Assembly (NCBI GenBank): GCA_964473825.1 | Contig: CAYYQL010000006.1 | Location: 8,903-72,902, forward strand | Length of the DNA stretch: 64,000 nt | Direction: 5' to 3' | Source of the DNA: an uncultured archaeon | GTDB lineage: Archaea; Asgardarchaeota; Thorarchaeia; Thorarchaeales; Thorarchaeaceae | Shown: in pieces, positions 1 through 64,000 of the stretch | Layout of the letters: each line of letters starts with the position of its first letter | How positions within the stretch are numbered: the first letter of the stretch is position 1 | Position numbers and translations under genes: made by a program | Notes under the pieces: generated by a model | Database searches by the model: none | Seen by the model: only the letters and a program-made list of their open reading frames with translations | What the model was told of the DNA's origin: nothing

Positions 1-619
1 GGGAATCAGGCTTCGGATGTCTCGGCCCTCGTACAATCGCGAGATACATCCCACTGGGATTCAGATAACTAGCAACAGAGTGAATGTATTTCTTCCTGAG
101 ACTCGAAGGTAGTGTCTGTAGAAAGGATCTCTCGAAGACATAGTCGTATTTGGAATAAGGTAATTCAACATCATCCATGAAATCGCCGACTATGGTATGA
201 ATCGAGATGTTCATCTTCTCGGCGTTCTCTCGGATCTTGCTGATAGCTGCTGAGGAGATGTCTACTGCAGTAACATCGAAACCCCTTGCAGCCAGAAAGA
301 GAGCATTCTCCCCGTTACCTGCCCCGGGCTCTAGCAACGTACCCGGAGTGATCGCTTCATTCTTCGTGAGGCTCACTACTACCGGATGAGGGAGACCTGT
401 TGACCAGGGTAGTTTTTCTCGTTCGTAGGCGATTGCGTTTGCCATGAATGCCATGCATGAATAGTGGGCAAGCCCTTCTTCTCCAGTCATGTCCGCCACC
501 CAGCCCCTGACGGATACCGGCGGATCCTCCCCTGTGAAGGGGGCATCACAGAGAACACATCGCCCTTTGTTTTCGTGGTTCATCTTAGCTCTTTCCAAGT
601 CACGGGTTGCTGTAGACAT
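1..619 (-). CDS. Class I SAM-dependent methyltransferase (TehB/TPMT-like); the C-terminus runs off the window start
   Basis: This ORF is absent from the ORF track because it is edge-truncated. My minus-strand translation from the ATG at 619-617 reads MSTATRDLERAKMNHENKGRCVLCDAPF...LEPGAGNGENALFLAARGFDVTAVDISSAAISKIRENAEK...FERSFLQTL. That shows a Gly-rich SAM motif I followed by an acidic motif II. The frame stays open to position 1. Confidence 0.7.
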   Translation of the reverse strand, partial: MSTATRDLERAKMNHENKGRCVLCDAPFTGEDPPVSVRGWVADMTGEEGLAHYSCMAFMANAIAYEREKLPWSTGLPHPVVVSLTKNEAITPGTLLEPGAGNGENALFLAARGFDVTAVDISSAAISKIRENAEKMNISIHTIVGDFMDDVELPYSKYDYVFERSFLQTLPSSLRKKYIHSVASYLNPSGMYLAIVRGPRHPKPDS

Positions 620-917
620 TTGAACAAGAACGCGGCGCCCTTATAGATACATGGGCGAGTTACGGAAAATAGTGAGGTTCGGCCTTTTTTCTTCCAACCT
701 TTCCAAATCGCTTCCCTGGTATTGAACACTCTCCTGACAGACTATCATGGTAGTACACGGGGCACGGTCATATAGATGAGCTCATGGAGTTTCAAAAGAT
801 TCTGGCGCGGATCAGGAGGGTCTAGAATCATAATGACAGGTATCCACACAAGGAAAACCATTTGTAACTTCGTGTGCAACACACCCGGGATTATCTGCTG
901 AACGATGAGGGTGTCAT

Positions 918-1919
918 TTGAGCCGTAGAGTACTAATCAGTTACGCAATCAGAGCAATCGGGCTGTTCTTATTCGTCTACATAGTCATGAGTATAGACAT
1001 TCAGCAAATGGTTGCAGTGGCACTTGATTTGGACTTGGTTGTGATCCTCGTGGTGATGTCGATTGTCGCCACTATAGTTATTCTGAGAGGCATAAGGTGG
1101 CAGGTTCTTGGTGAAGAGATGGGATTGAGTTTCACAAGAAGAGAGGCTGTTGATGCGCTCTGTGTGTCTCAAGTGACTGGTCTGGTCCTGCCCGGAGCCC
1201 TTGGGGATCTGATTCGCGTTCCCTATCTTACTTCAAGGGGAAATTCCACGGATGTCGCAACTCTCAGCATTCTTGTAGACGCAATCACAGCATCCGTCAT
1301 TCCCTATTCCGTGGCCATACTTGCCCTCATGCAGATCTTTGAAATCCCTGTCACTGTGAGTTCGCTTCTGATTCCTGTTCTCTGGATTGCAGGACTTTAT
1401 CTAGTGTACAGGATTCTGAAGGCAACATTGTGGCCATGGATAGTAACGGCACGGCTCAGGAAACTGATGACATCCGGAATCACTGGCAACGTTCTCTTCG
1501 ATATACCTACCACAATCCGGTCTATCGGACTGAAGAAGACAGGACTTGCGATAATCCTGGCAGCAAGCTCGTGGTTTCTGTATACGGTACAAGGATACCT
1601 CCTCGCAACTGCCATGGGGTTGAATATAACATGGGACTATCTTGCAATCTCTCTTAGTGTTTCAATAATGCTCACAGCAATTCCCGTTTCGATAGTTGGT
1701 CTGGGAATTCGAGAGGGGACTCTGCTGTTTATGTTTGGACTTGTGGGCATTGAGGCGGTGACCACGGTTGCATTCTCACTTACTCTTCTCGTGACATCTC
1801 TGATTCCTTCCATCGCAGGTATCATCAGCTGGATGAGAGACCCGTTCCTAGATGCGGAGACCCATCCCATGAATCTCTCACTAGGAGCAAGTCCTCCAGT
1901 CAATTGCGAACAAGAGTAA
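918..1919 (+). CDS. Polytopic membrane protein, UPF0104 / lysyl-PG-synthase-TM-like (flippase-like) family
   Basis: 333-aa ORF with a TTG start and about 8 hydrophobic spans. The LRGIRWQVL motif after the second span and GLGIREGTLLF near the C-terminal helices resemble this family. Confidence 0.6.
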   Translation: MSRRVLISYAIRAIGLFLFVYIVMSIDIQQMVAVALDLDLVVILVVMSIVATIVILRGIRWQVLGEEMGLSFTRREAVDALCVSQVTGLVLPGALGDLIRVPYLTSRGNSTDVATLSILVDAITASVIPYSVAILALMQIFEIPVTVSSLLIPVLWIAGLYLVYRILKATLWPWIVTARLRKLMTSGITGNVLFDIPTTIRSIGLKKTGLAIILAASSWFLYTVQGYLLATAMGLNITWDYLAISLSVSIMLTAIPVSIVGLGIREGTLLFMFGLVGIEAVTTVAFSLTLLVTSLIPSIAGIISWMRDPFLDAETHPMNLSLGASPPVNCEQE

Positions 1920-2033
1920 GAGCTGTCATGGCGATAGAGATTGCGAGAAAGCACCTATTTGCTAACGAAGACAGGGCTTCCATAGACAGGAGGTTTCGCC
2001 TTCACGAGATTTCCCGGGAGGTTACTGGAGCAG

Positions 2034-2451
2034 ATGGAAATCCGACCGATGAAGAAGAACGACATTCCTTTCGCGATGAGGCTGACAATCTCAGAGGGCT
2101 GGTCAAGCATTCCACTGGATTTTGGGGGCCTCTTGAGATACGATTCCACTGCAGCATTTGTGCCTGAGAAAAGAAATGAGAGACTTGGCATGGTGAGCGC
2201 AGTCTCATACGGCTCCTTTGGATTCATGGGGAATCTGATTGTGGAGAAGGAGCAAACGGAACAGATGCTTGGGATGTGTCAAATCAAAGCAGTGAGCTAT
2301 AGCGGTAAACATTCTAGATGAAACTGAAAGGCAGCGAGATATGAACAGATTTGTGGTTTCCGAGATTCGTTTAGATGCCTTCGTTGCAGAAGTATCAGGC
2401 CTCTATCAAATTGGCCAGCATACAGCGAACGGGGACACAATTTCAGTATAG
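2034..2451 (+). pseudogene. Decayed GNAT-family N-acetyltransferase
   Basis: The N-terminal part is GNAT-like (MEIRPMKKNDIPFAMRLTISEGW...GMVSAVSYGSFGFMGNLIV). The acetyl-CoA R/Q-x-x-G-x-G/A motif is missing and the frame stops at 2321. A separate short frame at 2341-2451 (MNRFVVSEIRLDAFVAEVSGLYQIGQ...) resembles a GNAT C-terminal strand/helix. Confidence 0.4.
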
Positions 2452-2614
2452 GTGTTTGTGAGAATTAGCAGGAAATAATTGATAGAAGTACTCATGTGGC
2501 TTCCCACGCGAGTACTTCTTCTCGGGTGATTACGTCTTCATGACGTTCTGAAGATGAGTCGCGCGCTTCTGTGGCAGATGCTCTTAGTTGATCAATGTCG
2601 TTATTCAAGGTCAT

Positions 2615-2707
2615 CTACCTGTACAGATACGAGTAGGCAAGCGCCTGTGTTGACACTTCCTTCTTGTCCTTCTTTGGTCCGATTACACAGTCATTGTTGG
2701 TGGTCAA
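2615..2707 (-). CDS. Micro-ORF c of a three-member paralogous small-peptide family (no ATG; TTG or GTG start possible)
   Basis: My translation reads (L)TTNNDCVIGPKKDKKEVSTQALAYSYLYR*. The C-terminal VST-Q-A-L-A-Y-S-Y-L-Y-R matches copies a and b, with synonymous and conservative codon changes. Confidence 0.25.
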   Translation of the reverse strand: MTTNNDCVIGPKKDKKEVSTQALAYSYLYR

Positions 2708-2712
2708 CTCGT

Positions 2713-2811
2713 CTACCTCCGGTATGCAAATGCATAGCCAACAGCCTCAGTTGAAACAGCTATGGCCCTGTTCAGTTTTGCGTCGGACTCGTTTCTTGTG
2801 AAATGTGCCAA
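2713..2811 (-). CDS. Micro-ORF b of the paralogous small-peptide family (TTG start only)
   Basis: My translation reads (L)AHFTRNESDAKLNRAIAVSTEAVGYAFAYRR*. It aligns without gaps over 28 aa with copy a. It lies in frame with copy a, after a TAG-TAG double stop. Confidence 0.25.
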   Translation of the reverse strand: MAHFTRNESDAKLNRAIAVSTEAVGYAFAYRR

Positions 2812-2817
2812 CTGCTA

Positions 2818-2922
2818 CTACCTCCGGTATACATAGGCGTAGGCAACAGCCTCGACCTTCATCATTCGCGAGTCCAGATTCTTTCCAAGTGATTCCTTTC
2901 GGGTGTTCTTTGCTAGTGCCAT
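2818..2922 (-). CDS. Micro-ORF a of the paralogous small-peptide family (34 aa, ATG start)
   Basis: My translation reads MALAKNTRKESLGKNLDSRMMKVEAVAYAYVYRR*. On the minus strand, upstream of this ATG, lie a 7-1-7 palindrome (2941-2955) and a TATA-like TTTATATTGG (within about 2983-2996). Confidence 0.3.
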   Translation of the reverse strand: MALAKNTRKESLGKNLDSRMMKVEAVAYAYVYRR

Positions 2923-3413
2923 TGTTTTTCACCATTTTTAGTTTGTTAAACAAACTATTCTTACGGTATTAGTTGTATACCTTTACCAATATAAAGGTTT
3001 GCCTACCAAACTATCTATGCCCATATTGGTACATATGATGCACCTTAAACAGATTATACATTTATACATTGAACTGAAACTTGAACTGTCTGCAACCACA
3101 CAATCAGTTAGATGATCCAAGCACTCTGTGAGTCATCAGCACTCGTCGTGTGCCAGACTTGAGAGGGACAGAGGTCTCGAATCGCCACGAAATTAAGATA
3201 CTCCAATCAGAACTGTCTAGATCTGCAAAGGAAAGCGGAATCCATTTGGTCTATGGATCATCTTTTTCGCAGAGTGGTTTGTAATTGAGAACCGACACCA
3301 CCTAGGACATGCCGCCTTCCTCGATGCAAGTGAGGAGAGTATTCATACATAGCCGTTCAAGACATGGTTTATCGAATCAACTGCTTGCCGCTATATAGTT
3401 TGATACGCAAACG

Positions 3414-3422
3414 TTTATATTT
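3414..3422 (+). promoter_or_regulatory. TATA-box-like element upstream of the wHTH regulator gene
   Basis: AAACGTTTATATTT lies about 60 nt upstream of the start at 3482. A GGTGA Shine-Dalgarno-like element sits immediately before the ATG. Confidence 0.4.
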
Positions 3423-3481
3423 GGAGCTGCAGACCTATACAGCTGTACAGAAGACTGTTCTGTAGTAGTTCCAGCGGTGAG

Positions 3482-4237
3482 ATGCGAATGAATGAAGAAG
3501 AAATCACCGACTCGTTGAAGAGCGCGGATGAGATTGAGTTCTACGACAGGGGAAAGATCCAGAACGAGCTCATATTTATCACGCAGGATGATAAGATGCA
3601 GGCTCTAGACGACCCTGTTCGGTTAGCCATAGTCACCGTTCTTCGCAAAGGCGTCCCTGACACCCTTACCACGAAGAGAGTAGATGAGGAAACAGGAGAT
3701 ATAATCATACGACAACGCGAAGTGCAGCGTCATGCACTATCAGTAGTTGAAATAGTCAAGATGTCACAGGAGCATCGCGATGTGGAAGAGATAACAAAGA
3801 ACCAAGTCTATCACCATCTCCCAAAGCTTGAAGACGCCGGTCTGGTTGTGAAATATTGCACGGCGAGAACTGGGAAACGGACTACGGACTATTATCGGCG
3901 CACGGCCAAGGGCTTTGTGATTGCTGCCGGCTTTCTATCAGCCGACAAGAAACAGCGAGAAAAGAAGTTGGACTTGCTTGTTGAGAGACTGGACAAGGTT
4001 TTCGGGGTAGAACTCTCCGAGGAGGAGGCCGGCGAAGTGGAGCGCCTCATAAGAGAGGAATGGGAGATTGAAACCAAGGGACGATCCAAAGTGGCAAACA
4101 TGATTTGCGGGGACGTTGTGGACAGCGACGTTCTGGATCTGTACAATTACCTGGTCGACTTGTGGTCCTTAAAGAATGAGCGGCTTCTTGAAATCAAGGA
4201 GAAGCTACGAAGTATAGTCTTCTCTGAAAGCGAGTGA
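3482..4237 (+). CDS. ArsR-like winged-helix transcriptional regulator with a C-terminal coiled-coil region
   Basis: LDDPVRLAIVTVLRKG ... SVVEIVKMS ... ITKNQVYHHLPKLEDAGLVVKY is an ArsR/SmtB-type HTH plus wing. The C-terminal roughly 90 aa are charged and helical. Confidence 0.6.
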   Translation: MRMNEEEITDSLKSADEIEFYDRGKIQNELIFITQDDKMQALDDPVRLAIVTVLRKGVPDTLTTKRVDEETGDIIIRQREVQRHALSVVEIVKMSQEHRDVEEITKNQVYHHLPKLEDAGLVVKYCTARTGKRTTDYYRRTAKGFVIAAGFLSADKKQREKKLDLLVERLDKVFGVELSEEEAGEVERLIREEWEIETKGRSKVANMICGDVVDSDVLDLYNYLVDLWSLKNERLLEIKEKLRSIVFSESE

Positions 4238-4286
4238 TGTCAGTAGTCTATGAGAGCAGATATCGACTGTCTGCTGATTCTCTCAA

Positions 4287-4523
4287 TCAGCATTCGGCGC
4301 ATATGTTTGTTTCCGTTTCGAGTACTCCCTCAATGGTTCTCAGTTTATCTACGACAAAGTTGCCCATGGCCTCATTACTCTTGAATTCTCCTTTAACAAT
4401 CAAATCATAGGCCCCAAAGAGGATGAAGGCCTCCAAAATTTCATCAAGACTCTTAATCTCATCAAGTATCTCCTTGTTTCGATCAGGCCTGACCTTAAGC
4501 ATGATGTAGGCATGTAGAGACAT
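4287..4523 (-). CDS. Stand-alone Lrp/AsnC ligand-binding (RAM) domain protein
   Basis: The 78-aa product HAYIMLKVRPDRNKEILDEIKSLDEILEAFILFGAYDLIVKGEF...IEGVLETETNI has the typical beta-alpha-beta-beta-alpha-beta RAM pattern. Confidence 0.75.
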   Translation of the reverse strand: MSLHAYIMLKVRPDRNKEILDEIKSLDEILEAFILFGAYDLIVKGEFKSNEAMGNFVVDKLRTIEGVLETETNICAEC

Positions 4524-4599
4524 CTGGTCACACTCTTCTCAAGAATTGGAACAGCATGAGAGGTTCCTCTTTATTACTGTTGCAGTGTCAAGACCGATC

Positions 4600-4971
4600 T
4601 CACATAGAGCCCTTGAGTCCAATGGCGGTCATCTCAAGATCTACGATGGTCAAATCAGGAACCGCGCTTTTATCAACCCACGCGATGACCCATGTGTCAC
4701 CGATGACCCGCGCCATCATCAGGTGCCCGTTCTTATCACCTGCAGTTCCGACATAAAGATGTTCATCGTTTATCACGGCACTGTATTCGGTGTCACCAAG
4801 TGTGATGTTGGATCCGGTTCTCAAGGAGTCATGAATCCGTTCAATCTCGCCTACTAGATTCCAATTGGATGTCTGCCAGATTACCTTTGAGTCGGTACTG
4901 ACTGCAAACGCTTGGAACTTCGGGTTGTTATGGTAGAGAGAGTTCCAAGCCTTGTCGATAGCTGACTCCAA
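4600..4971 (-). CDS. Profilin-like protein (paralogue 1, TTG start)
   Basis: The 123-aa product has N-terminal helix AIDKAWNSLY, then AFAVSTDSKVIWQTSNW, EYSAVINDEHLYVGTAGDKNGHLMMARV, TWVIAWVDKSAVPD and a C-terminal helix ending GLKG. This is the same fold-order pattern as eukaryotic and Asgard profilins. Confidence 0.65.
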   Translation of the reverse strand: MESAIDKAWNSLYHNNPKFQAFAVSTDSKVIWQTSNWNLVGEIERIHDSLRTGSNITLGDTEYSAVINDEHLYVGTAGDKNGHLMMARVIGDTWVIAWVDKSAVPDLTIVDLEMTAIGLKGSM

Positions 4972-5061
4972 GTTTCATCCCCAGTTTCTATTATGTGCAG
5001 TATTGAAGGGAATCGGAAACGAGTTCAACGAGAAGAAATCCAGCCCGAGAATCCCTCGAGA

Positions 5062-5442
5062 CTAGATCTTCCCTTTGAGGGACTTGGCTGCACGATCCAC
5101 GTCGACGTAAATCCCATCAGGTGATGCATTGGGGTCAGCCCATGCAACCACAAACTTCTCGCCCTCAATCTTCGCCAACACAAGGATACCATTCCCAGAG
5201 ACGCTTCGAGCAACCAGGCTGTCTGGCGTTGTCCTGAGTGTGCTATACTTGACTTGGTTCTGAACTACTGATGTGGCATTGTTCTTGACAGCCGAACCTA
5301 GGGCTGTGGCGTCTTCTGCTAGGTCCCAATTGTCACTCTGCCATAACACGTTACCTGATGTCGTTATTACACCGAAGGCCTGAACCATCTCTTTCGAGTC
5401 GTTGTACGCTTGCGTATATGCTTCCATAACTGGATCTGCCAT
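5062..5442 (-). CDS. Profilin-like protein (paralogue 2)
   Basis: The 126-aa product has MEAYTQAY, AFGVITTSGNVLWQSDNW, VKYSTLRTTPDSLVARSVSGNGILVLAKIEGEKFVVAWADPNASPD and AAKSLKG. It is colinear with paralogue 1 and with the profilin consensus (W/Y..Y, KY..R, G.G, C-terminal helix). Confidence 0.7.
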   Translation of the reverse strand: MADPVMEAYTQAYNDSKEMVQAFGVITTSGNVLWQSDNWDLAEDATALGSAVKNNATSVVQNQVKYSTLRTTPDSLVARSVSGNGILVLAKIEGEKFVVAWADPNASPDGIYVDVDRAAKSLKGKI

Positions 5443-5555
5443 TCTGCATTCACCCCGATTCAGTCTAACTGTCGGTCTATGGGCAAGAAGAACATTGATT
5501 CCATTTTAACTTAATCGCGATAGCCTCCTCCGACTTCCGATAGCATAATAGTGGA

Positions 5556-5885
5556 GTGTCATCTCAATCAGAAAGAGTAAGAATGAATGACGAAGCTATC
5601 TGGGAAGGTGAGGCCGGCACCTTTGTCAGGGTTGTTGTGAAGACGCAGTCAAGAGAGGAGGAATTCGTGGCTGACATTTCACCAGGCTTCATTGAAGTGA
5701 ATCTCCGTAGTGCGCCCCGAAAGGGAAAGGCAAACAGGGAGCTCTTGAAGCAGTTCTCTGATCTTTTTGACTGCTCCACATCAGAAATCGTGATTGCATC
5801 AGGTCATAGGTCGCGGGAGAAGGTACTTCTTCTTTTAGGACAGCACGCTGAAGAAGTCAGAAAGACCCTGGTCGAAAACGTATAA
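5556..5885 (+). CDS. DUF167 / YggU (UPF0235) family protein
   Basis: VNLRSAPRKGKANRELLKQFSDLFDCSTSEIVIASGHRSREKVLLL matches the family's P..GKAN..L...L......V.I..G..SR.K signature. Confidence 0.75.
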   Translation: MSSQSERVRMNDEAIWEGEAGTFVRVVVKTQSREEEFVADISPGFIEVNLRSAPRKGKANRELLKQFSDLFDCSTSEIVIASGHRSREKVLLLLGQHAEEVRKTLVENV

Positions 5886-5899
5886 ATGACACAGTCACT

Positions 5900-8182
5900 G
5901 TGCCAGAGCAACCTCGACATGCTTCGGTACAATCTCGTAACTTCCACCTTGGCCATCGAACCCGGAGGCTTCATCGACTGACCGAGAGAACTCAATCTAC
6001 GCTAAGACTGCTTGCAGGACTATATGGAGCCTGCCTCTTCTATGTAGTTCTGGTGATGTTTGAGGGGAGATGGCAAGATCCCGCGATACTCGTGGCACTG
6101 ATGATCAATGTTTTGCTTCTTCTCTCCTCCATTGCTGGACGACATGTCACCAAGAGGAGACTGGCGGCCATCATTGCAGTGATGGGGGGCTATACGGTCG
6201 TTTCTGTAGCAATCGGCAATCTCTCTGAGGTTGTTATCATGACCTCGGGGGGGCTGGCATTGTACGGTGGTATGATGAGTGAGCCGCGGTTCCCCTTGAC
6301 AAGGCGGGCCATGACAACAGGTATTGCTGTCGCAGTCATAATGACGTTTCTGGGGATATACCTAGCCCTAAAAATTGGAGTAGTCTACTTCGTTGGTGCC
6401 GAGATGCTGGGCGCGATAATCCTCAGCGCCAATGGTCGATATACCAAAGAAGAGAATACGGTGGTGGTTGCGATAGCTAATACCTCGGCTATGGTCGCGG
6501 TTGGCGTTCTCATCACGTTTCCAGTAATAGCAATATTCCAGCCCACGATAGCTCCCATACTCATAACCTATCCATTCATTGCGTTTGTCACTGGAACAAG
6601 TGCAACATTCGGTCTCATTCTTCTTCTGCCCTTCCGCGATCGGTTCGAAAATGAAAGATGGCCCCAGGTCAGACCACAAGCTCAGTGTATAATCTCTCTT
6701 GGTGAAGATGCTGAAGCAAGAAAGAACGTGGGAAAAGGGCTAGTCGCTTCAGCCGGTTGGGTAGGGGCAACGAGAGTGGCCGAATATGCAACAGGAGCAA
6801 GTCTGAGCTCACTGCCTCACGCTCTTGGACCAATAGTTCCTGACGCGGCCACAATACCTGATTGGATAGGTGTGTCAAATTCGCCTCTAATTGGAGCCAT
6901 CGGGTTCTTTGTGGGCTGGAAAAGAGCAATTGTTCTCGCCCTCGGAAGCCTCGTTTCGTTCTTGATATGGATGATTCTCGAAGGAGCCGCCCTCATTACA
7001 TTCGGGGCACACTTGAGTAGACCGGAGATTCTGTATCTAGCCCTTGGTGTATTTGCCAGTGTCATTCTAAGTGACGTTCTCGTACGAGGAAGAAAAAGAA
7101 AATCAAGGCAATCAGACAGCGACCAGCTGGCTGAGGAGATGTGTCATGCAGAGCCCATGGGTGATGAAGAGGATAGGCCCTCCCAACTGGCAAGGATTGG
7201 TAGAGTCAGGGAGGAGATGTTCTCGTTAGAGGCCTTCAAGTATGAGATTCGTCAAATGATTCAGAACCCGAAAGAGTATCTGAGAACGCGACGTGGGCAG
7301 CTGCCGCCTTGGATTGCATTTATCTCTCTGGCGCTCTATGCGATAACTGGCATCATGGTGTTTTCTTTACTGAGACCGTTTCCAGCAATCGAGATTCACT
7401 GGCTGCTGTTCATTCTCGGAACTCCACTAGCAATGATTTCAGCCTACTTCACTGCACGAGCAATCAGTGAGACTGGCATGCTCGCGGGATATATTTCAGA
7501 TGCCGTGGCAATTCCGGCCGTCTTGTTCTTCAGGGCCTCATTTCAAGCGATCACCACCTTCATGTCCATGCTTGGAGCACTCCAAGATGCAGCGATTGCA
7601 TTGCTTGCTCAGTTGAAACTGGGTAGAATGACTGGGGTCAGAGGAAGAGACATATTCAAAGCAGTTGCCATCGGCGTGACAGTGGGGACGTTTGTAGGAT
7701 CGCTGATAACCTACATGATATACATCACATATGGTTTCGGTACAGCTGATTTTCCAAGTCCTGCAGCCCAGCTATTCGGTTTCTTGATAATTGGTCTAAG
7801 GGGAATAGGAGAATTCCAGATGCCCGGACTCGATGAATTCCCAACATTACACCCTGCAATTGGACTTGCATATCTCCTGGGCTTCGGTGTGTTGGGTTTT
7901 CTCTTGGGACGCGAAGTGAACAAGCGAGAGATGAGTGCAATGAGTCTTGCAGTGGGCTTACTCATTCCGCCAGCAACATCAGTCACAATATTGATTGGTG
8001 GTCTTATAGATTACCGCCTCAAGAAAATGAGGGACAGAATCCCCGAAAGTGATCAGGATAGACAATCCCGTCATGAGGGGACACGAGAGAGAGATAGCAG
8101 ACTCCTCAGTGGTGTTCTCGCAGGAGAAGCAATTGTAACAGTTATCTGGGTCTTCTGGAGTGCCATTGCTCTATTGTTCTAG
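5900..8182 (+). CDS. OPT-family oligopeptide transporter-like membrane protein (start uncertain)
   Basis: 760-aa polytopic ORF. LTRRAMTTGIAVAVIMTFLGIYLALKIGVVYFVGAEMLGAIIL resembles the N-terminal OPT signature (LT.RA..G......YL.LK.G). It has a central charged loop and a second TM bundle. The GTG at 5900 may be upstream of the real start. Confidence 0.6.
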   Translation: MPEQPRHASVQSRNFHLGHRTRRLHRLTERTQSTLRLLAGLYGACLFYVVLVMFEGRWQDPAILVALMINVLLLLSSIAGRHVTKRRLAAIIAVMGGYTVVSVAIGNLSEVVIMTSGGLALYGGMMSEPRFPLTRRAMTTGIAVAVIMTFLGIYLALKIGVVYFVGAEMLGAIILSANGRYTKEENTVVVAIANTSAMVAVGVLITFPVIAIFQPTIAPILITYPFIAFVTGTSATFGLILLLPFRDRFENERWPQVRPQAQCIISLGEDAEARKNVGKGLVASAGWVGATRVAEYATGASLSSLPHALGPIVPDAATIPDWIGVSNSPLIGAIGFFVGWKRAIVLALGSLVSFLIWMILEGAALITFGAHLSRPEILYLALGVFASVILSDVLVRGRKRKSRQSDSDQLAEEMCHAEPMGDEEDRPSQLARIGRVREEMFSLEAFKYEIRQMIQNPKEYLRTRRGQLPPWIAFISLALYAITGIMVFSLLRPFPAIEIHWLLFILGTPLAMISAYFTARAISETGMLAGYISDAVAIPAVLFFRASFQAITTFMSMLGALQDAAIALLAQLKLGRMTGVRGRDIFKAVAIGVTVGTFVGSLITYMIYITYGFGTADFPSPAAQLFGFLIIGLRGIGEFQMPGLDEFPTLHPAIGLAYLLGFGVLGFLLGREVNKREMSAMSLAVGLLIPPATSVTILIGGLIDYRLKKMRDRIPESDQDRQSRHEGTRERDSRLLSGVLAGEAIVTVIWVFWSAIALLF

Positions 8183-9153
8183 CCTTGTTCTTCCACATAC
8201 TCAGTGAGAGCTTGGAGAAAAACAGGGAAATCATTCGCTTTCATGCCAGCACCGGCGGCTTGGGGATGACCACCCCCGTGAGCATTCGGAATATCAGAAA
8301 CAACCTCCCTCAGGGCCCTATTTAGGTTGATGGGAGAATTCCTTAGTCGTATTGACAAATCAATCTCGGCGTTGTAAGAACGCGCACTTATCCCAATCTG
8401 AGAATCTGTCGCATATGCTGCGAACTTAGCGCTCTTTCCTCGGTATCCACTAATAGGCATATCAAGTACATAGCCGACCTGTCCAAGCTTTCGAGCGTTG
8501 TTATTGACATAACGCAACACCTCATGCTCTATTCGCGTTGCTTTCATAGCTAGTGTCACAATATCATCCATTGAGCTTGGACTCATCCCGAGTGTCAAGA
8601 ACCGTACTAGATCCTTTGCCGCTCGTTGATAGTCAATCTCCTGGAGTGCCTGAACAAGGATTCCCGATTCCAAGTAGAGAGTCCTCTTGTCAAAATCCTC
8701 GAAGTGTTCTCGGGCAAAGGGCGTATTATCACAGAAATCTCCTATTGCGCCATAGAGAGCGAGATGTAAGGCATGCTCTGGTAGTCGCTCAGAGAACTTG
8801 CGATAGGTCATCTCTGCAGCACTGGGGCCTCGCTCATGAAAGAAATCAACTCTCTGCCGGAGTTTGTTCTTCAGTCTGCTTGGTATTGGATGATGATCGA
8901 TCCAATGGATTGTGGTAGTCTCAGGGAACCGTGCAATCGCCTGAAGAATCCTGTCAAATCGGGATATGTTGACTGCTATGTCGCTTATTGAAACCACTTT
9001 GGGATCATCTTTTGCAATCCGAAACAGATCATGGTGAATCTGGGAAGGTCTGGTGAAATAGAAGTCGGCTCCAGGAAACGCCAGCAATGCTATTGCGCCA
9101 GAAGTGATTCCGTCAAGGTCTCCATGTGAAAGAACAACGGACTTCATTTTCAA
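8179..9153 (-). CDS. DHH/DHHA1-family phosphoesterase (NrnA/RecJ-like core)
   Basis: The motifs LSHGDLDGITSG, HWIDHHP, GAIGDF and GGGHPQAAGA are present. It lies 15 nt downstream of the preceding operon gene and overlaps the convergent OPT gene end by 4 nt. Confidence 0.8.
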   Translation of the reverse strand: MKMKSVVLSHGDLDGITSGAIALLAFPGADFYFTRPSQIHHDLFRIAKDDPKVVSISDIAVNISRFDRILQAIARFPETTTIHWIDHHPIPSRLKNKLRQRVDFFHERGPSAAEMTYRKFSERLPEHALHLALYGAIGDFCDNTPFAREHFEDFDKRTLYLESGILVQALQEIDYQRAAKDLVRFLTLGMSPSSMDDIVTLAMKATRIEHEVLRYVNNNARKLGQVGYVLDMPISGYRGKSAKFAAYATDSQIGISARSYNAEIDLSIRLRNSPINLNRALREVVSDIPNAHGGGHPQAAGAGMKANDFPVFLQALTEYVEEQG

Positions 9154-9168
9154 CCAACTCTCAATCCA

Positions 9169-10542
9169 TCAACGCTTGTATGTTTCTTCCAAAACCCGAT
9201 CCCATTCGTCCTCCCCATCCTTCGGTCTGCTCTTGCGTGCTTCAGCACGTTCCCTTCTAGACTTGGCAGCTTCTTTTCTCCTCTTCTTGATCTCCCCTTC
9301 GCGCTTCTTGCTGAGAGATTTTTCTTCTTCAGACACAATGCGTTTTGCCTCCGCTCTCCTGGTCATCCAGCTGATGACCATCGCAGCAAAGACGAAAGTG
9401 AGTGTTGTGGGTACCAGAAACAGGAGCACAATCTCTGGTTGGAGAAGCTCGGCACTGTTCTCAATTCCCGGGGGCAATGACAGGATTTGCACAAAGATGT
9501 TAGGACTCATCAAGAGAAATGAGAGTGCAACTACCGCCAAGAAACGAATCGCCGAACCCATCACGGTGGATGATAAAACATATCCCAGGGAGGGGGCTGC
9601 AGCTCTCGCAGTCAATTCGTTCTTGGCATTCGGGTCCTCATTCAGTAACTCATCTACGAATATCTGCAGACGGCGTACATCGCTGATGGCATCTAGGTTC
9701 TCCAAGGCACTTGTACTACCCGCAACCTTTCTCTCGATTGCCTCTCTCAGGAAAGAAAAGGCCGTTGCCCCTGTGGTCCGGCTCATGGCAGAATGAGAAG
9801 CGATATCCCCGCGCTCAACAGCGCTCTGTTTCTTGGTGGCAGTCCTCAGAGCGAGCAATTGTTTCTTGAGGGTTTCCTCTCGGTCTTCCACCGGTTTCCC
9901 CACAGAATGGCTGTAGACCATCTGATAGCTGATCTCAAGATATGCGAATGAAACAAGAACAAGAATCTGAAGCTCGGAAGTGACGAAGACAACAAAATCC
10001 GTGGGGAATAGAGCATAATCATAGATCGGTAAATCTCTGAATGCGGCCACAATCAAGATGGCTTGAATGGATACAAAGGCGGCACCAACAAACTTGTGCT
10101 CCATTCTGACCAGTGACTGAAGGAAGAACGCAATACCCAAGGCTGCAAATAGGAAGTACAGAAAAGTGAATGTGCTATCGTAGAGCTCGAGGGCCATTGA
10201 CATGATGTTGCCAACAAATGAGATGAACACTTCATTCACATTCGTGACTGGATCTGTTATCGCATATGGCTGGAGATACCACATTCGAAGAATTATGGTG
10301 TTATACAGACCGCTGAGAAGAGTGTTTAGGCTCTGACCTCCTGTGAATATAGCACCCAATCCATTTACAATCAATACAGCAACGAAGAAGACGATAAAGG
10401 AGAGCAGTCGAAATACAGTTACTATGAAGATGTAAGGAGCATCCCAGTCCCAATAGCCTGACAGAAGTGAATAGACTGTATACGCCATAATTGAGAACGT
10501 GATTAGAGACAGGATTCGAAGAACCCAAGTAACAACCTTCAA
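9169..10542 (-). CDS. Uncharacterised polytopic membrane protein with a basic coiled C-terminal tail; last-but-one gene of the MoxR operon
   Basis: 457 aa. It has about 6 N-terminal TM spans, a soluble segment of about 110 aa, 2-3 more TM spans, then a K/R/E-rich tail (KKREGEIKKRRKEAAKSRRERAEARK). Its start overlaps the DUF58 stop by 4 nt. Confidence 0.6.
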   Translation of the reverse strand: MKVVTWVLRILSLITFSIMAYTVYSLLSGYWDWDAPYIFIVTVFRLLSFIVFFVAVLIVNGLGAIFTGGQSLNTLLSGLYNTIILRMWYLQPYAITDPVTNVNEVFISFVGNIMSMALELYDSTFTFLYFLFAALGIAFFLQSLVRMEHKFVGAAFVSIQAILIVAAFRDLPIYDYALFPTDFVVFVTSELQILVLVSFAYLEISYQMVYSHSVGKPVEDREETLKKQLLALRTATKKQSAVERGDIASHSAMSRTTGATAFSFLREAIERKVAGSTSALENLDAISDVRRLQIFVDELLNEDPNAKNELTARAAAPSLGYVLSSTVMGSAIRFLAVVALSFLLMSPNIFVQILSLPPGIENSAELLQPEIVLLFLVPTTLTFVFAAMVISWMTRRAEAKRIVSEEEKSLSKKREGEIKKRRKEAAKSRRERAEARKSRPKDGEDEWDRVLEETYKR

Positions 10543-11882
10543 AACAGAGCAACCCCCCGCTGTTTGGCAAGATTATACTGTCGGATAATTGTGGGTAGAA
10601 AATCTTCGGGGCCGACGTTCACAACCTCTATTCCAAACCTCGCCAGAGCTCTGGCAATCTTCCTCCTCCGTTCCCACAACTCCTCGGAAACAGCCTCAGC
10701 CAAAACCTTCTCGACTGGACCAAACTGACCCACCGGAGCCTCAAACCACGGTCCGAAGGGACTGATGACCTGAGCCTTATGACCATTGGCAACAACAGTC
10801 TTCATGGCATTCAAGAGGGGAGCCGGACTCTCCTCGAGATCTGTAAGAAATATGAAGAGGCTGCGCTTCCTCGTGTTCTCAACTACATGTGCTACTGCAT
10901 TCTCATAGTCGCTCCATCCAGTCGGCTCAGCCATTGCAAGCGCCTCAAGTACGTCATACATGTGATTGGGCTTCAAGCTAGGCTTCACATAGGAGTGGAC
11001 GATGTCAGAGAATACACAGGTCCCAATGAGGTCTTTGCGCTCCAGACCCATGTAGGTGAGAAGTACAGTGGCCCGGATTGCATACTCCAGTTTTGTATTA
11101 TCGGGATAGCCATTTCCCATGCTACCCGAGGTATCAATCATGCAGACAACCTGAACATTCTTCTCCATCTCGTACTGCTTCACCATGAGATTGCCACGCT
11201 TGGCGCTGGTCTTCCAGTCAATTTTGCGGAAGGCGTCACCCGGGCTATACGGTCTGAAGCCAGCAAAGTCGGTCCCCATTCCAATGACCCTTGTTCGGTG
11301 GGCACCAAACATCAGTCCAAGCTGTCTCTGTTTTCCCAGAGACTCCATACGCCTTACGTCTTTCCAAGTGGGATAGACCAGAATCTCAGTTTCGGCCTCA
11401 AGAGTCCTGGTATAATAGTGAAACCCAAGACGGTCACGCATCACGACCTCGGTGGGTCCCAAGTAGTATCTGCCGCGGTTCTTTGCCTGTAGAATATACG
11501 AAAAGGTCATGCTGCTTCCCGGTTCTATTCTAGACGCCATGAAATTCTCACCAATTGCCAGAATCCATGTTTCGGGATATCTATCCCATACCTCAATGAA
11601 GTCGAAGTGTCGTCTTGACTTGTTCCGAATGGTGACCCTCACTCTCAGAAAATCACCTGAGAATACCTTCACTTTGTCAACCTTTCGATCCACTTCAATA
11701 CCAGAGATGTTCGCAGTAGTCGCGAATAGAGGCAAGGTAACAACCAAGCCTACAATAAGATATACTCCCAGGGTGGTCAAATAGAAGTTCGAAAACGCAA
11801 ATCCACTTGTGAGGAGTAGAACTCCTGCAAAGACAACCACGAAACCTCTCTCTGTAATCACTTTGGACCTTCTCCAGATCAA
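10539..11882 (-). CDS. DUF58 (vWA-like) protein, the usual MoxR partner
   Basis: FRPYSPGDAFRKIDWKTSAKRGNLMVKQYEMEKNVQVVCMIDTSGSM is the DUF58 signature with a MIDAS-like D.SGS. It has two N-terminal TM spans. Confidence 0.8.
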   Translation of the reverse strand: MIWRRSKVITERGFVVVFAGVLLLTSGFAFSNFYLTTLGVYLIVGLVVTLPLFATTANISGIEVDRKVDKVKVFSGDFLRVRVTIRNKSRRHFDFIEVWDRYPETWILAIGENFMASRIEPGSSMTFSYILQAKNRGRYYLGPTEVVMRDRLGFHYYTRTLEAETEILVYPTWKDVRRMESLGKQRQLGLMFGAHRTRVIGMGTDFAGFRPYSPGDAFRKIDWKTSAKRGNLMVKQYEMEKNVQVVCMIDTSGSMGNGYPDNTKLEYAIRATVLLTYMGLERKDLIGTCVFSDIVHSYVKPSLKPNHMYDVLEALAMAEPTGWSDYENAVAHVVENTRKRSLFIFLTDLEESPAPLLNAMKTVVANGHKAQVISPFGPWFEAPVGQFGPVEKVLAEAVSEELWERRRKIARALARFGIEVVNVGPEDFLPTIIRQYNLAKQRGVALF

Positions 11883-11892
11883 CCCACACAGA

Positions 11893-12879
11893 CTATCTTG
11901 GACAATCTACTTCTCCCAGAATCTTTGAAACTATGCGTTCAACCGTCAGCCCCTCAAGTTCAGCCTCAGGCTTCAGCATTAGGCGATGATTCATTGTCTG
12001 CACACAGAGCCTGCGCACATCTTCGGGGATGACGTAGTTCCTGCCTCGCATAGCAGCCCGAGCCTTAGAGGCGTTCATGAGAACTAGTGAGGCCCGCGGA
12101 GAGGCTCCAAGCAGTATCTGAGGGTCATTTCGCGTTCTAACTACAATGTCACGAATGTACGCTATGATATCCTCGTCGATGAAGACCGTCTTACATGCAT
12201 TCTGCATCTTTATGATGGTCTCCGGATTCGCCAGAGTCCTCAGATTCTCAGCTTCGCCAAGATGTTTTCGACGGATGACTTCAGCCTCTTCTATTCCTGT
12301 CGGATAGTCTAGTACAAGTCTGAACATGAACCGGTCCAACTGGGCCTCTGGGAGAGGATAAGTACCCTCCTGCTCCACCGGATTCTGGGTGGCGATGATG
12401 AGGAAGGGCTTTGGTAGTGGGCGTGTGACCCCTTCTATGGATACTTGGCGCTCCTCCATCACTTCGAGTAGAGCACTCTGCGATTTTGGTGGGCAGCGAT
12501 TGATCTCGTCTGCCAACACCAGATTTGCAAACACAGGGCCCTTTCGGAACCAGAACTCGCCCGTACTCTGATTGAAGACGTTGCTGCCAAGTAAGTCTGC
12601 AGGCAGCGTGTCAACAGTGAGCTGAATCCGTCTAAACTCACATCCCAAAATAGATGCAAATGTGCGGGCCATGTATGTCTTAGCCAACCCCGGAACACCC
12701 TCCAGTACAACATGGCCATTGGACATCATTGCAATCAGGCAATCTGTCAGTATGTCGGTCTTGCCAACAATGATCCGCTGCGCTTCTCGTATTATCTCAG
12801 TAGTCAGATTGTGTACCTCTTCGATACTCAGTATCTCCGACGTTCCACCTATCTGTCCACTCGTTTCGTCAACTGTCAT
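11893..12879 (-). CDS. moxR: MoxR-family AAA+ ATPase
   Basis: Walker A is GVPGLAKT and Walker B is LADEINR. QSALLEVMEERQVSIEG and the C-terminal lid (GASPRASL) are present. The length of 328 aa is typical. Confidence 0.9.
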   Translation of the reverse strand: MTVDETSGQIGGTSEILSIEEVHNLTTEIIREAQRIIVGKTDILTDCLIAMMSNGHVVLEGVPGLAKTYMARTFASILGCEFRRIQLTVDTLPADLLGSNVFNQSTGEFWFRKGPVFANLVLADEINRCPPKSQSALLEVMEERQVSIEGVTRPLPKPFLIIATQNPVEQEGTYPLPEAQLDRFMFRLVLDYPTGIEEAEVIRRKHLGEAENLRTLANPETIIKMQNACKTVFIDEDIIAYIRDIVVRTRNDPQILLGASPRASLVLMNASKARAAMRGRNYVIPEDVRRLCVQTMNHRLMLKPEAELEGLTVERIVSKILGEVDCPR

Positions 12880-12890
12880 TTCGTGTTACC

Positions 12891-14291
12891 TCACCTTTTT
12901 GCATTGATAAGTTTAGATTCGATGTTTCTCACAAAGAAGAAGATCTCCATCATCTCATTCTCACCAATCTTCATACCTGGATTGGAGGAGATTTCTTCGA
13001 TTCGCTCAATCTTCTCGAAGAAGCGTTCTTGCTTCAGTGTAGGATCTTTATGTTTCATCATCTCCCAGACTCGATGTGGGTCGTACTTTGTCCACATATT
13101 CGTCTTTATGATGTCCCGACGCAGTTTCCGGTATATCATCTTCACAACTCGGGCATAGTTACCCTCACGTCTGTAATAGGACATCCTCTCACTGAAATAT
13201 GTCTGACCCTTGCGCATGAATACTTCCGATACGGCCTTGACCTCAGGTTTCTTCATATCAGGGAGATACTTCCGGATCCCCACAGCTGTGACAAAGGGGT
13301 ACAGGGCCGAGAAATATGGCATTGTTGAAAGCCAGAAGGCTCGTGCTAGATAAAGACCGTAGAAGAACTCCGCAGAGGTTGGCGGTACTTCTAACAGATG
13401 CTCACAGAAGACTACGGGAATGCTGGAATTACCCTGAGTCAACCATCGAATAGCATTGCTTGCAAAACGTGCATTATCCGGCCATAGCTCAATCATGTCG
13501 TTTGTGAAAATGCTTGGATCGCTCGCAGCGACAATTCTACCTGTCACCGATGACGCACCGCCAAATCCAAGGTCTATCGCTCCAACAACAGGAAGAGAGC
13601 CATTCCATTCTCCCTCACTGGGCCAGGGGTCCTCCTTCTCAATATCAGTCTCACACCACGCACGTTCGGTGGTCCATGCTATACCTGCCAGCCCCAAGGC
13701 TGAGCGTGGACTGAGTGCTGTAGCCCAGTTTAGATGCAAGCTATTCACCCCTTGAGTCAGAGCGCCTCCATCAAGTCCTGGCCGCAAGTCAGTTATTATG
13801 GGGAGCTTCGGGCTCTTGTCATAGGAATCAAGATCGAGAAGAACACCGCCGGTGAATGACAAGATGCCACTGACAGGTAACGGACTCGATCCACCCCATG
13901 CATTGGAAATTAGAGTATTTAGCAGGAAGAATGAGTTGTTTGCAGTACCAAAGTCGTCTGCAATAAGCACACTACCGCCTGCCATCAGATGATCGAATAG
14001 AACGAGTACTGCGTCAACACTGAAGTCACGGACTGGCCCCATAATCACGAGAAGCGCATCACCCTCGTATCGAGTAATCACACTCATAGAAGACTGAATC
14101 GCGTGGGTCTCATACCCTTGTGCCTCTATCTGTTCTCTGAAGCTGCTCAGGCCATTCCAGTCTTCGTTGTAAATCCCGAAATCCTGGGGATATGTTTCCG
14201 TAACGTTGAATGCGGTAGTCGCAACTAACATGCCTACTGGAAACCAGGCAAATACGAACAGTATCATCCAGAGTCCGTCTTTCCAGCCCAT
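12891..14291 (-). CDS. DUF4350-like membrane-anchored protein
   Basis: It has an N-terminal TM span, then ALLVIMGPVRDFS...LFDHLMAGGSVLIADDFGTANN, which is a DUF4350/GldG-like pattern. It has a late TM span (YGLYLARAFWLSTMPYFSALYPFV) and a helical cytoplasmic tail. Confidence 0.55.
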   Translation of the reverse strand: MGWKDGLWMILFVFAWFPVGMLVATTAFNVTETYPQDFGIYNEDWNGLSSFREQIEAQGYETHAIQSSMSVITRYEGDALLVIMGPVRDFSVDAVLVLFDHLMAGGSVLIADDFGTANNSFFLLNTLISNAWGGSSPLPVSGILSFTGGVLLDLDSYDKSPKLPIITDLRPGLDGGALTQGVNSLHLNWATALSPRSALGLAGIAWTTERAWCETDIEKEDPWPSEGEWNGSLPVVGAIDLGFGGASSVTGRIVAASDPSIFTNDMIELWPDNARFASNAIRWLTQGNSSIPVVFCEHLLEVPPTSAEFFYGLYLARAFWLSTMPYFSALYPFVTAVGIRKYLPDMKKPEVKAVSEVFMRKGQTYFSERMSYYRREGNYARVVKMIYRKLRRDIIKTNMWTKYDPHRVWEMMKHKDPTLKQERFFEKIERIEEISSNPGMKIGENEMMEIFFFVRNIESKLINAKR

Positions 14292-14324
14292 TAGTATTCA
14301 CATCATTGGTTGACTCATCTTCAT

Positions 14325-17300
14325 CTACTCGGACATTGCTCCGACATCTATTCGTGGATAGATATCAGTGAATATGCGGACTGCCTCCTCATACGTTTCC
14401 CTGGAGATCTCGGATCCCGAGAACCGCGCCTCTTCGTAGATATACATGAACCTCTCCGCATCGGTGCTCTCCAAGGGGAGCGATTTGAGAACCCTGTCGA
14501 GGTATTCTCGAGCAGTTTCGGAAGCAAGTCGTTCCGAACCTATTTTCATTCCGCACATCTGTTCGAAGGTTCTGTACGCAAGTGTGATAGATTGGGCGTA
14601 CTTGCCCGCACCTGCGAGTTTCTTGATATTGCGGAGCTTACTCGGTATGTCCATTCCCGTTCTCTTTGTGGGACTTCTGAACATTCCCTTCACATAGTAT
14701 AGGTACAAAAGCACAACAATCACTGCTCCAGCAAGTGCTATACTTGGTACCAAAATGTCAATGAAACTTTGCATGAAACCACCTGTATTAGTTTGAATTT
14801 GAAGTGTATAAGACCCAACGGTCATGTTATTGGCATCGGAAAGAATCGTGATTGTGTAAGTGATAGATCCATTTCCCAGTTGCCCTAACCATTTGTGACT
14901 GAAATTCCCGTCGCTATCGGTGATGACAGTCTCCTCCTGACCCCCGATGGAAATCACCAACGTACGCCCAGCAATCGGCAATCTCGTGCTGCTGCCATCA
15001 TTGTACAAGGTGCCGCTGATTATCAAGTCGTCTCCGAATTGGATGCGTTCAGGGGTTGTGTTATCAAGGTCTGCGCCTATGAAGACATGAACCGCCTCGG
15101 TAGACTGTACCTCATCACCGTTGATGAGGCCTCCACCATTATATGCAAGATTCACAAAATATCGCCCGCTGGCTCGTGACCAGTCAAGAGGAATAGTGAT
15201 AGTAATGGTCGTCCAGCTCAGGGAATTGATGCGCCGGCTCTCCACTTCGGTGTCATTCAGAAACAAAAGCACAGTTCCATCGATTGCGTTACCATCTTCG
15301 TCGAGAAGACGAATATCAATCTGGATCGTTTCTCCAGCCATGACATCTTCATTGGTCAACAGGTCTACAGACAGCTCAGAACGTAGATGTATCTCAACAG
15401 TCCAAATATCAGGATTACTCTCAACATCAACATATGAGGATTCGGCAGCCACAGTAATCTCGTAGATAGCCGCCTGCGCATCTTGCGGAATCAGAATGTC
15501 AATTGAGAACTCGCCAGCTGTGTCAGTCACGGCGCTCTGACCCGTGGATGATCCATTTGCATAGACCGAGATGGTTACGTCGACGGCGGCGCCACCTTCA
15601 TTGGAGGCCGTTCCAGTGATAGTCAGGGTATCACCGCGCTCCAATGTGAAGACTGATTGTTCATCGAGAACAATCACAACGAGGTCGCGGACCTGCAAGA
15701 TCTGAGGAGAGGTCTGGGCATCTTCATAGGCAACTGAGGGAGAAACAAACCTGACAACAAAGGGCACATCCCCCAACCAGTGATCCCATGGAATTTCATA
15801 TGAAAGGGTGAAACCCCCACTACTATTTGTAGGTGATGCAGCCTCCACAGACCCATCCCAGACCAGTTCGACAGTGTAGCCAGCCATGGCGGTTCCGTTT
15901 CCAAAGGACAATGTGCCCGTTACAATCACATCTTCTCCCCGGTAGAGTGAAGACGAGATAGAATCGGCTGCGATTGCCACCGGAATGAGCTGGATATCGA
16001 TAGATATGGAGTCAGACTGGCTCGGGCTCACGAAAGAATCAGGAGGTAAACAATACGCCCAAACGACAGTTGTGCCCAGTGGTGTGGTGCTATCCAGTGT
16101 GAAGACATACTGGAAGACTCCATTGATATCTGTCTGCACGGTCCCGAGGAGAATCTGACCTTCTGTATCGGACGAATGATCCCAGTAGATATCTACATCA
16201 ACGAAGCTATAAGGTGTCCCGTTGTCCAGAACCATTGTGCCGGTAATATTGAGGGAATGCTCCCGATATACAACAGAGGGTGTTGCCCCAATCGTCCAGA
16301 CAATGGTCATAGCACTGATATTGAGAGTGCTCACATCGGACACGGTACCCGCAATCCAGTTCTCCGTTGGTTGGAGTTCGATCCATATGTCATATCTTCC
16401 CGGGCTCGTTGATTGTGGAATCTGCCACAGGATGTAGAAGTAGCCATCAGAATCTGTTGAGACCGTGCCGACATTATTGCCATCGAAGATGATTTGGAGA
16501 GTCACATATGCATATGGGACGTCCGGGCCAGATAGGTCGTAGAAGAGTGTACCATTCAGTGGGACGTAATCGCTGATGTAGTAGTCCGTAGAACCTCCTG
16601 TCATGAATCCGCTGATCAGGGTCTGCCACTGCTCAAGTTGGAGAGGTTCATGAACCGACTCGTTGGTAGACAAGAGTAGCGTACCTGCAAAGGTTGCGTA
16701 AATCTCGATTCCGACCCATTGTGTATGCTCCTGAAAGCCCGTGTGGACGAACGTGCTCTCGCCATTCGCATCGGTCAGGACCCAGTCTATCACATAGTCG
16801 GTTCCGTTATACCACCATATAGTCACATTCTCGCCCGAGATATCTGTTCCATTGGAGAAGTAGAGATGGACATAGATTGACAGAGACTCATTGAGCTTGA
16901 CAGAGCTGGAGCTGATGCTGATGTCCAGATTCACCAAGTATCTCTGAGCGTTCACTGTAAGTAGAGAGGTCGTGGCATTGGCATCGAGAGGGCTAGTGCT
17001 TGTGTAGTTGCACTTGAAGTCATACGACCCCTCACTCTGGACACCAAGCGTGAAATTGTAGAGATAGCGAAAACCTCCCGAAGAGTTTGTCTGAACCGTA
17101 CCAAGAAGAACCCAAGAATCGCCCTCAAAGAGATAAATTCGAACATCTGCGTCTGTCAGCGGTGGAGTACCGCTGCTGTAGGTCAGATTCCCTTGGATGA
17201 CGAGAGTTTCATCTAGGTAGACTGCTGCGGGAACGTCCATGCTGAAAGTGGGTTGATACAGAACAAGATCGAAACCAGCACCGGGCGCGGACGATGCATT

Positions 17301-20300
17301 GCCCCAGAGCGCTTCGGTCGAGGTATACTCCGCCCAGACCGTGACAGCACCAGGAGAGTTCGTGGTGGGAGAGCAGGTGTAGGAGAAATTGAAGAACCCG
17401 GATGAGTTAGTCGTCAGTGCAGGATACGAGTCGATTGTACCATCTCCCCAGTCCCAGTAGAGTGTCACATCCTCCCCGGCTATTCCAGTACCGTCCAGAA
17501 AGGCAAGTTGACCGTATACCCAGATTGTTTCATTCAAATGATAGGATGTCGAGTTTGTGCTGGTGGTCAGTGTCAGCTCATAGGGAATGAGATCCACGTC
17601 CCGATTCGCGGACTGAGCATCAGCCCATAGATCAGGTTTGCTGCTGTTATAGGATGCCCAGAGGCGCACGGTCTCGAAACTATCACTTCCGACACTTAGA
17701 TTATAGAAAAAGGTGAAAGCGCCGGCACTTTCTGTCAGTCTTGTGTATTGATATGTGGATGTGGAGTTCTGGTAGTATATGGTGACTGTTGCACCAGAGA
17801 TAGGAGCACCGTTCTCATCGAAGGTCAGAGTGCCGGAGAACGTTATTGTCTCATCAAGATGATACTCGGTATTATCGGTGTTAGCATTCAGGTTCAGCTG
17901 ATACAGCTGAAGCGTAATATCAGGCGTAAGAGTGTTGCTGGAATTGCCATACAGTCGACTCCAAGAAGTGAAAGCAACAGTGAGATTCACAGTACTGGGG
18001 CCATCAGAAGTGTCAAGCTCGTACGTGAAGTTGTACCAGCCAGTTGAGTTTGTGAGGCGCTGAAATGTCTGTTGAAGGGTGCCGTTGTCCCAGTAGATAT
18101 CGATTGTGGCACCGGAGATTGGAGTCCCGTTTGTGAACTGAAGTTGCCCCCAGACATATACGGTTTCATTGAGATGATAATAGGTGCTGTTTGAGAAGAC
18201 AGAGACTGCCGTTGGATAGTAAGTGACCGTGATAGTGACATTATCTGATATGTCATTGGCGAAGACATCAGAGTCAGGGGCAAATTCTGCCCAGATACTG
18301 AAGGTTTCATATCCATGGTTGAGGGGAACCTGATGGGTGAACTGATATTGACCATTTCCACCGTCCGTCAACACAACTGTCAGATTATGCGGACCCGTGC
18401 TATTGCCCCACCAGATTGTGACAGGTGCCCCTCCCAAGAGGGCGCCCATCTCAGGAACTGAAACATTCCCTGTGATATTCACATATTCAAGCGGGTGAAG
18501 CGTCGTTTCATCAACGTCTATCAACACTTCGGTGATCCATTTCTCAACTGAGATTGTCATATTAGATGAACGACTGCCGTCGTATTCTGGGTCTGTCGAG
18601 ATAAACTCAGACCAGTAGGTGACAGGACCGAGGTAACCTACCGGCACCGTGTAATTCAGTTCGTAATAGCCGCCACCTGTTGTATCCACTGTCCCAATCA
18701 ACTGAGGGGTGGTTCCATTGTCCCAGTAGATATCAACTTCCTGACCAACAAGGCCAGAGCCGTTGAGAACGTCTGTGAGATAGCCAAAGATTGTGATATT
18801 CTGGTAGGGATGGACTACTTCTGGTGCTCTTGGAGTTGAATCTATCGTGAGACTGCTTGCGCGAATAGTGACTTCAATCTGAACGGTATTACTCCAGTTT
18901 CCAAGAATGCCCGACAGGGTTGTTGTCCAGTTGGCAACAGCATCGTAGGTGCCTGTCTCTTGTCCAGCTGGGATGGTATAAGAACCACTGAAGCCGCCAG
19001 TAGAATTGGTCGAGTCGGAGTCTACTAGCACCCCATCAAAGAACATGTTGATGGTCTCGGAACTCAGAGGGGTGCCATTGAGCATCTCAGCAATTCCATC
19101 GTAGAGAAGTTCAGCACCGGGATATGCACTTGTGGGCGTCACGGTGAGAGCAATCTCTATTTTCCCAGAGAGGGTGATTGTGGAGTTTTCTGCTGAACGC
19201 GCTGGAAGGAGAATCGGGATTCCCTCGTCGTTGTATTCTCCCGCGTAACTGGACCATACTTCATGTGTACCCGGCGCCATACGAGAGTCAGCAGGATCGA
19301 CGAATATGTCAAGCTCATACGTGCCGTCTGCTTGGATTGTGGCGTTGCCCATCCATGTCTCGTCCCACATGATCTGCATCTGGTCGTTGTTCAGAGTTGT
19401 CCCATCTACCGGTTCTCCTCCCACCGTCATGAGTCCATGGGCATATACTGTGTCGTCCCAAGCTCCAGTGTAATTGTCTGAACCCAGTTTGAGATTCATG
19501 TCTATTGTTTCGGCAGGCGAAAAGACAGAATCGAAAGATGAAGGGAGGGGTTGCAGAGGATCTGGTTGAGCAACAACATAAAGCAGAGTGAAGTTTTGAA
19601 CATCATAGGTTGAGGCGTGGTATGTAGCAGTGATGTTGTGGAGACCAGGAGTTGCTCCCGGTTCATAGGAATAGGTGATGTTTGCCAGAGGCAACTCTGA
19701 GCCCTGTTCAATCATCGTACTGCCCAGCAGCATGTTATCAGTCAGATCACGAAAGACAATGAACTCTGATGTGGAAACAGGGACATAGTTAACCATGAGG
19801 AGGGCACTCAGAGTAAATTCATCACCAATCTCTATCCACCCTTCTGGAACATTCGCCCAGACCCATAGCTGAACATCGCCTTGTTCTACATTCTCGGGTA
19901 TCTCATCTCCACCCATGTCAGGAGGGAGGGGGATTGGAAGTATCTGTCGCCATTCTCCACCTTCTGATGATTCAGACATAGGGATGAAGACCTCAGCCCA
20001 GAACATCATGTGCTTCACCTTGAGAACACGATAGCCGTCCTGCGCATCACCGATTGCATAGCCCTTTGCAATCCGTGCAGGAATGTCCAAGTATCGCATG
20101 AAGACGCAATATGCGGTGGCAAAGTCCATGGGCAAACCACCACCTCGTTCCAAGAACCAATCCGTGACTTCTTGGCCAGAATCTGGACGTTCAAAGACCT
20201 CTGGTTCCTCAATCATGAGTTCAAATGTGCTCCGGAAATAGCTTTCGACAACGGATGCGGTCTGAAAGGCATTATCACCAACGTCCTCGAACTGAGTGAT

Positions 20301-21134
20301 ATTGTCAATAACCCTTGTTGTCAATGATAGGTCAGCAAGAGTGGGAAGACCATATGTGTTGCGAATAGAAACCGGTGCTAGACTGCCCTCTAGAGCGCTT
20401 GCGGCCATATTGGCCAGATCTTGCTGCTCAAAGGTAATCTCAAAGCTGATGAGAACATGTTCACCCGTGGGCGCCTCCAAGAGTGGGCTGAAGAGCAGAG
20501 TGCCATAATCATCCGTTTCTAGATCGTACCGCACCAGCCTAGATTCTGCATCTGGCTGATAGCTTCCGGTTTCAACATGCCCCGTTGTGAACGAGTCTTC
20601 GATGACCAAGATAACGGGAAAGAGGGTGGGTAGTTCTATCTCACCAACATTGGGGCCTGCCGTCACATTGATGACGATGGTGTATATCTCATTACCAAGT
20701 AATTCTGCCTGAGCTCGAGTGATGATCTCAGGCCCCACGTCACGGATTGAGTCCCCCAGGGTTTTCCCCCAGCTCGAACCGTCGTATTCGTCATATGCTC
20801 CAGTCCGCCATAACTGAGGGGGTTGGTCGGGATACGCGTAGAAGACCACGTCATCTAAGTGATCAAGAATGTCGGGGGGGAGCTCTTGGTCCATGGGAAT
20901 ATCTGTGTAGTTGACATTCTCAAACCAGTTTGACTGCCCTCCAGCCCAGCTTATGTCATAGGGCCAAGGAGCGACATCATCATACTCTTCATGTGGAGTG
21001 TTCGTCCGAACTGCCCCCATCTGTATCACAATGAAGGTGTTTGCAGCCCATACGATTGTCAAGAGAAGAAAGATAGAGCTGAGAATGGTTGTGATACCCA
21101 TCTTACGTTTGGGCTTGACTTCGGCGGCACTCAC
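14325..21134 (-). CDS. Giant (2269 aa) bitopic surface protein: N-terminal anchor, transglutaminase-like core lacking the catalytic Cys, about 15 Ig-like/CarboxypepD_reg-like repeats, C-terminal TM span and DUF4129-like cytoplasmic domain
   Basis: The N-terminal TM span is ITTILSSIFLLLTIVWAANTFIVI. The core reads WFLERGGGLPMDFATAYCVFMRYLDIPARIAKGYAIGD...KHMMFWAEVFIP. Repeats of about 95 aa carry Y.L.ET..v.G.L.f.nGtp..ga.v.iyw.n......t.T.s.G.f.f.Y. The C-terminal TM span is ILVPSIALAGAVIVVLLYLYYV. The tail has ETAREYLDRV...FMYIYEEARFSGSEISRETYEEAV. Confidence 0.85.
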   Translation of the reverse strand: MSAAEVKPKRKMGITTILSSIFLLLTIVWAANTFIVIQMGAVRTNTPHEEYDDVAPWPYDISWAGGQSNWFENVNYTDIPMDQELPPDILDHLDDVVFYAYPDQPPQLWRTGAYDEYDGSSWGKTLGDSIRDVGPEIITRAQAELLGNEIYTIVINVTAGPNVGEIELPTLFPVILVIEDSFTTGHVETGSYQPDAESRLVRYDLETDDYGTLLFSPLLEAPTGEHVLISFEITFEQQDLANMAASALEGSLAPVSIRNTYGLPTLADLSLTTRVIDNITQFEDVGDNAFQTASVVESYFRSTFELMIEEPEVFERPDSGQEVTDWFLERGGGLPMDFATAYCVFMRYLDIPARIAKGYAIGDAQDGYRVLKVKHMMFWAEVFIPMSESSEGGEWRQILPIPLPPDMGGDEIPENVEQGDVQLWVWANVPEGWIEIGDEFTLSALLMVNYVPVSTSEFIVFRDLTDNMLLGSTMIEQGSELPLANITYSYEPGATPGLHNITATYHASTYDVQNFTLLYVVAQPDPLQPLPSSFDSVFSPAETIDMNLKLGSDNYTGAWDDTVYAHGLMTVGGEPVDGTTLNNDQMQIMWDETWMGNATIQADGTYELDIFVDPADSRMAPGTHEVWSSYAGEYNDEGIPILLPARSAENSTITLSGKIEIALTVTPTSAYPGAELLYDGIAEMLNGTPLSSETINMFFDGVLVDSDSTNSTGGFSGSYTIPAGQETGTYDAVANWTTTLSGILGNWSNTVQIEVTIRASSLTIDSTPRAPEVVHPYQNITIFGYLTDVLNGSGLVGQEVDIYWDNGTTPQLIGTVDTTGGGYYELNYTVPVGYLGPVTYWSEFISTDPEYDGSRSSNMTISVEKWITEVLIDVDETTLHPLEYVNITGNVSVPEMGALLGGAPVTIWWGNSTGPHNLTVVLTDGGNGQYQFTHQVPLNHGYETFSIWAEFAPDSDVFANDISDNVTITVTYYPTAVSVFSNSTYYHLNETVYVWGQLQFTNGTPISGATIDIYWDNGTLQQTFQRLTNSTGWYNFTYELDTSDGPSTVNLTVAFTSWSRLYGNSSNTLTPDITLQLYQLNLNANTDNTEYHLDETITFSGTLTFDENGAPISGATVTIYYQNSTSTYQYTRLTESAGAFTFFYNLSVGSDSFETVRLWASYNSSKPDLWADAQSANRDVDLIPYELTLTTSTNSTSYHLNETIWVYGQLAFLDGTGIAGEDVTLYWDWGDGTIDSYPALTTNSSGFFNFSYTCSPTTNSPGAVTVWAEYTSTEALWGNASSAPGAGFDLVLYQPTFSMDVPAAVYLDETLVIQGNLTYSSGTPPLTDADVRIYLFEGDSWVLLGTVQTNSSGGFRYLYNFTLGVQSEGSYDFKCNYTSTSPLDANATTSLLTVNAQRYLVNLDISISSSSVKLNESLSIYVHLYFSNGTDISGENVTIWWYNGTDYVIDWVLTDANGESTFVHTGFQEHTQWVGIEIYATFAGTLLLSTNESVHEPLQLEQWQTLISGFMTGGSTDYYISDYVPLNGTLFYDLSGPDVPYAYVTLQIIFDGNNVGTVSTDSDGYFYILWQIPQSTSPGRYDIWIELQPTENWIAGTVSDVSTLNISAMTIVWTIGATPSVVYREHSLNITGTMVLDNGTPYSFVDVDIYWDHSSDTEGQILLGTVQTDINGVFQYVFTLDSTTPLGTTVVWAYCLPPDSFVSPSQSDSISIDIQLIPVAIAADSISSSLYRGEDVIVTGTLSFGNGTAMAGYTVELVWDGSVEAASPTNSSGGFTLSYEIPWDHWLGDVPFVVRFVSPSVAYEDAQTSPQILQVRDLVVIVLDEQSVFTLERGDTLTITGTASNEGGAAVDVTISVYANGSSTGQSAVTDTAGEFSIDILIPQDAQAAIYEITVAAESSYVDVESNPDIWTVEIHLRSELSVDLLTNEDVMAGETIQIDIRLLDEDGNAIDGTVLLFLNDTEVESRRINSLSWTTITITIPLDWSRASGRYFVNLAYNGGGLINGDEVQSTEAVHVFIGADLDNTTPERIQFGDDLIISGTLYNDGSSTRLPIAGRTLVISIGGQEETVITDSDGNFSHKWLGQLGNGSITYTITILSDANNMTVGSYTLQIQTNTGGFMQSFIDILVPSIALAGAVIVVLLYLYYVKGMFRSPTKRTGMDIPSKLRNIKKLAGAGKYAQSITLAYRTFEQMCGMKIGSERLASETAREYLDRVLKSLPLESTDAERFMYIYEEARFSGSEISRETYEEAVRIFTDIYPRIDVGAMSE

Positions 21135-21327
21135 CAGGCTTTCACTCTCATAGACTCAGCGTGCACATTCTCGTTGTGGGAGATGGCGGTCTCTGACTAG
21201 TCCGGTTCGATGTATCTTCCTGAGGATTAAAGGATTTCTTGTCCAGTCTCAATACGATCGTCAAAGAGGACGCCTCAAGAGCGAAAGAGCCAAGAAACCG
21301 AGATCTTGCTAGAAGATAGGACGGTGA

Positions 21328-21942
21328 ATGGCCTTGAACGATTATATTGAAATGATTCATGAGAGAGTCAAAGCTGCATTACAGGGTAATGAGCTAGGAG
21401 CACATACCTATGACCATTCATTACGCGTTCTCGAGATTGCTCTCAGAATAGGTCATGAAGAAGGTGCTAATCTGAGGGTTTTATCTGCAGCTGCACTGCT
21501 CCACGACATCGGTCGAGTAAGAGAGGGGGAGACTGGTACATCCCACGCCGTCCTGTCAGGACAGATGGCACGACCAGTCCTAGAAGAAGCAGGTTATGCA
21601 GATGAGGAGGTTTCTCTTGTCGTTGACGCAATCAGAACACATCGCTTCAGCGAAGGACTGAGTCCAAACACTCTGGAGGGGGAGATATTGAGTGATGCGG
21701 ATAAGCTGGATGCTATGGGGGCCATAGGAGCATATCGTGCAATTGCTCAATCGGCAGTCACTGGTGTTGGCATGGAGGGCTTCTTGAAACACGCAGATGA
21801 GAAACTGCTTCGCCTCTATGAACTCCTCTATACTCAGACAGCGAAGCAGCTAGGCAAACAGCGACATCGCATCCTAGAGCTGCTTGTTGAAGAGATGAGA
21901 AGAGAAGTCGCTTCCGCAGAACAGACTATGATTCACGACTGA
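21328..21942 (+). CDS. HD-domain metal-dependent phosphohydrolase
   Basis: It has H...LRV, LLHDIGR and SDADKLDAMGAIG, which is the classic HD superfamily spacing. Confidence 0.85.
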   Translation: MALNDYIEMIHERVKAALQGNELGAHTYDHSLRVLEIALRIGHEEGANLRVLSAAALLHDIGRVREGETGTSHAVLSGQMARPVLEEAGYADEEVSLVVDAIRTHRFSEGLSPNTLEGEILSDADKLDAMGAIGAYRAIAQSAVTGVGMEGFLKHADEKLLRLYELLYTQTAKQLGKQRHRILELLVEEMRREVASAEQTMIHD

Positions 21943-22570
21943 GTAGCAGTTCCAGATAAGACAGTCGGATTGAACGCTCGGGATCCAATCCCAAGATCTC
22001 TGCCAGTTCAAGCAGATGGTCTCGTTTCTCTTCAATCTGAGACTTGTACTCGGTCTCGGTCTCGAGTTCTATGAAATGGCCGAGAGAGTCCACTCTATCC
22101 ACTGAAACATGAGCGTCCTTCAAGAGGTAGTCGTGCCGCTCCTTGCGCACTGTATAGACCTTGGTGAATCCCAATGCGAGCAGTAATGACTCAGCACACT
22201 CTCGGCTGTCAACAGGCACCGAAAGCTCAGCTCTTGTCTTGGACTTGTCATCAACCTTGGGACCCTTATAGGTCAACTCGATATGAGGGGGTGAGTTCGT
22301 CCTTGCATCGTTTTCCGGACGCTGATATCTGATTCGTAGAGCCTCATCAGTCTCGGCAAAGGTCCGACAGGGATGATCATAGTAGGTATCCTCCTGAAAG
22401 ACTGATTCAGTCCTTTTCCCGCCTGCATCCATTAACCGTTCTATCACGTCTTCTACCTGATTTTCGAACACTCTGAACTTGGTTTCGACTTCGAACACAT
22501 TCATGTAGGTCACCTTGTTCTCAAGACTCATGTGCGCCGTATCCGTCGTTGCACCGAGGCCGTAACTCAC
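21926..22570 (-). CDS. CYTH-domain protein (CyaB/triphosphate tunnel metalloenzyme family)
   Basis: It has EVETKFRV at the first strand, DTYYD, ALRIR, LTYKGP, VRKERHDY and VDRVDSLGHFIELE. Confidence 0.8.
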   Translation of the reverse strand: MSYGLGATTDTAHMSLENKVTYMNVFEVETKFRVFENQVEDVIERLMDAGGKRTESVFQEDTYYDHPCRTFAETDEALRIRYQRPENDARTNSPPHIELTYKGPKVDDKSKTRAELSVPVDSRECAESLLLALGFTKVYTVRKERHDYLLKDAHVSVDRVDSLGHFIELETETEYKSQIEEKRDHLLELAEILGLDPERSIRLSYLELLLSRES

Positions 22571-22576
22571 TTAACC

Positions 22577-23857
22577 ATGCATATATGTCGTCCATATGTT
22601 GGTGACGGTTTGGTCAAATACAAGCAAATACAGTGTGCGGGATGTGGAAAGACCTATGACTTCAATGAAGTGCCCCCCAATGATGGGTGCGGAGGAAGGA
22701 TAGACTTCCATCTCGACATCGACACACTCCGGAATGTCATCGAGAAAGAACGAAACAAAACGACTGGCGGTATATGGAAGTACTTTGATTTCTTGCCGCT
22801 CCGTCACAGAGACAGCGGGTTGACTCTGGGAGAAGGTAACACGCCATTGGTGAGGAGTCAAAGACTTGCCGAGTATCTCGGAGTGAAGAATCTACACTTG
22901 AAAATCGAAACAATGAATCCCTCCGGATCATTCAAGGACAGACCAATCTGTGTCGGCGTGAGCCGTGCTGCAGAAGATGGGGTGAAGACTGTAGCTGCGG
23001 CATCGTCAGGAAATGCCGCTGCTTCCATGGCAACTTATGCCGCTCGAGCAGGGCTTGATGCCGTTGTTCTTGTACCCGAAAAGACACCAGCTGGCAAGAC
23101 AGTACATCTGCAGACACTGGGAGCCCACGTCTTTAGGGTCAGGAAAGAAGACGAGGGCGTGGATCCAACAACCACGCTCCTGAAAAAAGCGTGCAATGAG
23201 TTTGGCTGGGTACCGATTCCGTCCTTCGGACCTTTCAATTGCTTTCAGTTCGAGGGAAACAAGACGATAGGATATGAAGTGTCAGAGCAGATGGAGTGGG
23301 AACCCCCAGAGTGGGTGCTCTTTCCCACAGGTAGTGGGGGGCTGATGGCAGGTACTATGAAGGGGTTCGTCGAATACGAACAGCTTGGCTTCATAGAAGA
23401 TATACCACGACCTGTTGTGGTTCAACCAGAGGGCTGTTCACCCATAGTGCGTGCCTTTCAAGACCAGGTTGAGCCAGATAATATTATACCCTGGGACTCG
23501 AATGAAACTGTTGCGGGAGGCCTCGCAGACCCCTTCCCCTGGGATGGGGACGCAGCGCTCAAGTACCTAGATGAACTGGAGGGGCAGGCGGTTTCAGTCA
23601 CTGATGAGAAGATAAAGGAGTATATGCTTCGTCTTGCCACCCTTGAGGGAATATTCGCGGAACCAAGCGGAGTCGCAGCACTGGCAGGTCTTGAGATTCT
23701 GCTGTCTGATGGCGTCATCAATTCAAGAGATTCAATATTGGTGCCAATAACGGGTTCAGGATTCAAAGATCTCGCCCTCGCTCAGACCCTTACTACTGAG
23801 GCTCCTGTAATCAGACCAAGAACAGAAGATCTCAACAAGCATCTTGGAGTGGACTAG
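22577..23857 (+). CDS. thrC: Threonine synthase with an N-terminal zinc-ribbon
   Basis: It has CAGCGK...CGG, the PLP-lysine motif NPSGSFKDRP, the PLP phosphate loop PTGSGG, and a 426-aa length from the ATG at 22577. The track's 22532 start would overlap the divergent CYTH gene. Confidence 0.85.
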   Translation: MHICRPYVGDGLVKYKQIQCAGCGKTYDFNEVPPNDGCGGRIDFHLDIDTLRNVIEKERNKTTGGIWKYFDFLPLRHRDSGLTLGEGNTPLVRSQRLAEYLGVKNLHLKIETMNPSGSFKDRPICVGVSRAAEDGVKTVAAASSGNAAASMATYAARAGLDAVVLVPEKTPAGKTVHLQTLGAHVFRVRKEDEGVDPTTTLLKKACNEFGWVPIPSFGPFNCFQFEGNKTIGYEVSEQMEWEPPEWVLFPTGSGGLMAGTMKGFVEYEQLGFIEDIPRPVVVQPEGCSPIVRAFQDQVEPDNIIPWDSNETVAGGLADPFPWDGDAALKYLDELEGQAVSVTDEKIKEYMLRLATLEGIFAEPSGVAALAGLEILLSDGVINSRDSILVPITGSGFKDLALAQTLTTEAPVIRPRTEDLNKHLGVD

Positions 23858-23858
23858 C

Positions 23859-24308
23859 ATGAATGCTGAGATGAAGCAATTCATGGATGAGGCAATCCGA
23901 GAAGCAGAGAGGAGCCTAGAAGAGGGCGGAATTCCTATTGGCTCGGTTCTAGTGATTGATGGAGATATAGTTGGAAAGGGACACAACAGACGCATACAGA
24001 AAGGAAGCGCCATTCTTCATGCAGAGATGGACTGTCTTGAAAATGCGGGCAGATTGTCTGCCTCCAAGTATAGACGCTCTACTCTCTATTCCACATTATC
24101 GCCTTGCGATATGTGTAGCGGAGCGGTATTGCTGTACAGAATACCCAAGGTTGTAATCGGTGAGAACAAGAATTTCAGCGGGCCCGAAGACTATCTGAGA
24201 GAGCGAGGCGTCAACGTGGTCGTCCTCGACGATAGAGAGTGTGTTACGCTGATGGAGAGCTTCATCAAATCCAGACCGGATGTCTGGAGAGAGGACATTG
24301 GAGAGTGA
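23859..24308 (+). CDS. CMP/dCMP-type zinc deaminase, FCY1-like cytosine deaminase subtype
   Basis: It has HAEMDCLE and SPCDMCSGA zinc motifs. The product is colinear with yeast-type cytosine deaminase down to the C-terminal ...SRPDVWREDIGE. The ATG lies 2 nt after the thrC stop. Confidence 0.75.
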   Translation: MNAEMKQFMDEAIREAERSLEEGGIPIGSVLVIDGDIVGKGHNRRIQKGSAILHAEMDCLENAGRLSASKYRRSTLYSTLSPCDMCSGAVLLYRIPKVVIGENKNFSGPEDYLRERGVNVVVLDDRECVTLMESFIKSRPDVWREDIGE

Positions 24309-24341
24309 GGCTCTCCGAATTGCGCTCGGTGGTAGTGGTTC

Positions 24342-25310
24342 ATGAAGACAAGAGATAGGAAACAGAAAGCGAGGGAGTTGGCTCAGAGATTCGGATATCT
24401 TCCCTACATGACCGAGAGATACCTGGCTCTATGGGGAGAGAACGAAACAATCGAATTCCTACAGGCATGTGAGAAGCCCCCTAGAACATCAATTCGAGTC
24501 AACACTCTGAAGACTGGAAAGAAGGAGCTCATGGAAGCACTCGACAAAAAGGATGTGGCTCTGGAGGAGATTTCATGGCTCGAAGAGGGCCTATATGCCG
24601 ACTTCCAAGGATTCTCCCCAGGTTCACTCACAGAGTACATGCTAGGACACTACTATGTCCAAGGAGTCCCTTCGATGGCTGTGGTGAAGGCGCTTGACCC
24701 TAGACCAGACGAAACTGTCTTCGACCTGGCAGCTGCACCGGGAGGGAAGACAACTCATATTGCTCAGCTGATGGATAACTCAGGGAAGGTCGTTGCCATC
24801 GAACAGGACCGTGAGAGAATCAGGAGCCTTGAAAGCAACATTCTCCGTTGCGGAGTGAAGAATTCGATTGTTCTAAGAGGAGATGCCCGCAAACTAGATG
24901 AGCTTGAAATAGAACCGGACAGGATTCTGTTGGATGCTCCCTGTTCCGGGGAGGGGCTCCTAGCAGTTGACCCCGAACGTAAGACCAGCAAGAGCATGGC
25001 GGATATCAGATTCTGCGCTACTATCGAGGATCAACTCCTTGACGCAGCAGTCCAATCTCTCCGTTCAGGAGGGGTTATTCTCTACTCAACATGTTCGATT
25101 GCTCCTGAGGAGGGCGAGTATATTGTGGATGGAATGCTGCGTAAGCATCCAAATCTCAAACTCATTGACATTGAACCGAAGATGGGTGTGCCTGCGTTCA
25201 CATCTCCATATGGTGTACAGATGGACGAGTCATTAGAGAAGGCAAGACGGTTGCTACCGCACCTACACGGAACTGAGGGGTTTTTCATTTGCAAGATGAT
25301 GAAGGATTGA
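24342..25310 (+). CDS. NOL1/NOP2/Sun-family RNA cytosine-C5 methyltransferase
   Basis: It has DLAAAPGGKTTHIAQL (SAM motif I), LLDAPCSGEG (motif IV Cys) and YSTCS (motif VI Cys). Confidence 0.9.
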   Translation: MKTRDRKQKARELAQRFGYLPYMTERYLALWGENETIEFLQACEKPPRTSIRVNTLKTGKKELMEALDKKDVALEEISWLEEGLYADFQGFSPGSLTEYMLGHYYVQGVPSMAVVKALDPRPDETVFDLAAAPGGKTTHIAQLMDNSGKVVAIEQDRERIRSLESNILRCGVKNSIVLRGDARKLDELEIEPDRILLDAPCSGEGLLAVDPERKTSKSMADIRFCATIEDQLLDAAVQSLRSGGVILYSTCSIAPEEGEYIVDGMLRKHPNLKLIDIEPKMGVPAFTSPYGVQMDESLEKARRLLPHLHGTEGFFICKMMKD

Positions 25311-25366
25311 AATGATCATGAAATGGATCTCAACAACTCCGCAACCAGATCAGAAAAGAAAGACGG

Positions 25367-25915
25367 GTGAGATGCATGGTTAGTCTTATTGAACCCCACT
25401 TCTGGGATGACATTAAGAGCCAGGTTGATAGAGACTTCGGAGAAGGAGTGACACAGAGACTACTGGGAAAGAGAGCCCCAGTGGTCATCGATCGTGGAAA
25501 GAAGCAGTCGGTCTATTTCATCCCAATGGATTGGGTTCATCTCGTTGACTCTGATTTTGGGAGATTCAGGCTTCGATGCCTTGGGACTTGGCTCGGCGAA
25601 ATGTCGGGAGATACGTTAATGCTCAGCATCGGCATACTTGCAGAACTAGACCCTCTAACTGAGAGCAAGATAACAGTACATAGAAGGGGTGCAGAGGCCT
25701 TCACCTACGGAAGAAGCATTCTAAAGGAGTCTGTGTTCTCTCTTCCGAGTCATCTAAGCCGCGGACAACGTGTCCTTGTCATCGATGAACATGGTGCCTG
25801 TATTGGAATGGCTGCTCTGGCCATTGACGCAACACTTCTTGACCGTTTGGGACAGGAGAAGCTTGTGGCCAAGAATCTCGTTGATATCGGCTGGTATCTA
25901 AGACGCTATAGTTAG
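25367..25915 (+). CDS. NIP7-like (UPF0113) PUA-domain protein
   Basis: The C-terminal half reads GAEAFTYGRSILKESV...GQRVLVIDEHGACIGMAALAID...LVAKNLVDIGWYLR, the Nip7/PUA pattern. It follows an NSUN methyltransferase. Confidence 0.6.
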   Translation: MRCMVSLIEPHFWDDIKSQVDRDFGEGVTQRLLGKRAPVVIDRGKKQSVYFIPMDWVHLVDSDFGRFRLRCLGTWLGEMSGDTLMLSIGILAELDPLTESKITVHRRGAEAFTYGRSILKESVFSLPSHLSRGQRVLVIDEHGACIGMAALAIDATLLDRLGQEKLVAKNLVDIGWYLRRYS

Positions 25916-26655
25916 ACGAACATGTCCGTGGAACGGTCTTCGGACTCTATGGACTTTCGCATCTTTTCCAAGCGTTCAATCTCTTTGCTCTCCTCGAGGA
26001 GCTGGTCTACGTCTGCATCCAACCCGTATACTTCATTGATCTTGCCGAGCATGGTAGCTGCTGAGCGTGGATCGGGCCTACCGCGAGTGGCATAGGTCAA
26101 GAGGCCAAGCGCTGGTGCGTTGCGCATTTCAAGTTCGGCCAGAAGGAGAGCCAAGGGTCCGGCCACGAATAGACCTTCCTCCAAGACTGGAACGTTCCAC
26201 TTTTCCAGCTGGGGAGCATAGGCGGATGTGGGAACGCATCGCATATCCTCATCATCTTCTTGGAAACTGGCATCCAGCCCTCCCAGAAGAAGTATGTCCG
26301 CGAATTGATGTGTGCTGATCCATTCAGCAAGACGGCCGACAAAATTCCATTGTTCTGACTGATGAGGCTGGAAACGCGGGACTAGGAATACAATCTTCTC
26401 GTGGATATATATCTCGAAGGGTAGAACTAGTTTCTCATCTTCTATGGAAACAAAGAGGGGTAGCATATCGCTACGTATGAAGCCAATTTGTTGAGCATCG
26501 AGTGTCCGAGCCAGATGTGCAGTGCTCAAGAATCCGACTTCGCCAAGTCCGTGAAATCCACATACAAATGTAGCATTCTTGGGTATCTTGACCCCATCCT
26601 TCAGAATTATCTCGAAATGTGAATCCCTTGTTGATACGAATGCCATTACGGTCAA
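25912..26655 (-). CDS. PAC2-family proteasome assembly chaperone-like protein
   Basis: FVCGFHGLGEVGFLSTAHLARTLDA (G.pG.G.vG) is near the N-terminus. The 247-aa product has an acidic helical C-terminal tail. Confidence 0.65.
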   Translation of the reverse strand: MTVMAFVSTRDSHFEIILKDGVKIPKNATFVCGFHGLGEVGFLSTAHLARTLDAQQIGFIRSDMLPLFVSIEDEKLVLPFEIYIHEKIVFLVPRFQPHQSEQWNFVGRLAEWISTHQFADILLLGGLDASFQEDDEDMRCVPTSAYAPQLEKWNVPVLEEGLFVAGPLALLLAELEMRNAPALGLLTYATRGRPDPRSAATMLGKINEVYGLDADVDQLLEESKEIERLEKMRKSIESEDRSTDMFV

Positions 26656-26906
26656 ACCTCATGTCTTCAAATGGACAGTCTCACGTAGACTATCAGTGTT
26701 CATTAAGGAGCCACTGAGGACGTCCTTTTGTATCTGTGTATAATGCAGTTCTTGCAAGTATCATTGAGAATCGCCCGTCAGAAACTTCTCTATTCCGCCA
26801 GTACCCATCAGCATTCGCAGACCGAATCGCTCACTTTCTTCATTCATTGGAGACCCGGACTTTTTGTCGAGAGAGTATGCGAAAAACTAATAGCACTTGA
26901 TAACCT

Positions 26907-26920
26907 CTACTATATAGTAG
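26907..26920 (+). promoter_or_regulatory. Palindromic TATA-like element (CTACTATATAGTAG)
   Basis: This perfect 14-nt palindrome is centred about 34 nt upstream of the TTG start at 26948, which is compatible with a leaderless or short-leader transcript. Confidence 0.35.
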
Positions 26921-26947
26921 ATATGCTATCAGGGGGGCGAAACCACC

Positions 26948-29167
26948 TTGAGTACGCTAAGAGAATTGGAACTTGAACGGATATCTCCACATCTGCTAGA
27001 GATACTAAGAAGACAGGGATACGCATCACTCAGTGAGTTCCAGAAGAGTGCATTAAGGGAGGGATTGATGCGTGACGAAAACATCATCATGCAGACGCAT
27101 GACTTCGATGAGGCGTACAGGATAGGCGAGATTGCGCTACTAAACCAGGTGGCATCAAACTTCCGAGCAAGAGGCATCATCCTCTGTCAGAACCCTCATC
27201 AGGCGGAGAAACGGCTCTCCTCACTGAGCAAGAAGTGCAGCAGGCTTGGAATTAGGGTGACTCCGATAATAAGGAGAAGAGAAGCCACCGGCATCCTACC
27301 AACACGCGAAAGAGTCATTGTGGCCACAATTCGCTCACTAGGTATTGCCATTCAGTCGCAACCTGGCCTGCTAGATGATGTTAAGTCGATACTAGTGGAG
27401 AGGATAGATAGGATAGGACAACCGAATTATGGTGCAACTCTCGAGGGGATTCTGGTCAACCTCATGGGTGTTTCTGAGAGGGTTCAGTATATTGCCACAT
27501 GTCCTCCTGTGGCAGACATAGACGATCTAAGTAGATGGTTGAAGGCGGAGGTCGTTGAAGATCCAGAGCCAGAGATTAAGCGAATCTTCAGTGTGAAGGC
27601 CTTCCCTAGTATGGCCGAGTCACTCGCGGATCTTGCAGAATTTGTCCACTACAAAGAGGGACAGATCATGATACTCTGCTCAGACATCGATTCCGCGGAA
27701 GAGCTTGCGTATCAACTCACTGGCATTGATGATGTTCACGAAGACGCAGTACTAGACCTGCGACTCCTGCCTGAGAACCGCGACGAGTTAATTCGGCTTG
27801 CACAACAGATTGGAAGGCATTTCTTCGATTGCGAGTTGACTGACAGACTTCAGGATGTTGTTTCTAGGGGGGTTGCATTCTTTCATGAGGGAGTGCCCAG
27901 AATCCAAAGACGGATGATATCAGAGGCGTGGGAGGAACAGGTTCTCCCCGTCCTTGTAATGCCAACTCGTTTTGCGATTGCGAGCGGCCTCCGCGCCACG
28001 GTTGTCTTCCTCCTTGGCGCATACATGAGGGACGTGTATTCGGACTTATCTGGTCAAGAGGATCTCACAGTCTTATCAGAACTTCAGCTGTCCGATGTTC
28101 TCGAAAGGGCCGGCAGACCAACATTGGATAAAGAGGGGTTTGGAATAGTAGTAGTGGGCAGCGACGCGGAAAGGAGGCGCGTACTTGAGAGGTATTTCAT
28201 CAAAGATGAGGACCGAAATATATCGCCAAGGCTCGGAGAGGTTGACAGCTCCATGGACGACCCGGAGAACTTTCAGGATCTCCTCCTGAATCAGCTTTGT
28301 GCGGATTCAGACAGCTCCGATAATCCCTTCTCAATTCTTGACCGAACATACTGGGCCGCCTCGAAACGCAAAGTCGGTATCACAGCCGACTTGATGTCTC
28401 CAGTTGAGAACGCCAATGCTGAAACACTGATAGACCTCAGGACCAACAAGTCCACCCGCACCCGAGCGGCAGACATTCCAGATTCAAGTGTCAGAATAGT
28501 ATCAGTGACTCCATCCAAGATCGAAGGCCTGGTCCATAGTGGCTCACGGGAGCTCTGGCACTTTGTGGCCCTAAGAGCTGCCGAGGGCGTATCTTGTTCG
28601 TGCGAAGCATGGAAGTATCAGGGTATAAGCAGGCATCGCCTTTGCAAACACCTTGTGAAGTTCTCGAAGTTTGCTTTGGAAGACAATGATACGCGGCCTT
28701 ATGCAGCTTCAGTCATCGAACAGGCACTTCGAGGGCTCAGCCTAATCGACGAATTGGAACAGGAAGGTCTGGTTGTGAGAGAAGATAACAGAATCAAGTG
28801 TACGGTGCTCGGAGGTAGCGTCGCAAGACTAGGAGTTCCGGTCGGCGATGCGAGACAGGCCCTGAAGGCGCTCTCCGATAAGAAGGGGGATCTCTACTCC
28901 ATCCTACAGAGACTCTTGGTGAGTCGAACAGGTCTATCGGAAGACCTCATCCATGAAGTGCTCTCGTCCCTTCCCGCAGATTCCATTGAGCAGATAGGAA
29001 AGTGTGCAGAGCATATGCCCGGTGTTGTTGAGAACCTGCTCGAAGAGTCTCAGTATGTGAATTCCATTCTCCTTAGCCTCATGGCTAAAGATAAACGGAA
29101 TGAACTCGGTCGAAGAAGCCTAGAGTTGCAAGACTCACTTATGACTCTCCTAGAAGACCATTCTTAG
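26948..29167 (+). CDS. Ski2/Hel308-like helicase paralogue with degenerate ATPase motifs and a SWIM zinc finger
   Basis: The product is colinear with Hel308-type helicases: L..F Q motif SLSEFQKSAL, IVATIRSL, GATLEGIL, FFHEGV and ERAGRP. However, Walker A is THDFDEAY, Walker B is VERID and motif III is TCP. The SWIM finger CSCEAWKYQGISRHRLCKH lies in the C-terminal region. Confidence 0.65.
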   Translation: MSTLRELELERISPHLLEILRRQGYASLSEFQKSALREGLMRDENIIMQTHDFDEAYRIGEIALLNQVASNFRARGIILCQNPHQAEKRLSSLSKKCSRLGIRVTPIIRRREATGILPTRERVIVATIRSLGIAIQSQPGLLDDVKSILVERIDRIGQPNYGATLEGILVNLMGVSERVQYIATCPPVADIDDLSRWLKAEVVEDPEPEIKRIFSVKAFPSMAESLADLAEFVHYKEGQIMILCSDIDSAEELAYQLTGIDDVHEDAVLDLRLLPENRDELIRLAQQIGRHFFDCELTDRLQDVVSRGVAFFHEGVPRIQRRMISEAWEEQVLPVLVMPTRFAIASGLRATVVFLLGAYMRDVYSDLSGQEDLTVLSELQLSDVLERAGRPTLDKEGFGIVVVGSDAERRRVLERYFIKDEDRNISPRLGEVDSSMDDPENFQDLLLNQLCADSDSSDNPFSILDRTYWAASKRKVGITADLMSPVENANAETLIDLRTNKSTRTRAADIPDSSVRIVSVTPSKIEGLVHSGSRELWHFVALRAAEGVSCSCEAWKYQGISRHRLCKHLVKFSKFALEDNDTRPYAASVIEQALRGLSLIDELEQEGLVVREDNRIKCTVLGGSVARLGVPVGDARQALKALSDKKGDLYSILQRLLVSRTGLSEDLIHEVLSSLPADSIEQIGKCAEHMPGVVENLLEESQYVNSILLSLMAKDKRNELGRRSLELQDSLMTLLEDHS

Positions 29168-29248
29168 TTGCCGGCACTCAAGCTTTTTATGGTAGCTCCT
29201 TTTGGCCCCGACTAGAAGCAATGTTCATTTTCTCATTGGTGAAAGGTA

Positions 29249-30394
29249 ATGAAACTGTTCGAACATGAGGCAAAAGATATCTTTCGGGAGTTCAAGATGC
29301 CAACACCTCCCGGAGGTGTAGCAAAGACACCCGGAGAAGCGAAAAAGAGGGCCAAAGAGATTGGCAAACCGGTTGTTGTGAAGGCTCAGGTTCTCTCAGG
29401 TAAGAGAGGGAAGGCAGGCGGAGTGAAATTTGCAGATACTCCTGAAGAAGCTGAGAAACTCGCGGCAGAAATCTTGGAAATGCGAATTAACGACCTTCCT
29501 GTGGAAGCAGTTCTGGTCGAAGAAAAACTGAATGTCGCTCAAGAAATCTATGCAGGAATAACTATCGACCGGAATACACGACAGTATGTCGTGATCGGCA
29601 GTTCTTCGGGGGGAATGTCGATCGAAGAGCTTGCTGAAAGGAGTCCCGAGAAGATAATCAAGAAACCTGTTGACCCATTTCTCGGGTTCCAAGCGTACGA
29701 GGCCCAAGAGATGGCTGTGGCAATGGGCTTTGAGGGCAAGGATATTCTCAAACTTGCTGGCTTTTTCCTGAAACTCTGGAAGATAGTCGAGAAGTACGAT
29801 GTCGAACTGACAGAGATCAACCCCCTGATACTGACGGATGAAGGAGAGTTTCTTGCAGCAGATGCGAGGCTCAATATTGACAACAATGCACTCTACAGAC
29901 ATCAAGACCTGATGAAGAGTCTCGAAAGAAAGCCTCACGAACAGAATAAGAGGGAGCGCTTGGCTACTGAGGAGGGGATGGCATACGTTGAGTTAGACGG
30001 CAACATAGCCTGTATCTGTAATGGTGCAGGACTCACTATGGCCACGCTCGATGCGGTTGAACTCTATGGAGGCAAGGCGAGTACGTTTCTCGACCTCGGT
30101 GGAGGAGCAGATGCTAAACGGGTGGAACGCGGTGTAGAGATAGCACTGATGTATCCGAAGGTCAAGGCCATACTGGTCAACATCATGGCCGGTATTACTC
30201 GTTGTGATGAGGTGGCCCAAGGTCTGATATCTGCTAGAGATGATGGAGATATTACAGTCCCCCTAGTTGTCAGAATGGTCGGTACCAATGAAGAGAAGGG
30301 ACAGAAGATGTTGGATGAAGCAGGAATACCTTTCCTGGAAACCATGGAAGAGGCGGCTAGAAGGGTCGTTGATATCGTACAGGAGGAGAAGTAG
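29249..30394 (+). CDS. sucC: Succinyl-CoA synthetase (ADP-forming) beta subunit
   Basis: It has MKLFEHEAKDIF, an ATP-grasp N-terminal half and NGAGLTMATLD. It lies immediately upstream of the alpha subunit. Confidence 0.9.
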   Translation: MKLFEHEAKDIFREFKMPTPPGGVAKTPGEAKKRAKEIGKPVVVKAQVLSGKRGKAGGVKFADTPEEAEKLAAEILEMRINDLPVEAVLVEEKLNVAQEIYAGITIDRNTRQYVVIGSSSGGMSIEELAERSPEKIIKKPVDPFLGFQAYEAQEMAVAMGFEGKDILKLAGFFLKLWKIVEKYDVELTEINPLILTDEGEFLAADARLNIDNNALYRHQDLMKSLERKPHEQNKRERLATEEGMAYVELDGNIACICNGAGLTMATLDAVELYGGKASTFLDLGGGADAKRVERGVEIALMYPKVKAILVNIMAGITRCDEVAQGLISARDDGDITVPLVVRMVGTNEEKGQKMLDEAGIPFLETMEEAARRVVDIVQEEK

Positions 30395-31264
30395 ATGGCG
30401 GTATTGGTAGACAAGGGCACAAGAGTGATCATCCAAGGAATAACGGGCGCTCAGGGAACATTTCATTCTCAAGCCATGAAGGAGTACGGTACCAGAGTCG
30501 TCGCAGGGGTCACCCCAGGCAAAGGGGGGCAAGAGATTGCAGGGATACCGGTCTATGATACTGTTGCACAGGCAAAAGAGGAGGAGAACGCAACAGCCTC
30601 AGTCATCTTCGTTCCCGCCCGTTTCGCAACCGACGCTGCACTGGAAGCGATCGCAGCAGACCTGAATCCCGTCGTCATAATAACGGAGCACGTACCTGTA
30701 CGTGACGAGATTCGCGTGATACATGCTGCAGCAAGAAAGGGCATCACCATAATCGGCCCGAACACACCGGGTATTATCACTCCAGGAGCCAAACAGAAAC
30801 TTGGGATCATGCCAGGTCATGTCTTCTCGGCTGGCGATATAGGACTGATGTCTAGAAGCGGTACACTGACCTATGAGATTGCAGCAGGTATGACTGACGC
30901 GGGCATTGGTATAACCACGGCAATCGGACTGGGCGGCGACCCCTGTGTTGGCCTCACCACGCTCGAGGCTGTCAAACTCTTCGAGAAGGATAAGGACACC
31001 AAGGGGATGGTTCTCGTTGGTGAGATTGGTGGCGATGCCGAAGAACGGGCTGCTACGTACATCAAAGAGCACATCAATGTCCCTGTTGTTGGCTTCATCG
31101 CAGGGCGAACGGCACCTCCAGGCAAGAGAATGGGTCATGCAGGAGCAATAATCAGTGGCGGATCAGGAACAGCAGCCTCCAAGATTGAGGCGTTGAACTC
31201 AGCGGGTGTGAAAGTCGCTAAAAAGCCAAGCGACATCGCTCGGCTGCTCGAAGAGGCTATGTAG
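30395..31264 (+). CDS. sucD: Succinyl-CoA synthetase alpha subunit
   Basis: It has QGITGAQGTFHS, GVTPGKGG, SRSGTLTYE and the phospho-His loop MGHAGAII. The ATG directly abuts the sucC stop. Confidence 0.95.
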   Translation: MAVLVDKGTRVIIQGITGAQGTFHSQAMKEYGTRVVAGVTPGKGGQEIAGIPVYDTVAQAKEEENATASVIFVPARFATDAALEAIAADLNPVVIITEHVPVRDEIRVIHAAARKGITIIGPNTPGIITPGAKQKLGIMPGHVFSAGDIGLMSRSGTLTYEIAAGMTDAGIGITTAIGLGGDPCVGLTTLEAVKLFEKDKDTKGMVLVGEIGGDAEERAATYIKEHINVPVVGFIAGRTAPPGKRMGHAGAIISGGSGTAASKIEALNSAGVKVAKKPSDIARLLEEAM

Positions 31265-31382
31265 GACGTCTGTTCTTCAGCTGAGTCGATGTTAGAACGA
31301 TAGTTTTTTAACACGACTCGGCTGGGAAGCCTGAGGCGGCTCACGAGACCATCAACCGCCTTTACGCAAAGAGGTCTACAAA

Positions 31383-31541
31383 ATGCCAGTTGCAGATATT
31401 GAAAAGCGCAGGTTAGCTCAACACTACTTGCTCTACAAGTCGGTGTGTCGCGAGTGCGGAGCAACAAATCCGTATAAGGCTAAGAAGTGCAGAAAGTGCA
31501 AGGGTAAAGACCTCCGACCGAAGAGGCGCTCCAGAAGATAG
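31383..31541 (+). CDS. rpl40e: Ribosomal protein eL40
   Basis: This ORF is not in the track because it is under 60 aa. My translation reads [52 protein letters not shown], which has the C-x2-C...C-x2-C zinc ribbon and basic tail of L40e. Confidence 0.8.
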
Positions 31542-31570
31542 TAACCATCTTGCGTGGCCAGTCTTATGAT

Positions 31571-31646
31571 GGGCCGGTGGTCTAGGGGTTATGACATCGC
31601 TCTCACACAGCGAGAATCAGGAGTTCGAATCTCCTCCGGCCCACCA
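31571..31646 (+). tRNA. tRNA-Val (anticodon CAC), intron-less, genomically encoded CCA
   Basis: The cloverleaf was folded by hand. The acceptor is GGGCCGG/CCGGCCC, the anticodon stem TCGCT/AGCGA, the loop CTCACAC, the T arm AGGAG-TTCGAAT-CTCCT, the discriminator A, then CCA. Confidence 0.9.
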
Positions 31647-31682
31647 CAATCAAACTCAGCACACTTGAAAGAGGCTTAACAC

Positions 31683-31898
31683 ATGCCAAAGCAAATCCAC
31701 GATGTCGAGAAATTCCTCGAGATGACCGAGGATGCAACTGAATGTCGCGTCAAGAGGGGTTCAGACCAGGTCAAGCTTAAACTACGAACCACCAAGTATC
31801 TCTATACACTCATTTTGGAGCCACAAGAGGCCGAGGCAGTTATCGAACAGGTCAAGTGTCAGGTTGTTGAGGCACGGCCAGAACCAGAGGAGATCTAG
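31683..31898 (+). CDS. rpl38e: Ribosomal protein eL38
   Basis: MPKQIHDVEKFLEMTED...VKLKLRTTKYLYTLILEPQEAEAV parallels eukaryotic L38 (MP..I..I.DFL......VK.K.R...YLYTLV). Confidence 0.8.
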   Translation: MPKQIHDVEKFLEMTEDATECRVKRGSDQVKLKLRTTKYLYTLILEPQEAEAVIEQVKCQVVEARPEPEEI

Positions 31899-31900
31899 CT

Positions 31901-33166
31901 CTAGATCTCCACGGTTTCGTCAGTCTCGGGTACATGTGCAGTTTTGCCTTTCTTTGTGAGCTTCTCTTGAAGTGCATCAGCTGACTCTGACTCACCGTGT
32001 ACAATGTGGAACTCAGGCTCACCGGGGATCTTCATGAGCAAGTCCAGAAGACCCTCTGAGTCAGAATGGCTACTCAGATGATGATACATAATCTGAGCCT
32101 TCACGTCGTACTCTCTATTGCGGATGGTCACCTTTTTCTTCTCGAGCAGTTCTGCACCGGGTGTACCGGGAATCTGATAGCTCACCAGCACAATGGCATT
32201 GTTGGGATTATCATGCACATCCAGGAAATACCTGTGTGATGCACCACCCTTGAGCATGCCTGCAGGTGAGATGATGATGCCGTTAGACTGTGCAGCCATC
32301 TTCCGGTCCTTGTTGGTCCGAATGGTCCGAATTCTCTGCATCGCCTGTTTGAATGCCTTTGGCGAGCCTATGTAGTTCGGATGCTTCAAGATTATCTCGT
32401 TCACTTTACGGGCCATTCCATCAACATAGATTGGATACTCTTTCGGAATGTTATACTGCTCAAGAATACACATGATTTCTTGGCTACGGCCCACAGCAAA
32501 CGCCGGGATCAAAACTGTACCACCGCGTTCTAGGGTTTCGAGAACTGTATCAACGAGAGCATGTTCGATTTCTTCTCGGTCAGGGTTTCGTCTTCTGGCA
32601 TATGTGCTCTCAGTGACGACTACGTCGTGCTTTGGCAGGTTCTTCCTCGCACCAGAGCAGAGTCTTGATTCATCTCCGTTGAAGTCGCCAGTGAATAGCA
32701 CTCTCTTTCCATTCACTCTAACCGATACCATAGCGCTTCCAGGAATGTGGCCTGCATTGAAGAGTGTGATCTCAAAACTCCGGCCTAGTGGAAAAGTCTC
32801 TTCGTATGGTGTATGATTGTACTGCCGCCTCAGGCGGGTTATGTCTTTTCGGGTGAATGGTAGACGCCCTTTAGAGATATGATACATGTCACGAAGAAGG
32901 AGCATCGTAAGATCACGAGTTGCAGGAGTGCAAAACAGTTGAATGTCAGGATTCTTCAGGATGATTGGGACGCCGCCCGAATGATCAAGATGTGCGTGAG
33001 TGATTGCAACGCCCTGTAGGTCATGAGTTGGTACAGTGGCTGGAAAGGCTGGAGGGTTCTGGAATTTGACGCCGTAATCTACGAGCATGGATTCGCCGTT
33101 TTCTTTGATAAGGAATCCTGAGCGTCCAATCTCTCTACAAGAACCCAGAAACGTTAATTGTGTCAT
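31901..33166 (-). CDS. beta-CASP metallo-beta-lactamase ribonuclease without KH domains (aCPSF2-like)
   Basis: It has HAHLDHSG, a later GH motif (NAGHIPGS), TESTYA and SSHSD, in a 421-aa product. Confidence 0.85.
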   Translation of the reverse strand: MTQLTFLGSCREIGRSGFLIKENGESMLVDYGVKFQNPPAFPATVPTHDLQGVAITHAHLDHSGGVPIILKNPDIQLFCTPATRDLTMLLLRDMYHISKGRLPFTRKDITRLRRQYNHTPYEETFPLGRSFEITLFNAGHIPGSAMVSVRVNGKRVLFTGDFNGDESRLCSGARKNLPKHDVVVTESTYARRRNPDREEIEHALVDTVLETLERGGTVLIPAFAVGRSQEIMCILEQYNIPKEYPIYVDGMARKVNEIILKHPNYIGSPKAFKQAMQRIRTIRTNKDRKMAAQSNGIIISPAGMLKGGASHRYFLDVHDNPNNAIVLVSYQIPGTPGAELLEKKKVTIRNREYDVKAQIMYHHLSSHSDSEGLLDLLMKIPGEPEFHIVHGESESADALQEKLTKKGKTAHVPETDETVEI

Positions 33167-33354
33167 CTATTCTACTTCCAAGGATAAGGCCGATGGATTC
33201 TCAAGAAAAGGTTTGCGAAACAGTACATTGTGCATCTATCGAAAACTGTGCTAGTCTTTCTCTTTCATATTTGTCAATGTAATCGAAATCAATATTAGAA
33301 CCACAACGCTTTATCAATGAGTCATATATAGCAACGACTGCGGAGAGAGCTTGG

Positions 33355-33663
33355 GTGACGGAGGAAGAATCCGGGAGCAGACCAAGAAAGAAACACAGCG
33401 AATCTACGATTCTCGTCGGGTCCAAGAACGTGATGTCCTACGTACTGGCGTGCAAGACGCTATTCGACAAGGGTGCATCTGAAGTCTCAATCAAAGCGAG
33501 GGGACGACTGGTCAGTAGAGCAGTAGATGTGGCAGAAATCACACGGCACAGATTCATGCCTGACCTTGAGGTGAAGGACATCATAATCGGTACTACTACA
33601 GTGCAGACAGACAAAGGTAGCGACCTGAACGTTTCGACCATCAACATCATTCTTGCAAAGTAG
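33355..33663 (+). CDS. albA: Alba chromatin/RNA-binding protein
   Basis: [49 protein letters not shown] is the Alba signature. It has a short basic N-terminal extension. A TATA-like CATATATAGC lies about 25 nt upstream of the GTG. Confidence 0.85.
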
Positions 33664-33702
33664 TAAACAGAACGTTCATATGGCACTCGACACGAACTAG
33701 TT

Positions 33703-34317
33703 GTGTCCAGAGCTTGGGCGAGGTTTCATTTCATGCGTTTACCTGTCTGTATATTTGATTTAGAGTCTGATATGCTATGCCCAAACTGTCAGAACAGGCT
33801 GGACACTGGACAGATAACTCAATTTGATGTAGATTTTTCAAAATGGCTTCTGAGCGAGTCGGATGAGCATCCATCTCTAAGAGATCTGAGTTTGCGAAGA
33901 GCTGTTAAGGCGGGACCACGAGTCGTACTGGTTGTCAAGAAGGAGAGGGACAAGGCCATTCTAGAATCAGCAGAGGGTCTACTGGATCAGATAGCTGACC
34001 TCTACGGGAAACCTCTGATACTTACTGGACCAGTCAAGCTGCGTCGCGTGATAAGAACGCTCATAGATCCCATCATCGAGGTGGGTGTGAACAGCCTCTA
34101 TCTGCCTGATGGCACTCGAGAGAGCATCGTGATGCTCAGACCAGAAGACCGGATGAGGATAGAGTACACTCCAGATGAATTGAGAATCATTGCATCGGCA
34201 GTCATAGGGGAAAGCGTCCTCTTCGAGTTCCAAGAGAAAGAGCAAGACGAAGAAGAGCAAGAAGACGCCTTTGACGAGAAGATGAGAGAGTTCAGTTCCC
34301 GGAGGAGAACCCGATAG
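33703..34317 (+). CDS. Zinc-ribbon protein with a KH-like/NusA-like middle domain and an acidic tail (function unknown)
   Basis: It has CPNCQNRLDTG near the N-terminus (the probable true start is MLCPNC...), a mixed alpha/beta core and a C-terminal EKEQDEEEQED tail. The family was not firmly recognised. Confidence 0.45.
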   Translation: MSRAWARFHFMRLPVCIFDLESDMLCPNCQNRLDTGQITQFDVDFSKWLLSESDEHPSLRDLSLRRAVKAGPRVVLVVKKERDKAILESAEGLLDQIADLYGKPLILTGPVKLRRVIRTLIDPIIEVGVNSLYLPDGTRESIVMLRPEDRMRIEYTPDELRIIASAVIGESVLFEFQEKEQDEEEQEDAFDEKMREFSSRRRTR

Positions 34318-34323
34318 GAGAGC

Positions 34324-35682
34324 TCACACCCTCTCTATGGGATGATTCTTCATTATCTCCCTGAGTACTACGGTGGCATAGCACCCTTTCCGCAGCCTGA
34401 ACCTCAGCTGGAGACCCCTGTCCATACACTTGGATTCCAGATCTGGAACGGAGATTGATATCAGATGAAGACCTCCTGCAGAATCGATTGCTCTGGAATT
34501 CTCGTTCCTGAAGTCAAGAAGAGTGATACCCTCATCATCCAGAATTGAACGGAGTGCGTTCGTCTGAGAGGTGGGGGGCATCTTCGTGGCATAGCCCGGC
34601 ACGGGAGCTGCAATGCCAAATCGGCCCTTCTCCACTAATTTGGCCCTTTCCTCTAGATTCTTCTCAGTAACATACAGCCATGAATCGCGACCAGAGTGAG
34701 GTTCATCCAGTTGTATCAGGAAGTCTCCAGGAACAGGAGAGTCAAGGGGTAGTCTGTCTTCATGTCGTCTGCTAATAAGGCGATTGAAGAGATAGGATTG
34801 ATAGGCATGTACAAAGAGAGTGCGAATTCGTGGAGATATCTGTCTGAAGGCTCGTTCATAATCGCCGGGATTCTTCGTGAGAAAGCGTGCGATGTTCTTC
34901 TCATATCTCAATCCATCAGGGAGGGCTTCAACGACCGACTCGTCAAAGACAAGCTCTTCGGCAAGCTGTTTCCGAATTGAAGTAATCTTCTCATCTTCGT
35001 ATTGACTCAAAGTGGTAAGCATGATGCGGACTGCCCCTTCAAAATCACCTTTGATAGCAGCCTTTCCGACTAGGTGAGTATAGGGCCGGACTACACCGAA
35101 TCGCTGTTCACCGAAGTAGTTGAGGAGAGGGGTCGTCTGCACTGCCTCTGCTGCCTCTAGAGCAGCCTCCTCAGATTCTATGTTCCGGAGATATATTGAG
35201 AAACGATTACCCCAAAGATCCCCAACACGCACCGGCTCGGGATTGTAGCATATATCCCTCAGGCATATATTGTACAGCTGTAACTGGTTGAGTTCAGCAG
35301 CAGACTTTGCAGGTACTGACATTGCCTGTGTAGTTATTGCCCTCTTGTCCTTAAGCCCGGCATATGAAACCAGATGCCGTGAAATGCCAAGTTCTGCGGC
35401 GATTATGTTTGCCACATCGAGGGTGGTGAGACCCATCTTCTGTACAACGAATCGCGCATACTTCGCTGGTTCCCCTGAAATGGGAAGCGTTTCTTCTATC
35501 GATTGTTCATTGCTGTCTGACCACGCTTCCATGTGAAGAACTCGACCTGCAGGAGTGATCTCTTCGACCAGAAAGTCGTCGAAACGTGCTTTCAGGCGGC
35601 CTCCCACACCTTCTACATCTGTAGAGTAATACTCCATGCCAAGACTGCGTTCTAGAGGATAGGTGGTACGCATCAGGATCAC
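34324..35682 (-). CDS. truD: tRNA pseudouridine synthase TruD/Pus7 family
   Basis: It has YAGLKDKRAIT (catalytic Asp), NYFGEQRFG and HAYQSYLFN. Confidence 0.85.
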   Translation of the reverse strand: MILMRTTYPLERSLGMEYYSTDVEGVGGRLKARFDDFLVEEITPAGRVLHMEAWSDSNEQSIEETLPISGEPAKYARFVVQKMGLTTLDVANIIAAELGISRHLVSYAGLKDKRAITTQAMSVPAKSAAELNQLQLYNICLRDICYNPEPVRVGDLWGNRFSIYLRNIESEEAALEAAEAVQTTPLLNYFGEQRFGVVRPYTHLVGKAAIKGDFEGAVRIMLTTLSQYEDEKITSIRKQLAEELVFDESVVEALPDGLRYEKNIARFLTKNPGDYERAFRQISPRIRTLFVHAYQSYLFNRLISRRHEDRLPLDSPVPGDFLIQLDEPHSGRDSWLYVTEKNLEERAKLVEKGRFGIAAPVPGYATKMPPTSQTNALRSILDDEGITLLDFRNENSRAIDSAGGLHLISISVPDLESKCMDRGLQLRFRLRKGCYATVVLREIMKNHPIERV

Positions 35683-35683
35683 T

Positions 35684-36052
35684 TCAGAGCAGCTTCAGGT
35701 CACCTGTGATTTTATCGACTTCGTTTGACCTCGCAGGACCTATGCCAATCACAGTGGTAGTGCCAGGTGCAAGTTCGGTCATCCCTGCATCTCTAATCAC
35801 AGCCCGAGGAAGTCCCTCAGCAATGGCCCTTCGTTCGAGGTCTAATATGGCCTCCTCAGAGTCGACTTTAACAACCACTTTCTTTTGACCCTCGCCCATC
35901 CATGCACGCCAGACCTCTTGCCGACCTGATCTAGCCTTCTCTGCAGCGCTCACTGCACCATGAGCTACCTGTACCGCGATCTTACCTCGCGTCATGTCAA
36001 GATCAGTCCTGACAGCTATCACTTGTTTGAAGGCAAAGGATCTATTGGTCAA
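35684..36052 (-). CDS. pth2: Peptidyl-tRNA hydrolase, archaeal/eukaryotic Pth2 type
   Basis: It has KQVIAVRTDLDMTRGKIAVQVAHGAV ... KKVVVKV ... IRDAGMTELAPGTTTVIGIGP. Confidence 0.9.
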   Translation of the reverse strand: MTNRSFAFKQVIAVRTDLDMTRGKIAVQVAHGAVSAAEKARSGRQEVWRAWMGEGQKKVVVKVDSEEAILDLERRAIAEGLPRAVIRDAGMTELAPGTTTVIGIGPARSNEVDKITGDLKLL

Positions 36053-36109
36053 CCATAATCAACTCCACAGGTTCCTCACGAAATCCAACCTGGGCCACAG
36101 ATAAAAAGG

Positions 36110-37339
36110 ATGGTATGTGTGTGTGGAGAGGAGCTGGTTTCGTTGAAGTATGACGCTGTTGTTGTTGGTGCCGGTCCTGCCGGGCTTCTCTCAGCCGGTA
36201 CCATTGCACACAGAGGATTCGACGTTGCCGTCCTTGAAGAGCATGCAACTGTCGGAAAGCCTGTCCATTGCGCGGGTCTGTTGAGTACTTCAGGACTCAA
36301 GGCCTTGGGATTGAATCCACCTGATCATGTCATTCAGAATCAGGTGAAGGGGGCAAGAATATACTCGCCTTCATGTGATAGTATCGAGATTCAACGCGGA
36401 AAGAGTGAAGCTCTTGTGGTTGACAGAGGAGCCTTTGACAGATGGTTGGCCGAGAGAGCAAGAGATGAAGGAGCTAGGATTATAACTGACTCCAAGGTCG
36501 AAACCGCGTCTATCACCGAAACAGGAGTTGAGTTGCATTTTCAACAGGAGAGACCGATTGTGAGGGGGGAAGTGGTAGTGAATGCAGAAGGGAGCCGATG
36601 TCAGATTTCGCGGAGTCTTGGGCTTCCAGTGGTCCCTCGTACATCAAAACTTCCTGCATATCAATACGAGATGAAAAATGTCGATGTAGATGAGGAACAA
36701 GTTGAGATGTTCTATGGGAGACAACTTGCACTAGGCTTCTTTGCATGGATTATTCCAATTGGTAACCGACGTGCACGAGTTGGACTTGCATCGTACGATA
36801 GAACTATGACTCGTTTGCGAGGGGCCATGAAACACCACCGAGTCTTGTCAAGAAGACTAGAGAAGGCATCAATTGAGAAGGGATTCGGAGGAATTGTTCT
36901 GGTGGGAACCCCCATAGAGAGGACCTATACCACAAAAGCAGTTGTAGTGGGAGATGCAGCAGGTCATGTAAAGGCAACCACCGGGGGAGGAGTGATTCTT
37001 GGTGGTAAGGCTGCGAAGATAGCAGGTGAAACGGTTGCAGACTCCCTTGAAAATGAGGATTATTCAGATGAGTCTCTTGCACGGTATGAAGACCTCTGGA
37101 AAGAGGAGCTAGGCTCAGAGTTTCGGACTATGTGGCTTGCGCAGAAGACTCTTACCGCGCTATCCGACAAAGGCCTAGATAGACTCGTTTCAGGGGCAAA
37201 AAACATGCACCTGGAGGATACCATCAGGAAGAAGGGGGACATGGATAGACAGGCAAGAGTAATTCGTTCCTTGCTACGGGAACCTCGGATGATTCTTCTT
37301 GGGTTTGATGTCATCCGTTTCTTAAGCCCTCTATTCTGA
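36110..37339 (+). CDS. Geranylgeranyl reductase family flavoprotein
   Basis: It has the FAD fold YDAVVVGAGPAGLLSAG...VAVLEE, then VVGDAAGHVKATTGGGV. Confidence 0.85.
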   Translation: MVCVCGEELVSLKYDAVVVGAGPAGLLSAGTIAHRGFDVAVLEEHATVGKPVHCAGLLSTSGLKALGLNPPDHVIQNQVKGARIYSPSCDSIEIQRGKSEALVVDRGAFDRWLAERARDEGARIITDSKVETASITETGVELHFQQERPIVRGEVVVNAEGSRCQISRSLGLPVVPRTSKLPAYQYEMKNVDVDEEQVEMFYGRQLALGFFAWIIPIGNRRARVGLASYDRTMTRLRGAMKHHRVLSRRLEKASIEKGFGGIVLVGTPIERTYTTKAVVVGDAAGHVKATTGGGVILGGKAAKIAGETVADSLENEDYSDESLARYEDLWKEELGSEFRTMWLAQKTLTALSDKGLDRLVSGAKNMHLEDTIRKKGDMDRQARVIRSLLREPRMILLGFDVIRFLSPLF

Positions 37340-37368
37340 TGCGATAGAACACTATTTTTAGGAACACG

Positions 37369-38775
37369 ATGATGACAGTATCCCCGAAGAGTGCCCCCAT
37401 GTCGAATGATCATAAGTATATACTACTAGAGAAGGCAATCAGTGTTCTAGAAGACCACATGCTTTGTGACCGCTGTTTGGGGCGGCTCTTCGCCTGGTTG
37501 AGTACCGCCACAACGAATCCCGAACGGGGGGCCTCAATCAAACTCGTTCTCTCCATGATTGCGAACCGTGAGATGAAAGCAGGAAACCGTGAGGTGGGAA
37601 CCAGACTGCTTCGACACCTAGCCGAGAATGGGCTCTCAGAACAGGCAAGGGCACTTGCATTGAAAGAGGGCATCCCTGTTAGTGCATCTGGTGAGTGCGA
37701 AGTCTGCAACACCGATGGAAATAGTGTCTTCCAGAAGATTCCTGCCATCGCCGACAGGATTTTGGAATTGGTCGCCGGGGTGGAGTACGATACTCTGCTG
37801 GTTGGAAGTGTACCAATAGCAAGAATGGCAGAGAGAGAAGAAGAGATTCGAGGAAAATTCAATCTGCTCTATGGAGAACCGTTGAAATCTGAATTCAACC
37901 GGGTGCTGGGTAAAGAGATACTCGACAGAACTGGTAAGAAGACGGACTTTGAAACACCTGATATTGTCTTCATATATGATATGGAAAAAGATGATGTTTC
38001 CCTTCAGATCAATCCAGTCTTCATCTATGGACGATACCGGAAACTGCAGCGAGGAATACCGCAGAGTAGGTGGGACTGCAGCGAGTGCAGAGGAAAGGGC
38101 TGTGAGGTCTGCAACGGAACCGGCCGTAGATATCAGGACTCGGTTTCCGAATATATTGGCGAACCCCTCCAAGAGATGGCAAAGGGCACGAGGTTCAAGT
38201 TCCATGCAGCGGGAAGGGAGGATATCGATGCGCTGATGATAGGGGCAGGCAGGCCATTTGTGTTGGAGATCTCAGAGCCGAAGGTGCGACAGCTTGACCT
38301 AGATGAGGCAACACGGAGAGTCAATGAGCTGAGCAAGGGAAAGGTGGAGGTGCAAGGTTTGGAGATGACTGAGAAGAGTCGAGCTCAGAAGTTGAAGGCG
38401 GAATCGTCGAAAAACATCAAGGAGTATCGAGCACTCATCACCATTGATGGCAGTGTATCGAAGGAAGATTTGAAGCGGGCTGCGGATGCACTCTCAGATA
38501 TGACTATTCAGCAAAGGACCCCAAGGCGCGTTGCACATAGAAGAAGTGATAGAGTCAGGGAGAAACAAGTCTACGAAGTCAGACTGCTTCAGGTCGATAA
38601 AGAGACTGTGGAAGGGTACTTCCGTGTTCAGGGAGGGACCTACATAAAGGAACTCATATCAGGTGATGAGGGCAGAACGAAGCCTTCAATAGCAGAGGTT
38701 CTTGGAGTCAATGCAGTCTGTAAGGAACTCAATGTGACAGCCATCCATTCATTGGATGCACACCATAATGCTTAA
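37369..38775 (+). CDS. pus10: tRNA pseudouridine-54/55 synthase Pus10
   Basis: It has the zinc clusters CDRCLGR...CEVCN and CSECRGKGCEVCNGTG, a THUMP-like middle and the C-terminal catalytic region (GREDIDALM, TYIKELISGD). Confidence 0.85.
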   Translation: MMTVSPKSAPMSNDHKYILLEKAISVLEDHMLCDRCLGRLFAWLSTATTNPERGASIKLVLSMIANREMKAGNREVGTRLLRHLAENGLSEQARALALKEGIPVSASGECEVCNTDGNSVFQKIPAIADRILELVAGVEYDTLLVGSVPIARMAEREEEIRGKFNLLYGEPLKSEFNRVLGKEILDRTGKKTDFETPDIVFIYDMEKDDVSLQINPVFIYGRYRKLQRGIPQSRWDCSECRGKGCEVCNGTGRRYQDSVSEYIGEPLQEMAKGTRFKFHAAGREDIDALMIGAGRPFVLEISEPKVRQLDLDEATRRVNELSKGKVEVQGLEMTEKSRAQKLKAESSKNIKEYRALITIDGSVSKEDLKRAADALSDMTIQQRTPRRVAHRRSDRVREKQVYEVRLLQVDKETVEGYFRVQGGTYIKELISGDEGRTKPSIAEVLGVNAVCKELNVTAIHSLDAHHNA

Positions 38776-38866
38776 GTGGCGACTCCGGAGGTTTTGCTGG
38801 ACCTCAGATATGCCACTCTATATTGCATCTTGCAGTACGATGAAGAAAGTTCGAGGTTGATGCCCC

Positions 38867-39163
38867 ATGGTCAAGAAAAGTCACGGATACAGAGCACGAA
38901 CACGTAGTCTTATGACTAAGAAGGTACGGAAGCGTGGGTTACGTCCACTTAGTCAAGTGCTTGTTGACTATAAAGTGGGAGACAAAGTAGATATCATCAT
39001 CGACCCCGGTTTCCACAAGGGAATGCCTCACAGACGCTATCATGGAAGAACCGGTACTGTATCCGGTATCCGTGGACGCGCAGTACAAGTCCAAGTGTCT
39101 CTTGGCAAAGCTATGAAGAATCTTATAATCCGGCCTGAGCATCTCAGACCAAGCAGAGGTTGA
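38867..39163 (+). CDS. rpl21e: Ribosomal protein eL21
   Basis: It has MVKKSHGYRARTR...GMPHRRYHGRTGTV. Confidence 0.9.
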   Translation: MVKKSHGYRARTRSLMTKKVRKRGLRPLSQVLVDYKVGDKVDIIIDPGFHKGMPHRRYHGRTGTVSGIRGRAVQVQVSLGKAMKNLIIRPEHLRPSRG

Positions 39164-39173
39164 GTGGTAGAAT

Positions 39174-39509
39174 ATGCCGAAGAAGGTCATCAGTGAAGAA
39201 GAGGTTTCATTGCCTCAGGTTAAGAAAATCCTGAGTAAACGCTCCAAAGATGGAGAGTTGTCCTTTCAGCAGACAATAACACTGGAACATGCGAATATGT
39301 TCTCAAGGATGGCTCCATCTGTATCCATAAAGACCGTGGAGCGTTTGATGAAGAACTATGCTCTCTCCAGAGCACAAGCAGTTCAGCTCGTGAACATCGC
39401 TCCCAATACAGAAGAGGAGATGAAGACTGTACTGGATACCCGCAAGACAGACCTCACAGATGACCAGATAGCAGAGATTGTTGAGATTATACAGAAGGCA
39501 CGTTCGTAA
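39174..39509 (+). CDS. rpoF: RNA polymerase subunit Rpo4 (RpoF)
   Basis: The 111-aa helical protein sits in the conserved archaeal rpl21e-rpoF-DUF655-ksgA order. It has the LPQVKKIL...QAVQLVNIAPNTEEE...DDQIAEIVEII pattern. Confidence 0.8.
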   Translation: MPKKVISEEEVSLPQVKKILSKRSKDGELSFQQTITLEHANMFSRMAPSVSIKTVERLMKNYALSRAQAVQLVNIAPNTEEEMKTVLDTRKTDLTDDQIAEIVEIIQKARS

Positions 39510-39619
39510 AGGAGGAGAACACAGAAACGTTCTGGGTCTTCTTCTTGCCCGATTCATTTTTATCATAAGGCTGTCCATTCAAATCTAATGCGGTTATATA
39601 ATGCCAGGAGAACAACAGG

Positions 39620-40216
39620 ATGGAAAATCATCAGGGTAGAATGTACGAGAGTCACGCATATATCCTGGCAGTGATACCACCGAAGATGTACCTCAGAGAT
39701 TCTCGACCTCACAGCGGAACTGTTGTCCAAGCTATAGGCGAGAGCTATTTTACACTCCTCGAGCTCGTCCCACAGAAGAACGTGACTCTGAACCCGCAGG
39801 AGAGGGTATCAATCGAAAAGGGTGCTCGTGGCAAGATTGATCATGTTCAAAGACGAATCGCCTATGAGGATTTAGCTGCAGAGAGTGAGGCTGAACTCCC
39901 TCTTATTGTGGAGATTATTGTCACGAAACGTGAACAAAACTTCGTTCGCTTCTTCAACGAGGCCAAGCCAATTACAACCAGGATGCACTCACTTCAACTT
40001 CTTCCCGGAATAGGCCAGACCATCATGTGGGCGATTCTGGAAGAGAGAAAGAAAGAACCTTTCAAGAGCTTTGACGATATCGCCGAGAGAACAAAGCTGC
40101 AGAACCCAAAGAGAGTTGTCACTGGACGAATCATTGAAGAGCTTCAGGGCGATGTAAAGCGTTGGCTTTTCGTACGCCCTCCACCAGAAGACAGCGACAG
40201 AAGCCGTTCTAGGTGA
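39620..40216 (+). CDS. DUF655 (COG1491) putative nucleotide/RNA-binding protein with a helix-hairpin-helix
   Basis: It has AYILAVIP..., FTLLELVP, FVRFFNEAKPITTRMHSLQLLPGIGQTIM and FKSFDDI. Confidence 0.8.
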   Translation: MENHQGRMYESHAYILAVIPPKMYLRDSRPHSGTVVQAIGESYFTLLELVPQKNVTLNPQERVSIEKGARGKIDHVQRRIAYEDLAAESEAELPLIVEIIVTKREQNFVRFFNEAKPITTRMHSLQLLPGIGQTIMWAILEERKKEPFKSFDDIAERTKLQNPKRVVTGRIIEELQGDVKRWLFVRPPPEDSDRSRSR

Positions 40217-41088
40217 GACTTCTGAGTAGGCACAGTATCAGGTCTGAATTGAGCAAGTATGGAGTAAGGCCTAAGAAGAGCTTAGGGCAGAGTTTCCTTG
40301 TTGACAGCCGAATCGCCCAACAGATTGTCGATGCAGCAGAGATAACTGATGATGAATCTGTACTGGAGATAGGAGGCGGTCTAGGAATTCTCACTGAGTT
40401 ACTGGTTTCTAGAGCTAAGAAGGTCTACGTGGTTGAGATTGACAGGGATCTAGTACTGGCCCTTACAGAGAAACTGGGAGATGCTGACGGGCTCTCTATC
40501 ATACATGGCGACATTCTGAAGATTGACTTGCCCGATGTATCCAAAGTGGTTTCGAACCTTCCATTCAGTGTTTCCTCCCCCATCACTTTCAGACTACTGA
40601 GAGAACTGAAGCCCAAAGTCTCTATTCTCACATATCAGAAGGAATTCGCACAGCGACTAATAGCAGAACCAGGTTCGAGAGAGTATTCGCGTCTCACAGT
40701 CACAGTAAACTATCTTGCCGAAGTGGAACCTCTTTTTGAGGTGCCATCAGAGTCTTTCTATCCGAAACCTGCGGTTGACTCACTTGTCGTCAGGATGACC
40801 CCTCGAGAGAGTGGTGCGTGGGCGAAAGACAACAGGGTCTTCTATTGGATGATACGAGGCCTCTATTCATACCCAAACAAACAGCTGAGACGAGCATTAC
40901 GAATCTGGTTGAAGAATATAGATATGAAAAGAGATATGGCCGATGATATTCTTGATTCAGTAGAACAGGTTGATAGTAAGGCACGACTAAGAAGTCTCAC
41001 TATCAATGAACTGGTGTGCTTGTCAGACCGAATCACCTCTCTGATTGAAGAGGGGATAATCCCTCACCCTGAGGAAGCAAAGACATGA
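40213..41088 (+). CDS. ksgA: 16S rRNA (adenine1518/1519-N6) dimethyltransferase KsgA/Dim1
   Basis: It has KKSLGQSFLVD, LEIGGGLGILT and NLPFSVSSP. There is a 4-nt overlap with both neighbours. Confidence 0.9.
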   Translation: MRLLSRHSIRSELSKYGVRPKKSLGQSFLVDSRIAQQIVDAAEITDDESVLEIGGGLGILTELLVSRAKKVYVVEIDRDLVLALTEKLGDADGLSIIHGDILKIDLPDVSKVVSNLPFSVSSPITFRLLRELKPKVSILTYQKEFAQRLIAEPGSREYSRLTVTVNYLAEVEPLFEVPSESFYPKPAVDSLVVRMTPRESGAWAKDNRVFYWMIRGLYSYPNKQLRRALRIWLKNIDMKRDMADDILDSVEQVDSKARLRSLTINELVCLSDRITSLIEEGIIPHPEEAKT

Positions 41089-41693
41089 AAGACAGCAATC
41101 ACAGGATTGCGGTCCAAGACCACGTGTATCCTCCATCGGAAGACACGTTCCTTCTGCTAGATGCAATAGAAGTTGCTCCCGACGAGTCATTTCTTGAGGT
41201 GGGATGTGGAAGTGGCTACATCCTTGTCAATGCAGCCACAATCTCATATCGGATAATTGGGCTGGATTGCTCCTTTGAGGCCGTGAAGAACACAAAGCAG
41301 AACCTCTTACACAATGACCTATACGAAAAGGCGGAGGTGTTTGTTTCGGATCTCTTGAAGGCCATCGCGCCAGATTCTCGTTTCGACGTGATTGCATTCA
41401 ACCCACCCTATCTCCCTTCGGATGAAGATAGGACAGAACTCGACCATGCATTGGTTGGGGGGATTAGGGGGACAGAAGTAACTGAGAGATTCTTACAGCA
41501 GGCAATGCAGCATGTTTCGCCAGAGGGAAGAATCTACACCATGGTCTCCTCACTCTCCGACTACGGTCGCTTCGAGAGATTAGTGGAGAATGAAGGTTTT
41601 GAGATGACAACCGTCCAGACTGGTGTATTCTTCTTTGAAAGACTGTCTGTGATTGGAGTAGCATCCTCAAGGAAATCATTTTATAAGACCTAG
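41085..41693 (+). CDS. HemK-related N5-glutamine methyltransferase (Mtq2-like)
   Basis: It has VYPPSEDTFLLLD, EVGCGSGY and the NPPY motif (FNPPYLP). Confidence 0.8.
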   Translation: MKDSNHRIAVQDHVYPPSEDTFLLLDAIEVAPDESFLEVGCGSGYILVNAATISYRIIGLDCSFEAVKNTKQNLLHNDLYEKAEVFVSDLLKAIAPDSRFDVIAFNPPYLPSDEDRTELDHALVGGIRGTEVTERFLQQAMQHVSPEGRIYTMVSSLSDYGRFERLVENEGFEMTTVQTGVFFFERLSVIGVASSRKSFYKT

Positions 41694-41738
41694 AGTGAGG
41701 GCCGCTGAGTGTAACAAGGCCGCAGGAGTAGTATCCCT

Positions 41739-42503
41739 TTGTCAGAAAAGAAGCCTAAGAAATCATCCAAGAAGAATAAGAAGACCAAGACAGAGAAGAC
41801 TGTCAAGGACAACAGCCTCATCTATGTGGACTACGTAGCTAGGACTAAGGAAGAAGGGCAGATTTTCGATCTGACAAATGAGGATGTGGCAAAGAACGAG
41901 GGGCTCTACAATGAAGACACTCGGTATGAACCGATGCTTGTAGCGGTCGGACAGAACTGGTTGCTTGAAACCGTAGAAAAGGAACTTGTAGGCATGAAGG
42001 TCGGAGAGAGTAAGACGATCGAAGTTCCGGCTGAGAAAGGAGCAGGAGCAAGAGACCCTAAGAAAATCAAATCCATACCACTCCTCAAACTCAAGAAACA
42101 GGGAGTTGTCAGCCCCATGAAAGGAGATAGGGTCAAGTTCGGCAATGAAGAGGGAATCGTGACCCTTGTTACGGGAAGAAAGGCGCGCATCGACTTCAAC
42201 AGCCCACTTGCAGGCAAGACTCTGGTTTTCGAGGTCACCATAAGGGAGATCCTCACCAGAATGAAGGACAAGATAGCAGCTGTAATCAAGCGTCGAGTCC
42301 CAGCTCTCCCAGAGGACAAGTATGATGTTGCCATCAAGGCCGGGACCATAACCATCGAGCTTCCAAAGGAGAGCCGTTACATCGAGGGTATACAATACGC
42401 AGAGATTGGAATAGCCGCAGATGCTCTCAAAGTGAATGAGAAAGCACAAGAAGTGAAGTTTGTCATCACTTACGAGCGCCCAGAGAAACCAAAGGAAGAA
42501 TAG
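41739..42503 (+). CDS. Long-type FKBP peptidyl-prolyl isomerase (SlyD-like insert-in-flap)
   Basis: It has YVDYVARTKEEGQIFDLT, GMKVGESKTIEVP and NSPLAGKTLVFEVTIREI. It has a Lys-rich N-terminal leader. Confidence 0.8.
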   Translation: MSEKKPKKSSKKNKKTKTEKTVKDNSLIYVDYVARTKEEGQIFDLTNEDVAKNEGLYNEDTRYEPMLVAVGQNWLLETVEKELVGMKVGESKTIEVPAEKGAGARDPKKIKSIPLLKLKKQGVVSPMKGDRVKFGNEEGIVTLVTGRKARIDFNSPLAGKTLVFEVTIREILTRMKDKIAAVIKRRVPALPEDKYDVAIKAGTITIELPKESRYIEGIQYAEIGIAADALKVNEKAQEVKFVITYERPEKPKEE

Positions 42504-42617
42504 CCATCGGTGAACATAGTAATGTCCGCTGCAAAAACCTTTTAATAGGTTCGAAAATGCCCTTCTATTGTCACTAGTTCTCCAAGGCACAACTTCGTTG
42601 ATAGGGAGTTACTTGAT

Positions 42618-43253
42618 ATGGAACAGCAAACGAAGCCACCGGAAGAATTGAAGACCGGAACAACAACAGTTGGTCTCATTGCGAAGGACTGCGTGGTTCT
42701 TGCCAGCGATCAGAGAGCCACAATGGGCTACCTGGTAGCTAGCAAGACTGCCAAGAAGATCTACAAGATCACCGACAGGATCGGTGCAACCATTGCCGGT
42801 TCTGTTGCCGACGCACAAACAATCATGGATCTCCTGAAGGCCGAGGCAAAACTCTTCGAGATTCAGAGAGAACGACCAATGAAAGTCAAAGCATTGACTA
42901 GGCTTTTGAGCAATATCATGTTTCAGGCGCGCGGCGCCTACATCCTTCAGTGCCTTGTGGGAGGCTTTGACGACGAGGGACCACAGGTCTACTTCAATGA
43001 CTTCATCGGATCCGTCTTGTCAGACAAGTACACATCGACAGGCTCTGGTTCGCCGGTTGCCTTTGGTGTGCTTGAGGCTGGCTATGAAGATGATCTTCCA
43101 AAGGATAAGGCGATTGAGCTGGCCGTCTCCGCTATTGCCTCAGCCATCGAAAGAGATGCTGCAACAGGAAATGCAATCCTTGTCAGCGTCATTGACAAAG
43201 ATGGATACCAAGAGTTGGACAGGGAAACCATAGACAGAATCTGGAAGAAATAG
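42618..43253 (+). CDS. psmB: Proteasome beta subunit
   Basis: The propeptide is followed by GTTTVGLIAKDCVVLASDQRAT, which has the Thr1 nucleophile context. Confidence 0.9.
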   Translation: MEQQTKPPEELKTGTTTVGLIAKDCVVLASDQRATMGYLVASKTAKKIYKITDRIGATIAGSVADAQTIMDLLKAEAKLFEIQRERPMKVKALTRLLSNIMFQARGAYILQCLVGGFDDEGPQVYFNDFIGSVLSDKYTSTGSGSPVAFGVLEAGYEDDLPKDKAIELAVSAIASAIERDAATGNAILVSVIDKDGYQELDRETIDRIWKK

Positions 43254-43278
43254 AGATCCGGACTTTCTCGTTCCTCGG

Positions 43279-43301
43279 GACAGATTGATTCATAATCTGT
43301 C
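43279..43301 (+). terminator. Hairpin downstream of psmB (8-bp stem GACAGATT/AATCTGTC, 7-nt loop)
   Basis: This perfect inverted repeat lies 26 nt after the psmB stop. No strong oligo-T tract follows, so its function is uncertain. Confidence 0.2.
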
Positions 43302-43378
43302 TGAACTCAGCCCCGTGGTGGGGAGCCTTTAGTGAACCAAGGGGATACTATAAGCCCACAACAAAGAAGTGACTCTAG

Positions 43379-45289
43379 ATGGGTTCTAACAACAATAACC
43401 ACGTAGATATAAGAGAGGCAGTGCTGAAAGCACTACCTCGCTCTGCAGCCATAAGCTCAGTTGAATACGAGGGGCCAGAGATAGCAATCTACTCCAAAGC
43501 ACCTAAGATTCTACTTGACGATGGTAATATGATCAAATCACTTGCTCGCAAGATGAGGAAGAGATTGGTTGTCCGGTCAGCCCCTGAGGTGAGACTAGGG
43601 CATGAAGAAGCCGAAAAGACGGTGCGGGAGCTGGTTCCGGATGATGCAGAAATCACATCAATTGACTTTGACGAGTCACGTGGTGAAGTGATTATTGAAG
43701 CACAGAAACCGGGTCTTGTCATAGGGAGAGGAGGATCTACTCTACGCGAGATTACTCGGCAGACATTCTGGCGTCCGAATGTTATGAGGACTCCACCCAT
43801 TGAGAGCAAGCTCATCAAACAGATACGATACATAAACCAATCTGAGGCTGCCACCCGTAACAAGTCATTCAGAGAGATAGGTAGAAGGATACACCGAGCT
43901 CCATTGTTTGACAATAGCTGGATTCGGTTGACAGCCCTAGGTGGCTTTAGGGAGGTTGGGAGGCAATGTATGTTCTTGCAGACCTCAGAGAGCAATATAC
44001 TGATTGACTGTGGTGTTAATGTCGGTACACCTAGTAAGGCATTTCCAAGGCTTGACATGCCCGAGCTAAGCGTTGACAAACTGGATGCCGTAGTCATCAG
44101 CCATGCGCACCTAGACCATTGTGGCATGGTGCCCTTCCTATTCAAGTATGGGTATAGAGGCCCGGTGTACATGACCGCTCCTACACTCAACCTCTCAACG
44201 CTCCTACAACTCGACTATCTAGACGTTGCAGAGAGAGAAGGAAAACTTCGCCCCTATCGTGATAGAGACGTGAAAGAGGCCATTCTGCATACAATACCCC
44301 TCAGCTATGGAGAGGTCACAGACATCGCGCCAGACGTGAGACTCACTCTGCATAATGCGGGCCATATTCTCGGCTCGTCAATCATCCATCTCCACATAGG
44401 CGACGGGCAGTATAACCTGGCCTACACGGGTGACTTCAAGTTTGGAAGGTCGCGGCTTCTTGAGCCAGCAACATTCACATTTCCAAGACTCGAAACACTG
44501 ATTGTGGAGAGCACATACGGCCATCCAACCGACAAGATGCCACCGAGACAGGAGGTAGAACGAAGGTTTGCATCTCTGATCAAGAAGACCATCGGCCGTG
44601 GCGGAAAGGTCCTCATTCCTGTACTTGCAGTAGGAAGAGCCCAAGAGATTATGCTGGTACTAGAGGACCTAGCATCAAAGAATAGGATTCCTCGTGTGCC
44701 CGTATATATAGAAGGGATGATTGCACAAGCAACAGCAATTCATACCACTCATCCTGAGGCTTTGAGCAAGAAGATACGTGAGATGATTTTCCATCAGGGC
44801 GTGAACCCGTTCCTTAATGATATATTTGTGCAAGTAGACAATCCGGATCAGAGAGAAGAGATAGTTGAGGGTGAGCCCTGTGTGATTATGGCTACTTCAG
44901 GCATGCTTGCCGGAGGACCCAGTGTTGACTATTTCAGGCTCCTAGCCCCAGAGGAGAAGAATATGATGATGTTTGTGAGCTATCAGGGTGAAGGCACTCT
45001 TGGTCGTCGAATTCAGAAGGGGTGGAAAGAGATACAGATGAGGAATCGAGAGGGAAATACCACCATGGTTCCGGTCAACCTTCAAGTTGAAACTGTTGAG
45101 GGTTTCTCAGGTCACTCGGATAGGAAACAGATTCTCAACTTCGTGAAGCGCGTTCAACCCCACCCAGAGAGGGTTCTGACATGTCATGGTGAAGCGTCGA
45201 AGTGTCTGAACCTGGCGTCTACAATACACAAGGCTCTCAAAGTAGACACAAAGGCCTTGATGGTCACAGAAAGCGTGAAACTGCGATAG
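43379..45289 (+). CDS. aCPSF1/FttA: KH-KH-beta-CASP ribonuclease (transcription termination factor)
   Basis: The N-terminus has KH-type segments (LVIGRGGSTLREI). It then has HAHLDHCG, NAGHILGS, ESTYG and GHSD, in a 636-aa product. Confidence 0.9.
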   Translation: MGSNNNNHVDIREAVLKALPRSAAISSVEYEGPEIAIYSKAPKILLDDGNMIKSLARKMRKRLVVRSAPEVRLGHEEAEKTVRELVPDDAEITSIDFDESRGEVIIEAQKPGLVIGRGGSTLREITRQTFWRPNVMRTPPIESKLIKQIRYINQSEAATRNKSFREIGRRIHRAPLFDNSWIRLTALGGFREVGRQCMFLQTSESNILIDCGVNVGTPSKAFPRLDMPELSVDKLDAVVISHAHLDHCGMVPFLFKYGYRGPVYMTAPTLNLSTLLQLDYLDVAEREGKLRPYRDRDVKEAILHTIPLSYGEVTDIAPDVRLTLHNAGHILGSSIIHLHIGDGQYNLAYTGDFKFGRSRLLEPATFTFPRLETLIVESTYGHPTDKMPPRQEVERRFASLIKKTIGRGGKVLIPVLAVGRAQEIMLVLEDLASKNRIPRVPVYIEGMIAQATAIHTTHPEALSKKIREMIFHQGVNPFLNDIFVQVDNPDQREEIVEGEPCVIMATSGMLAGGPSVDYFRLLAPEEKNMMMFVSYQGEGTLGRRIQKGWKEIQMRNREGNTTMVPVNLQVETVEGFSGHSDRKQILNFVKRVQPHPERVLTCHGEASKCLNLASTIHKALKVDTKALMVTESVKLR

Positions 45290-45340
45290 TGGGGTTGAGA
45301 TTGTAGCAGACGGTTGGGCACAGACGAACACATCTGAAGA

Positions 45341-45733
45341 TCAGATCTCGACAAATGAGGGAGCAACAATTACACAGTCATCGTTTACGAGGGCAAGATC
45401 TGCCTGAATGCCTCTCGTTTCCCCCCGTATGCGTTCGATTATACGTTTCAATTCAAGGTGGCTCTGTTCGCCACCATTGTTCAAACGCGAGATGTCCAAC
45501 AACATTATGCGTCCTTCTTTAACCTCATTAACAACGCAAGGAACATCTTCAAGCGATTTGATTCTCTTTGATCGGATGTATATCCTATCAAGCTCAGCCA
45601 ATCGCTTGCACTCCTGTAGAGGGTCATCTTGAGAGATTCTGTGGGCTGGAGAGAAGATACCTAAGCCGCCCGTCTTCTTCTCTTCTTCATCTGACTCATC
45701 ATTCTTATCCTTTCGCCCGAACGGGAAACGCAA
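45341..45733 (-). CDS. sepF: SepF-like (DUF552) cell-division protein
   Basis: The C-terminal domain reads IKSLEDVPCVVNEVKEGRIMLLDISRL......RIIERIRGETRGIQADLALVNDDCVIVAP. The N-terminus is short and charged. Confidence 0.7.
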   Translation of the reverse strand: MRFPFGRKDKNDESDEEEKKTGGLGIFSPAHRISQDDPLQECKRLAELDRIYIRSKRIKSLEDVPCVVNEVKEGRIMLLDISRLNNGGEQSHLELKRIIERIRGETRGIQADLALVNDDCVIVAPSFVEI

Positions 45734-45877
45734 ATCGTGCCACCTCTTGCTACACTCAGAGAGTGCTTTGAGGTCTGAAAAGACCGTGTATTACTAAGTT
45801 GATGAAAACTCTTTCCAGAAGACTGTATCCAGTGATGAGTGAAATGACCTATATAGATGCCACAATCATAGAAGTGA

Positions 45878-48568
45878 GTGGTTCTGATGCCGAGTGATGA
45901 ATTATCGGACTCGGAGATGTCTGATCTCAAGTCGCGCTTGAAGGCCCTTGGCAACCGTTATGCCCTACAGAGCCTTGAGGTCCTCAGTCCAAAAACGGGC
46001 GAGATCATCCCAGAACTTGGTTGGGATGAGATTGTGGAAGGGATTCTGGCTCTTGAAGGATATGACAAACCAGAGAGGCAAGAGAGGAGAGAACGGACGC
46101 ACGAGCAGGTCATCTATGAAGAAGAGAAGGGGAGGTTGGCATCAGGAGGTACCCTCTATGAGAGCATGAATAAGCTGGTCAAGATAGGATTTGTCCAGGC
46201 CAGGGGAGAGAGGGGCAGAAAGAATAGACGTTTCAGGATAACTCATGATGGGCGACTCGCACTCTCAGCCATAAAGACGATGCAGGGCCTAATCGGAGGA
46301 GATACCGAAGTCAGTAAGACCGCAAGAGTTCTCCTTCGACACAAGAACTTTGTGAGCCTGCTTCCAGGACAGGAGAAGTTCCTCCGAGAGATTGACAAAG
46401 TTGAGAAGAATTTAGTAATCCAGATGCCACCTGGTTCGGGCAAGACCTTCCTGGCGATGATTATGATCGTCATCCATCTCCAAGCGGGAGAGAAGTGCAT
46501 CTATCTCACACCCTATACATCATTGAACAGACAGATTATTGACGAGTACGGTGAGCTGTTTGAGCAACTGGACTATTCTGTGGTGAAGTATGATGCGCAG
46601 TCCCGAGTCACGGAACGTGACCTAGAAGAGGCAGACCTCGTGGTGGGCATCTACGAGTCAGTCCTCTTTTCTCTGATGCATCAGAGGGATTGGACGCGAA
46701 GGATTGGGCTGGCAGTCATTGATGAATTGACTGAACTCGATTCTCTCACAAAACGTGTGCAGCCACAGAATCTTGGGACTGATAGGAGTTCTCGGCTGGA
46801 TTTCCTGATTACTCTGTTGAAAGAGAAGGCACAAATCATCACGCTCTCGTCACGATTCGGGGAAACGGAGGAGGTCCTTGCATGGCTGAATGCAGATATC
46901 TTCCGCCCGACCTTTAGACTGCAGCCAGATGAGTTCCTTGTGACACAGGGACAAGATGGTGCAATCATTGTAAGCAGTGACGGAGTACAGAGATGCAGAT
47001 GTAACGAGAAGAATCTGATAGATGCAGTGCATGAACATATAGACGATTACAAGACGAAGTCCATGCTATTCGTGGTTGGAACCCGACTGGGAGCGGAAGA
47101 ACTCGCCAAGTGGTTGGCGAAGTCCCATCCCAGAGAAACATACAAGGGGGTCATCGAGAGGGTAGTAGGTCCCGCAGAGCGGACTTCACTAACTTCTTCT
47201 CTGTCTGAAACCTTAGAAAAGGGGATTGCATTCCACCATGCCGGGCTGCAGATCTCTCTCCGAGGGCGACTAGAGCAAGAAATCAAGAATGGCAGAATCA
47301 AGTGTGTAGTTTCGACCACGGGAATAACTGCGGGAACCAGTTTTCCTTTCGACTCTGTAGTACTGGTCTTTGATGGTTCGCTTGAATTCCTCAGAACGCG
47401 CTCAAGATACCTACAAGTTTCCGGGCGAATAGGAGAATACCATCTTCATCGTCATGGAGGCAGTGTTTACTTGGTCTTTCTCCAACCCTCTCGGAGGTTC
47501 AGAACGGTTGATGACTTGCGTGACAGGCTTCTTCACTCACAGCTTGGACCTCTTACTCCAAATGCAGTAGATCCAATCTCCTTTACAGACCTCGTATCAA
47601 GAGAGATGTCGGAAAGCACCAGATTCAAACCTGACAGCCTGAAAGAGAGGGTGCTGAGACTCCTCAGAGGAAGTTTCAACGCCTTCATAGATGACGACTA
47701 TATCAACAAGTCTGAAAGAGATGTGGAAGCTCTGATCAAGTGGATGAAAGGCAGACGGTTGGTTGAGTCAACTGGTCAGTTCCTGAAACCAGCCACAGAA
47801 ACAAGAGCCGCAATTCAGGCAGGACTCAGCATAATCGATTATGAACGAGTCCGAAGCACCCTTGCTTCACTCGATGAAACGGCTGAGCAGGAAGCCCTCA
47901 TAGACATACTTCTGGAATTCAGACTTGTACAGTCAGCAAGACCTCGAACTGTAATGCCATCAGAGATCGAACTCTACTTGGCAGAACTAGCGAAGCCAGA
48001 GGGGTGGCTCCTAGAATTGACCGATGGTCGAAGGACTGTGAAGAGGCAGGCTCTCTTAGATTGGATATCGGAGATGACCATGGCAGAAGTGATAGGCCAT
48101 GCAGAACAAACAGCAGAGAACCTTAAGGTGGGCGACAGACCAGTTTGGGGATCCAGCTTGGACGATGGGGACTTGGTCAGCCTTGTGAACTGGTCCAGTG
48201 CCATTGCATTTACGATATCAGACTATCTTGGTAGAACTGGTGCAGACACGCTGTCCCAACGTTTCGAAACTCTAGGAAACCAGCTGAAGTACGGAGTGAA
48301 GCAGGACTTGGCCGAATCGGACTTGTTGAGGCTGGGGTTAAGAGATGATACAGGAGCATTATCGAGATCGGTTTCCCGTGCCGAGGCACGGACACTCTAT
48401 GAACATGGATACCATTCGATTGAGCAAGTGGTGAAGAAAGATGTGGATGCCTCAAAAGAGGGCTTGGCTAGAGAGCGCTTTGCGGCAAAATCTGGGCTGG
48501 ACAAAGGTCTAGCATTGCGCATCTACAAATCCGCTCTAAGAGTAGTCCGACAAAGGCTTTCGGAGTAG
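45878..48568 (+). CDS. Ski2/Hel308-like superfamily-2 helicase with an N-terminal winged-helix domain
   Basis: The N-terminal wHTH is GGTLYESMNKLVKIGFVQARGERGRKNRRFRITHDGRLAL. Walker A is MPPGSGKT and motif II is VIDELTE. IAFHHAGL and VSTTGITAGTSFP are present. Motif VI is variant (QVSGRIGE). Confidence 0.75.
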   Translation: MVLMPSDELSDSEMSDLKSRLKALGNRYALQSLEVLSPKTGEIIPELGWDEIVEGILALEGYDKPERQERRERTHEQVIYEEEKGRLASGGTLYESMNKLVKIGFVQARGERGRKNRRFRITHDGRLALSAIKTMQGLIGGDTEVSKTARVLLRHKNFVSLLPGQEKFLREIDKVEKNLVIQMPPGSGKTFLAMIMIVIHLQAGEKCIYLTPYTSLNRQIIDEYGELFEQLDYSVVKYDAQSRVTERDLEEADLVVGIYESVLFSLMHQRDWTRRIGLAVIDELTELDSLTKRVQPQNLGTDRSSRLDFLITLLKEKAQIITLSSRFGETEEVLAWLNADIFRPTFRLQPDEFLVTQGQDGAIIVSSDGVQRCRCNEKNLIDAVHEHIDDYKTKSMLFVVGTRLGAEELAKWLAKSHPRETYKGVIERVVGPAERTSLTSSLSETLEKGIAFHHAGLQISLRGRLEQEIKNGRIKCVVSTTGITAGTSFPFDSVVLVFDGSLEFLRTRSRYLQVSGRIGEYHLHRHGGSVYLVFLQPSRRFRTVDDLRDRLLHSQLGPLTPNAVDPISFTDLVSREMSESTRFKPDSLKERVLRLLRGSFNAFIDDDYINKSERDVEALIKWMKGRRLVESTGQFLKPATETRAAIQAGLSIIDYERVRSTLASLDETAEQEALIDILLEFRLVQSARPRTVMPSEIELYLAELAKPEGWLLELTDGRRTVKRQALLDWISEMTMAEVIGHAEQTAENLKVGDRPVWGSSLDDGDLVSLVNWSSAIAFTISDYLGRTGADTLSQRFETLGNQLKYGVKQDLAESDLLRLGLRDDTGALSRSVSRAEARTLYEHGYHSIEQVVKKDVDASKEGLARERFAAKSGLDKGLALRIYKSALRVVRQRLSE

Positions 48569-48572
48569 GCAT

Positions 48573-49079
48573 TCATTCTTTACCGAATTCCCAGAGCTCG
48601 TCACCCACATGGTGCTTCGAAAGGATGGCTTTTCCTTTCTTTGAGGAACGGATTTCGTCGGCATCCATCGTGGCAATACCTACGGCAAGAGGTTTGCTAT
48701 GGCGTTCATCAACAATGGACACCAATGCCCCCTTCTGCACCTCGTCGTCAACCGCGGTGATGCCTGGTCGCATGATGTCCGCACCGTTTGCGACGAATCG
48801 TATAGCACCCATATCCACAGTGACTTCAGGTAACGAAACAAAATCATCCAGAAGCGCCCGAAGAGACGGAATCATCTTGCCCTCGGATTCGAAGAAGAGG
48901 ATCTCTCCCTCATATAGAATGACGCGGCTCCCATCATCCGTGATCGCCTCCTCAAGCCTGCTGCCTTCTGGGAGGGTAATCTCTGTGCCCAGCTCGCTCT
49001 CGAAGGATGCAACCATCTGACCTTGGTCGCGCTCTTTCATGAGGTGTCGTTTCTTTATGCGTTCAATACGTGGCATCAT
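48573..49079 (-). CDS. PUA-domain RNA-binding protein (Tma20/MCT-1-like, COG2016)
   Basis: VTVDMGAIRFVANGADIMRPGI...GALVSIVDERHSKPLAVGIA is the PUA core. The product is 168 aa. Confidence 0.75.
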   Translation of the reverse strand: MMPRIERIKKRHLMKERDQGQMVASFESELGTEITLPEGSRLEEAITDDGSRVILYEGEILFFESEGKMIPSLRALLDDFVSLPEVTVDMGAIRFVANGADIMRPGITAVDDEVQKGALVSIVDERHSKPLAVGIATMDADEIRSSKKGKAILSKHHVGDELWEFGKE

Positions 49080-49257
49080 GAAATCGACCCCCGTCCACCT
49101 TTTGAAAGCTCCGCAAGAGGATCAGTAAATGAGAAATCTCCACTTACTCATCGTCATCTTTAAAAGCCGAGTCCAGAGCTTTGCGCCAGCGTCGGGAGCT
49201 CAAAGGCTATACGACGAGGGTTCTGTACTGGTGATATCAGTGAACGCAGGTAGACCG

Positions 49258-49497
49258 ATGGATTTGCTTCAGAAGTCGATTGGCGCGCAGGTGCTTGTCG
49301 AACTGAAGGGTAAGAAGAAACTGAGAGGGAAACTGCGGGGATATGACCAACATCTGAACCTGATCCTCGAGGATGCTGATGAGATATCCTTTGACGACGA
49401 AGCAGGACAAGAGATAATCGAGGTCATCAAGACCGTGATTGTCAGAGGCGATAATGTCGTGCTGGTATCGCCACCCCCAAAATCAGCTAGGGAGTAG
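49258..49497 (+). CDS. Sm-like archaeal protein (SmAP/LSm)
   Basis: From the internal ATG it has Sm1 ([29 protein letters not shown]) and Sm2 ([12 protein letters not shown]). It forms the conserved pair with rpl37e. Confidence 0.85.
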
Positions 49498-49504
49498 AAC
49501 AATA

Positions 49505-49693
49505 ATGGGAAAGGGAACTCCGTCAAAAGGCAAGAAGAACAATCCTCACCATATCAGATGCAGGCGATGTGGTAGAAGATCATATCATGTGAGAAATAAG
49601 CGATGTGCTGCCTGTGGATTCGGAGTCTCCAGCAAGATTCGGAGCTACAGCTGGGCTCATAAGAAGGTCAACGGGACACGAATTCGCGGTTAG
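49505..49693 (+). CDS. rpl37e: Ribosomal protein eL37
   Basis: [40 protein letters not shown] has the C4 zinc ribbon of L37e. Confidence 0.9.
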
Positions 49694-49744
49694 ATTTCAT
49701 CCCTCATTGTCATTACTTCATTTTATATTATCCAAGCGAATACA

Positions 49745-50119
49745 ATGAGTATGAGCTCTCAGAAACTGGTCTTTGTATACAATGCTGACAGTGGCATCAC
49801 GAACGTGATGAAGGACTTCTTTCACAGATTTGTATCACCTGCAACGTATCCATGTAATCTGTGCGCAGTCACCTATGGCAACTTCGGAATGAAGGGCTCG
49901 TGGAAATCGTTTGTGGAGAGTCTTGAGGTGCCAGTGGCGTTCCTGCACAAGGATGAGTTTAGCGAAGAATACGCGATTCAGAGCGCAGAACTTCCGTCAG
50001 CATTCATCGAAGAAGAGGGGAAGCTGGAATACTTCATCACAGCGGAGGAGATGAACGCCGTCGTGTCAGTGGATGAGCTCAAGACTCTAGTCAGACGAAA
50101 GCTGGATGAGCAATTCTAA
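49745..50119 (+). CDS. Small conserved-looking hypothetical protein with a C-x2-C motif
   Basis: The 124-aa product reads KLVFVYNADSGITNVMKDFFHRF...YPCNLCAVTYGNFGMKGSWKSF...VAFLHKDEF. It has an alpha/beta pattern reminiscent of thioredoxin-like folds. No family name was recognised. Confidence 0.45.
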   Translation: MSMSSQKLVFVYNADSGITNVMKDFFHRFVSPATYPCNLCAVTYGNFGMKGSWKSFVESLEVPVAFLHKDEFSEEYAIQSAELPSAFIEEEGKLEYFITAEEMNAVVSVDELKTLVRRKLDEQF

Positions 50120-50181
50120 GGATTGGTCATAAGTCGAAAATTTATTGGGTTCTTTAAGCGCCATCACAATCAGACTATGAT

Positions 50182-52038
50182 TTGAGAATGTCTGAAGATG
50201 GGAAAAGATTCCTATATGGCATTGAGATAGCTGACATCCGACGAACCAGTTTTGAGCAGCTTACCGACCCGATTCAAGGGAAATCGCCAAGAGAATCTAG
50301 GTTTCTGCATAGATATGCGGATTCACTAGAAATAAGGAATAACCCAGCAGTTGATTCGAATCGCCTGGGTGAGAAGCCGATAAGTGACCTCTCGAGAGAG
50401 ATGGGGGACTGGTTCTCCAAGGAATCAGGTGATAGACACAGTCTGCATTCCAAACTCGCTTTGAAGAATAGAATTCGGGATACACAGGAAATTCAGAATC
50501 GGAGGAACGAAGCAGACAGAGAGGAAAGTCTGGAAGGCGACGGATTTCGAGTCGCCGTCAAACGAGGTGGCTCTATTCGGGATATCGAGAAACTCGCAGG
50601 CATTATATGCGGCGAAACTGAGAGAGATGGTAGGCGGGTTTCTTTCTACGAACTCAATCTTGACGGTCTAGACGATGAGAGTCTACGCAGATTCAAACAA
50701 GCAGCTGATGATAACAAAAGAGTTCTTGAAGCGAATCTCAGAGAACGGATTCGGTTGAAGGGTCGCTATGAAGAACTCAGGGTTGGTCTAGCCGGTCTTC
50801 GTGTGTATGTCTGGAAGATCAATCGAACGCCAGACGATATGCTCAACGTCTGGGGCGACCGATATTTCTACTTCAAAAAAGGCGAATATGCCACGATCAT
50901 CGATAGGCTAAGCTCAGAATTGCAGCTACCGGAGGAGAAGTCGGAGAGAGCTAAGCATCTCAACGAGCTTATTCGAAACATGATTTCAGAGGATGCCACA
51001 AGCAAGATTCTGCATCGAAAGGCCAGACCGCGTCTAATCGGAGATTTCCTCCACTTTATTCGTGACACAATAGGTGTGGACAATGCCTACTTCGAGGGGA
51101 AGATGACCAAGGTGACTTCACGATTCAATAGAGGTGCGATAGATAATCCCAAGCTCCCTACTGGACAAACACTTGAGATACTACGCGCAAAACTTGGAGC
51201 GGTTGTCAATAGTGATTGTTGGATCGGCGGAAACGGAATAATGTGGTACTATGAAGGCAATGTTGATCGCATAAGAATCGTGGAGAAGCTGTTTCAGCAA
51301 CTTGGTGACATCAAGATGAAGATGGCAGAGGCGGAAAACAACACAAGCTACAGAATGCTTATGCCGCGCCACATCGGGAGAGCATTCATCTATTGGGGGT
51401 TTACAACCGATGACAAATCGATACGAAACCAGAGGCTAGTTGAGAGCATTCGAGAAGGCGCCCGTGAGGTGTGGAGTCACTATCTCAGAGAACTAATACC
51501 GGAAGATGGATCGTTCAATAACATGAGCGGTTTTCAATGGAGCCGCTCGATTGTATTGAATCCCGGCCGGCAGGATGAAAAATACGGCGTGGCTCCCAAA
51601 TTGAATGCTAGTCAGGTTTCATTCATCAAGGAGAATGGACGTCATGACAAGAAGAGAGGATATATTCACCTCCAGCTTACTGACTACCTCAAGGCCGAAG
51701 AAGAATCAAAGACTGAAGTCGTCAAGAGCTTCAAAGAGGTAGTTTCAGAGAACAGATGCAAGGTGTTAGACGATGAGGCAGGTCTTGCAGAGAATCTAGG
51801 GATAGGGGTGAGAATCTATCCAGAATGCATAACGCTATACGAAGGAACCGGAAGGGTTTCAATCAAATGGGTCGCTACTACGCAGGACGCGGAGAATACC
51901 ATCAGATGGTGTCTCATCGCGATGCCAGATGACATCCGAAAACGTGGGCTTGTGCAAGACTGGCTGGCTGAAAGGCCGGACGATGTTGAGAGAGTCAGAA
52001 GACAACTCGAACATCGTGGGCTTCTGGAGAAGGAATGA
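50182..52038 (+). CDS. Large orphan protein; the C-terminal half has two tentative LAGLIDADG-like helices
   Basis: 618-aa ORF with clean coding appearance. The segments LRAKLGAVVNSDCWIGGNG and YLRELIPEDGSFNNMSG lie about 110 aa apart, each followed by strand-like sequence. The N-terminal half is paralogous to 63394-64000. The stop codon lies 1 nt from the tRNA-Ala 3' end. Confidence 0.6.
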   Translation: MRMSEDGKRFLYGIEIADIRRTSFEQLTDPIQGKSPRESRFLHRYADSLEIRNNPAVDSNRLGEKPISDLSREMGDWFSKESGDRHSLHSKLALKNRIRDTQEIQNRRNEADREESLEGDGFRVAVKRGGSIRDIEKLAGIICGETERDGRRVSFYELNLDGLDDESLRRFKQAADDNKRVLEANLRERIRLKGRYEELRVGLAGLRVYVWKINRTPDDMLNVWGDRYFYFKKGEYATIIDRLSSELQLPEEKSERAKHLNELIRNMISEDATSKILHRKARPRLIGDFLHFIRDTIGVDNAYFEGKMTKVTSRFNRGAIDNPKLPTGQTLEILRAKLGAVVNSDCWIGGNGIMWYYEGNVDRIRIVEKLFQQLGDIKMKMAEAENNTSYRMLMPRHIGRAFIYWGFTTDDKSIRNQRLVESIREGAREVWSHYLRELIPEDGSFNNMSGFQWSRSIVLNPGRQDEKYGVAPKLNASQVSFIKENGRHDKKRGYIHLQLTDYLKAEEESKTEVVKSFKEVVSENRCKVLDDEAGLAENLGIGVRIYPECITLYEGTGRVSIKWVATTQDAENTIRWCLIAMPDDIRKRGLVQDWLAERPDDVERVRRQLEHRGLLEKE

Positions 52039-52039
52039 A

Positions 52040-52176
52040 TGGTGGACCGGACGTGATTTGAACACGTGACCTCTTCCAGTTTGGAAGTCAGGCTAGTCCT
52101 TGACAGCTGCCAAGGAAGCGATCTATATCCCTGTGGCCTCAAGAATGAGGCTACAACCGGGCTAATCTACCGGCCC
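52040..52176 (-). tRNA. tRNA-Ala (anticodon GGC) with two introns (D-loop and 37/38), encoded CCA
   Basis: The fold was done by hand on the minus strand. The acceptor GGGCCGG/CCGGTCC has the G3:U70 Ala identity pair. The D stem is GATT/GATC, interrupted by an insert of about 31 nt containing the hairpin GCCTCA-TTCT-TGAGGC. The anticodon stem is CTTCC/GGAAG with loop TTGGCA plus an insert of about 29 nt. The T arm is ACGTG-TTCAAAT-CACGT. Confidence 0.8.
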
Positions 52177-52318
52177 ACGTGTTGATTTCGAGTTCGTGAA
52201 CAGATGGTTAAAAGAATTGTGGAGTGTATTGTGAGGGAATCAACGAATGCTCAGCTGCATTTCGCATAGTTCTCAACTGGGGCCACAACAGGTTTGTCAT
52301 CTGATTTGAACTTCATCT

Positions 52319-52864
52319 CTATTGGAGGACCAAGGGGGAGAGAAGCCGATCCGATTCTGACAACTGAAGCCGAGTGACAAGTACTGCAACCTGTGAAAGG
52401 AAGTGGTACAGTGCCAATCCCTCGTAATCATCTGGAGTGATCTCAGTCAAGTAGAGCAGCCTGTACCGATGGTCACAGGCTCTGACCAAGAATCGGTTTC
52501 TTTCGAATCTATAGACCCAGGCAAGAGTGACCTCGTCCTATTGGACATATGGAGGGTCGAAGAAGCAGGCGGGAATGATTCGTCCATTCTTGATTATGCT
52601 TCTAACTGACTCTTTGACTGGCTCTGTATTGGTCCATGCGGCCCTGAAAGCAAAGATGAATGCTGAGAGGTTCCCATCGCTATGATTTCTGAGATAGAAG
52701 AGAAGGGAAATCACTCTGCGTGTGATGTAATGGTGGCCTGGGTGATCCGGCGGATTCTTCGGAATCAGGCTGAACAAGTCAGATGCCGTGTCACTATCTC
52801 CATGGTAGATGCAAACTGTTTCAGGAAAATCATGATGGAAGCAACGGCGTAGATTCCATCCCAT
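52319..52864 (-). pseudogene. Hypothetical gene interrupted by a single in-frame TAG (pseudogene or recoded ORF)
   Basis: The track ORF 52538-52864 ends ...FFDPPYVQ-TAG. The same frame continues DEVTLAWVYRFERNRFLVRACDHRYRLLYLTEITPDDYEGLALYHF... for 72 more codons, to a stop at 52319-52321. Confidence 0.35.
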
Positions 52865-52905
52865 TCATCATCCACGCTAGAACAACGTATTGAAAAAGCC
52901 TGAAG

Positions 52906-53493
52906 GTGCGGAGAGATACTATGAGCCACGAGTCGGACATCTTCACGACACCTGTTCAGAGGATTCCTCTAAGATACCTACCGGAGGAGGGGCTAGTTCT
53001 AGACATCGGCGGAGGCGGTGAGGGTTTAGTTTCAAGGCTGGAGGGAGAACGGGTCTGCGCGGTGGACATTCTTTTGAACAAAATCAGGGAGGTCCGAATC
53101 TACGGTGTCAGGTCCCAGTGGATACAGGGCGACGCACGGAACCTGGGAATCAGAGATAGAACCTTCGATATCGTGGCCTGTTGGTTCTCGTTGGGCTACC
53201 TGTCTGAAGTAGATGCTAAGAGGCAAGTGCTTGTGGAGGGCCATCGCGTGCTCAGGACGGAGGGACTGTTATCGATTATTGGCATGAGCATACCGGGGGA
53301 TGTGGTCAAGCATGTATTTGATGCTGAGTTTATCTTTCCAGACGGCTATATCTCAAAGATGAGTTATGCGGTATCAGGAACTCAATACCAAACGATGGAG
53401 TCACTCATCGCTCTAGGGCAAGAGATAGGATTCACTCTTCAGTGTGCATTGGACCATGAACACTGGTTCGAAATCACTATGAGGAAAACATGA
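52906..53493 (+). CDS. Class I SAM-dependent methyltransferase
   Basis: It has VLDIGGGGEGLVSRL (motif I), CAVDI (motif II), GDARNL and FDIVACWFSLGYL. Confidence 0.8.
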   Translation: MRRDTMSHESDIFTTPVQRIPLRYLPEEGLVLDIGGGGEGLVSRLEGERVCAVDILLNKIREVRIYGVRSQWIQGDARNLGIRDRTFDIVACWFSLGYLSEVDAKRQVLVEGHRVLRTEGLLSIIGMSIPGDVVKHVFDAEFIFPDGYISKMSYAVSGTQYQTMESLIALGQEIGFTLQCALDHEHWFEITMRKT

Positions 53494-53557
53494 GTTTCTA
53501 TGTTCCAAAAGCTTAAAGTGCGGACCAAAAACCTAGCGGGTAGACTGACGATTCAAG

Positions 53558-54085
53558 TTGAGTATTATGAGCCTTGCAGTTTGGTGGAGACGCGGTAGCA
53601 AGCCAGGACTGATTATCATGTTCCTAGGAATTGCTGGATTTGTGCAGGTTCCCGTGCTGTGGCATGCACAGACCTACGTGAAAGTTCTGAGTGCAGAGTT
53701 GCAGCTTATCGTTGCACTTGGTGCCATGGTTGTGCTTGGCGGTGCCTTCGTCATCATGGCTGAAGCGATGTACCGGTGGTCGCATATCGTTTCCAAGCGC
53801 AAGGTCAGAAGAAGGCAGAGGTCTCAAGCAGGATTCATCACCAGACTCTCAGAAGCAGTCAGGTCCTATACGGACTTGCCGGCATTCGTCGGCCTTGCCC
53901 TCTTGAGCTGCGTGTTCCTGATGCTCTACTTCGTTCCCTTTGGAATTGCAGACTTCACACAGCAACCATCATGGTTCGCCCCATTAGTGTTCGTGGATTC
54001 GCTCTATGTATACCCACTTGCCGTGAACATCTCAGCCATCCTCAGCGCACTTGTTGCAAGTTACATGAATCACAAGATCAAGTAG
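53558..54085 (+). CDS. Hypothetical membrane protein (4 predicted spans)
   Basis: The 175-aa product has four long hydrophobic segments and a basic loop (KRKVRRRQRSQ). No family was recognised. Confidence 0.5.
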   Translation: MSIMSLAVWWRRGSKPGLIIMFLGIAGFVQVPVLWHAQTYVKVLSAELQLIVALGAMVVLGGAFVIMAEAMYRWSHIVSKRKVRRRQRSQAGFITRLSEAVRSYTDLPAFVGLALLSCVFLMLYFVPFGIADFTQQPSWFAPLVFVDSLYVYPLAVNISAILSALVASYMNHKIK

Positions 54086-54168
54086 ATTCTCTCTTCTGAT
54101 TCTGCAGAGGGCGCTCCAAACAAAATGTTTAAGACACATAAGCGTTAACTATAGTTCATGTGATGTAG

Positions 54169-54645
54169 ATGAGCGACGGTCTAGAAATAGGAACAGAAGC
54201 ACCAGACTTTACGCTCTTGGAGGCGCCTGGTGAATCAGTGACCCTGAGTGATGAACTCAAGAAGGGGCCTGTGGTACTTGCATTCTATCCAGCAGATTTC
54301 TCCTCAACCTGCCAAGAAGAACTCTGTAGACTCAGAGATGCACTTGCGGACTTCAACGAGCTCGGAGCAAATGTCCTAGGAGTGTCAGTGGACGGCATCT
54401 TCAGCCATATAGCCTTCAAGAAAGCAAACGATATACAATTCCCGTTATTGTCAGACTGGGAGAAGGAAACCATCCACAAGTATGATGTGGTCTATCCAGA
54501 CTTGGCAGGAATGAAAGATGTAGCGAAGCGATCCGTATTCGTCATCGATACGGACGGTACTGTTTTCTACAAGTGGGTAAGCGACGATCCGAGCAAACTG
54601 CCACCCATTGATGAAATCGAAGAGGCAGTACGCGACCTACAGTAG
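54169..54645 (+). CDS. Peroxiredoxin (AhpC/TSA family, Bcp/PrxQ-like)
   Basis: APDFTL....VTLSDELKKGPVVLAFYPADFSSTCQEELC has the peroxidatic Cys in the F-x-x-T/S-C context. Confidence 0.9.
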   Translation: MSDGLEIGTEAPDFTLLEAPGESVTLSDELKKGPVVLAFYPADFSSTCQEELCRLRDALADFNELGANVLGVSVDGIFSHIAFKKANDIQFPLLSDWEKETIHKYDVVYPDLAGMKDVAKRSVFVIDTDGTVFYKWVSDDPSKLPPIDEIEEAVRDLQ

Positions 54646-54719
54646 GTAGGTAATGTCCACTACCTCTATATCAGACTTAGAGCCGAAACGGGGATGCGGC
54701 CTCTCTCAGGCTCAGATTT

Positions 54720-54806
54720 GCCGTGATAGATTAGCCCGGGAGATCGCGCGGCTGAAGACTGCGTTATCGAGTGTTCAAATCGACCAGGATTTTCCCCCCT
54801 ATCGTG
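54720..54806 (+). pseudogene. Truncated 5' copy of the downstream tRNA-Phe gene (5' exon plus the first about 26 nt of the intron)
   Basis: GCCGTGATAGATTAGCCCGGGAGATCGCGCGGCTGAAGACTGCGTTATCGAGTGTTCAAATCGACCAGGATTTTCCCCCCTATCGTG aligns with 54899-54983 with a few substitutions or indels. No matching 3' T-stem or acceptor (CACTC-TCACGGC) follows. Confidence 0.6.
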
Positions 54807-54864
54807 GATAGATATCGTCCTGGTTTTGCATCAATGCCGAGAATGGTTGTGTTGACTACGCTAT

Positions 54865-54874
54865 CTTTATATTT
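54865..54874 (+). promoter_or_regulatory. TATA box for tRNA-Phe
   Basis: CTTTATATTT is centred about 29 nt upstream of tRNA position 1 (54899). Confidence 0.55.
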
Positions 54875-54898
54875 CGACAACCTCGGTAGTAGTTCTGA

Positions 54899-55004
54899 GC
54901 CGAGATAGATTAGCCCGGGAGATCGCGCGGCTGAAGACCGCGTTGTCGAGTGTTCAAATCGACCGGGGAATCCCCCCATCGTGAAACTCACTCTCTCGGC
55001 ACCA
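54899..55004 (+). tRNA. tRNA-Phe (anticodon GAA) with a 29-nt intron in the T-loop (after position 59/60), encoded CCA
   Basis: The fold was done by hand. The acceptor is GCCGAGA/TCTCGGC (7 Watson-Crick pairs). The D stem is GATT/GATC. The anticodon stem is CGCGG/CCGCG with loop CTGAAGA. The T stem GAGTG ... CACTC only forms if 54960-54988 (CGACCGGGGAATCCCCCCATCGTGAAACT) is removed. Confidence 0.8.
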
Positions 55005-55399
55005 CCTCCCTTTTCCTCGATACCGGGCCGAGGAGCATCTATCGAAGCTAGTTTCCGACCAAATGTCAACGACATATCCCTAGATGCTACCATGGCTCTG
55101 TGGGAGTGGTTGGCAACGGCGAAGCAACTCGAGCAGGTCAACATCCTCAGAGCCCTGCTCTTCCCAGAAGAAGCCGTGCAATCGGCTGCTTTCTGGATAA
55201 GGAAGCCAACAGATGAATCCAGCCAAGTTAGGCCAACAGTAGCGGTCAAAGAGAAAGGAGAGAGAATCTACAAGCGCAGGATTGAGTCAGTACTCGTGCC
55301 AGCCAATCAGACAGTTGGCAGTCCATCGACTAGTGATCAATTCTTGAAGTATTCTGAAAAGAAGAGGAAGGGAGGAAGATGCCCCCCAATCTTGTTGTT

Positions 55400-56494
55400 C
55401 TATTGGTTCTCACCCACGTCATCAGAAACGCTCACGTAGAGGTGCTCCTCTTGCTGTGAGTCACGCCTAATCTTCAGGCGCCTGTCTGAGATCCTTTTGC
55501 GCTCACCCCAGCGACCATGCCACCAGATACCCTTTTCCTCTTGAAGATAGATAGGGACCTTCACTGCAGCTGAGATGATCTTCCAGGTGTTGCTAATCAC
55601 GAGGATGAAGATGATGATGAACCAGCCAACATCAAAGGGAGTGATGGGCAGGTCCATAATGGTCTCGAGATAGGCTAGGCTGATGAGTTGCCAATGAGTT
55701 CCATCAAAGACCCAGACATAGTCCAGTGGCCAGCCGATGTTGATGAGAGCCATTGCAAGGACAATCCACACCGCACCGAGTACTGCCTCGAACACTAGGT
55801 TGAGATTGTTCTCTCCAGCATAGAAGAACATCGCTCCTTTGAGGGCGCCTACAAGCATTAGCATGGCTACAATGCTCACAACCGTACGGAACGGATCCGA
55901 GTAGAGGATGTATGTCTGAGGCAACAGCAGAATGACACCAAAGATGATGCCAAATATCACTTCACCCAGAGCGTCGGTCCTAGGTTTTATCTTGAAACCC
56001 TCGACACCAAGAGAGAGAACCTCTTCGAGAAAGGTCTTCTCGGTCACCGACTTGTCTTCGAATACCGTTATGACGACGACAATTACCACAACAATGGTGA
56101 AATTGACCACAATTATGGATAGGAGAGTAGACAGCGAGATTGGACTGAACAGAGAGGGGGTGAATACTCCCACAACATAGGCACCTGCGGCGAACGTAAT
56201 GATGATGCCCACAAATGCTACAATGAGGCGCATTACCGGCAGGAAGTATTCCCTAGGAATTGGACCCCTCTTGGCACCTGTTCCGGTGTACTCATTTGCA
56301 ACCGTCTTCGGGCCACCTAGACGTTCGATGGCCATCAGGGCAGAACCCTCTGTCATCGTGCCTTCGCCAATGTTCTCCGCTTCCTCAATGAGGTGCGTCC
56401 GTATCTCCATCAGGGTTTCCTCACTGTTCAGTGGGAGGTAGACCTTGACGCGCTCCAGATATTGATCTATAATCTTCAATGGGCCTCTAGTCAT
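55400..56494 (-). CDS. HAAS/DUF1700-type membrane protein, partner of PadR
   Basis: From the ATG at 56494, which shares one nucleotide with the PadR stop (TAATG), it reads LKIIDQYLERVKVYLPLNSEETLMEIRTHLIEEAENIG. This is the typical HAAS N-terminal helix pair. About 7 TM spans follow. Confidence 0.7.
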   Translation of the reverse strand: MTRGPLKIIDQYLERVKVYLPLNSEETLMEIRTHLIEEAENIGEGTMTEGSALMAIERLGGPKTVANEYTGTGAKRGPIPREYFLPVMRLIVAFVGIIITFAAGAYVVGVFTPSLFSPISLSTLLSIIVVNFTIVVVIVVVITVFEDKSVTEKTFLEEVLSLGVEGFKIKPRTDALGEVIFGIIFGVILLLPQTYILYSDPFRTVVSIVAMLMLVGALKGAMFFYAGENNLNLVFEAVLGAVWIVLAMALINIGWPLDYVWVFDGTHWQLISLAYLETIMDLPITPFDVGWFIIIFILVISNTWKIISAAVKVPIYLQEEKGIWWHGRWGERKRISDRRLKIRRDSQQEEHLYVSVSDDVGENQ

Positions 56495-56862
56495 TAGGTT
56501 GGAACCTCCGTGATTATCTCGTTCATCTCGTCGGTCAAGAGGGACCATATCTCGCTCATCTGTTTCAGAGCGCTTGCGCCCTGGTTACTGAGCACATAGT
56601 ATTTCTTTGGCTTAGCAGGGTCCTCATGGTCCCACTCTGAGGTCAACAGGTCCCGCTTCTCCATTCTCCGGAGAAGAGGATACACTGTTCCCTGCTCAAG
56701 GGACAGGAATTCAGTTCTGTCCTCGAGTTCCTTCACAATCTCGTAACCATAGGCGCGCCTCTTGCTGAGAAGAGCCAGAATGGCTAGAGATGCTGCACCG
56801 CGCCTGACTTCCTTGGCCCAGCGCTCAAGTTCTTTTTCGACGTTTTTTGATTGTTCGCTCAT
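56494..56862 (-). CDS. PadR-family winged-helix transcriptional regulator
   Basis: It has LAILALLSKRRAYGYEIVKELEDRT...LEQGTVYPLLRRMEKRDLLTSEW......KKYYVLSNQG. The ATG at 56862 is preceded by GGAGG, which I prefer over the GTG at 56895. Confidence 0.85.
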   Translation of the reverse strand: MSEQSKNVEKELERWAKEVRRGAASLAILALLSKRRAYGYEIVKELEDRTEFLSLEQGTVYPLLRRMEKRDLLTSEWDHEDPAKPKKYYVLSNQGASALKQMSEIWSLLTDEMNEIITEVPT

Positions 56863-56913
56863 TTTGTGTTCACAGCCTCCTATATTAGCTGGCACCTAGT
56901 GGTGTGTATAACT

Positions 56914-56928
56914 TGGTACTGTGTACCA
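56914..56928. promoter_or_regulatory. Perfect 6-3-6 palindrome TGGTAC-TGT-GTACCA in the padR/dut divergent intergenic region (candidate PadR operator)
   Basis: The inverted repeat is read directly. It lies about 52-66 nt upstream of the padR ATG, next to the AT-rich GTATATAAATATT (about 56951-56963). Confidence 0.4.
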
Positions 56929-57038
56929 CATAGTGCTATGTGATAGATGTATATAAATATTACTGAGTGAGCCGTCATACCTAGCGTATACGTTATGTTG
57001 AAGGAGAGGTTGGCAGAAATAGCAGAACAGAGCCGAGC

Positions 57039-57488
57039 GTGAAAGAAGTGGATGAGAGAGTAACGATCAAGGTGAAAAAACTCCACAAGGACGCACAAGT
57101 TCCAAAGGCTGCAAAGAGCGGCGATGTGGCTTTTGATCTCTATGCTGTTGAAGAGTATGAGTTGCAGCCTGGAGATCGAGGAGCAGTCCGCACGGGCCTT
57201 GCATTGGAGATTCCTCGAGGATACGAAGGCCAAGTACGACCACGAAGTGGGCTTGCTCTCAAGCATGGAATCACAGTGCTCAACAGCCCGGGAACCATCG
57301 ACTCAGGCTATCGGGGAGAAGTCAAGACCATCATGATCAATCATGGTACTGAATCCTTCAAGGTGGAGAAGGGTATGAGAATAAGCCAACTTGCCATTCG
57401 GCCTGTTCCGAGGGTGGAGATTGCGCTTGTGGATGAGCTGTCAGATTCAGAACGAGGGGACGGCGGATTCGGCAGTACGGGAGTCTAG
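57039..57488 (+). CDS. dut: dUTP diphosphatase (trimeric dUTPase)
   Basis: It has AFDLYA, RSGLALKHGI, NSPGTIDSGYRGEV and the C-terminal RGDGGFGSTG. Confidence 0.9.
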   Translation: MKEVDERVTIKVKKLHKDAQVPKAAKSGDVAFDLYAVEEYELQPGDRGAVRTGLALEIPRGYEGQVRPRSGLALKHGITVLNSPGTIDSGYRGEVKTIMINHGTESFKVEKGMRISQLAIRPVPRVEIALVDELSDSERGDGGFGSTGV

Positions 57489-57803
57489 CCGGTCGTCTTT
57501 CAGGACCCAGTTCGCGAAGATGGTTGTCATCACCGCAGCGGGAGGTACTATCAGAAGCATCTTCCGAGAGCCGCGCGTTATCCACAGACGCAGCTCATTC
57601 TCGCGGCAGGTCTCAATGAGGGCCACCACTGCAGGAAGTGTCCAGTCAGTTATGTCGAGTCGATTTGAGGCGAGTTCAGACTCAATAAGCTGTTTGAAGC
57701 GAAGAGCTGATCGGCAACTGACGCTTCGACCGAGCTTCTCAATCCGGGATATTGTATCGTAGTCTTCTGCTTCCAATACAGGGGCAGTTGTCATGTCTTC
57801 CAA
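57447..57803 (-). CDS. Hypothetical protein
   Basis: The 118-aa ORF has protein-like composition (DITDWTLPAVVALIETCRENELRLWITRGSRKMLLIVPP). Its 3' end overlaps the dut end by 42 nt. A same-region plus-strand ORF (57391-57762) looks less protein-like. Confidence 0.4.
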   Translation of the reverse strand: MEDMTTAPVLEAEDYDTISRIEKLGRSVSCRSALRFKQLIESELASNRLDITDWTLPAVVALIETCRENELRLWITRGSRKMLLIVPPAAVMTTIFANWVLKDDRLDSRTAESAVPSF

Positions 57804-57924
57804 TCTTGGTTATCAGTAATAAGGAACCCATTTTTCCGTTGAGCCATAAAATAATAGATAGGTCAAAACGTTTTTAATCGGCAGACGGCAGCAGGGAGAA
57901 TTGTCTGGGACAACTTCCAGAACT

Positions 57925-58032
57925 GGGCCGATAGTCTAGCCCGGCTATGATACCGCATTGACATAAGTCATTGATTTCCAATTTCTTTCAAAGGTGCGGT
58001 GGTCGCTGGTTCAAATCCGGCTCGGCCCACCA
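57925..58032 (+). tRNA. tRNA-Val (anticodon GAC) with a canonical 37/38 intron of about 30 nt, encoded CCA
   Basis: The acceptor is GGGCCGA/TCGGCCC. The anticodon stem is CCGCA/TGCGG with loop TTGACA, then an insert at about 57964-57993 in which GTCA pairs with the anticodon region. The T arm is GCTGG-TTCAAAT-CCGGC. Confidence 0.85.
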
Positions 58033-58042
58033 TCATTCTTCT

Positions 58043-58540
58043 TCATTGCATCTTCTTGCTTAGTCGGGACTCGGCTTGTTCAATAGGAAACACGTTCTCC
58101 TGGTTCTCACAGTCTCTGCAATCCGGATTCTTCCCGCAATTCCTCTCTGCCAGCCCCCTATTCACCAACACCTTTGCGAAGTCTGAGGATACTGTGTCCA
58201 AGTCTTTCTCAGCGAGATTCTGGATGCCTGAGTTGTGTTGCTCCACGAATGTGTTCACAATCCGCTGGGCTGTTGGAATGTGTTCCTCCACATTGTCGTC
58301 ATCCACTGCTACTGCAAAGATAAGCCCCTCTCGGAGTAACAGAATGAAGGTCAATGCGCCAAGATCAATCTGGTCTACGGATGAGGTGCTCAGCATCTGT
58401 GCAAACGTGTGAATGGCCCTGATCAGGCTGCTCACCATTCCTCCATCTTCACCCAGAGAGTGGCACTCACCGAAGTTGGCCGCGATTAGAGCCTGTCCCG
58501 AGTCATCGATGACAAACACGTTTCGAATCATATCTGACAC
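58043..58540 (-). CDS. Longin/roadblock-like (SNARE-like superfamily) domain protein with a Cys-containing C-terminal tail
   Basis: IRNVFVIDDSGQALIAANFG (beta-beta), MVSSLIRAIHTFAQML (alpha), VDQIDLGALTFILLLREGLIFAVAVDDD (beta-beta-beta) and IPTAQRIVNTFVEQH (alpha) follow the longin/roadblock secondary-structure order. The tail has CGKNPDCRDC. Confidence 0.5.
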   Translation of the reverse strand: MSDMIRNVFVIDDSGQALIAANFGECHSLGEDGGMVSSLIRAIHTFAQMLSTSSVDQIDLGALTFILLLREGLIFAVAVDDDNVEEHIPTAQRIVNTFVEQHNSGIQNLAEKDLDTVSSDFAKVLVNRGLAERNCGKNPDCRDCENQENVFPIEQAESRLSKKMQ

Positions 58541-58595
58541 TTCTTGATCTGAGAGGAGAGAACAGCATCTCGCTAGAACCTATAATCTCATTCGG

Positions 58596-59123
58596 TCAGA
58601 AGAACATTCCTGATCTCATGGGGTACTTCTCTCGAAAGACCTTCTCAGCCTTCAACTCAAGATTACGTCGAATGCTTGCGATATCTGGGCTGAGCGATGT
58701 CAGGTCAGGTCTAGTGAGGACTGGCCCACTAAGATAGTGTTTCGCCTTCTGTCGTCCCAAGTCTGAGGGATGGATTGGAGCTCTCTTGATGATCTCATCT
58801 ATCTTCGGGCGACTGATTTCGGGATTCTCTATCCCTCTAATTAGGTCTTCTAGATCGTTGTTCGTGAGTGATCTCAGTCCATATTCGGGAGTTGCCTTCA
58901 TACGCTCAATAGAGGGGCTCTCGCCATCAAGTTCCACGCCGGCTCCTGTGAATCGGCCAGGACCCAGGGGGATGAGGCGAAGCTGATAGGCAGATGTCGG
59001 TCCAACAACAAGCATATCGCCTACAGGGGTATGAAGCACGCGCCATCCTCTCGGGCGCTCGCTGTACTGCTCTAGGATACGAGGAATAACATCCTCCACG
59101 GGCTCCGCATCGGGCAATCTCAT
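58596..59123 (-). CDS. Hypothetical protein
   Basis: The 175-aa ORF lies co-directionally between the longin-like gene and 59246-59635. No motif was recognised and there is no P-loop. Confidence 0.5.
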   Translation of the reverse strand: MRLPDAEPVEDVIPRILEQYSERPRGWRVLHTPVGDMLVVGPTSAYQLRLIPLGPGRFTGAGVELDGESPSIERMKATPEYGLRSLTNNDLEDLIRGIENPEISRPKIDEIIKRAPIHPSDLGRQKAKHYLSGPVLTRPDLTSLSPDIASIRRNLELKAEKVFREKYPMRSGMFF

Positions 59124-59245
59124 TCAAGGATTCCTTTTCAGTGTATACTCATATTGGTATTGGTTCAGGTGAAGAATCGAACTGACTGGTGAAGCATCTC
59201 ATGTGTCAGGGCGAATCAAGACGTTTTGCATTGCATGTGCTAGGA

Positions 59246-59635
59246 CTATGGACGCATGGACAATGCTTTCCCGATGGGGGTATGTGTTTCTAGACTTCCC
59301 CGCATGAGCCTTACAGACCTGTGCAAGGTTTGGATTCCATCACGCATGAATGAGTCGATGTCGCATACAACATCCTCCCATGACCTCGATGGATCATTTA
59401 GATCCTGATGATCGATGATGTACTTGAAGGTGAGAGGCAGGCCATTCACTTCTACGCCAATGGCCATGAGTGTCACACGCCGGATTCGTTGTTGATCATC
59501 TAGGAAGGGACTCTGGAAATATTCCGGGTCATAGAGAACTACCGCAGCTCGATTGGCTGCCTCCATAAAGTCATCATAGTCTTCTAAGACAAGCGGAGGT
59601 ACGTAAACAGTTTCGCTGTTGCTCATTTTCTTCAC
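59246..59635 (-). CDS. Hypothetical protein
   Basis: 129-aa acidic ORF. No motif was recognised. Confidence 0.5.
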   Translation of the reverse strand: MKKMSNSETVYVPPLVLEDYDDFMEAANRAAVVLYDPEYFQSPFLDDQQRIRRVTLMAIGVEVNGLPLTFKYIIDHQDLNDPSRSWEDVVCDIDSFMRDGIQTLHRSVRLMRGSLETHTPIGKALSMRP

Positions 59636-59873
59636 CAGTCTGCTGTTCTGCCACTCCCCCCTACCCCTTCATTTCCGATGGAGGGGGAGGAGTAGGACCA
59701 GCCTTATCTGGGCCTCCCGGCCCGCTACTAACCATATAAACACAAATACATATAAACATATCTATTTAGTTTATAAATTAGCCGTTTATTTGATATTAAC
59801 GTTGCTTGGAACACGTGTTCTAAGTACTATTTGGCGCGGAATGGAAAGTGAATAGAATGCCGATATGGGGCCT

Positions 59874-60380
59874 TCAGAGGGTCTCGCATACTCGCCGGAT
59901 TTTGCGGATTTGTTCATGCTTGACATGCGCGAAGTACTGGAACAGACGGCTGATGACTTCAGACTTTGCACGGGCAGCGATTGATAAGAAGAAGGTATAG
60001 CCCTTGATCTCCTGCTTTAGAGCCTTGTTGCAGATGAATATCCTTGGGTCGGTCTCAACCCGCTTCAAATCGAAAGGGGTCTCATCAGGAGAACTCTCCT
60101 CATCGAACTGGACGGCTTTCTCCACTGCATCCAGTATTCCGGTCATGATCATGTCCTCAATCTCTTCTGCCAGGTTCTCCTCCGACTCTGCAAGCACCAT
60201 CAACAGGGCCTTTGTCTTTGGGTTTTCGACAGCATCTGCAGCATCCATATAGAACTTGTAATGATTGAGAGATGTTGCCAATGCAAGATTTAGCATGTGT
60301 TCAGCCTGACTCTTCGTACGACTCATCCTACGTTCACGCATCCATAGAATTCCATGGAGAAATGGGTTTCGGACAGACAC
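59874..60380 (-). CDS. Ferritin-like/rubrerythrin-fold four-helix protein (metal ligands apparently incomplete)
   Basis: There are two helix pairs with E-rich segments: KALLMVLAESEENLAEEIEDMI, and FFLSIAARAKSEVISRLFQYFAHVKHEQIRKI. The canonical E-x-x-H is not intact in the first pair. Confidence 0.35.
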   Translation of the reverse strand: MSVRNPFLHGILWMRERRMSRTKSQAEHMLNLALATSLNHYKFYMDAADAVENPKTKALLMVLAESEENLAEEIEDMIMTGILDAVEKAVQFDEESSPDETPFDLKRVETDPRIFICNKALKQEIKGYTFFLSIAARAKSEVISRLFQYFAHVKHEQIRKIRRVCETL

Positions 60381-60426
60381 CTTGGACTTGGAAAGAGTTC
60401 AGAATCACCCAATGAACGGCTTTGCC

Positions 60427-61167
60427 TCAAGAGTTCTGAAAACTCTCGGGGCTCTCGAGGTACTGCATCAACAGAGCATACTCGTCTCTATCCATGCTGT
60501 CCTCAAGGAGAGGTAGACCCTCATCAACAAAATCTATCACGGAATGGAGTCTGAGACCCTCTGACTCGGCGCGCTCTCTGGCCCCTTGTTGTCGGTCAAT
60601 GAGAACAACAATGTCGTCACACCTGACATCGCTCAACCCTCGTCGTTCCACCTCTCTGAGAACCTGCGAACGAGCAATCAGTTTGCTATTCATTCCCGTC
60701 ACCAAGTCGTCGACAAGGCAGAGTATGTCGCCATCTTCCAGTCGGCCCTCGAGAAGTCTGTGCTGACCATACTCGGATAACGCCGCTGCTAAATCAGCCT
60801 CACTCCTGACACCGGTCAGTTTCCGCGTATGACATGCAGGAAGCCCTGACTGTAAGGAGATTGCTGTTGCAATGGGGACACCTGCAAAGGCAATGCCCAC
60901 AAGCCTGTTGGCATGTGATACCTTTTCTTCTACCAAGAGCGCCATGGCCTCCGCAGCCTTCCTGAGCACACGGGGATAGGAGCTTATCAGTCGAAGTTGG
61001 ATATAGAATGGGCTCCAGAGTCCTGATATCAAGGTCCAGCCACTTGATTGATCGCGTTTCGAGGTGAGAAGCATTCCATTATCGTAGAGTCCTGTCATGA
61101 TCTCGCGCTTCAGCGATAGGGGGATAGTGGTATCAGCAACCATGAGTTCCACCTCGGAGGATATCAT
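60427..61167 (-). CDS. Type I phosphoribosyltransferase, orotate-PRTase-like, with a C-terminal extension
   Basis: It has SGLWSPFYIQLRLISSYP (OPRT-like SG..SP.Y.D.R) and a PRPP loop ILCLVDDLVTGMNSK. Confidence 0.65.
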   Translation of the reverse strand: MISSEVELMVADTTIPLSLKREIMTGLYDNGMLLTSKRDQSSGWTLISGLWSPFYIQLRLISSYPRVLRKAAEAMALLVEEKVSHANRLVGIAFAGVPIATAISLQSGLPACHTRKLTGVRSEADLAAALSEYGQHRLLEGRLEDGDILCLVDDLVTGMNSKLIARSQVLREVERRGLSDVRCDDIVVLIDRQQGARERAESEGLRLHSVIDFVDEGLPLLEDSMDRDEYALLMQYLESPESFQNS

Positions 61168-61240
61168 CTAGCCATCTCTTAACTGTGCTCCTACCAGTGC
61201 GAGTTCGAAGACTCATATATGCAGATGCGAACAAAGATGT

Positions 61241-62290
61241 ATGGAAGATGCAGAGATAGTCGACTGGTTGCTAGAGGAGGGAGGGGCATCAGTACATTTC
61301 AGAACACTGGTCGATTTGGTCAGACATAACGACATGCTGAAAGTGAGCTGTGCTCTTGATGACCTCATCAACAGCCCACTGGTTAAGCTTTGGTTGAGTA
61401 GGCTCGGAGAGGGCCTGTCATTCAAATCCCTCCATTCTGGCAGACCTGATGCTTTTGAGAATACAGTCGGGAAGCTAGTGCAGCTTGGAATGAGAGCCGG
61501 CCTTCAGCCGTTTGACAATCTGACCTTGAAGTATCGGGCCTGGCTCACTGATAACCTGTCTGGCAATGAAAGGAGAGTTGGACCCTTCAAGCGCCTTATC
61601 CTAGCCTCATTCCTCAGTTACGCGGGATATCATGACACGACCACAGTGAATGGTCTACTCCAATGCAGACTGAACACCGTTCACAGGTTCGCGACACAAG
61701 GAGACCTGTCGAACATCTATGCGTCACCGGAGAGGCAGAGACAGGTACCTGGCAGTTACTCTTCCCATAGATTGATCCGAGCAGGATTGAGGGGGAAACA
61801 CGGGCTAGCGCTACCTTACGTCCACGACCTTCTTGGTTTCGGTAGTTCACAGCAGTTGCTTAGAAACCCTGTTCAAAGAGTGAAGCTGGGACAGATTCTT
61901 GACATGATCATGAGTGACGAATATCAGTCGCTCCCACGTGGTTACGGAGTCATGGAGACAGCAGGGATATATCGCGTCATTGGATGGAGCATTCATCTAC
62001 CGGAGCTGGTTGCAGAGAGGGGAGCAGAAATGCTGATGATGATGGAGCTCCTTGCGCCTTTTGAACGAGGCAGAGAAAGCGTATGGTTCAAGGATGCCTG
62101 GCATATACTCGAAATGCAAAAAACGGAACGGGACACCTACCGATTCCCAACGCATTGGTTGAGAGATCAATCTAGTGGCTATTGGATAAACGGTGCATAC
62201 ATGGCCTTGGGGCGTAGACGAACGAATCCGATAATCGAACAAGAGTCAACCTTCAGGGTTCTGTGGTTGAAACACTTGATGACTCGTTAG
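61241..62290 (+). CDS. Hypothetical protein (mainly helical)
   Basis: 349-aa ORF. The N-terminal IVDWLLEEGGASVHF is faintly prenyltransferase/alpha-toroid-like. No secure assignment was made. Confidence 0.45.
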   Translation: MEDAEIVDWLLEEGGASVHFRTLVDLVRHNDMLKVSCALDDLINSPLVKLWLSRLGEGLSFKSLHSGRPDAFENTVGKLVQLGMRAGLQPFDNLTLKYRAWLTDNLSGNERRVGPFKRLILASFLSYAGYHDTTTVNGLLQCRLNTVHRFATQGDLSNIYASPERQRQVPGSYSSHRLIRAGLRGKHGLALPYVHDLLGFGSSQQLLRNPVQRVKLGQILDMIMSDEYQSLPRGYGVMETAGIYRVIGWSIHLPELVAERGAEMLMMMELLAPFERGRESVWFKDAWHILEMQKTERDTYRFPTHWLRDQSSGYWINGAYMALGRRRTNPIIEQESTFRVLWLKHLMTR

Positions 62291-63377
62291 CAAGACCGTC
62301 CTCTCCCTGTTCCGGCTCGTTCGTTTTGCGCCCCTTGAAGATGAACTGGGTCACAGAGAATCGGTTCACAACGAAGACCACACCGGGAACGGAAACGAGC
62401 ACTGCAACAGCAAACCTCAGGACCCACAGAAGCAAAGTAGGTTCAAGGGGGAGACCCAACAGAACAAAGGCAACTGCGGGAATGAAGAAAGTCATCGGAT
62501 GGAGCTCGTATATCTCCTGAGAGTTTCTACCAAGAATCAGACCGATGGACCTTGGTCTCTCAGGGAGGTCTGTCAAGTAACCTGAAACAACAAAGACTAT
62601 GATGGAACCAAGTGTCCCAGTCGCAAGATACAGCAACACTGATTCACCAATCCTATCCACTGCAAGGTCGGTGAATCCGTTCATCTGCGATGCGAGGATG
62701 AGGCACACGCCCAGAAGAATCACAATCAAAAAGTCAACAGAGGGAGTTTCACTCCGCCACGATTTGAGACCTCGCAAATGCCGGATCTCGTTTCCAATCA
62801 AGACGAAAGTAGCAGAGATTAAGATGGCGTTCAAGTGCCACGGAACCAAGGCAGGTGAAAAGAGAGATTGAAGCCATACGGCCAGGACGGGTAACACTGC
62901 AAATAGAGGATATCGGGCCCAGTGCGGTTGTTTCCTCAACGTATGGTCCAGAACGACAAACAGAAAGAAACCAAAAAAGAGGACGGGAAGAAACCAGAGA
63001 TGTGTGACTGAGTCAGGAGGACCGCTACCATACAAGAACCAGAACAAAAGCTGGTCAGGGGTGAGATAGGTATCGACATACGGCGACAGCAGTGCGAAGA
63101 GCAGCATCATGATCCCGTACAGTATGAAATAGGGAATCATGAACTGCCGGCCGCGTGTGCGAAGGAGGGCTATAAAATCATCCCGATGTTTCTCGTTGTT
63201 ATATGTGAGCCCTGTTAGAACAAAGAAGAGGGGGATTGTAAAGCTGCTCAGGTGAACTGTGATGGCATTGATTGTAGGTATTATTGAATGAACCAGCATG
63301 ACAAAGAATATCCCCACACCCTTGGCCATATCAATCCAATCAAAGCGCCGGTGGGGAACGAATACCCCGTTTTTCAT
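62253..63377 (-). CDS. Acyltransferase-3 family membrane O-acyltransferase
   Basis: RRFDWIDMAKGVGIFFVMLVHS is at the N-terminus and about 10 TM spans follow. Its 3' end overlaps the convergent 61241-62290 gene by 38 nt. Confidence 0.8.
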   Translation of the reverse strand: MKNGVFVPHRRFDWIDMAKGVGIFFVMLVHSIIPTINAITVHLSSFTIPLFFVLTGLTYNNEKHRDDFIALLRTRGRQFMIPYFILYGIMMLLFALLSPYVDTYLTPDQLLFWFLYGSGPPDSVTHLWFLPVLFFGFFLFVVLDHTLRKQPHWARYPLFAVLPVLAVWLQSLFSPALVPWHLNAILISATFVLIGNEIRHLRGLKSWRSETPSVDFLIVILLGVCLILASQMNGFTDLAVDRIGESVLLYLATGTLGSIIVFVVSGYLTDLPERPRSIGLILGRNSQEIYELHPMTFFIPAVAFVLLGLPLEPTLLLWVLRFAVAVLVSVPGVVFVVNRFSVTQFIFKGRKTNEPEQGEDGLANESSSVSTTEP

Positions 63378-63393
63378 AATCGTTCACTTGTCT

Positions 63394-64000
63394 TCAAACA
63401 GAAGGCTTTGGCAAACTTTTTAACACTGACCTTCGGGGATTTCGGGAAAAGGGGGAGAAAGGTTGGACTTGCGGGATAGTGTGTCCCTCTCCAAGAATCT
63501 CTCTTTTCACTCGCTCAACATCTCGGGGGGATTGCTTGGAAATCCAAGAATTTAGCATGTCATTGGGTGATCGGCTGCATTTCCAGAAGTAAACCCGATC
63601 TTCCAGAGAGATCCATATGATTGCTTCGCTCCTCGCTCGGTTGTTCAGATCTGCTGATGGCTTGTACAAGATTCAATCAGATTGTCGGGCAGATGAATTC
63701 TGGGTTACGCCTTCGAATTGGTCCGGATGTATCTCGTAGAAGTAGAATCTGTCGGAAGTATGTGTGAGATTCGCCTTTCTTATAGGATTGCCCAGGGATG
63801 CCAAGTAAGAGCCTGAAACATCATTCATCAGGAATCGTAATCCAATCTTTCCCGCCGCTAATGAACTCCACACTGTCTCACCCCGATATAGGATGGCAAT
63901 AATGAATTGACATTCATAGAACTGCAGAAAGATGGTGCGCTCGCCGGGACTCGAATTCCCGACCACATTCGAGACTGAATGCAGTTCCCGGCTCCCGATT
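63394..64000 (-). pseudogene. Interrupted paralogue of the N-terminal half of the 618-aa protein (in-frame TGA at 63673-63675; open to the window end)
   Basis: DRVYFWKCSRSPNDMLNSW matches LRVYVWKINRTPDDMLNVW of 50182-52038. The upstream DRFYFYEIHPDQFEG matches RRVSFYELNLDGLDD. The two track ORFs (63673-63966 and 63394-63669) are in the same frame, separated only by TGA plus one codon. Confidence 0.45.

Follow-up and report, generated by a model that had tools for sequence, protein, structure and literature searches.

Do tandem micro-ORFs on one strand of a Thorarchaeota genome encode a family of small peptides, or are they a repeat maintained at the DNA level, and, if peptides are made, what kind of system might they form? 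The question was raised by an initial annotation of a stretch of 64,000 nucleotides from an uncultured archaeon of the Thorarchaeaceae (hereafter the window), which described three minus-strand micro-ORFs (copies a, b and c) ending in a similar Tyr-containing motif. Small proteins are routinely overlooked in archaeal annotation and very few of them are understood, and to our knowledge no Thorarchaeota culture is available.

Layout of the locus

The three micro-ORFs, with their quoted C-termini and their stops at 2818, 2713 and 2615, were reproduced from the sequence and the ORF list, and so was the junction at which the stop codon of copy c adjoins the ATG of a fourth ORF (TAGATG). Both the 7-1-7 palindrome and the TATA-like box that had been placed upstream of copy a were found as well. 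The four ORFs are referred to here as cistrons A, B1, B2 and C (Table 1). The core of the repeat recurs with start-to-start spacings of 101 and 105 nt. When the 3.27-Mb genome was searched in six frames with a regular expression for the Tyr motif plus stop codon, just four matches were obtained, so the repeat is well beyond chance; three of them lie in this locus and the fourth belongs to a paralogous cassette of a different contig. Tandem Repeats Finder did not detect the repeat in the window, and Rfam, run at a permissive threshold over positions 1800-3600, gave chance-level matches alone, all of which fell outside the locus.

Table 1. Features of the cassette and its surroundings, in positions of the window
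Feature	Position	Strand	Description
Hairpin over the stop codon of C	2484-2519	minus	arms 2504-2519 and 2484-2499, GAAG loop
Cistron C	2492-2614	minus	ATG start, 40 aa, acidic; Ser/Asp/Glu-rich; ends E-V-L-A-W-E-A-T
Cistron B2 (copy c)	2615-2707	minus	TTG start, 30 aa, basic paralogue of A
Cistron B1 (copy b)	2713-2811	minus	TTG start, 32 aa, basic paralogue of A
GGAGGT Shine-Dalgarno for B2	2715-2720	minus	Arg-Arg-stop codons of B1; 7 nt before TTG
Cistron A	2818-2922	minus	ATG start, 34 aa, basic; C-terminal helix motif ending Y-R-R-stop
GGAGGT Shine-Dalgarno for B1	2820-2825	minus	Arg-Arg-stop codons of A; 8 nt before TTG
Operator O2	2941-2955		GTTTG-N5-CAAAC, the 7-1-7 palindrome; within the putative 5' leader
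TATA-like box, cassette promoter	2988-2995	minus	reads TTTATATT; ~70 nt ahead of the first ATG
Operator O1	2997-3011		GTTTG-N5-CAAAC; directly upstream of the cassette TATA box
Operator O3	3398-3412		GTTTG-N5-CAAAC; immediately ahead of the wHTH gene's TATA box (3414-3422)
Winged-helix (wHTH) regulator gene	3482-4237	plus	251 aa, HTH_20/PadR-like (Pfam), divergent from the cassette
OPT transporter	5900-8182		near the cassette

Two points of the initial description had to be revised. The micro-ORFs had been said to lie in an otherwise empty island, which does not hold, because two promoters and three operator sites lie in it as well. In addition, an ATG had been assigned to copy a only; B1 and B2 indeed lack one, but they are not start-less, since each has a TTG 7-8 nt after a GGAGGT, and both TTG starts are retained in the same-genus orthologue. 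Cistron A has GGTGA 7 nt before its ATG, begins with M-A-L-A and matches the A/B HMM with E=5.7e-12.

Two other readings of the frames were rejected. Read-through of A and its TAG-TAG into copy b, giving one longer protein, is not compatible with other loci, where the cistrons lie in different frames, each with its own ATG and Shine-Dalgarno (SD) sequence, and where all three stop codons are used. Similarly, an overlapping 68-aa ORF in an alternative frame (2747-2953) was discarded, as the orthologue has ACG in place of its internal ATG (2933-2935) and other loci do not maintain its frame.

Coding constraint, translational coupling and the hairpin

Throughout the family, A (~34 aa) and its paralogue B (~28-32 aa) are basic peptides with a common N-terminal M-A-L-A and a common C-terminal S-T-x-A-[LIV]-x-x-A-[YF]. 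Both ends are conserved, over 4-8 residues at the N-terminus and ~12 at the C-terminus, and the stretch between them varies; in comparisons inside the genus, substitutions in this middle stretch fall on all codon positions, so that only the termini look constrained. At conserved A/B columns the entropy reaches 1.45 bits at the third codon position versus 0.8 at the first and 0.7 at the second, and conserved serines are encoded by both TCN and AGY codons. Such free third positions and switching between serine codons at conserved residues indicate selection on the peptide. The same-genus orthologue, which conserves the frames of B1 and B2, shows no indel in 420 coding nt, whereas the 159 flanking nt contain 14 gapped positions. 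Matched loci in 16 genera keep open frames of ~35 aa with no internal stops among the matches listed. The frame conservation that had been proposed as a check was thus observed, and the view of the array as a small-peptide gene family, selected as peptides and not as a DNA repeat, is borne out by the open frames, the indel-free coding sequence beside gapped flanks and the high third-position entropy. Judged from these codon-level comparisons, the C-terminal motif of A and B is under amino-acid-level selection.

The peptide-level reading of this motif needs one correction, in that its R-R-stop part doubles as the SD sequence for the cistron that follows. Of 20 B cistrons, 18 are preceded by at least 6 nt of exact SD match at a spacing of 5-9 nt, compared with 0.9% of random positions. 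Two family members have the anti-SD CCUCC at the 3' end of their 16S; it was read from these relatives because the 16S 3' end is missing from the assembly of the window's own genome, and a 3-kb piece examined for that end gave no Rfam call at the gathering threshold. By this geometry the cistrons are translationally coupled, with the upstream Arg-(Arg)-stop codons serving as the SD sequence 5-9 nt before the next start.

Peptide C is acidic, Ser/Asp-rich and 30-40 aa long across the family. Among 44 examined loci, 23 have a C-type ORF, which in each case begins right after a B stop, and AGGAG-type SD sequences are common; some of these ORFs are annotated as 'hypothetical protein' in Thorarchaeota MAGs. 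The remaining 21 loci have no recognisable C, and one other cassette in the window's genome has an acidic third ORF with neither the conserved end nor the hairpin, so C is not obligatory. The fourth, acidic ORF of the initial annotation is confirmed, with the amendment that its conserved end is an RNA hairpin as well. In the window this hairpin has a folding energy of -24.5 kcal/mol (z = -4.2), and it is present in all 23 C-bearing loci. Its 12-bp stem has 90.5% of cells paired and four pairs with compensatory changes, and the covariation exceeds that of 500 out of 500 shuffles. The last eight codons of C, which are conserved, and the stop codon lie within the hairpin; because the third-position entropy of the motif is low (0.82 bits), the motif may be conserved entirely as RNA. 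The hairpin is probably the 3' end of the transcript. A run of five or more T follows within 30 nt downstream in 16 of the 23 loci, the window copy not being one of these, and a scan for bacterial-type terminators did not call the window hairpin. The exact hairpin pattern had no match in viral contigs.

These dual constraints are also the points that could be raised for a non-coding element, that is, for repeats acting as protein-binding DNA or structured RNA with merely incidental ORFs: the end of C demonstrably forms an RNA hairpin and its third positions are constrained, and the nucleotides of the Arg-Arg-stop ends are constrained by their role as SD sites. Such an element is strongly disfavoured and has hardly any probability left, as third positions are nearly saturated at conserved A/B residues, serine codons switch between TCN and AGY, the frames, ORF lengths and start-codon/SD geometry are maintained in 16 genera, and Rfam has no match in the region.

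Distribution, neighbourhood and putative regulation

Within the family (Thorarchaeota), the A/B HMM matched 24 of 24 genomes at first and 71 of 76 in the wider search; it had no match in 224 genomes representing 29 other Asgard families. Each family genome typically has several copies of the cassette; the genome of the window (3.27 Mb) has four, three of them besides the window copy. Loci are syntenic across genera and occupy several syntenic positions (groups I, II and III). Such conservation across the family implies an important lineage-specific function, which is described by no database family. Pfam gave no match for any of the peptides except one chance-level crescentin, and the ESM Atlas gave no usable match for A and, for C, nothing beyond unnamed clusters below the threshold. 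Just 53 proteins in a library of 1.84 billion matched A/B, nearly all of them stand-alone and 29-37 aa long. No description of the A/B/C peptide family was found in the literature on Thorarchaeota/Asgard small proteins and RiPPs.

Sites of the form GTTTG-N5-CAAAC occur three times in the 3.27-Mb genome, always in the intergenic region of the window, and the group II loci of relatives have 1-3 such sites each (one mismatch allowed). In the same-genus orthologue, operator O2 is conserved with one change and the TATA-like box of the cassette is conserved too; cassette transcription may be expected to start near this box. The promoter of the wHTH gene has the same arrangement of operator and TATA box as that of the cassette. 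Orthologues of this gene, whose Pfam matches are HTH_20, PadR and HTH_5 only, are divergent from the cassette at a distance of 105-558 nt in nine loci across genera, all in the synteny group of the window. From the shared operators we infer a regulatory link, which makes the wHTH protein a candidate dedicated regulator of the window cassette and of itself; these two would be its only recognisable targets in the genome. Other cassettes have a ~90-nt promoter that is conserved across genera, and cassette promoters are more strongly conserved than the coding middles.

The neighbourhood was surveyed by clustering flanking ORFs within ~7 kb of 44 loci. No gene family was common to different synteny groups over this distance, and no transporter or immunity family recurred beside the cassettes. 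Downstream neighbours vary between locus types and are often convergent. A leader-peptide attenuator was rejected on this account, as no constant regulated gene follows on the same strand. An OPT transporter is syntenic in eight group II loci; groups I and III, which comprise most cassettes, have no adjacent regulator or transporter.

The resulting picture resembles Rgg/SHP and other RRNPP pairs, in which a peptide gene is divergent from a regulator, palindromic operators lie between them and an oligopeptide transporter is nearby, and this likeness is confined to the synteny group of the window (nine loci). It might be supposed that the peptides are signals, exported, re-imported via the OPT transporter and sensed by the wHTH protein, for which the divergent operon and regulator, with common operators unique in the genome, and the transporter synteny in the eight loci could be cited. 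This is very improbable. The synteny may simply reflect vertical inheritance, the HTH_20/PadR-like regulator contains no TPR or Rgg-type peptide-binding domain, the peptides show no export features such as a signal or hydrophobic segment, and the cassettes of groups I and III have no partner genes beside them; unlike RRNPP pairs, moreover, the cassettes consist of three or four cistrons.

The same survey bears on the suggestion of the initial annotation that these are precursor peptides. In that case, RiPPs or peptide-derived cofactors would be made from the Tyr-rich C-terminus as core by a maturase encoded elsewhere, with the copies as sacrificial substrate. Gene context lent no support, as neither an enzyme family nor any other neighbour recurs across locus types and YcaO is absent from the genome of the window (95.7% complete). 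Two radical-SAM/SPASM proteins are present in this genome and could be counted in its favour, together with the many short tandem paralogues and their conserved aromatic motif, but the SPASM genes are on contigs without cassettes. The order of conserved and variable parts seems opposite to the usual leader-core layout; with both ends conserved, the peptides correspond neither to that layout nor clearly to one with a follower. A PQQ-like E-x-x-x-Y pair was rejected, its Glu not being conserved in A/B. Like prochlorosin procA and multi-copy pqqA, the cassettes amount to numerous short paralogues, dispersed over the genome, that have a conserved motif in common; unlike those families, they have no linked maturase, the C-terminus is conserved and the middle is variable, and they include an acidic third cistron and a hairpin as integral parts. 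A precursor role is thus quite unlikely.

Nature of the peptides and comparison with known systems

Median net charges are +3.6 for A, +4.6 for B and -3.5 for C. All three peptides are hydrophilic (median GRAVY -0.75 to -0.79) and contain no signal, membrane or hydrophobic segment. AF2 predicted a helix at residues 8-33 of cistron A (mean pLDDT 84 for residues 21-30 and 76 for 31-34), and helices were predicted over both conserved motifs with a mean pLDDT of ~76-84; the prediction of an A+B+C complex with alignments gave no verdict (score 0.03) and is counted neither for nor against a complex. A proteasome-gate-opening HbYX C-terminus, in which a hydrophobic residue and Tyr precede the last residue, was rejected, as only 5 of 83 distinct A/B termini fit this pattern and 53 of 83 have Arg at the penultimate position.

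We consider it probable that the locus is a Thorarchaeota-specific stand-alone operon of tiny genes, forming a regulated, charge-balanced intracellular module of basic and acidic micro-proteins, a function that we infer solely from composition and architecture. The operon encodes, in this order, basic A, one or (in the window) two basic B paralogues and acidic C, and the hairpin would end or stabilise the transcript. The wHTH protein would bind the three GTTTG-N5-CAAAC sites, thereby controlling both the cassette and its own gene. The three peptides might be made in a fixed proportion inside the cell, each combining a short amphipathic helix at the C-terminus with a disordered tail that carries charge (about +4, +5 and -4), and the products would be neither exported nor enzymatically matured. 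A, B and C could then act jointly as a charge-balanced effector or regulatory module that is switched on by dedicated transcription factors.

Several of these features would also suit a micro toxin-antitoxin-like module, in which harmful basic A and B, for example by binding nucleic acid or the ribosome, are neutralised by an acidic, disordered C that is translated last. The net charges are opposite, translational coupling fixes the peptide ratio, the palindromic operators are comparable to those of autoregulated toxin-antitoxin operons, and several copies per genome with conserved RNA elements resemble multi-copy bacterial small-toxin loci. We nevertheless regard such a module as unlikely, if worth keeping in mind, since about half of the loci have no recognisable C, the loci are core and syntenic in 16 genera and neither patchy nor mobile, and a DNA-binding fold is impossible in such peptides, the regulator being a separate wHTH gene. 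Hydrophilic peptides without a membrane segment also differ from type I toxins (hok/sok, ldr/rdl, ibs/sib), which are single hydrophobic membrane peptides under antisense-RNA control. The cassettes share with type I loci the presence of several chromosomal copies, ORFs of 20-50 codons, conserved RNA hairpins and coupled short ORFs; they differ in having three hydrophilic peptides, DNA operators and a protein regulator.

Leaderless multi-peptide bacteriocins, such as aureocin A70 (aurABCD) and enterocin L50A/B, are hydrophobic or amphipathic, membrane-active, accessory and often plasmid-borne, and their genes adjoin exporter and immunity genes. The likeness lies in cationic peptides of 30-45 aa that have no N-terminal leader and are encoded by co-transcribed paralogues in tandem, and A (~34 aa) and B (~28 aa), tandem and SD-coupled, agree with these in size and charge. 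Unlike bacteriocins of this kind, the cassette peptides are hydrophilic, have an acidic partner and no exporter or immunity neighbour, and the cassette is core and syntenic in one archaeal family. The cassette matches no described system.

Returning to the charge-balanced module, we put forward more tentatively, and at less than even confidence, a wider proposal: a lineage-defining multi-copy system of three peptides, two of them basic and one acidic, made in a fixed ratio might constitute a new charge-balanced intracellular effector with dedicated transcription factors, co-regulated with a bactofilin-domain protein and including two unusual cases of dual coding (Arg-stop codons as SD sequence and the last eight codons as hairpin). 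The parts are amenable to testing in vitro or in a model archaeon, as they amount to three short peptides, one wHTH protein and a 15-bp operator. The locus also offers clean examples of overlapping constraint, in which the same nucleotides encode a peptide and a ribosome-binding site, or a peptide and an RNA hairpin.

A recurrent micro-ORF cassette

The initial annotation of four minus-strand micro-ORFs, three paralogous and the fourth acidic, agrees with the sequence and the ORF list to the base, and the repeat cores are spaced by 101 and 105 nt. By alignment, the window copy comprises one A peptide, two B-like cistrons (b and c) and one C peptide. In the host assembly (103 contigs, 3.27 Mb, 49% GC; the window is C6:8903-72902), a six-frame regular-expression search for the Tyr motif with a stop after it gave four matches, three in the window cassette and one in a paralogous locus, and a genome search with two C-terminal motifs found three further loci with identical part order on contigs C36, C2 and C30; the micro-ORFs are a recurrent cassette rather than a local oddity. 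Across the cassettes of this genome, A is basic, stands first and has 33-37 aa with an M-A-L-[AT] N-terminus, B is a shorter basic paralogue of A (27-32 aa) usually ending in Y-F-R-R, and C is acidic, Ser/Asp-rich, 30-40 aa long and usually ends in E-V-L-A-L-E-A-T.

Parts of the window cassette and predicted operators of its intergenic region
Feature	Position	Strand	Remarks
ORF A	2818-2922	-	ATG start, 34 aa
ORF b	2713-2811	-	TTG start, 32 aa
ORF c	2615-2707	-	TTG start, 30 aa
ORF C	2492-2614	-	ATG start, 40 aa, acidic
Predicted operator	2941-2955		GTTTG-N5-CAAAC, in inferred leader
Predicted operator	2997-3011		GTTTG-N5-CAAAC, adjoins cassette's TATA box
Predicted operator	3398-3412		GTTTG-N5-CAAAC, adjoins TATA box of wHTH gene

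A 68-aa ORF in another frame (2747-2953, minus strand), overlapping A and b, is probably spurious, since other loci do not keep the frame and the same-genus orthologue has ACG in place of its internal ATG (2933-2935). A 95-aa ORF without a Pfam match (2034-2321, plus strand) separates the cassette from the LPG-synthase-like gene.

An HMM of nine peptides matched all 24 same-family genomes surveyed (16 genera; 1-12 matches per genome, with frames open over about 35 aa); in 16 other Asgard genomes its only two matches were at chance level (E about 0.3 and 0.8). A 41-sequence HMM matched 71 of 76 same-family genomes and none of the 224 genomes that represented 29 other Asgard families. Only 53 matches to A/B-type peptides were found among 1.84 billion representative proteins, nearly all of them stand-alone and 29-37 aa long; the named ones are "hypothetical protein" entries, some from Candidatus Thorarchaeota. 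Neither Pfam nor the ESM Atlas holds a family for the cassette peptides. The exact pattern of the terminal hairpin described below matched only 21 stretches in one genome per species of about 185,000 species, mostly in records labelled Thorarchaeota, several of which come from family members in the nine-peptide survey, and it had no match in viral contigs. One match (L070:7825-7950, plus strand) lies in a MAG labelled Candidatus Hermodarchaeota DZ1M.409 at NCBI; its ORF ends in V-L-A-L-E-A-T, and the upstream part seems unlike other C peptides.

In two relatives (loci L032-L035 of genome G024 and L037-L040 of G010), cassettes at different loci of the same genome are near-identical in peptides and promoter, and orthologues in other genera diverge far more, which suggests gene conversion or recent within-genome spread. 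In the host's genus, the third ORF of the PolX-downstream cassette (L003:10051-10143, plus strand, on contig C30; L005; L006) is acidic and Ser-rich, without the E-V-L-A-L-E-A-T end and without the hairpin; about 150 nt beyond it, the opposite strand carries what resembles, by eye, a tRNA gene with an insertion.

Translation, selection and the terminal hairpin

The ends of upstream cistrons (e.g., CGG AGG TAG, AGG TGA, AGG AGA TAG) spell a Shine-Dalgarno (SD) sequence, and an exact SD match of at least 6 nt lies 5-9 nt upstream of 18 of 20 B starts, compared with 0.9% of random positions. Two family members carry the complementary CCUCC at the 3' end of their 16S rRNA; the anti-SD was read from these relatives, the host's own 16S 3' end being unassembled. 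The double role of these ends as SD sites accounts for the conserved Arg-Arg-stop and for the way in which b and c, lacking an ATG, would be translated; the earlier statement that copies b and c lack an ATG is correct, and was incomplete as to their starts, which are TTG codons behind SD sites. SD matches of the first cistron (A) are weak only, which would fit a short or absent leader in most loci. In one relative (G237), the 16S 3' end is recognisable by eye at L087:1470-1525; Rfam gave no SSU match at the gathering threshold in the surrounding 3-kb piece, and the gene is possibly interrupted or otherwise unusual.

Conserved A/B columns have mean entropies of 0.8, 0.7 and 1.45 bits at codon positions 1, 2 and 3, with full use of synonymous codons at conserved Ala, Thr and Tyr and both TCN and AGY codons at conserved Ser. 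Between the window locus and its same-genus orthologue, both TTG starts are kept and no gaps occur in 420 coding nt, whereas the 159 flanking nt include 14 gapped positions; the proposed selection on the peptides is thus borne out, with neither broken frames nor non-triplet indels. Since within-genus substitutions in the variable middles are spread over all codon positions, the constraint on A and B is located at the termini.

The last eight codons and the stop of C fold as a 12-bp stem capped by a GAAG loop; TGA and the next four bases belong to the 3' arm. This hairpin was found in 23 of 23 C-bearing loci (-14 to -24 kcal/mol; -24.5 kcal/mol, z = -4.2, in the window). Among 21 sequences, 90.5% of cells are paired, whereas slid controls reach just 20-46%, four pairs show compensatory changes (e.g., G-C to A-U), and none of 500 shuffles reaches the observed covariation score. 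Because third positions are constrained (0.82 bits), the conservation of C's end acts at least partly, possibly wholly, at the RNA level. Of the 23 loci, 16 have a T5+ run no more than 30 nt past the hairpin; the window copy has none there, and its hairpin was not called by a bacterial-type terminator scan. The hairpin would mark a transcript end or act as a stabiliser. In every C-bearing locus, B's stop is closely followed by an ORF that adds 21-39 further codons, its ATG usually a few bases past an AGGAG-type site, and over the same 702 codons the other two frames hold 44 and 70 stops; judging from these frames, C is probably translated despite the hairpin constraint. That the cassette is a non-coding element, to which the RNA-level constraint on C might be put down, is scarcely credible beside the codon pattern of A and B.

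Peptide properties and proposed function

As shown above, the cassette forms a conserved operon of SD-coupled micro-protein cistrons, with a promoter and a hairpin of its own. A and B have median charges of +3.6 and +4.6, C one of -3.5, and all three peptides are hydrophilic (GRAVY about -0.75). In AlphaFold2 models made with family alignments, the conserved motif of A is predicted to be helical (mean pLDDT 84 at residues 21-30 and 76 at residues 31-34) and the conserved end of C to form a short helix (mean pLDDT 80, residues 31-40); overall confidence is only moderate in both models (about 68). An HbYX C-terminus was ruled out, as just 5 of 83 A/B termini fit. We favour an intracellular basic/acidic micro-protein module, in which A, B and C would be made in a fixed ratio and act as an effector or regulator. 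The opposite charges could also be read as a toxin-antitoxin-like pair, which we regard as unlikely; multi-copy type I toxin loci, leaderless multi-peptide bacteriocin operons, Rgg/SHP pairs and dispersed RiPP precursor families all resemble the cassette in single features, and for each at least one defining feature failed. Because of these failures, and because no description of the family was found in the searchable literature, the cassette is rated as a small-protein system of a new kind, confined to one Asgard family.

Genomic context and regulation

Flanking ORFs of 44 loci from the host and 12 relatives were clustered, with neighbours identified by Pfam. In group I (10 loci) the cassette follows a PolX polymerase gene at a distance of about 100 nt; in group II (9 loci, including the window copy) it is divergent from the 251-aa wHTH gene at 105-558 nt, and in group III (6 loci) it lies downstream of ribosomal protein S7. 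Because these positions are kept across genera and no neighbouring gene family is common to different groups in the 44 loci, the cassette is considered self-contained, vertically inherited and non-mobile. A signalling peptide with its receptor is hard to sustain as a reading, even with a regulator gene beside the group II cassettes, and is given very little weight. The suggestion that modifying enzymes be sought led to none beside the cassettes: no maturase, exporter or immunity gene is linked to the cassettes in the 44 loci, YcaO is absent from the host genome, and its two SPASM proteins are encoded on contigs other than the cassette-bearing ones. RiPP or cofactor precursors served by a remote maturase, for which those SPASM proteins would have to be considered, are slightly less probable still than a toxin-antitoxin-like pair. 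The synteny of group II loci extends to two tandem profilin-like genes (window 4287-5442, minus strand; Pfam Profilin weak in one, E = 0.001, and unmatched in the other) and to the gene that follows them, which encodes a stand-alone Lrp/AsnC ligand-binding domain.

Two types of control region were found among the cassettes. In the window copy, operators are common to the cassette and the regulator gene: GTTTG-N5-CAAAC occurs at exactly three sites in the host genome, all in the cassette-wHTH intergenic region, and at 1-3 sites in each group II locus of relatives (one mismatch allowed). The wHTH protein may thereby control both the cassette and itself. Most cassettes, including three of the host's four, have a class-1 promoter of about 90 nt, nearly invariant across genera, in which a 15-bp palindrome (GTCACAAATTGTGAC) is joined by two more GTGAC/GTGGC repeats and a TATA box, the ATG standing about 32 nt further on.

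At up to one mismatch, the host genome contains five copies of the palindrome, three of them at cassettes. Another, with a TATA box, is at C9:32045 (L064:3046-3060), upstream of a 428-aa bactofilin-domain gene (L064:3101-4387, plus strand) that comes after a 104-aa HTH_45 winged-helix gene (L064:2715-3029, plus strand), an arrangement that recurs in L097 and L103, from two other genera. The cassettes and the bactofilin-like protein might thus form a common regulon, with the HTH_45 protein as its candidate regulator. The remaining site, with one mismatch, is at C63:5948 (L065:3449-3463), upstream of a 476-aa wHTH gene (HTH_24/MarR_2) and between it and a 350-aa MarR-like wHTH gene; either protein could be the class-1 regulator.

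Follow-up and report, generated by a model that had tools for sequence, protein, structure and literature searches.

Within the 64,000-nt stretch of archaeal DNA analyzed here (the window), ORF calling identified six co-directional genes on the minus strand, separated by gaps of 33, 11, 10, -4, and 15 nt (Table 1). Both the positions and the spacing agreed exactly with the original prediction, which had been made from the letters of the sequence. The DUF58 gene begins 10 nt past the stop codon of the MoxR gene, and its own stop codon overlaps the start of the gene for a protein with eight predicted transmembrane helices (8-TM) by 4 nt. The upstream neighbor of the giant gene is a divergent HD-domain gene 193 nt away, and at the opposite end of the cluster a convergent OPT transporter gene overlaps the stop codon of the DHH gene by 4 nt. 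A search for T-runs of five or more nucleotides in all intergenic gaps of the cluster found none, and this result, together with the tight arrangement of co-directional ORFs, bears out the operon-like packing that had been proposed. Judged from spacing alone, the cluster is probably co-transcribed. The 193-nt divergent region, in which a single A/T hexamer (TTTAAT) was found at ~21231, would be the only space for a shared promoter, and archaeal promoters may also occur within the coding sequence of the cluster. Pfam searches recovered Transglut_core and DUF4129, DUF4350, AAA_3, DUF58/vWA, and DHHA1 from the respective ORFs, and all of the predicted domain assignments held. The DNA proved to be from Thorarchaeota, in line with the Asgard-type archaeon of the original prediction.

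Table 1. Genes, protein segments, and intergenic region of the cluster, in positions of the window.
Feature	Position	Strand	Basis
Giant surface glycoprotein, 2269 aa	14325..21134	-	ORF + Pfam
N-terminal TM helix of giant protein, aa 19-37, KPKRK just before	21024..21080	-	Hydropathy
Transglutaminase-like core of giant protein, aa 291-395, without Cys-His-Asp triad	19950..20264	-	Pfam Transglut_core, E 1.4e-8
15 tandem ~107-aa beta-sandwich repeats of giant protein, aa 542-2097	14844..19511	-	Iterated HMM
C-terminal TM helix of giant protein, aa 2127-2145	14700..14756	-	Hydropathy
Cytoplasmic DUF4129 domain of giant protein, aa 2186-2253	14376..14579	-	Pfam, E 5.5e-10
DUF4350 (arCOG01314/GldG-like) protein, 466 aa	12891..14291	-	ORF + Pfam
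MoxR AAA+ ATPase (MRP/AAA_3 type), 328 aa	11893..12879	-	ORF + Pfam
DUF58 adaptor, 447 aa	10539..11882	-	ORF + Pfam
Pan-Asgard 8-TM family protein, 457 aa	9169..10542	-	ORF; no Pfam family
Small DHH/DHHA1 phosphoesterase (RecJ-like), 324 aa	8179..9153	-	ORF + Pfam
Divergent intergenic region, 193 nt, upstream of giant gene	21135..21327	.	Putative promoter function

The giant protein was found to consist, in order, of a TM anchor, a ~500-aa head containing the transglutaminase (TGase) core, 15 Ig-like repeats, a second TM helix, and DUF4129. The repeats matched CarboxypepD_reg, MG2, and Big-like Pfam families, and the iterated HMM detected 14 of the units at E <= 1.4e-13 and one weak unit at E 0.043. 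Every one of the 61 NxS/T sequons of the protein lies between its two TM helices. Sequon density was 2.7 per 100 aa in this ectodomain, as compared with 0.45 in the DUF58 protein and 0 in the 8-TM protein, which is consistent with the sidedness proposed for the three proteins. The giant protein of this locus, from Thorarchaeota (Thor), gave no match to Pfam TgpA_N (DUF3488) and has only one N-terminal TM, which is read as a putative signal anchor corresponding to the last TM of TgpA_N. Its relatives match just the last third of this profile; residues 6-132 of the Hermod orthologue align with profile positions 158-282, and a haloarchaeal TgpA-like protein aligns with positions 168-332.

The head of the Thor protein shares homology with its Hermod equivalent (E 7e-44) as well as with the TGase core of the haloarchaeal protein (E 1e-7), and a profile of the Thor and Hermod TGase cores had a single match in the PDB, P. 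aeruginosa TgpA (6g49; E 1.2e-6). Alignment to 6g49 placed Pro at the position of the catalytic Cys, a variable residue at that of His, and Ile at that of Asp. All 22 of the Thor sequences aligned have lost the triad in this manner (Cys to Pro, His variable, Asp to Ile, Val, or Leu), in keeping with the earlier claim that the TGase is catalytically dead. Hermod copies carry Gly in place of Cys and retain His and Asp, and loss of the triad was found in Asgard copies only. These substitutions bear on a model of membrane-proximal degradation that Zhang and Aravind (2012) proposed for the common MoxR-vWA-TGL operon (PMC3495828), in which substrates brought in by the vWA protein are unfolded by MoxR and cleaved by the TGase-like domain. 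Although the head is a true homolog of the TgpA TGase domain, the nucleophile is gone in both Thor and Hermod and the other two triad residues are also gone in Thor, the Heimdall-related locus has no detectable TGase domain, its head having been replaced outright, and the TGase-like domain lies outside the cell among the sequons while MoxR is cytoplasmic. Degradation at this locus is contradicted by the missing triad, and we rejected it as extremely improbable.

The fusion of TGase, repeats, and DUF4129 in one protein had been regarded as special to this version of the module. The same architecture was, however, found on a Halorussus plasmid and in Hermod-type Asgard genomes, the latter encoding a 1150-aa version of the TGase/repeats/TM/DUF4129 protein. 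Moreover, the TM and DUF4129 segments of the giant protein are homologous to stand-alone DUF4129 proteins, with the TM at their N-terminus, that occur in split loci. DUF4129 is fused to the giant protein in ~34 Thorarchaeota loci and encoded as a separate TM protein of 130-196 aa in ~24; in the Heimdall-related and Odin-labelled loci, too, it has a gene of its own. Fusion or fission of the two genes, having occurred several times in Thor, suggests that their products act together.

The MoxR protein matched Pfam AAA_3 over the full profile (positions 1-131; E 2e-62) and AAA_lid_2 (E 8e-23), whereas its match to bpMoxR was far weaker (E 1.6e-10). Walker A (GVPGLAKT), Walker B (LADE), sensor 1, the Arg finger, and sensor 2 are intact in the translation, which also reads ATQNP, LDRF, and SPRA. 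Its domains, its motifs, and the adjacent DUF58/vWA gene are those of the DUF58-linked MRP subfamily of MoxR proteins. The DUF58 protein matched Pfam DUF58 (E 6e-29), VWA_2, and BatD and, by hydropathy and Pfam, consists of an N-terminal 2-TM hairpin, an Ig-like (BatD/DUF11-like) domain, and a vWA domain. MoxR and DUF58 are each ~81% identical across Thor. The MIDAS of the vWA domain (DTSGS, a downstream Thr, and the Asp of TDLE) is intact here and in the Thor and Loki orthologues but degenerate in Hermod-type DUF58 proteins (DVGAT/DCGDT), implying that MIDAS-mediated capture is not universal. The 2-TM hairpin, the positive-inside rule, and the scarcity of sequons, which are the only grounds for placing it, indicate that the vWA domain is probably cytoplasmic, contrary to Makarova et al. 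(2015), according to whom the vWA protein is probably secreted (PMC5898192). The DUF4350 protein (Pfam DUF4350, E 7e-12, and ABC_transp_aux) has an N-terminal TM, an extracellular flavodoxin-like domain, a second hydrophobic segment, and a basic cytoplasmic tail of ~130 aa.

The 457-aa membrane protein had no match in Pfam, NCBIfam, or PADLOC and had been described as an orphan. A profile search instead placed it in a family that comprises ~100 clusters at 50% identity, of which 81 scored E < 1e-10, and that extends across Asgard classes; as judged from these sequence comparisons, this Pfam-less 8-TM family is newly recognized, and every member with a taxon name is Asgard. On its cytoplasmic side the protein has a conserved helical domain (aa ~210-320) and two long helical extensions, and its K/R/E-rich tail terminates in a DEWD motif that is conserved in Thor. 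An alignment of 64 sequences spanning Thor, Hermod, Loki, and Kari members revealed the invariant motifs YLExSYQ…P..ER, F.F.RE.IE[RK], D.RRL, LTA…AP, and P.I..S.E…PE. In eight of nine non-Thor loci examined, the 8-TM gene directly follows the DUF58 gene (the MoxR gene in locus L089), while one Kariarchaeaceae contig has an 8-TM gene with no MoxR or DUF58 gene within 10 kb. It had also been suggested that this protein replaces the DUF3488-like part of related systems; the position of the gene agrees with such a replacement, but profile comparison with TgpA/DUF3488 proteins and Pfam TgpA_N detected no homology.

Given such a membrane protein, the cluster could be viewed as a secretion or insertion machine in which the 8-TM and DUF4350 proteins form a conduit or insertase for the giant protein and the MoxR-DUF58 pair energizes it. 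Invariant residues, charged or polar, occupy TM ends in this family (E203, Q207, R333, and E370), and an extracellular loop (PPGIxNSxELxQPE) is conserved; both features would suit this role. On the other hand, the signal anchor at the N-terminus of the giant protein is of an ordinary kind, manageable by Sec, Loki-type loci keep DUF58 and 8-TM genes with no giant cargo gene nearby, and an AF2 model of the 8-TM protein (pLDDT 76.8) had no fold match in the PDB and no similarity to known translocases. MoxR ATPases act as remodeling chaperones in the pairs NorQ/NorD, CbbQ/CbbO, and RavA/ViaA. They are known in that capacity, not as translocation motors (PMC7159879). The reading as a "novel secretion system" originates with Makarova et al. 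(2015), who connected arCOG01314/DUF4350 with the GldG protein of the gliding/T9SS apparatus, drawing a model of this kind (PMC5898192); for the locus studied here we consider it distinctly unlikely.

The gene order giant/DUF4129-DUF4350-MoxR-DUF58-8TM was kept, as far as the contigs reach, in 78 of 78 species-level Thor loci, and it recurred with unrelated flanking genes in Hermod/Hod- and Odin-labelled and in Heimdall-related contigs, a recurrence that goes beyond chance. The DUF4350 gene was found in 69 of 81 loci, again as far as the contigs reach. The core module is five genes, namely those for the giant protein (to which a separate TM-DUF4129 gene may be added), DUF4350, MoxR, DUF58, and the 8-TM protein. 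Loki-type contigs have DUF58 and 8-TM genes that are adjacent or overlapping in the absence of the giant protein, and in one of these loci (L090) the order is MoxR…TPR-DUF58-8TM. This adjacency marks DUF58/MoxR and the 8-TM protein as the constant core. Conservation of the six-gene order, which the original prediction had set as a check, stands for the five core genes in Thor and in other Asgard classes but fails for the DHH gene.

The DHH protein matched Pfam DHHA1 (E 7.7e-10), and its DHH N-domain scored 19.7 bits, under the cut-off of 28.1. Conservation of the catalytic motifs HGDLDG, SDI, DHH, GAIGDFCD, and GGGH extends over 44 orthologues. Scores against NCBIfam models were low (RecJ_archaeal, 54 bits with a cut-off of 360; GAN, 27 with a cut-off of 850), and with 324 aa as compared to ~450-500 aa the protein falls outside the archaeal RecJ/GAN/HAN equivalogs. 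Its nearest PDB entries were 5x4h and 5x4i ("Uncharacterized protein"), which we take to be P. furiosus RecJ, followed by 5ghr ("SsDNA-specific exonuclease"). The DHH gene lies on the same strand as the others after a gap of 15 nt with no terminator-like T-run before it, and it occurs in those Thor lineages that branch deepest in the MoxR+DUF58+8TM tree, as would be expected if all six genes formed one obligate functional unit. However, an intact DHH gene is missing from ~25 Thor loci distributed over at least four branches of this tree. In ~23 of these the convergent OPT gene directly follows the 8-TM gene, and in two of the ~25 (L018 and L034) DHH is reduced to N-terminal remnants of 52-68 aa. 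Furthermore, no DHH gene was found at any of the Hermod, Odin, Heimdall, or Loki loci, and the closest relatives of the protein are RecJ-type nucleases with housekeeping roles. An obligate six-gene unit is very unlikely in our estimation. Being restricted to Thor and repeatedly lost, the DHH gene is a dispensable, accessory neighbor and not the integral sixth component that the original prediction had made of it.

Among bacterial systems, the PA2875-PA2874-tgpA operon of P. aeruginosa resembles the Thor locus in having an AAA_3 MoxR gene followed by genes for a DUF58/vWA protein and for a membrane protein in which an extracytoplasmic TGase of the TgpA type is followed by a TM and DUF4129. These genes are co-transcribed, and TgpA is essential and has a periplasmic TGase domain (PMC3507681). 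Listeria monocytogenes has a MoxR-DUF58-TgpA operon in the same order. Bacterial TgpA is active and has a multi-TM TgpA_N, neither of which holds for the giant protein; the latter shares with the TgpA family the homologous TGase core and the succession of TM and DUF4129. In addition, the Thor locus differs from the bacterial operon by its 15 inserted Ig-like domains, the added DUF4350 protein, and the unrelated 8-TM protein, and the gene for the TGase protein is first in the Thor locus but last in the bacterial operon.

In gene content, the locus resembles the archaeal arCOG01314 system, for which Makarova et al. (2015) predicted a "secretion or membrane-remodelling complex" of DUF4350, MoxR, vWA, and Ig proteins (PMC5898192). 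That system comprises a membrane-anchored DUF4350/GldG-like protein, a COG0714 MoxR, a vWA protein whose N-terminus bears an Ig-like domain, surface proteins with Ig domains, and membrane proteins that are either small or polytopic. The Pfam domains and neighbors found here correspond to the published description, and the Thor locus is best filed, on this sequence-level evidence, as the Asgard form of the arCOG01314 system. The general form of chaperone-assisted assembly was already proposed in the same report, which predates Asgard genomes, does not contain the word TGase, and models the vWA protein as secreted. Its membrane partners arCOG03875, arCOG07126, and arCOG11232 have 2-3 or 5 TM, and the 8-TM family could be a divergent member of this set.

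A plasmid locus of Halorussus vallis with the order TgpA-like (997 aa)-DUF7269-DUF58-DUF7519 was also similar. Like the giant protein, the TgpA-like protein has one N-terminal TM, a partial TgpA_N, a TGase core, Fn3/Ig repeats, a TM, and DUF4129, but its triad is intact (GYCEYFA/HAWVEVY/FDPT) and its repeats are fewer. The gene of a polytopic membrane protein follows DUF58 with an overlapping start, as at the Thor locus; hhalign comparison of DUF7519 with the Asgard 8-TM family gave a probability of 0.08%, i.e., no detectable homology. MoxR and DUF4350 are unannotated in the Halorussus stretch, for which the PLSDB gene table is incomplete. Bat (Bacteroides aerotolerance) operons contain MoxR and DUF58 alongside additional proteins of membrane, vWA, or TPR type (PMC5700661), and the TPR protein gene of L090 recalls them. 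The bifidobacterial PFNA cluster likewise combines an FN3 surface protein with MoxR, DUF58, and a TGase (PMC12067865). The Thor module is without the BatA/BatB-type vWA membrane proteins and Ser/Thr kinase of these systems, which for their part lack DUF4350 and the 8-TM family.

The threat-sensing Esr pathway of Actinomycetales links a filamentous surface protein, with ~14 Ig-like repeats and a distal binding domain, to MoxR, vWA, and a TGase-family protein (bioRxiv 10.64898/2026.09.08.750141). A "capture and remodel" logic, proposed as the general MoxR-vWA mechanism (Kaur et al., 2020; PMC7159879), would be common to Esr, the ternary conflict systems, and the Thor module. By analogy with the signal relay put forward for Esr and for MoxR-vWA ternary conflict systems (bioRxiv 10.64898/2026.09.08.750141; PMC7159879), the giant protein could be an outside-in sensor, i.e., a filamentous receptor whose dead TGase head binds a ligand and signals through TM-DUF4129 to MoxR-vWA, with the DHH enzyme providing a nucleotide-signal output. 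The overall plan is EsrA-like in its tip domain, Ig-like repeats (14 in EsrA), and linkage to MoxR, vWA, and TGase, and the catalytic motifs of DHH are intact. The head, moreover, is only 38-54% identical across Thor as compared with 81% for the cytoplasmic parts, and its replacement in the Heimdall-related locus is what would be expected of a ligand-binding tip. Nevertheless, Esr has kinase, phosphatase, and FHA outputs and a beta-propeller tip, none of which the Thor module has, and the TGase of Esr is a protein of its own, EsrD, which keeps EsrA on the cell surface and has no counterpart in Thor. No VMAP, iSTAND, beta-propeller, variable effector, or kinase/FHA domains were found in the six proteins or the locus neighbors, and searches of the loci and their neighbors for kinase, FHA, effector, and transcription-factor genes were likewise negative, as was PADLOC for the module. 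The MoxR protein is of the classic AAA_3/DUF58-linked type, and the DHH gene, the sole candidate output, has been lost repeatedly. Judged by criteria taken from PMC7159879, the module is also unlike conflict systems in that it occupies a single locus, is vertically stable, and occurs in nearly all of the Thor genomes sampled. Its stable position, the ~81% identity of MoxR and DUF58, and the lack of effectors and PADLOC hits point to a housekeeping-like role, and an outside-in sensor seems unlikely.

The best reading of the locus, from its predicted proteins, is as the Thorarchaeota form of an envelope module of archaea whose basis is the chaperone/adaptor pair of MoxR (AAA_3) and DUF58 (vWA), and it is a reasonable inference that a surface structure would be assembled with the help of this chaperone. 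The locus would link a cytoplasmic ATPase and its adaptor to a giant surface glycoprotein and an Asgard-only membrane protein. From the observed gene content, intact motifs, triad loss, and conservation pattern, together with the predicted topology, we infer all protein contacts and the direction of action as follows. The giant protein would be membrane-anchored at both ends, with its non-catalytic TGase-like head and its 15 Ig-like domains, N-glycosylated, exposed at the cell exterior beside the GldG-like ectodomain that belongs to the DUF4350 protein. Facing the cytoplasm would be the DUF4129 tail, the DUF58 protein tethered to the membrane, and two parts of the 8-TM protein, its helical domain and its charged tail. 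There, the MIDAS of DUF58 would take hold of an acidic peptide in a partner, which could be the DUF4129 tail or else the 8-TM protein with its cytoplasmic domain or its tail, and a MoxR hexamer would remodel the gripped partner at the cost of ATP, such that the surface structure is assembled, maintained, or switched. The 8-TM protein would serve as the membrane hub coupling the two sides; TGase chemistry would lie outside the conserved Asgard function, and the DHH enzyme would be an accessory neighbor. Taken as a whole, remodeling or assembly of a non-catalytic giant surface glycoprotein by MoxR-vWA is a tentative proposal to which we give slightly less than an even chance.

A bolder form of this proposal starts from the report that, among prokaryotic proteins, MoxR is most closely related to the dynein/midasin AAA+ domains (Zhang and Aravind, 2012; PMC3495828). 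In this form, which we regard as a long shot, the 8-TM family would be a marker exclusive to Asgard archaea, and the 8-TM protein, MoxR, and the MIDAS-bearing vWA adaptor would constitute an unrecognized transmembrane mechanochemical coupler, in which the cytoplasmic AAA+ ring pulls on cytoplasmic tails and thereby switches giant, non-catalytic, integrin-like surface adhesins. Asgard cells would then be able to control contacts with partner cells or the state of their own surface coat.

An ORF scan returned the six minus-strand genes of the module (a 2269-aa giant protein, DUF4350, MoxR, DUF58, a 457-aa protein with eight transmembrane helices, hereafter 8-TM, and DHH) exactly where the original prediction had placed them, with gaps of 33, 11, 10, -4 and 15 nt, and Pfam bore out each of its domain calls. 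Besides the giant-protein matches listed in the table, Pfam recovered DUF4350 (E 7e-12), AAA_3 (E 2e-62) with AAA_lid_2 in MoxR, DUF58 (E 6e-29) with VWA_2, and DHHA1 (E 7.7e-10) in the DHH protein, whose DHH N-domain fell under the Pfam cut-off. The ATPase motifs of MoxR and the MIDAS motif of DUF58 were intact. The cluster is bordered upstream by a divergent HD-domain gene and downstream by a convergent OPT transporter gene that overlaps the last stop codon by 4 nt. No oligo-T runs were found in any of its intergenic gaps and, apart from the 193 nt that precede the giant gene, it has no non-coding stretch of appreciable length. Bacterial scan models, which are ill-suited to archaea, returned promoter-like sites at the level expected from shuffling and 18 terminator-like matches against 8.9 expected, none of them inside the intergenic gaps. 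The nearest relatives of the window were Thorarchaeota MAGs, and its archaeal nature was also indicated by a 105-nt, presumably intron-containing archaeal tRNA that was matched by Rfam and missed by ARAGORN.

Coordinates of the module, its parts and features noted in the window and in compared loci
Feature	Location	Strand	Match or description
Profilin-like gene	window 5062-5442	-	126 aa; Pfam Profilin E 0.001, sub-threshold
DUF167/YggU gene	window 5556-5885	+	"PF1765-like"
Module	window 8179-21134	-	six genes
8-TM gene	window 9169-10542	-	no Pfam match
C-terminus of 8-TM tail	window 9169-9240		DEWD
HD-domain phosphohydrolase gene	window 21328-21942	+	E 1e-19
CYTH-domain gene	window 21926-22570	-	E 3e-33
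tRNA	window 57925-58029	+	Rfam
Giant protein, first hydrophobic helix	aa 19-37
Giant protein, TGase core	aa 291-395		Pfam Transglut_core E 1.4e-8
Giant protein, tandem repeats	aa 542-2097		Ig-like repeat families in Pfam
Giant protein, second hydrophobic helix	aa 2127-2145
Giant protein, cytoplasmic tail	aa 2186-2253		Pfam DUF4129 E 5.5e-10
DHH remnant, Thor locus L018	11396-11551
DHH remnant, Thor locus L034	3837-4040
Tandem DUF4129 segments, locus L030	~5500-6208
GIFT-type protein, locus L095	12355-13380	+	341 aa; IFT52 GIFT domain E 1e-18
100-N joins, CP070658.1 (locus L051)	4112-4211, 8215-8314, 15199-15298

One genome per GTDB species was scanned for the 457-aa protein, which was found in 78 loci, all of them Thorarchaeota, as judged from record titles or close similarity. 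The order giant/DUF4129, DUF4350, MoxR, DUF58, 8-TM was observed in 78/78 loci, as far as the contigs reach. The lone seeming exception was the "complete" Thor chromosome CP070658.1, a MAG deposited as a "chromosome", in which the genes upstream of MoxR seem to be missing; because a 100-N scaffold join cuts its MoxR gene, the gene absences in this record were identified as assembly artefacts. Across Thor, identity to the window was ~81% for both MoxR and DUF58, ~62% for TM-DUF4129, ~58% for both DUF4350 and the 8-TM protein, and 38-54% for the head of the giant protein. The flanking genes (OPT, DUF167 and the profilin-like gene) were likewise syntenic in Thor, and synteny within this group is therefore by itself little proof of function. 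It is the other Asgard classes, with their different flanking genes, that provide the decisive evidence.

Contigs labelled Hermod or Hod carry a TGase-Ig-DUF4129 protein of 1144-1172 aa followed by DUF4350, MoxR, DUF58 and 8-TM, and are flanked on one side by a 179-220-aa uncharacterised gene and, farther out, PALP or GATase/SIS genes, and on the other by a PTPS gene and then, in two of the three contigs, a thermosome gene. An Odin-labelled contig encodes a giant protein of at least 2001 aa and a 176-aa DUF4129-like protein ahead of DUF4350, MoxR, DUF58 and 8-TM, and a Heimdall-related contig has a 1115-aa Ig-repeat protein and DUF4129 ahead of the same four genes. The Loki-type contigs (L088, L089, L090) show DUF58 and 8-TM adjacent or overlapping and no giant protein; MoxR lies nearby in L089 and L090, and the L088 contig stops just upstream of DUF58. 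The single Kariarchaeaceae contig has the 8-TM gene alone. Of the six-gene order that had been proposed, the five core genes are thus conserved across Asgard classes, and these five are the true unit; the DHH gene is not part of it, as an intact copy is missing from ~25 Thor loci and none of the non-Thor modules contains the gene.

The DHH gene, which had been taken for an integral sixth component, is accessory. All DHH/DHHA1 catalytic motifs are conserved in 44 orthologues; the nearest characterised relatives are the archaeal RecJ/GAN nucleases, with scores far under the thresholds of those families. In ~23 of the Thor loci without an intact copy the convergent OPT gene directly follows the 8-TM gene, while two loci retain, between these two genes, remnants of only the first 52-68 DHH codons, pointing to decay of the gene in situ. 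A neighbour-joining tree of MoxR, DUF58 and the 8-TM protein placed the DHH-less loci in at least four separate groups and loci with DHH on the deepest branches, a distribution that indicates repeated loss in Thor.

The 8-TM protein is not the orphan it had been called: searching its profile against 1.8 billion cluster representatives recovered a family of 100 clusters, of which 81 scored E < 1e-10. All taxon-named members (Thor, Hermod, Hod, Kari, Heimdall, Ran, Odin and Ca. Prometheoarchaeum syntrophicum) are Asgard, and the family, most of whose members are metagenome proteins without a taxon name, is likely restricted to Asgard archaea. Searches of the window protein against Pfam, NCBIfam and PADLOC came back empty, and no model in Pfam, TgpA_N included, matched any of 30 diverse members. 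An AlphaFold2 model from a 64-sequence alignment (pLDDT 76.8, pTM 0.61) predicted eight TM helices and a helical insert on the cytoplasmic side; two of the TM helices run on into the cytoplasm as long helices. Foldseek searches of the PDB with two AlphaFold2 models (pLDDT 65, then 76.8) returned no fold match, the best E values being 0.88 and 1.3. Invariant across the family are LE..Q..Y…P…R where TM6 meets the cytoplasm, R333 in TM7, and P347, E370 and P378 in the region of TM8 and the last extracellular loop. In 25/25 aligned Thor sequences, a long K/R/E-rich helix is followed by an invariant C-terminal DEWD; this motif is absent from Hermod and Loki members and could be a Thor-specific docking peptide, e.g., a MIDAS ligand.

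The proposal that the 8-TM protein stands in place of DUF3488/TgpA_N held for gene position only. The gene after DUF58 is TgpA itself in Listeria and encodes a polytopic DUF7519 protein in Halorussus, and the 8-TM gene is adjacent to DUF58 in 8/9 non-Thor loci. At the sequence level, however, hhalign of the 64-sequence profile against the two full TgpA proteins of Listeria and Rubrobacter, single-sequence targets that limit its sensitivity, gave probabilities of <0.3%, and the idea that 8-TM is a detached TgpA_N/DUF3488 was rejected. Homology to haloarchaeal proteins encoded after DUF58 was likewise rejected, there being no signal with a Haladaptatus 302-aa protein or the Halorussus DUF7519 protein.

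All 61 NxS/T sequons of the giant protein fall between its two hydrophobic helices, and an HMM derived iteratively from its own sequence resolved 15 tandem beta-sandwich units of ~107 aa. The ~500-aa head is homologous over its full length to that of the Hermod-type protein (E 7e-44), and its TGase core to a haloarchaeal TgpA-like protein (E 1e-7). When a Thor and Hermod core profile was searched against the PDB, a single entry was returned, 6g49, the periplasmic TGase domain of P. aeruginosa TgpA (E 1.2e-6). In this alignment the catalytic Cys is replaced by Pro, the His by a variable residue and the Asp by Ile, and the triad is replaced in the same way in 22/22 aligned Thor sequences, in a domain that is otherwise strongly conserved. 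Because of these replacements the TGase is considered catalytically dead, as originally predicted. The missing triad also contradicts a rival reading of the module as a system for membrane-proximal proteolysis. In Hermod-type proteins Gly takes the place of Cys but His and Asp are kept, the TGase domain was undetectable at the Heimdall-related locus, and the Halorussus protein keeps all three residues. With 2000 aa, 15 Ig-like domains and ~60 sequons, the giant protein is a concrete candidate among the poorly understood Asgard cell-surface proteins.

Fusion of TGase and DUF4129 had been listed among the features that set this locus apart. The giant protein and the DUF4129 tail form one chain in ~34 Thor loci, but ~24 others encode DUF4129 separately, as a 130-196-aa protein that brings a TM helix of its own, and there the giant protein still has both a C-terminal TM helix and a short basic tail. 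Fused and split states alternate across the tree, which argues for a physical partnership of the two and shows that fusion does not define this locus as novel. A Thor locus labelled Hermod (L030) has two tandem DUF4129 coding segments, one closing the giant-gene frame and the other forming a 130-aa ORF without a TM helix. The tail of DUF4350 was considered as a second DUF4129-like domain and rejected after hhalign of the two Thor alignments (probability 0.7%).

MoxR-vWA pairs have established precedents in NorQ/NorD, CbbQ/CbbO, RavA/ViaA and midasin, and by analogy with these, membrane-tethered DUF58 would grip an acidic peptide of a cytoplasmic partner. That partner may be the DUF4129 tail; alternatively, the 8-TM protein may offer its conserved cytoplasmic domain and charged tail. 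The captured partner would be remodelled by MoxR, and the extracellular giant glycoprotein, together with the GldG-like DUF4350 ectodomain, would thereby be assembled, maintained or switched. A general mechanism for MoxR-vWA systems has been proposed (PMC7159879). What the analysis itself shows is gene content, predicted topology, intact ATPase and MIDAS motifs, triad loss and the pattern of conservation, and the mechanism is drawn from the precedents; rival readings are that the module is an Esr-like outside-in sensor or a dedicated secretion machine. In our view the module more probably has a housekeeping role in the envelope than one in conflict, because conservation is high, position is stable, effector domains are lacking and a PADLOC defence-system search gave no hits with the six proteins, on which ground assignment as a defence system was rejected.

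Few uncharacterised operons are as widespread in prokaryotes as MoxR-DUF58 modules. The general system is not new, having been predicted in 2015 as an archaeal "secretion or membrane remodeling complex" of DUF4350 (arCOG01314), MoxR, vWA, Ig-domain surface proteins and membrane proteins (Makarova, Galperin and Koonin, 2015; PMC5898192), and the window module is alike in its DUF4350, MoxR, vWA, Ig surface protein and membrane protein. Genetics of a MoxR-DUF58-TgpA operon has been done in P. aeruginosa, where TgpA is essential and its role obscure (PMC3507681). Our literature search found nothing joining Asgard archaea to MoxR/DUF58 modules, and the only two papers that bring together two or more of DUF4129, DUF4350 and DUF58 do so incidentally. 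What appears new is the occurrence of the module across Asgard classes, the 8-TM family as a near-constant, so far Asgard-only, DUF58-linked partner, the expansion to 15 repeat domains in Thor and, judging from the alignments, a progressive loss of TGase catalysis in the Asgard versions. These versions are vertically conserved, seem to have dispensed with TGase catalysis, and have gained a nearly always present partner from a Pfam-less membrane family that includes a protein of the cultured Ca. Prometheoarchaeum syntrophicum. This loss and gain shift the focus from enzymology to protein-protein coupling of DUF58/MoxR with DUF4129 and 8-TM. The practical value is, for now, modest.

Several further observations concern the surroundings of the module. 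Immediately upstream of the giant gene, the HD and CYTH genes are convergent and overlap by 17 nt; with DHH at the opposite end, three genes of nucleotide-phosphate hydrolase type flank the module. HD and CYTH were rejected as conserved nucleotide-signalling partners, as Hermod loci have an unrelated gene at the matching position. Just past OPT, the profilin-like gene lies beside the DUF167 gene, a pair for which a further locus (L002) was also cited. A DUF167 gene also lies only a few kb from the 8-TM gene in the Kariarchaeaceae (L082) and Heimdall-related (L095) loci, where it is usually accompanied by a profilin-like or other small gene and the other flanks differ. Several Arf/Ras/Roc-type small GTPase genes lie <10 kb from the 8-TM gene in L082 and in the Loki-type L089 and L090, which probably just reflects the high density of GTPase genes in Asgard genomes. 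Two genes downstream of the 8-TM gene, the Heimdall-related contig encodes a 341-aa protein with a clear IFT52 GIFT-domain match and weaker ones to ThuA, OST48_N and DUF4350, a second GldG/GIFT-type protein in the neighbourhood.
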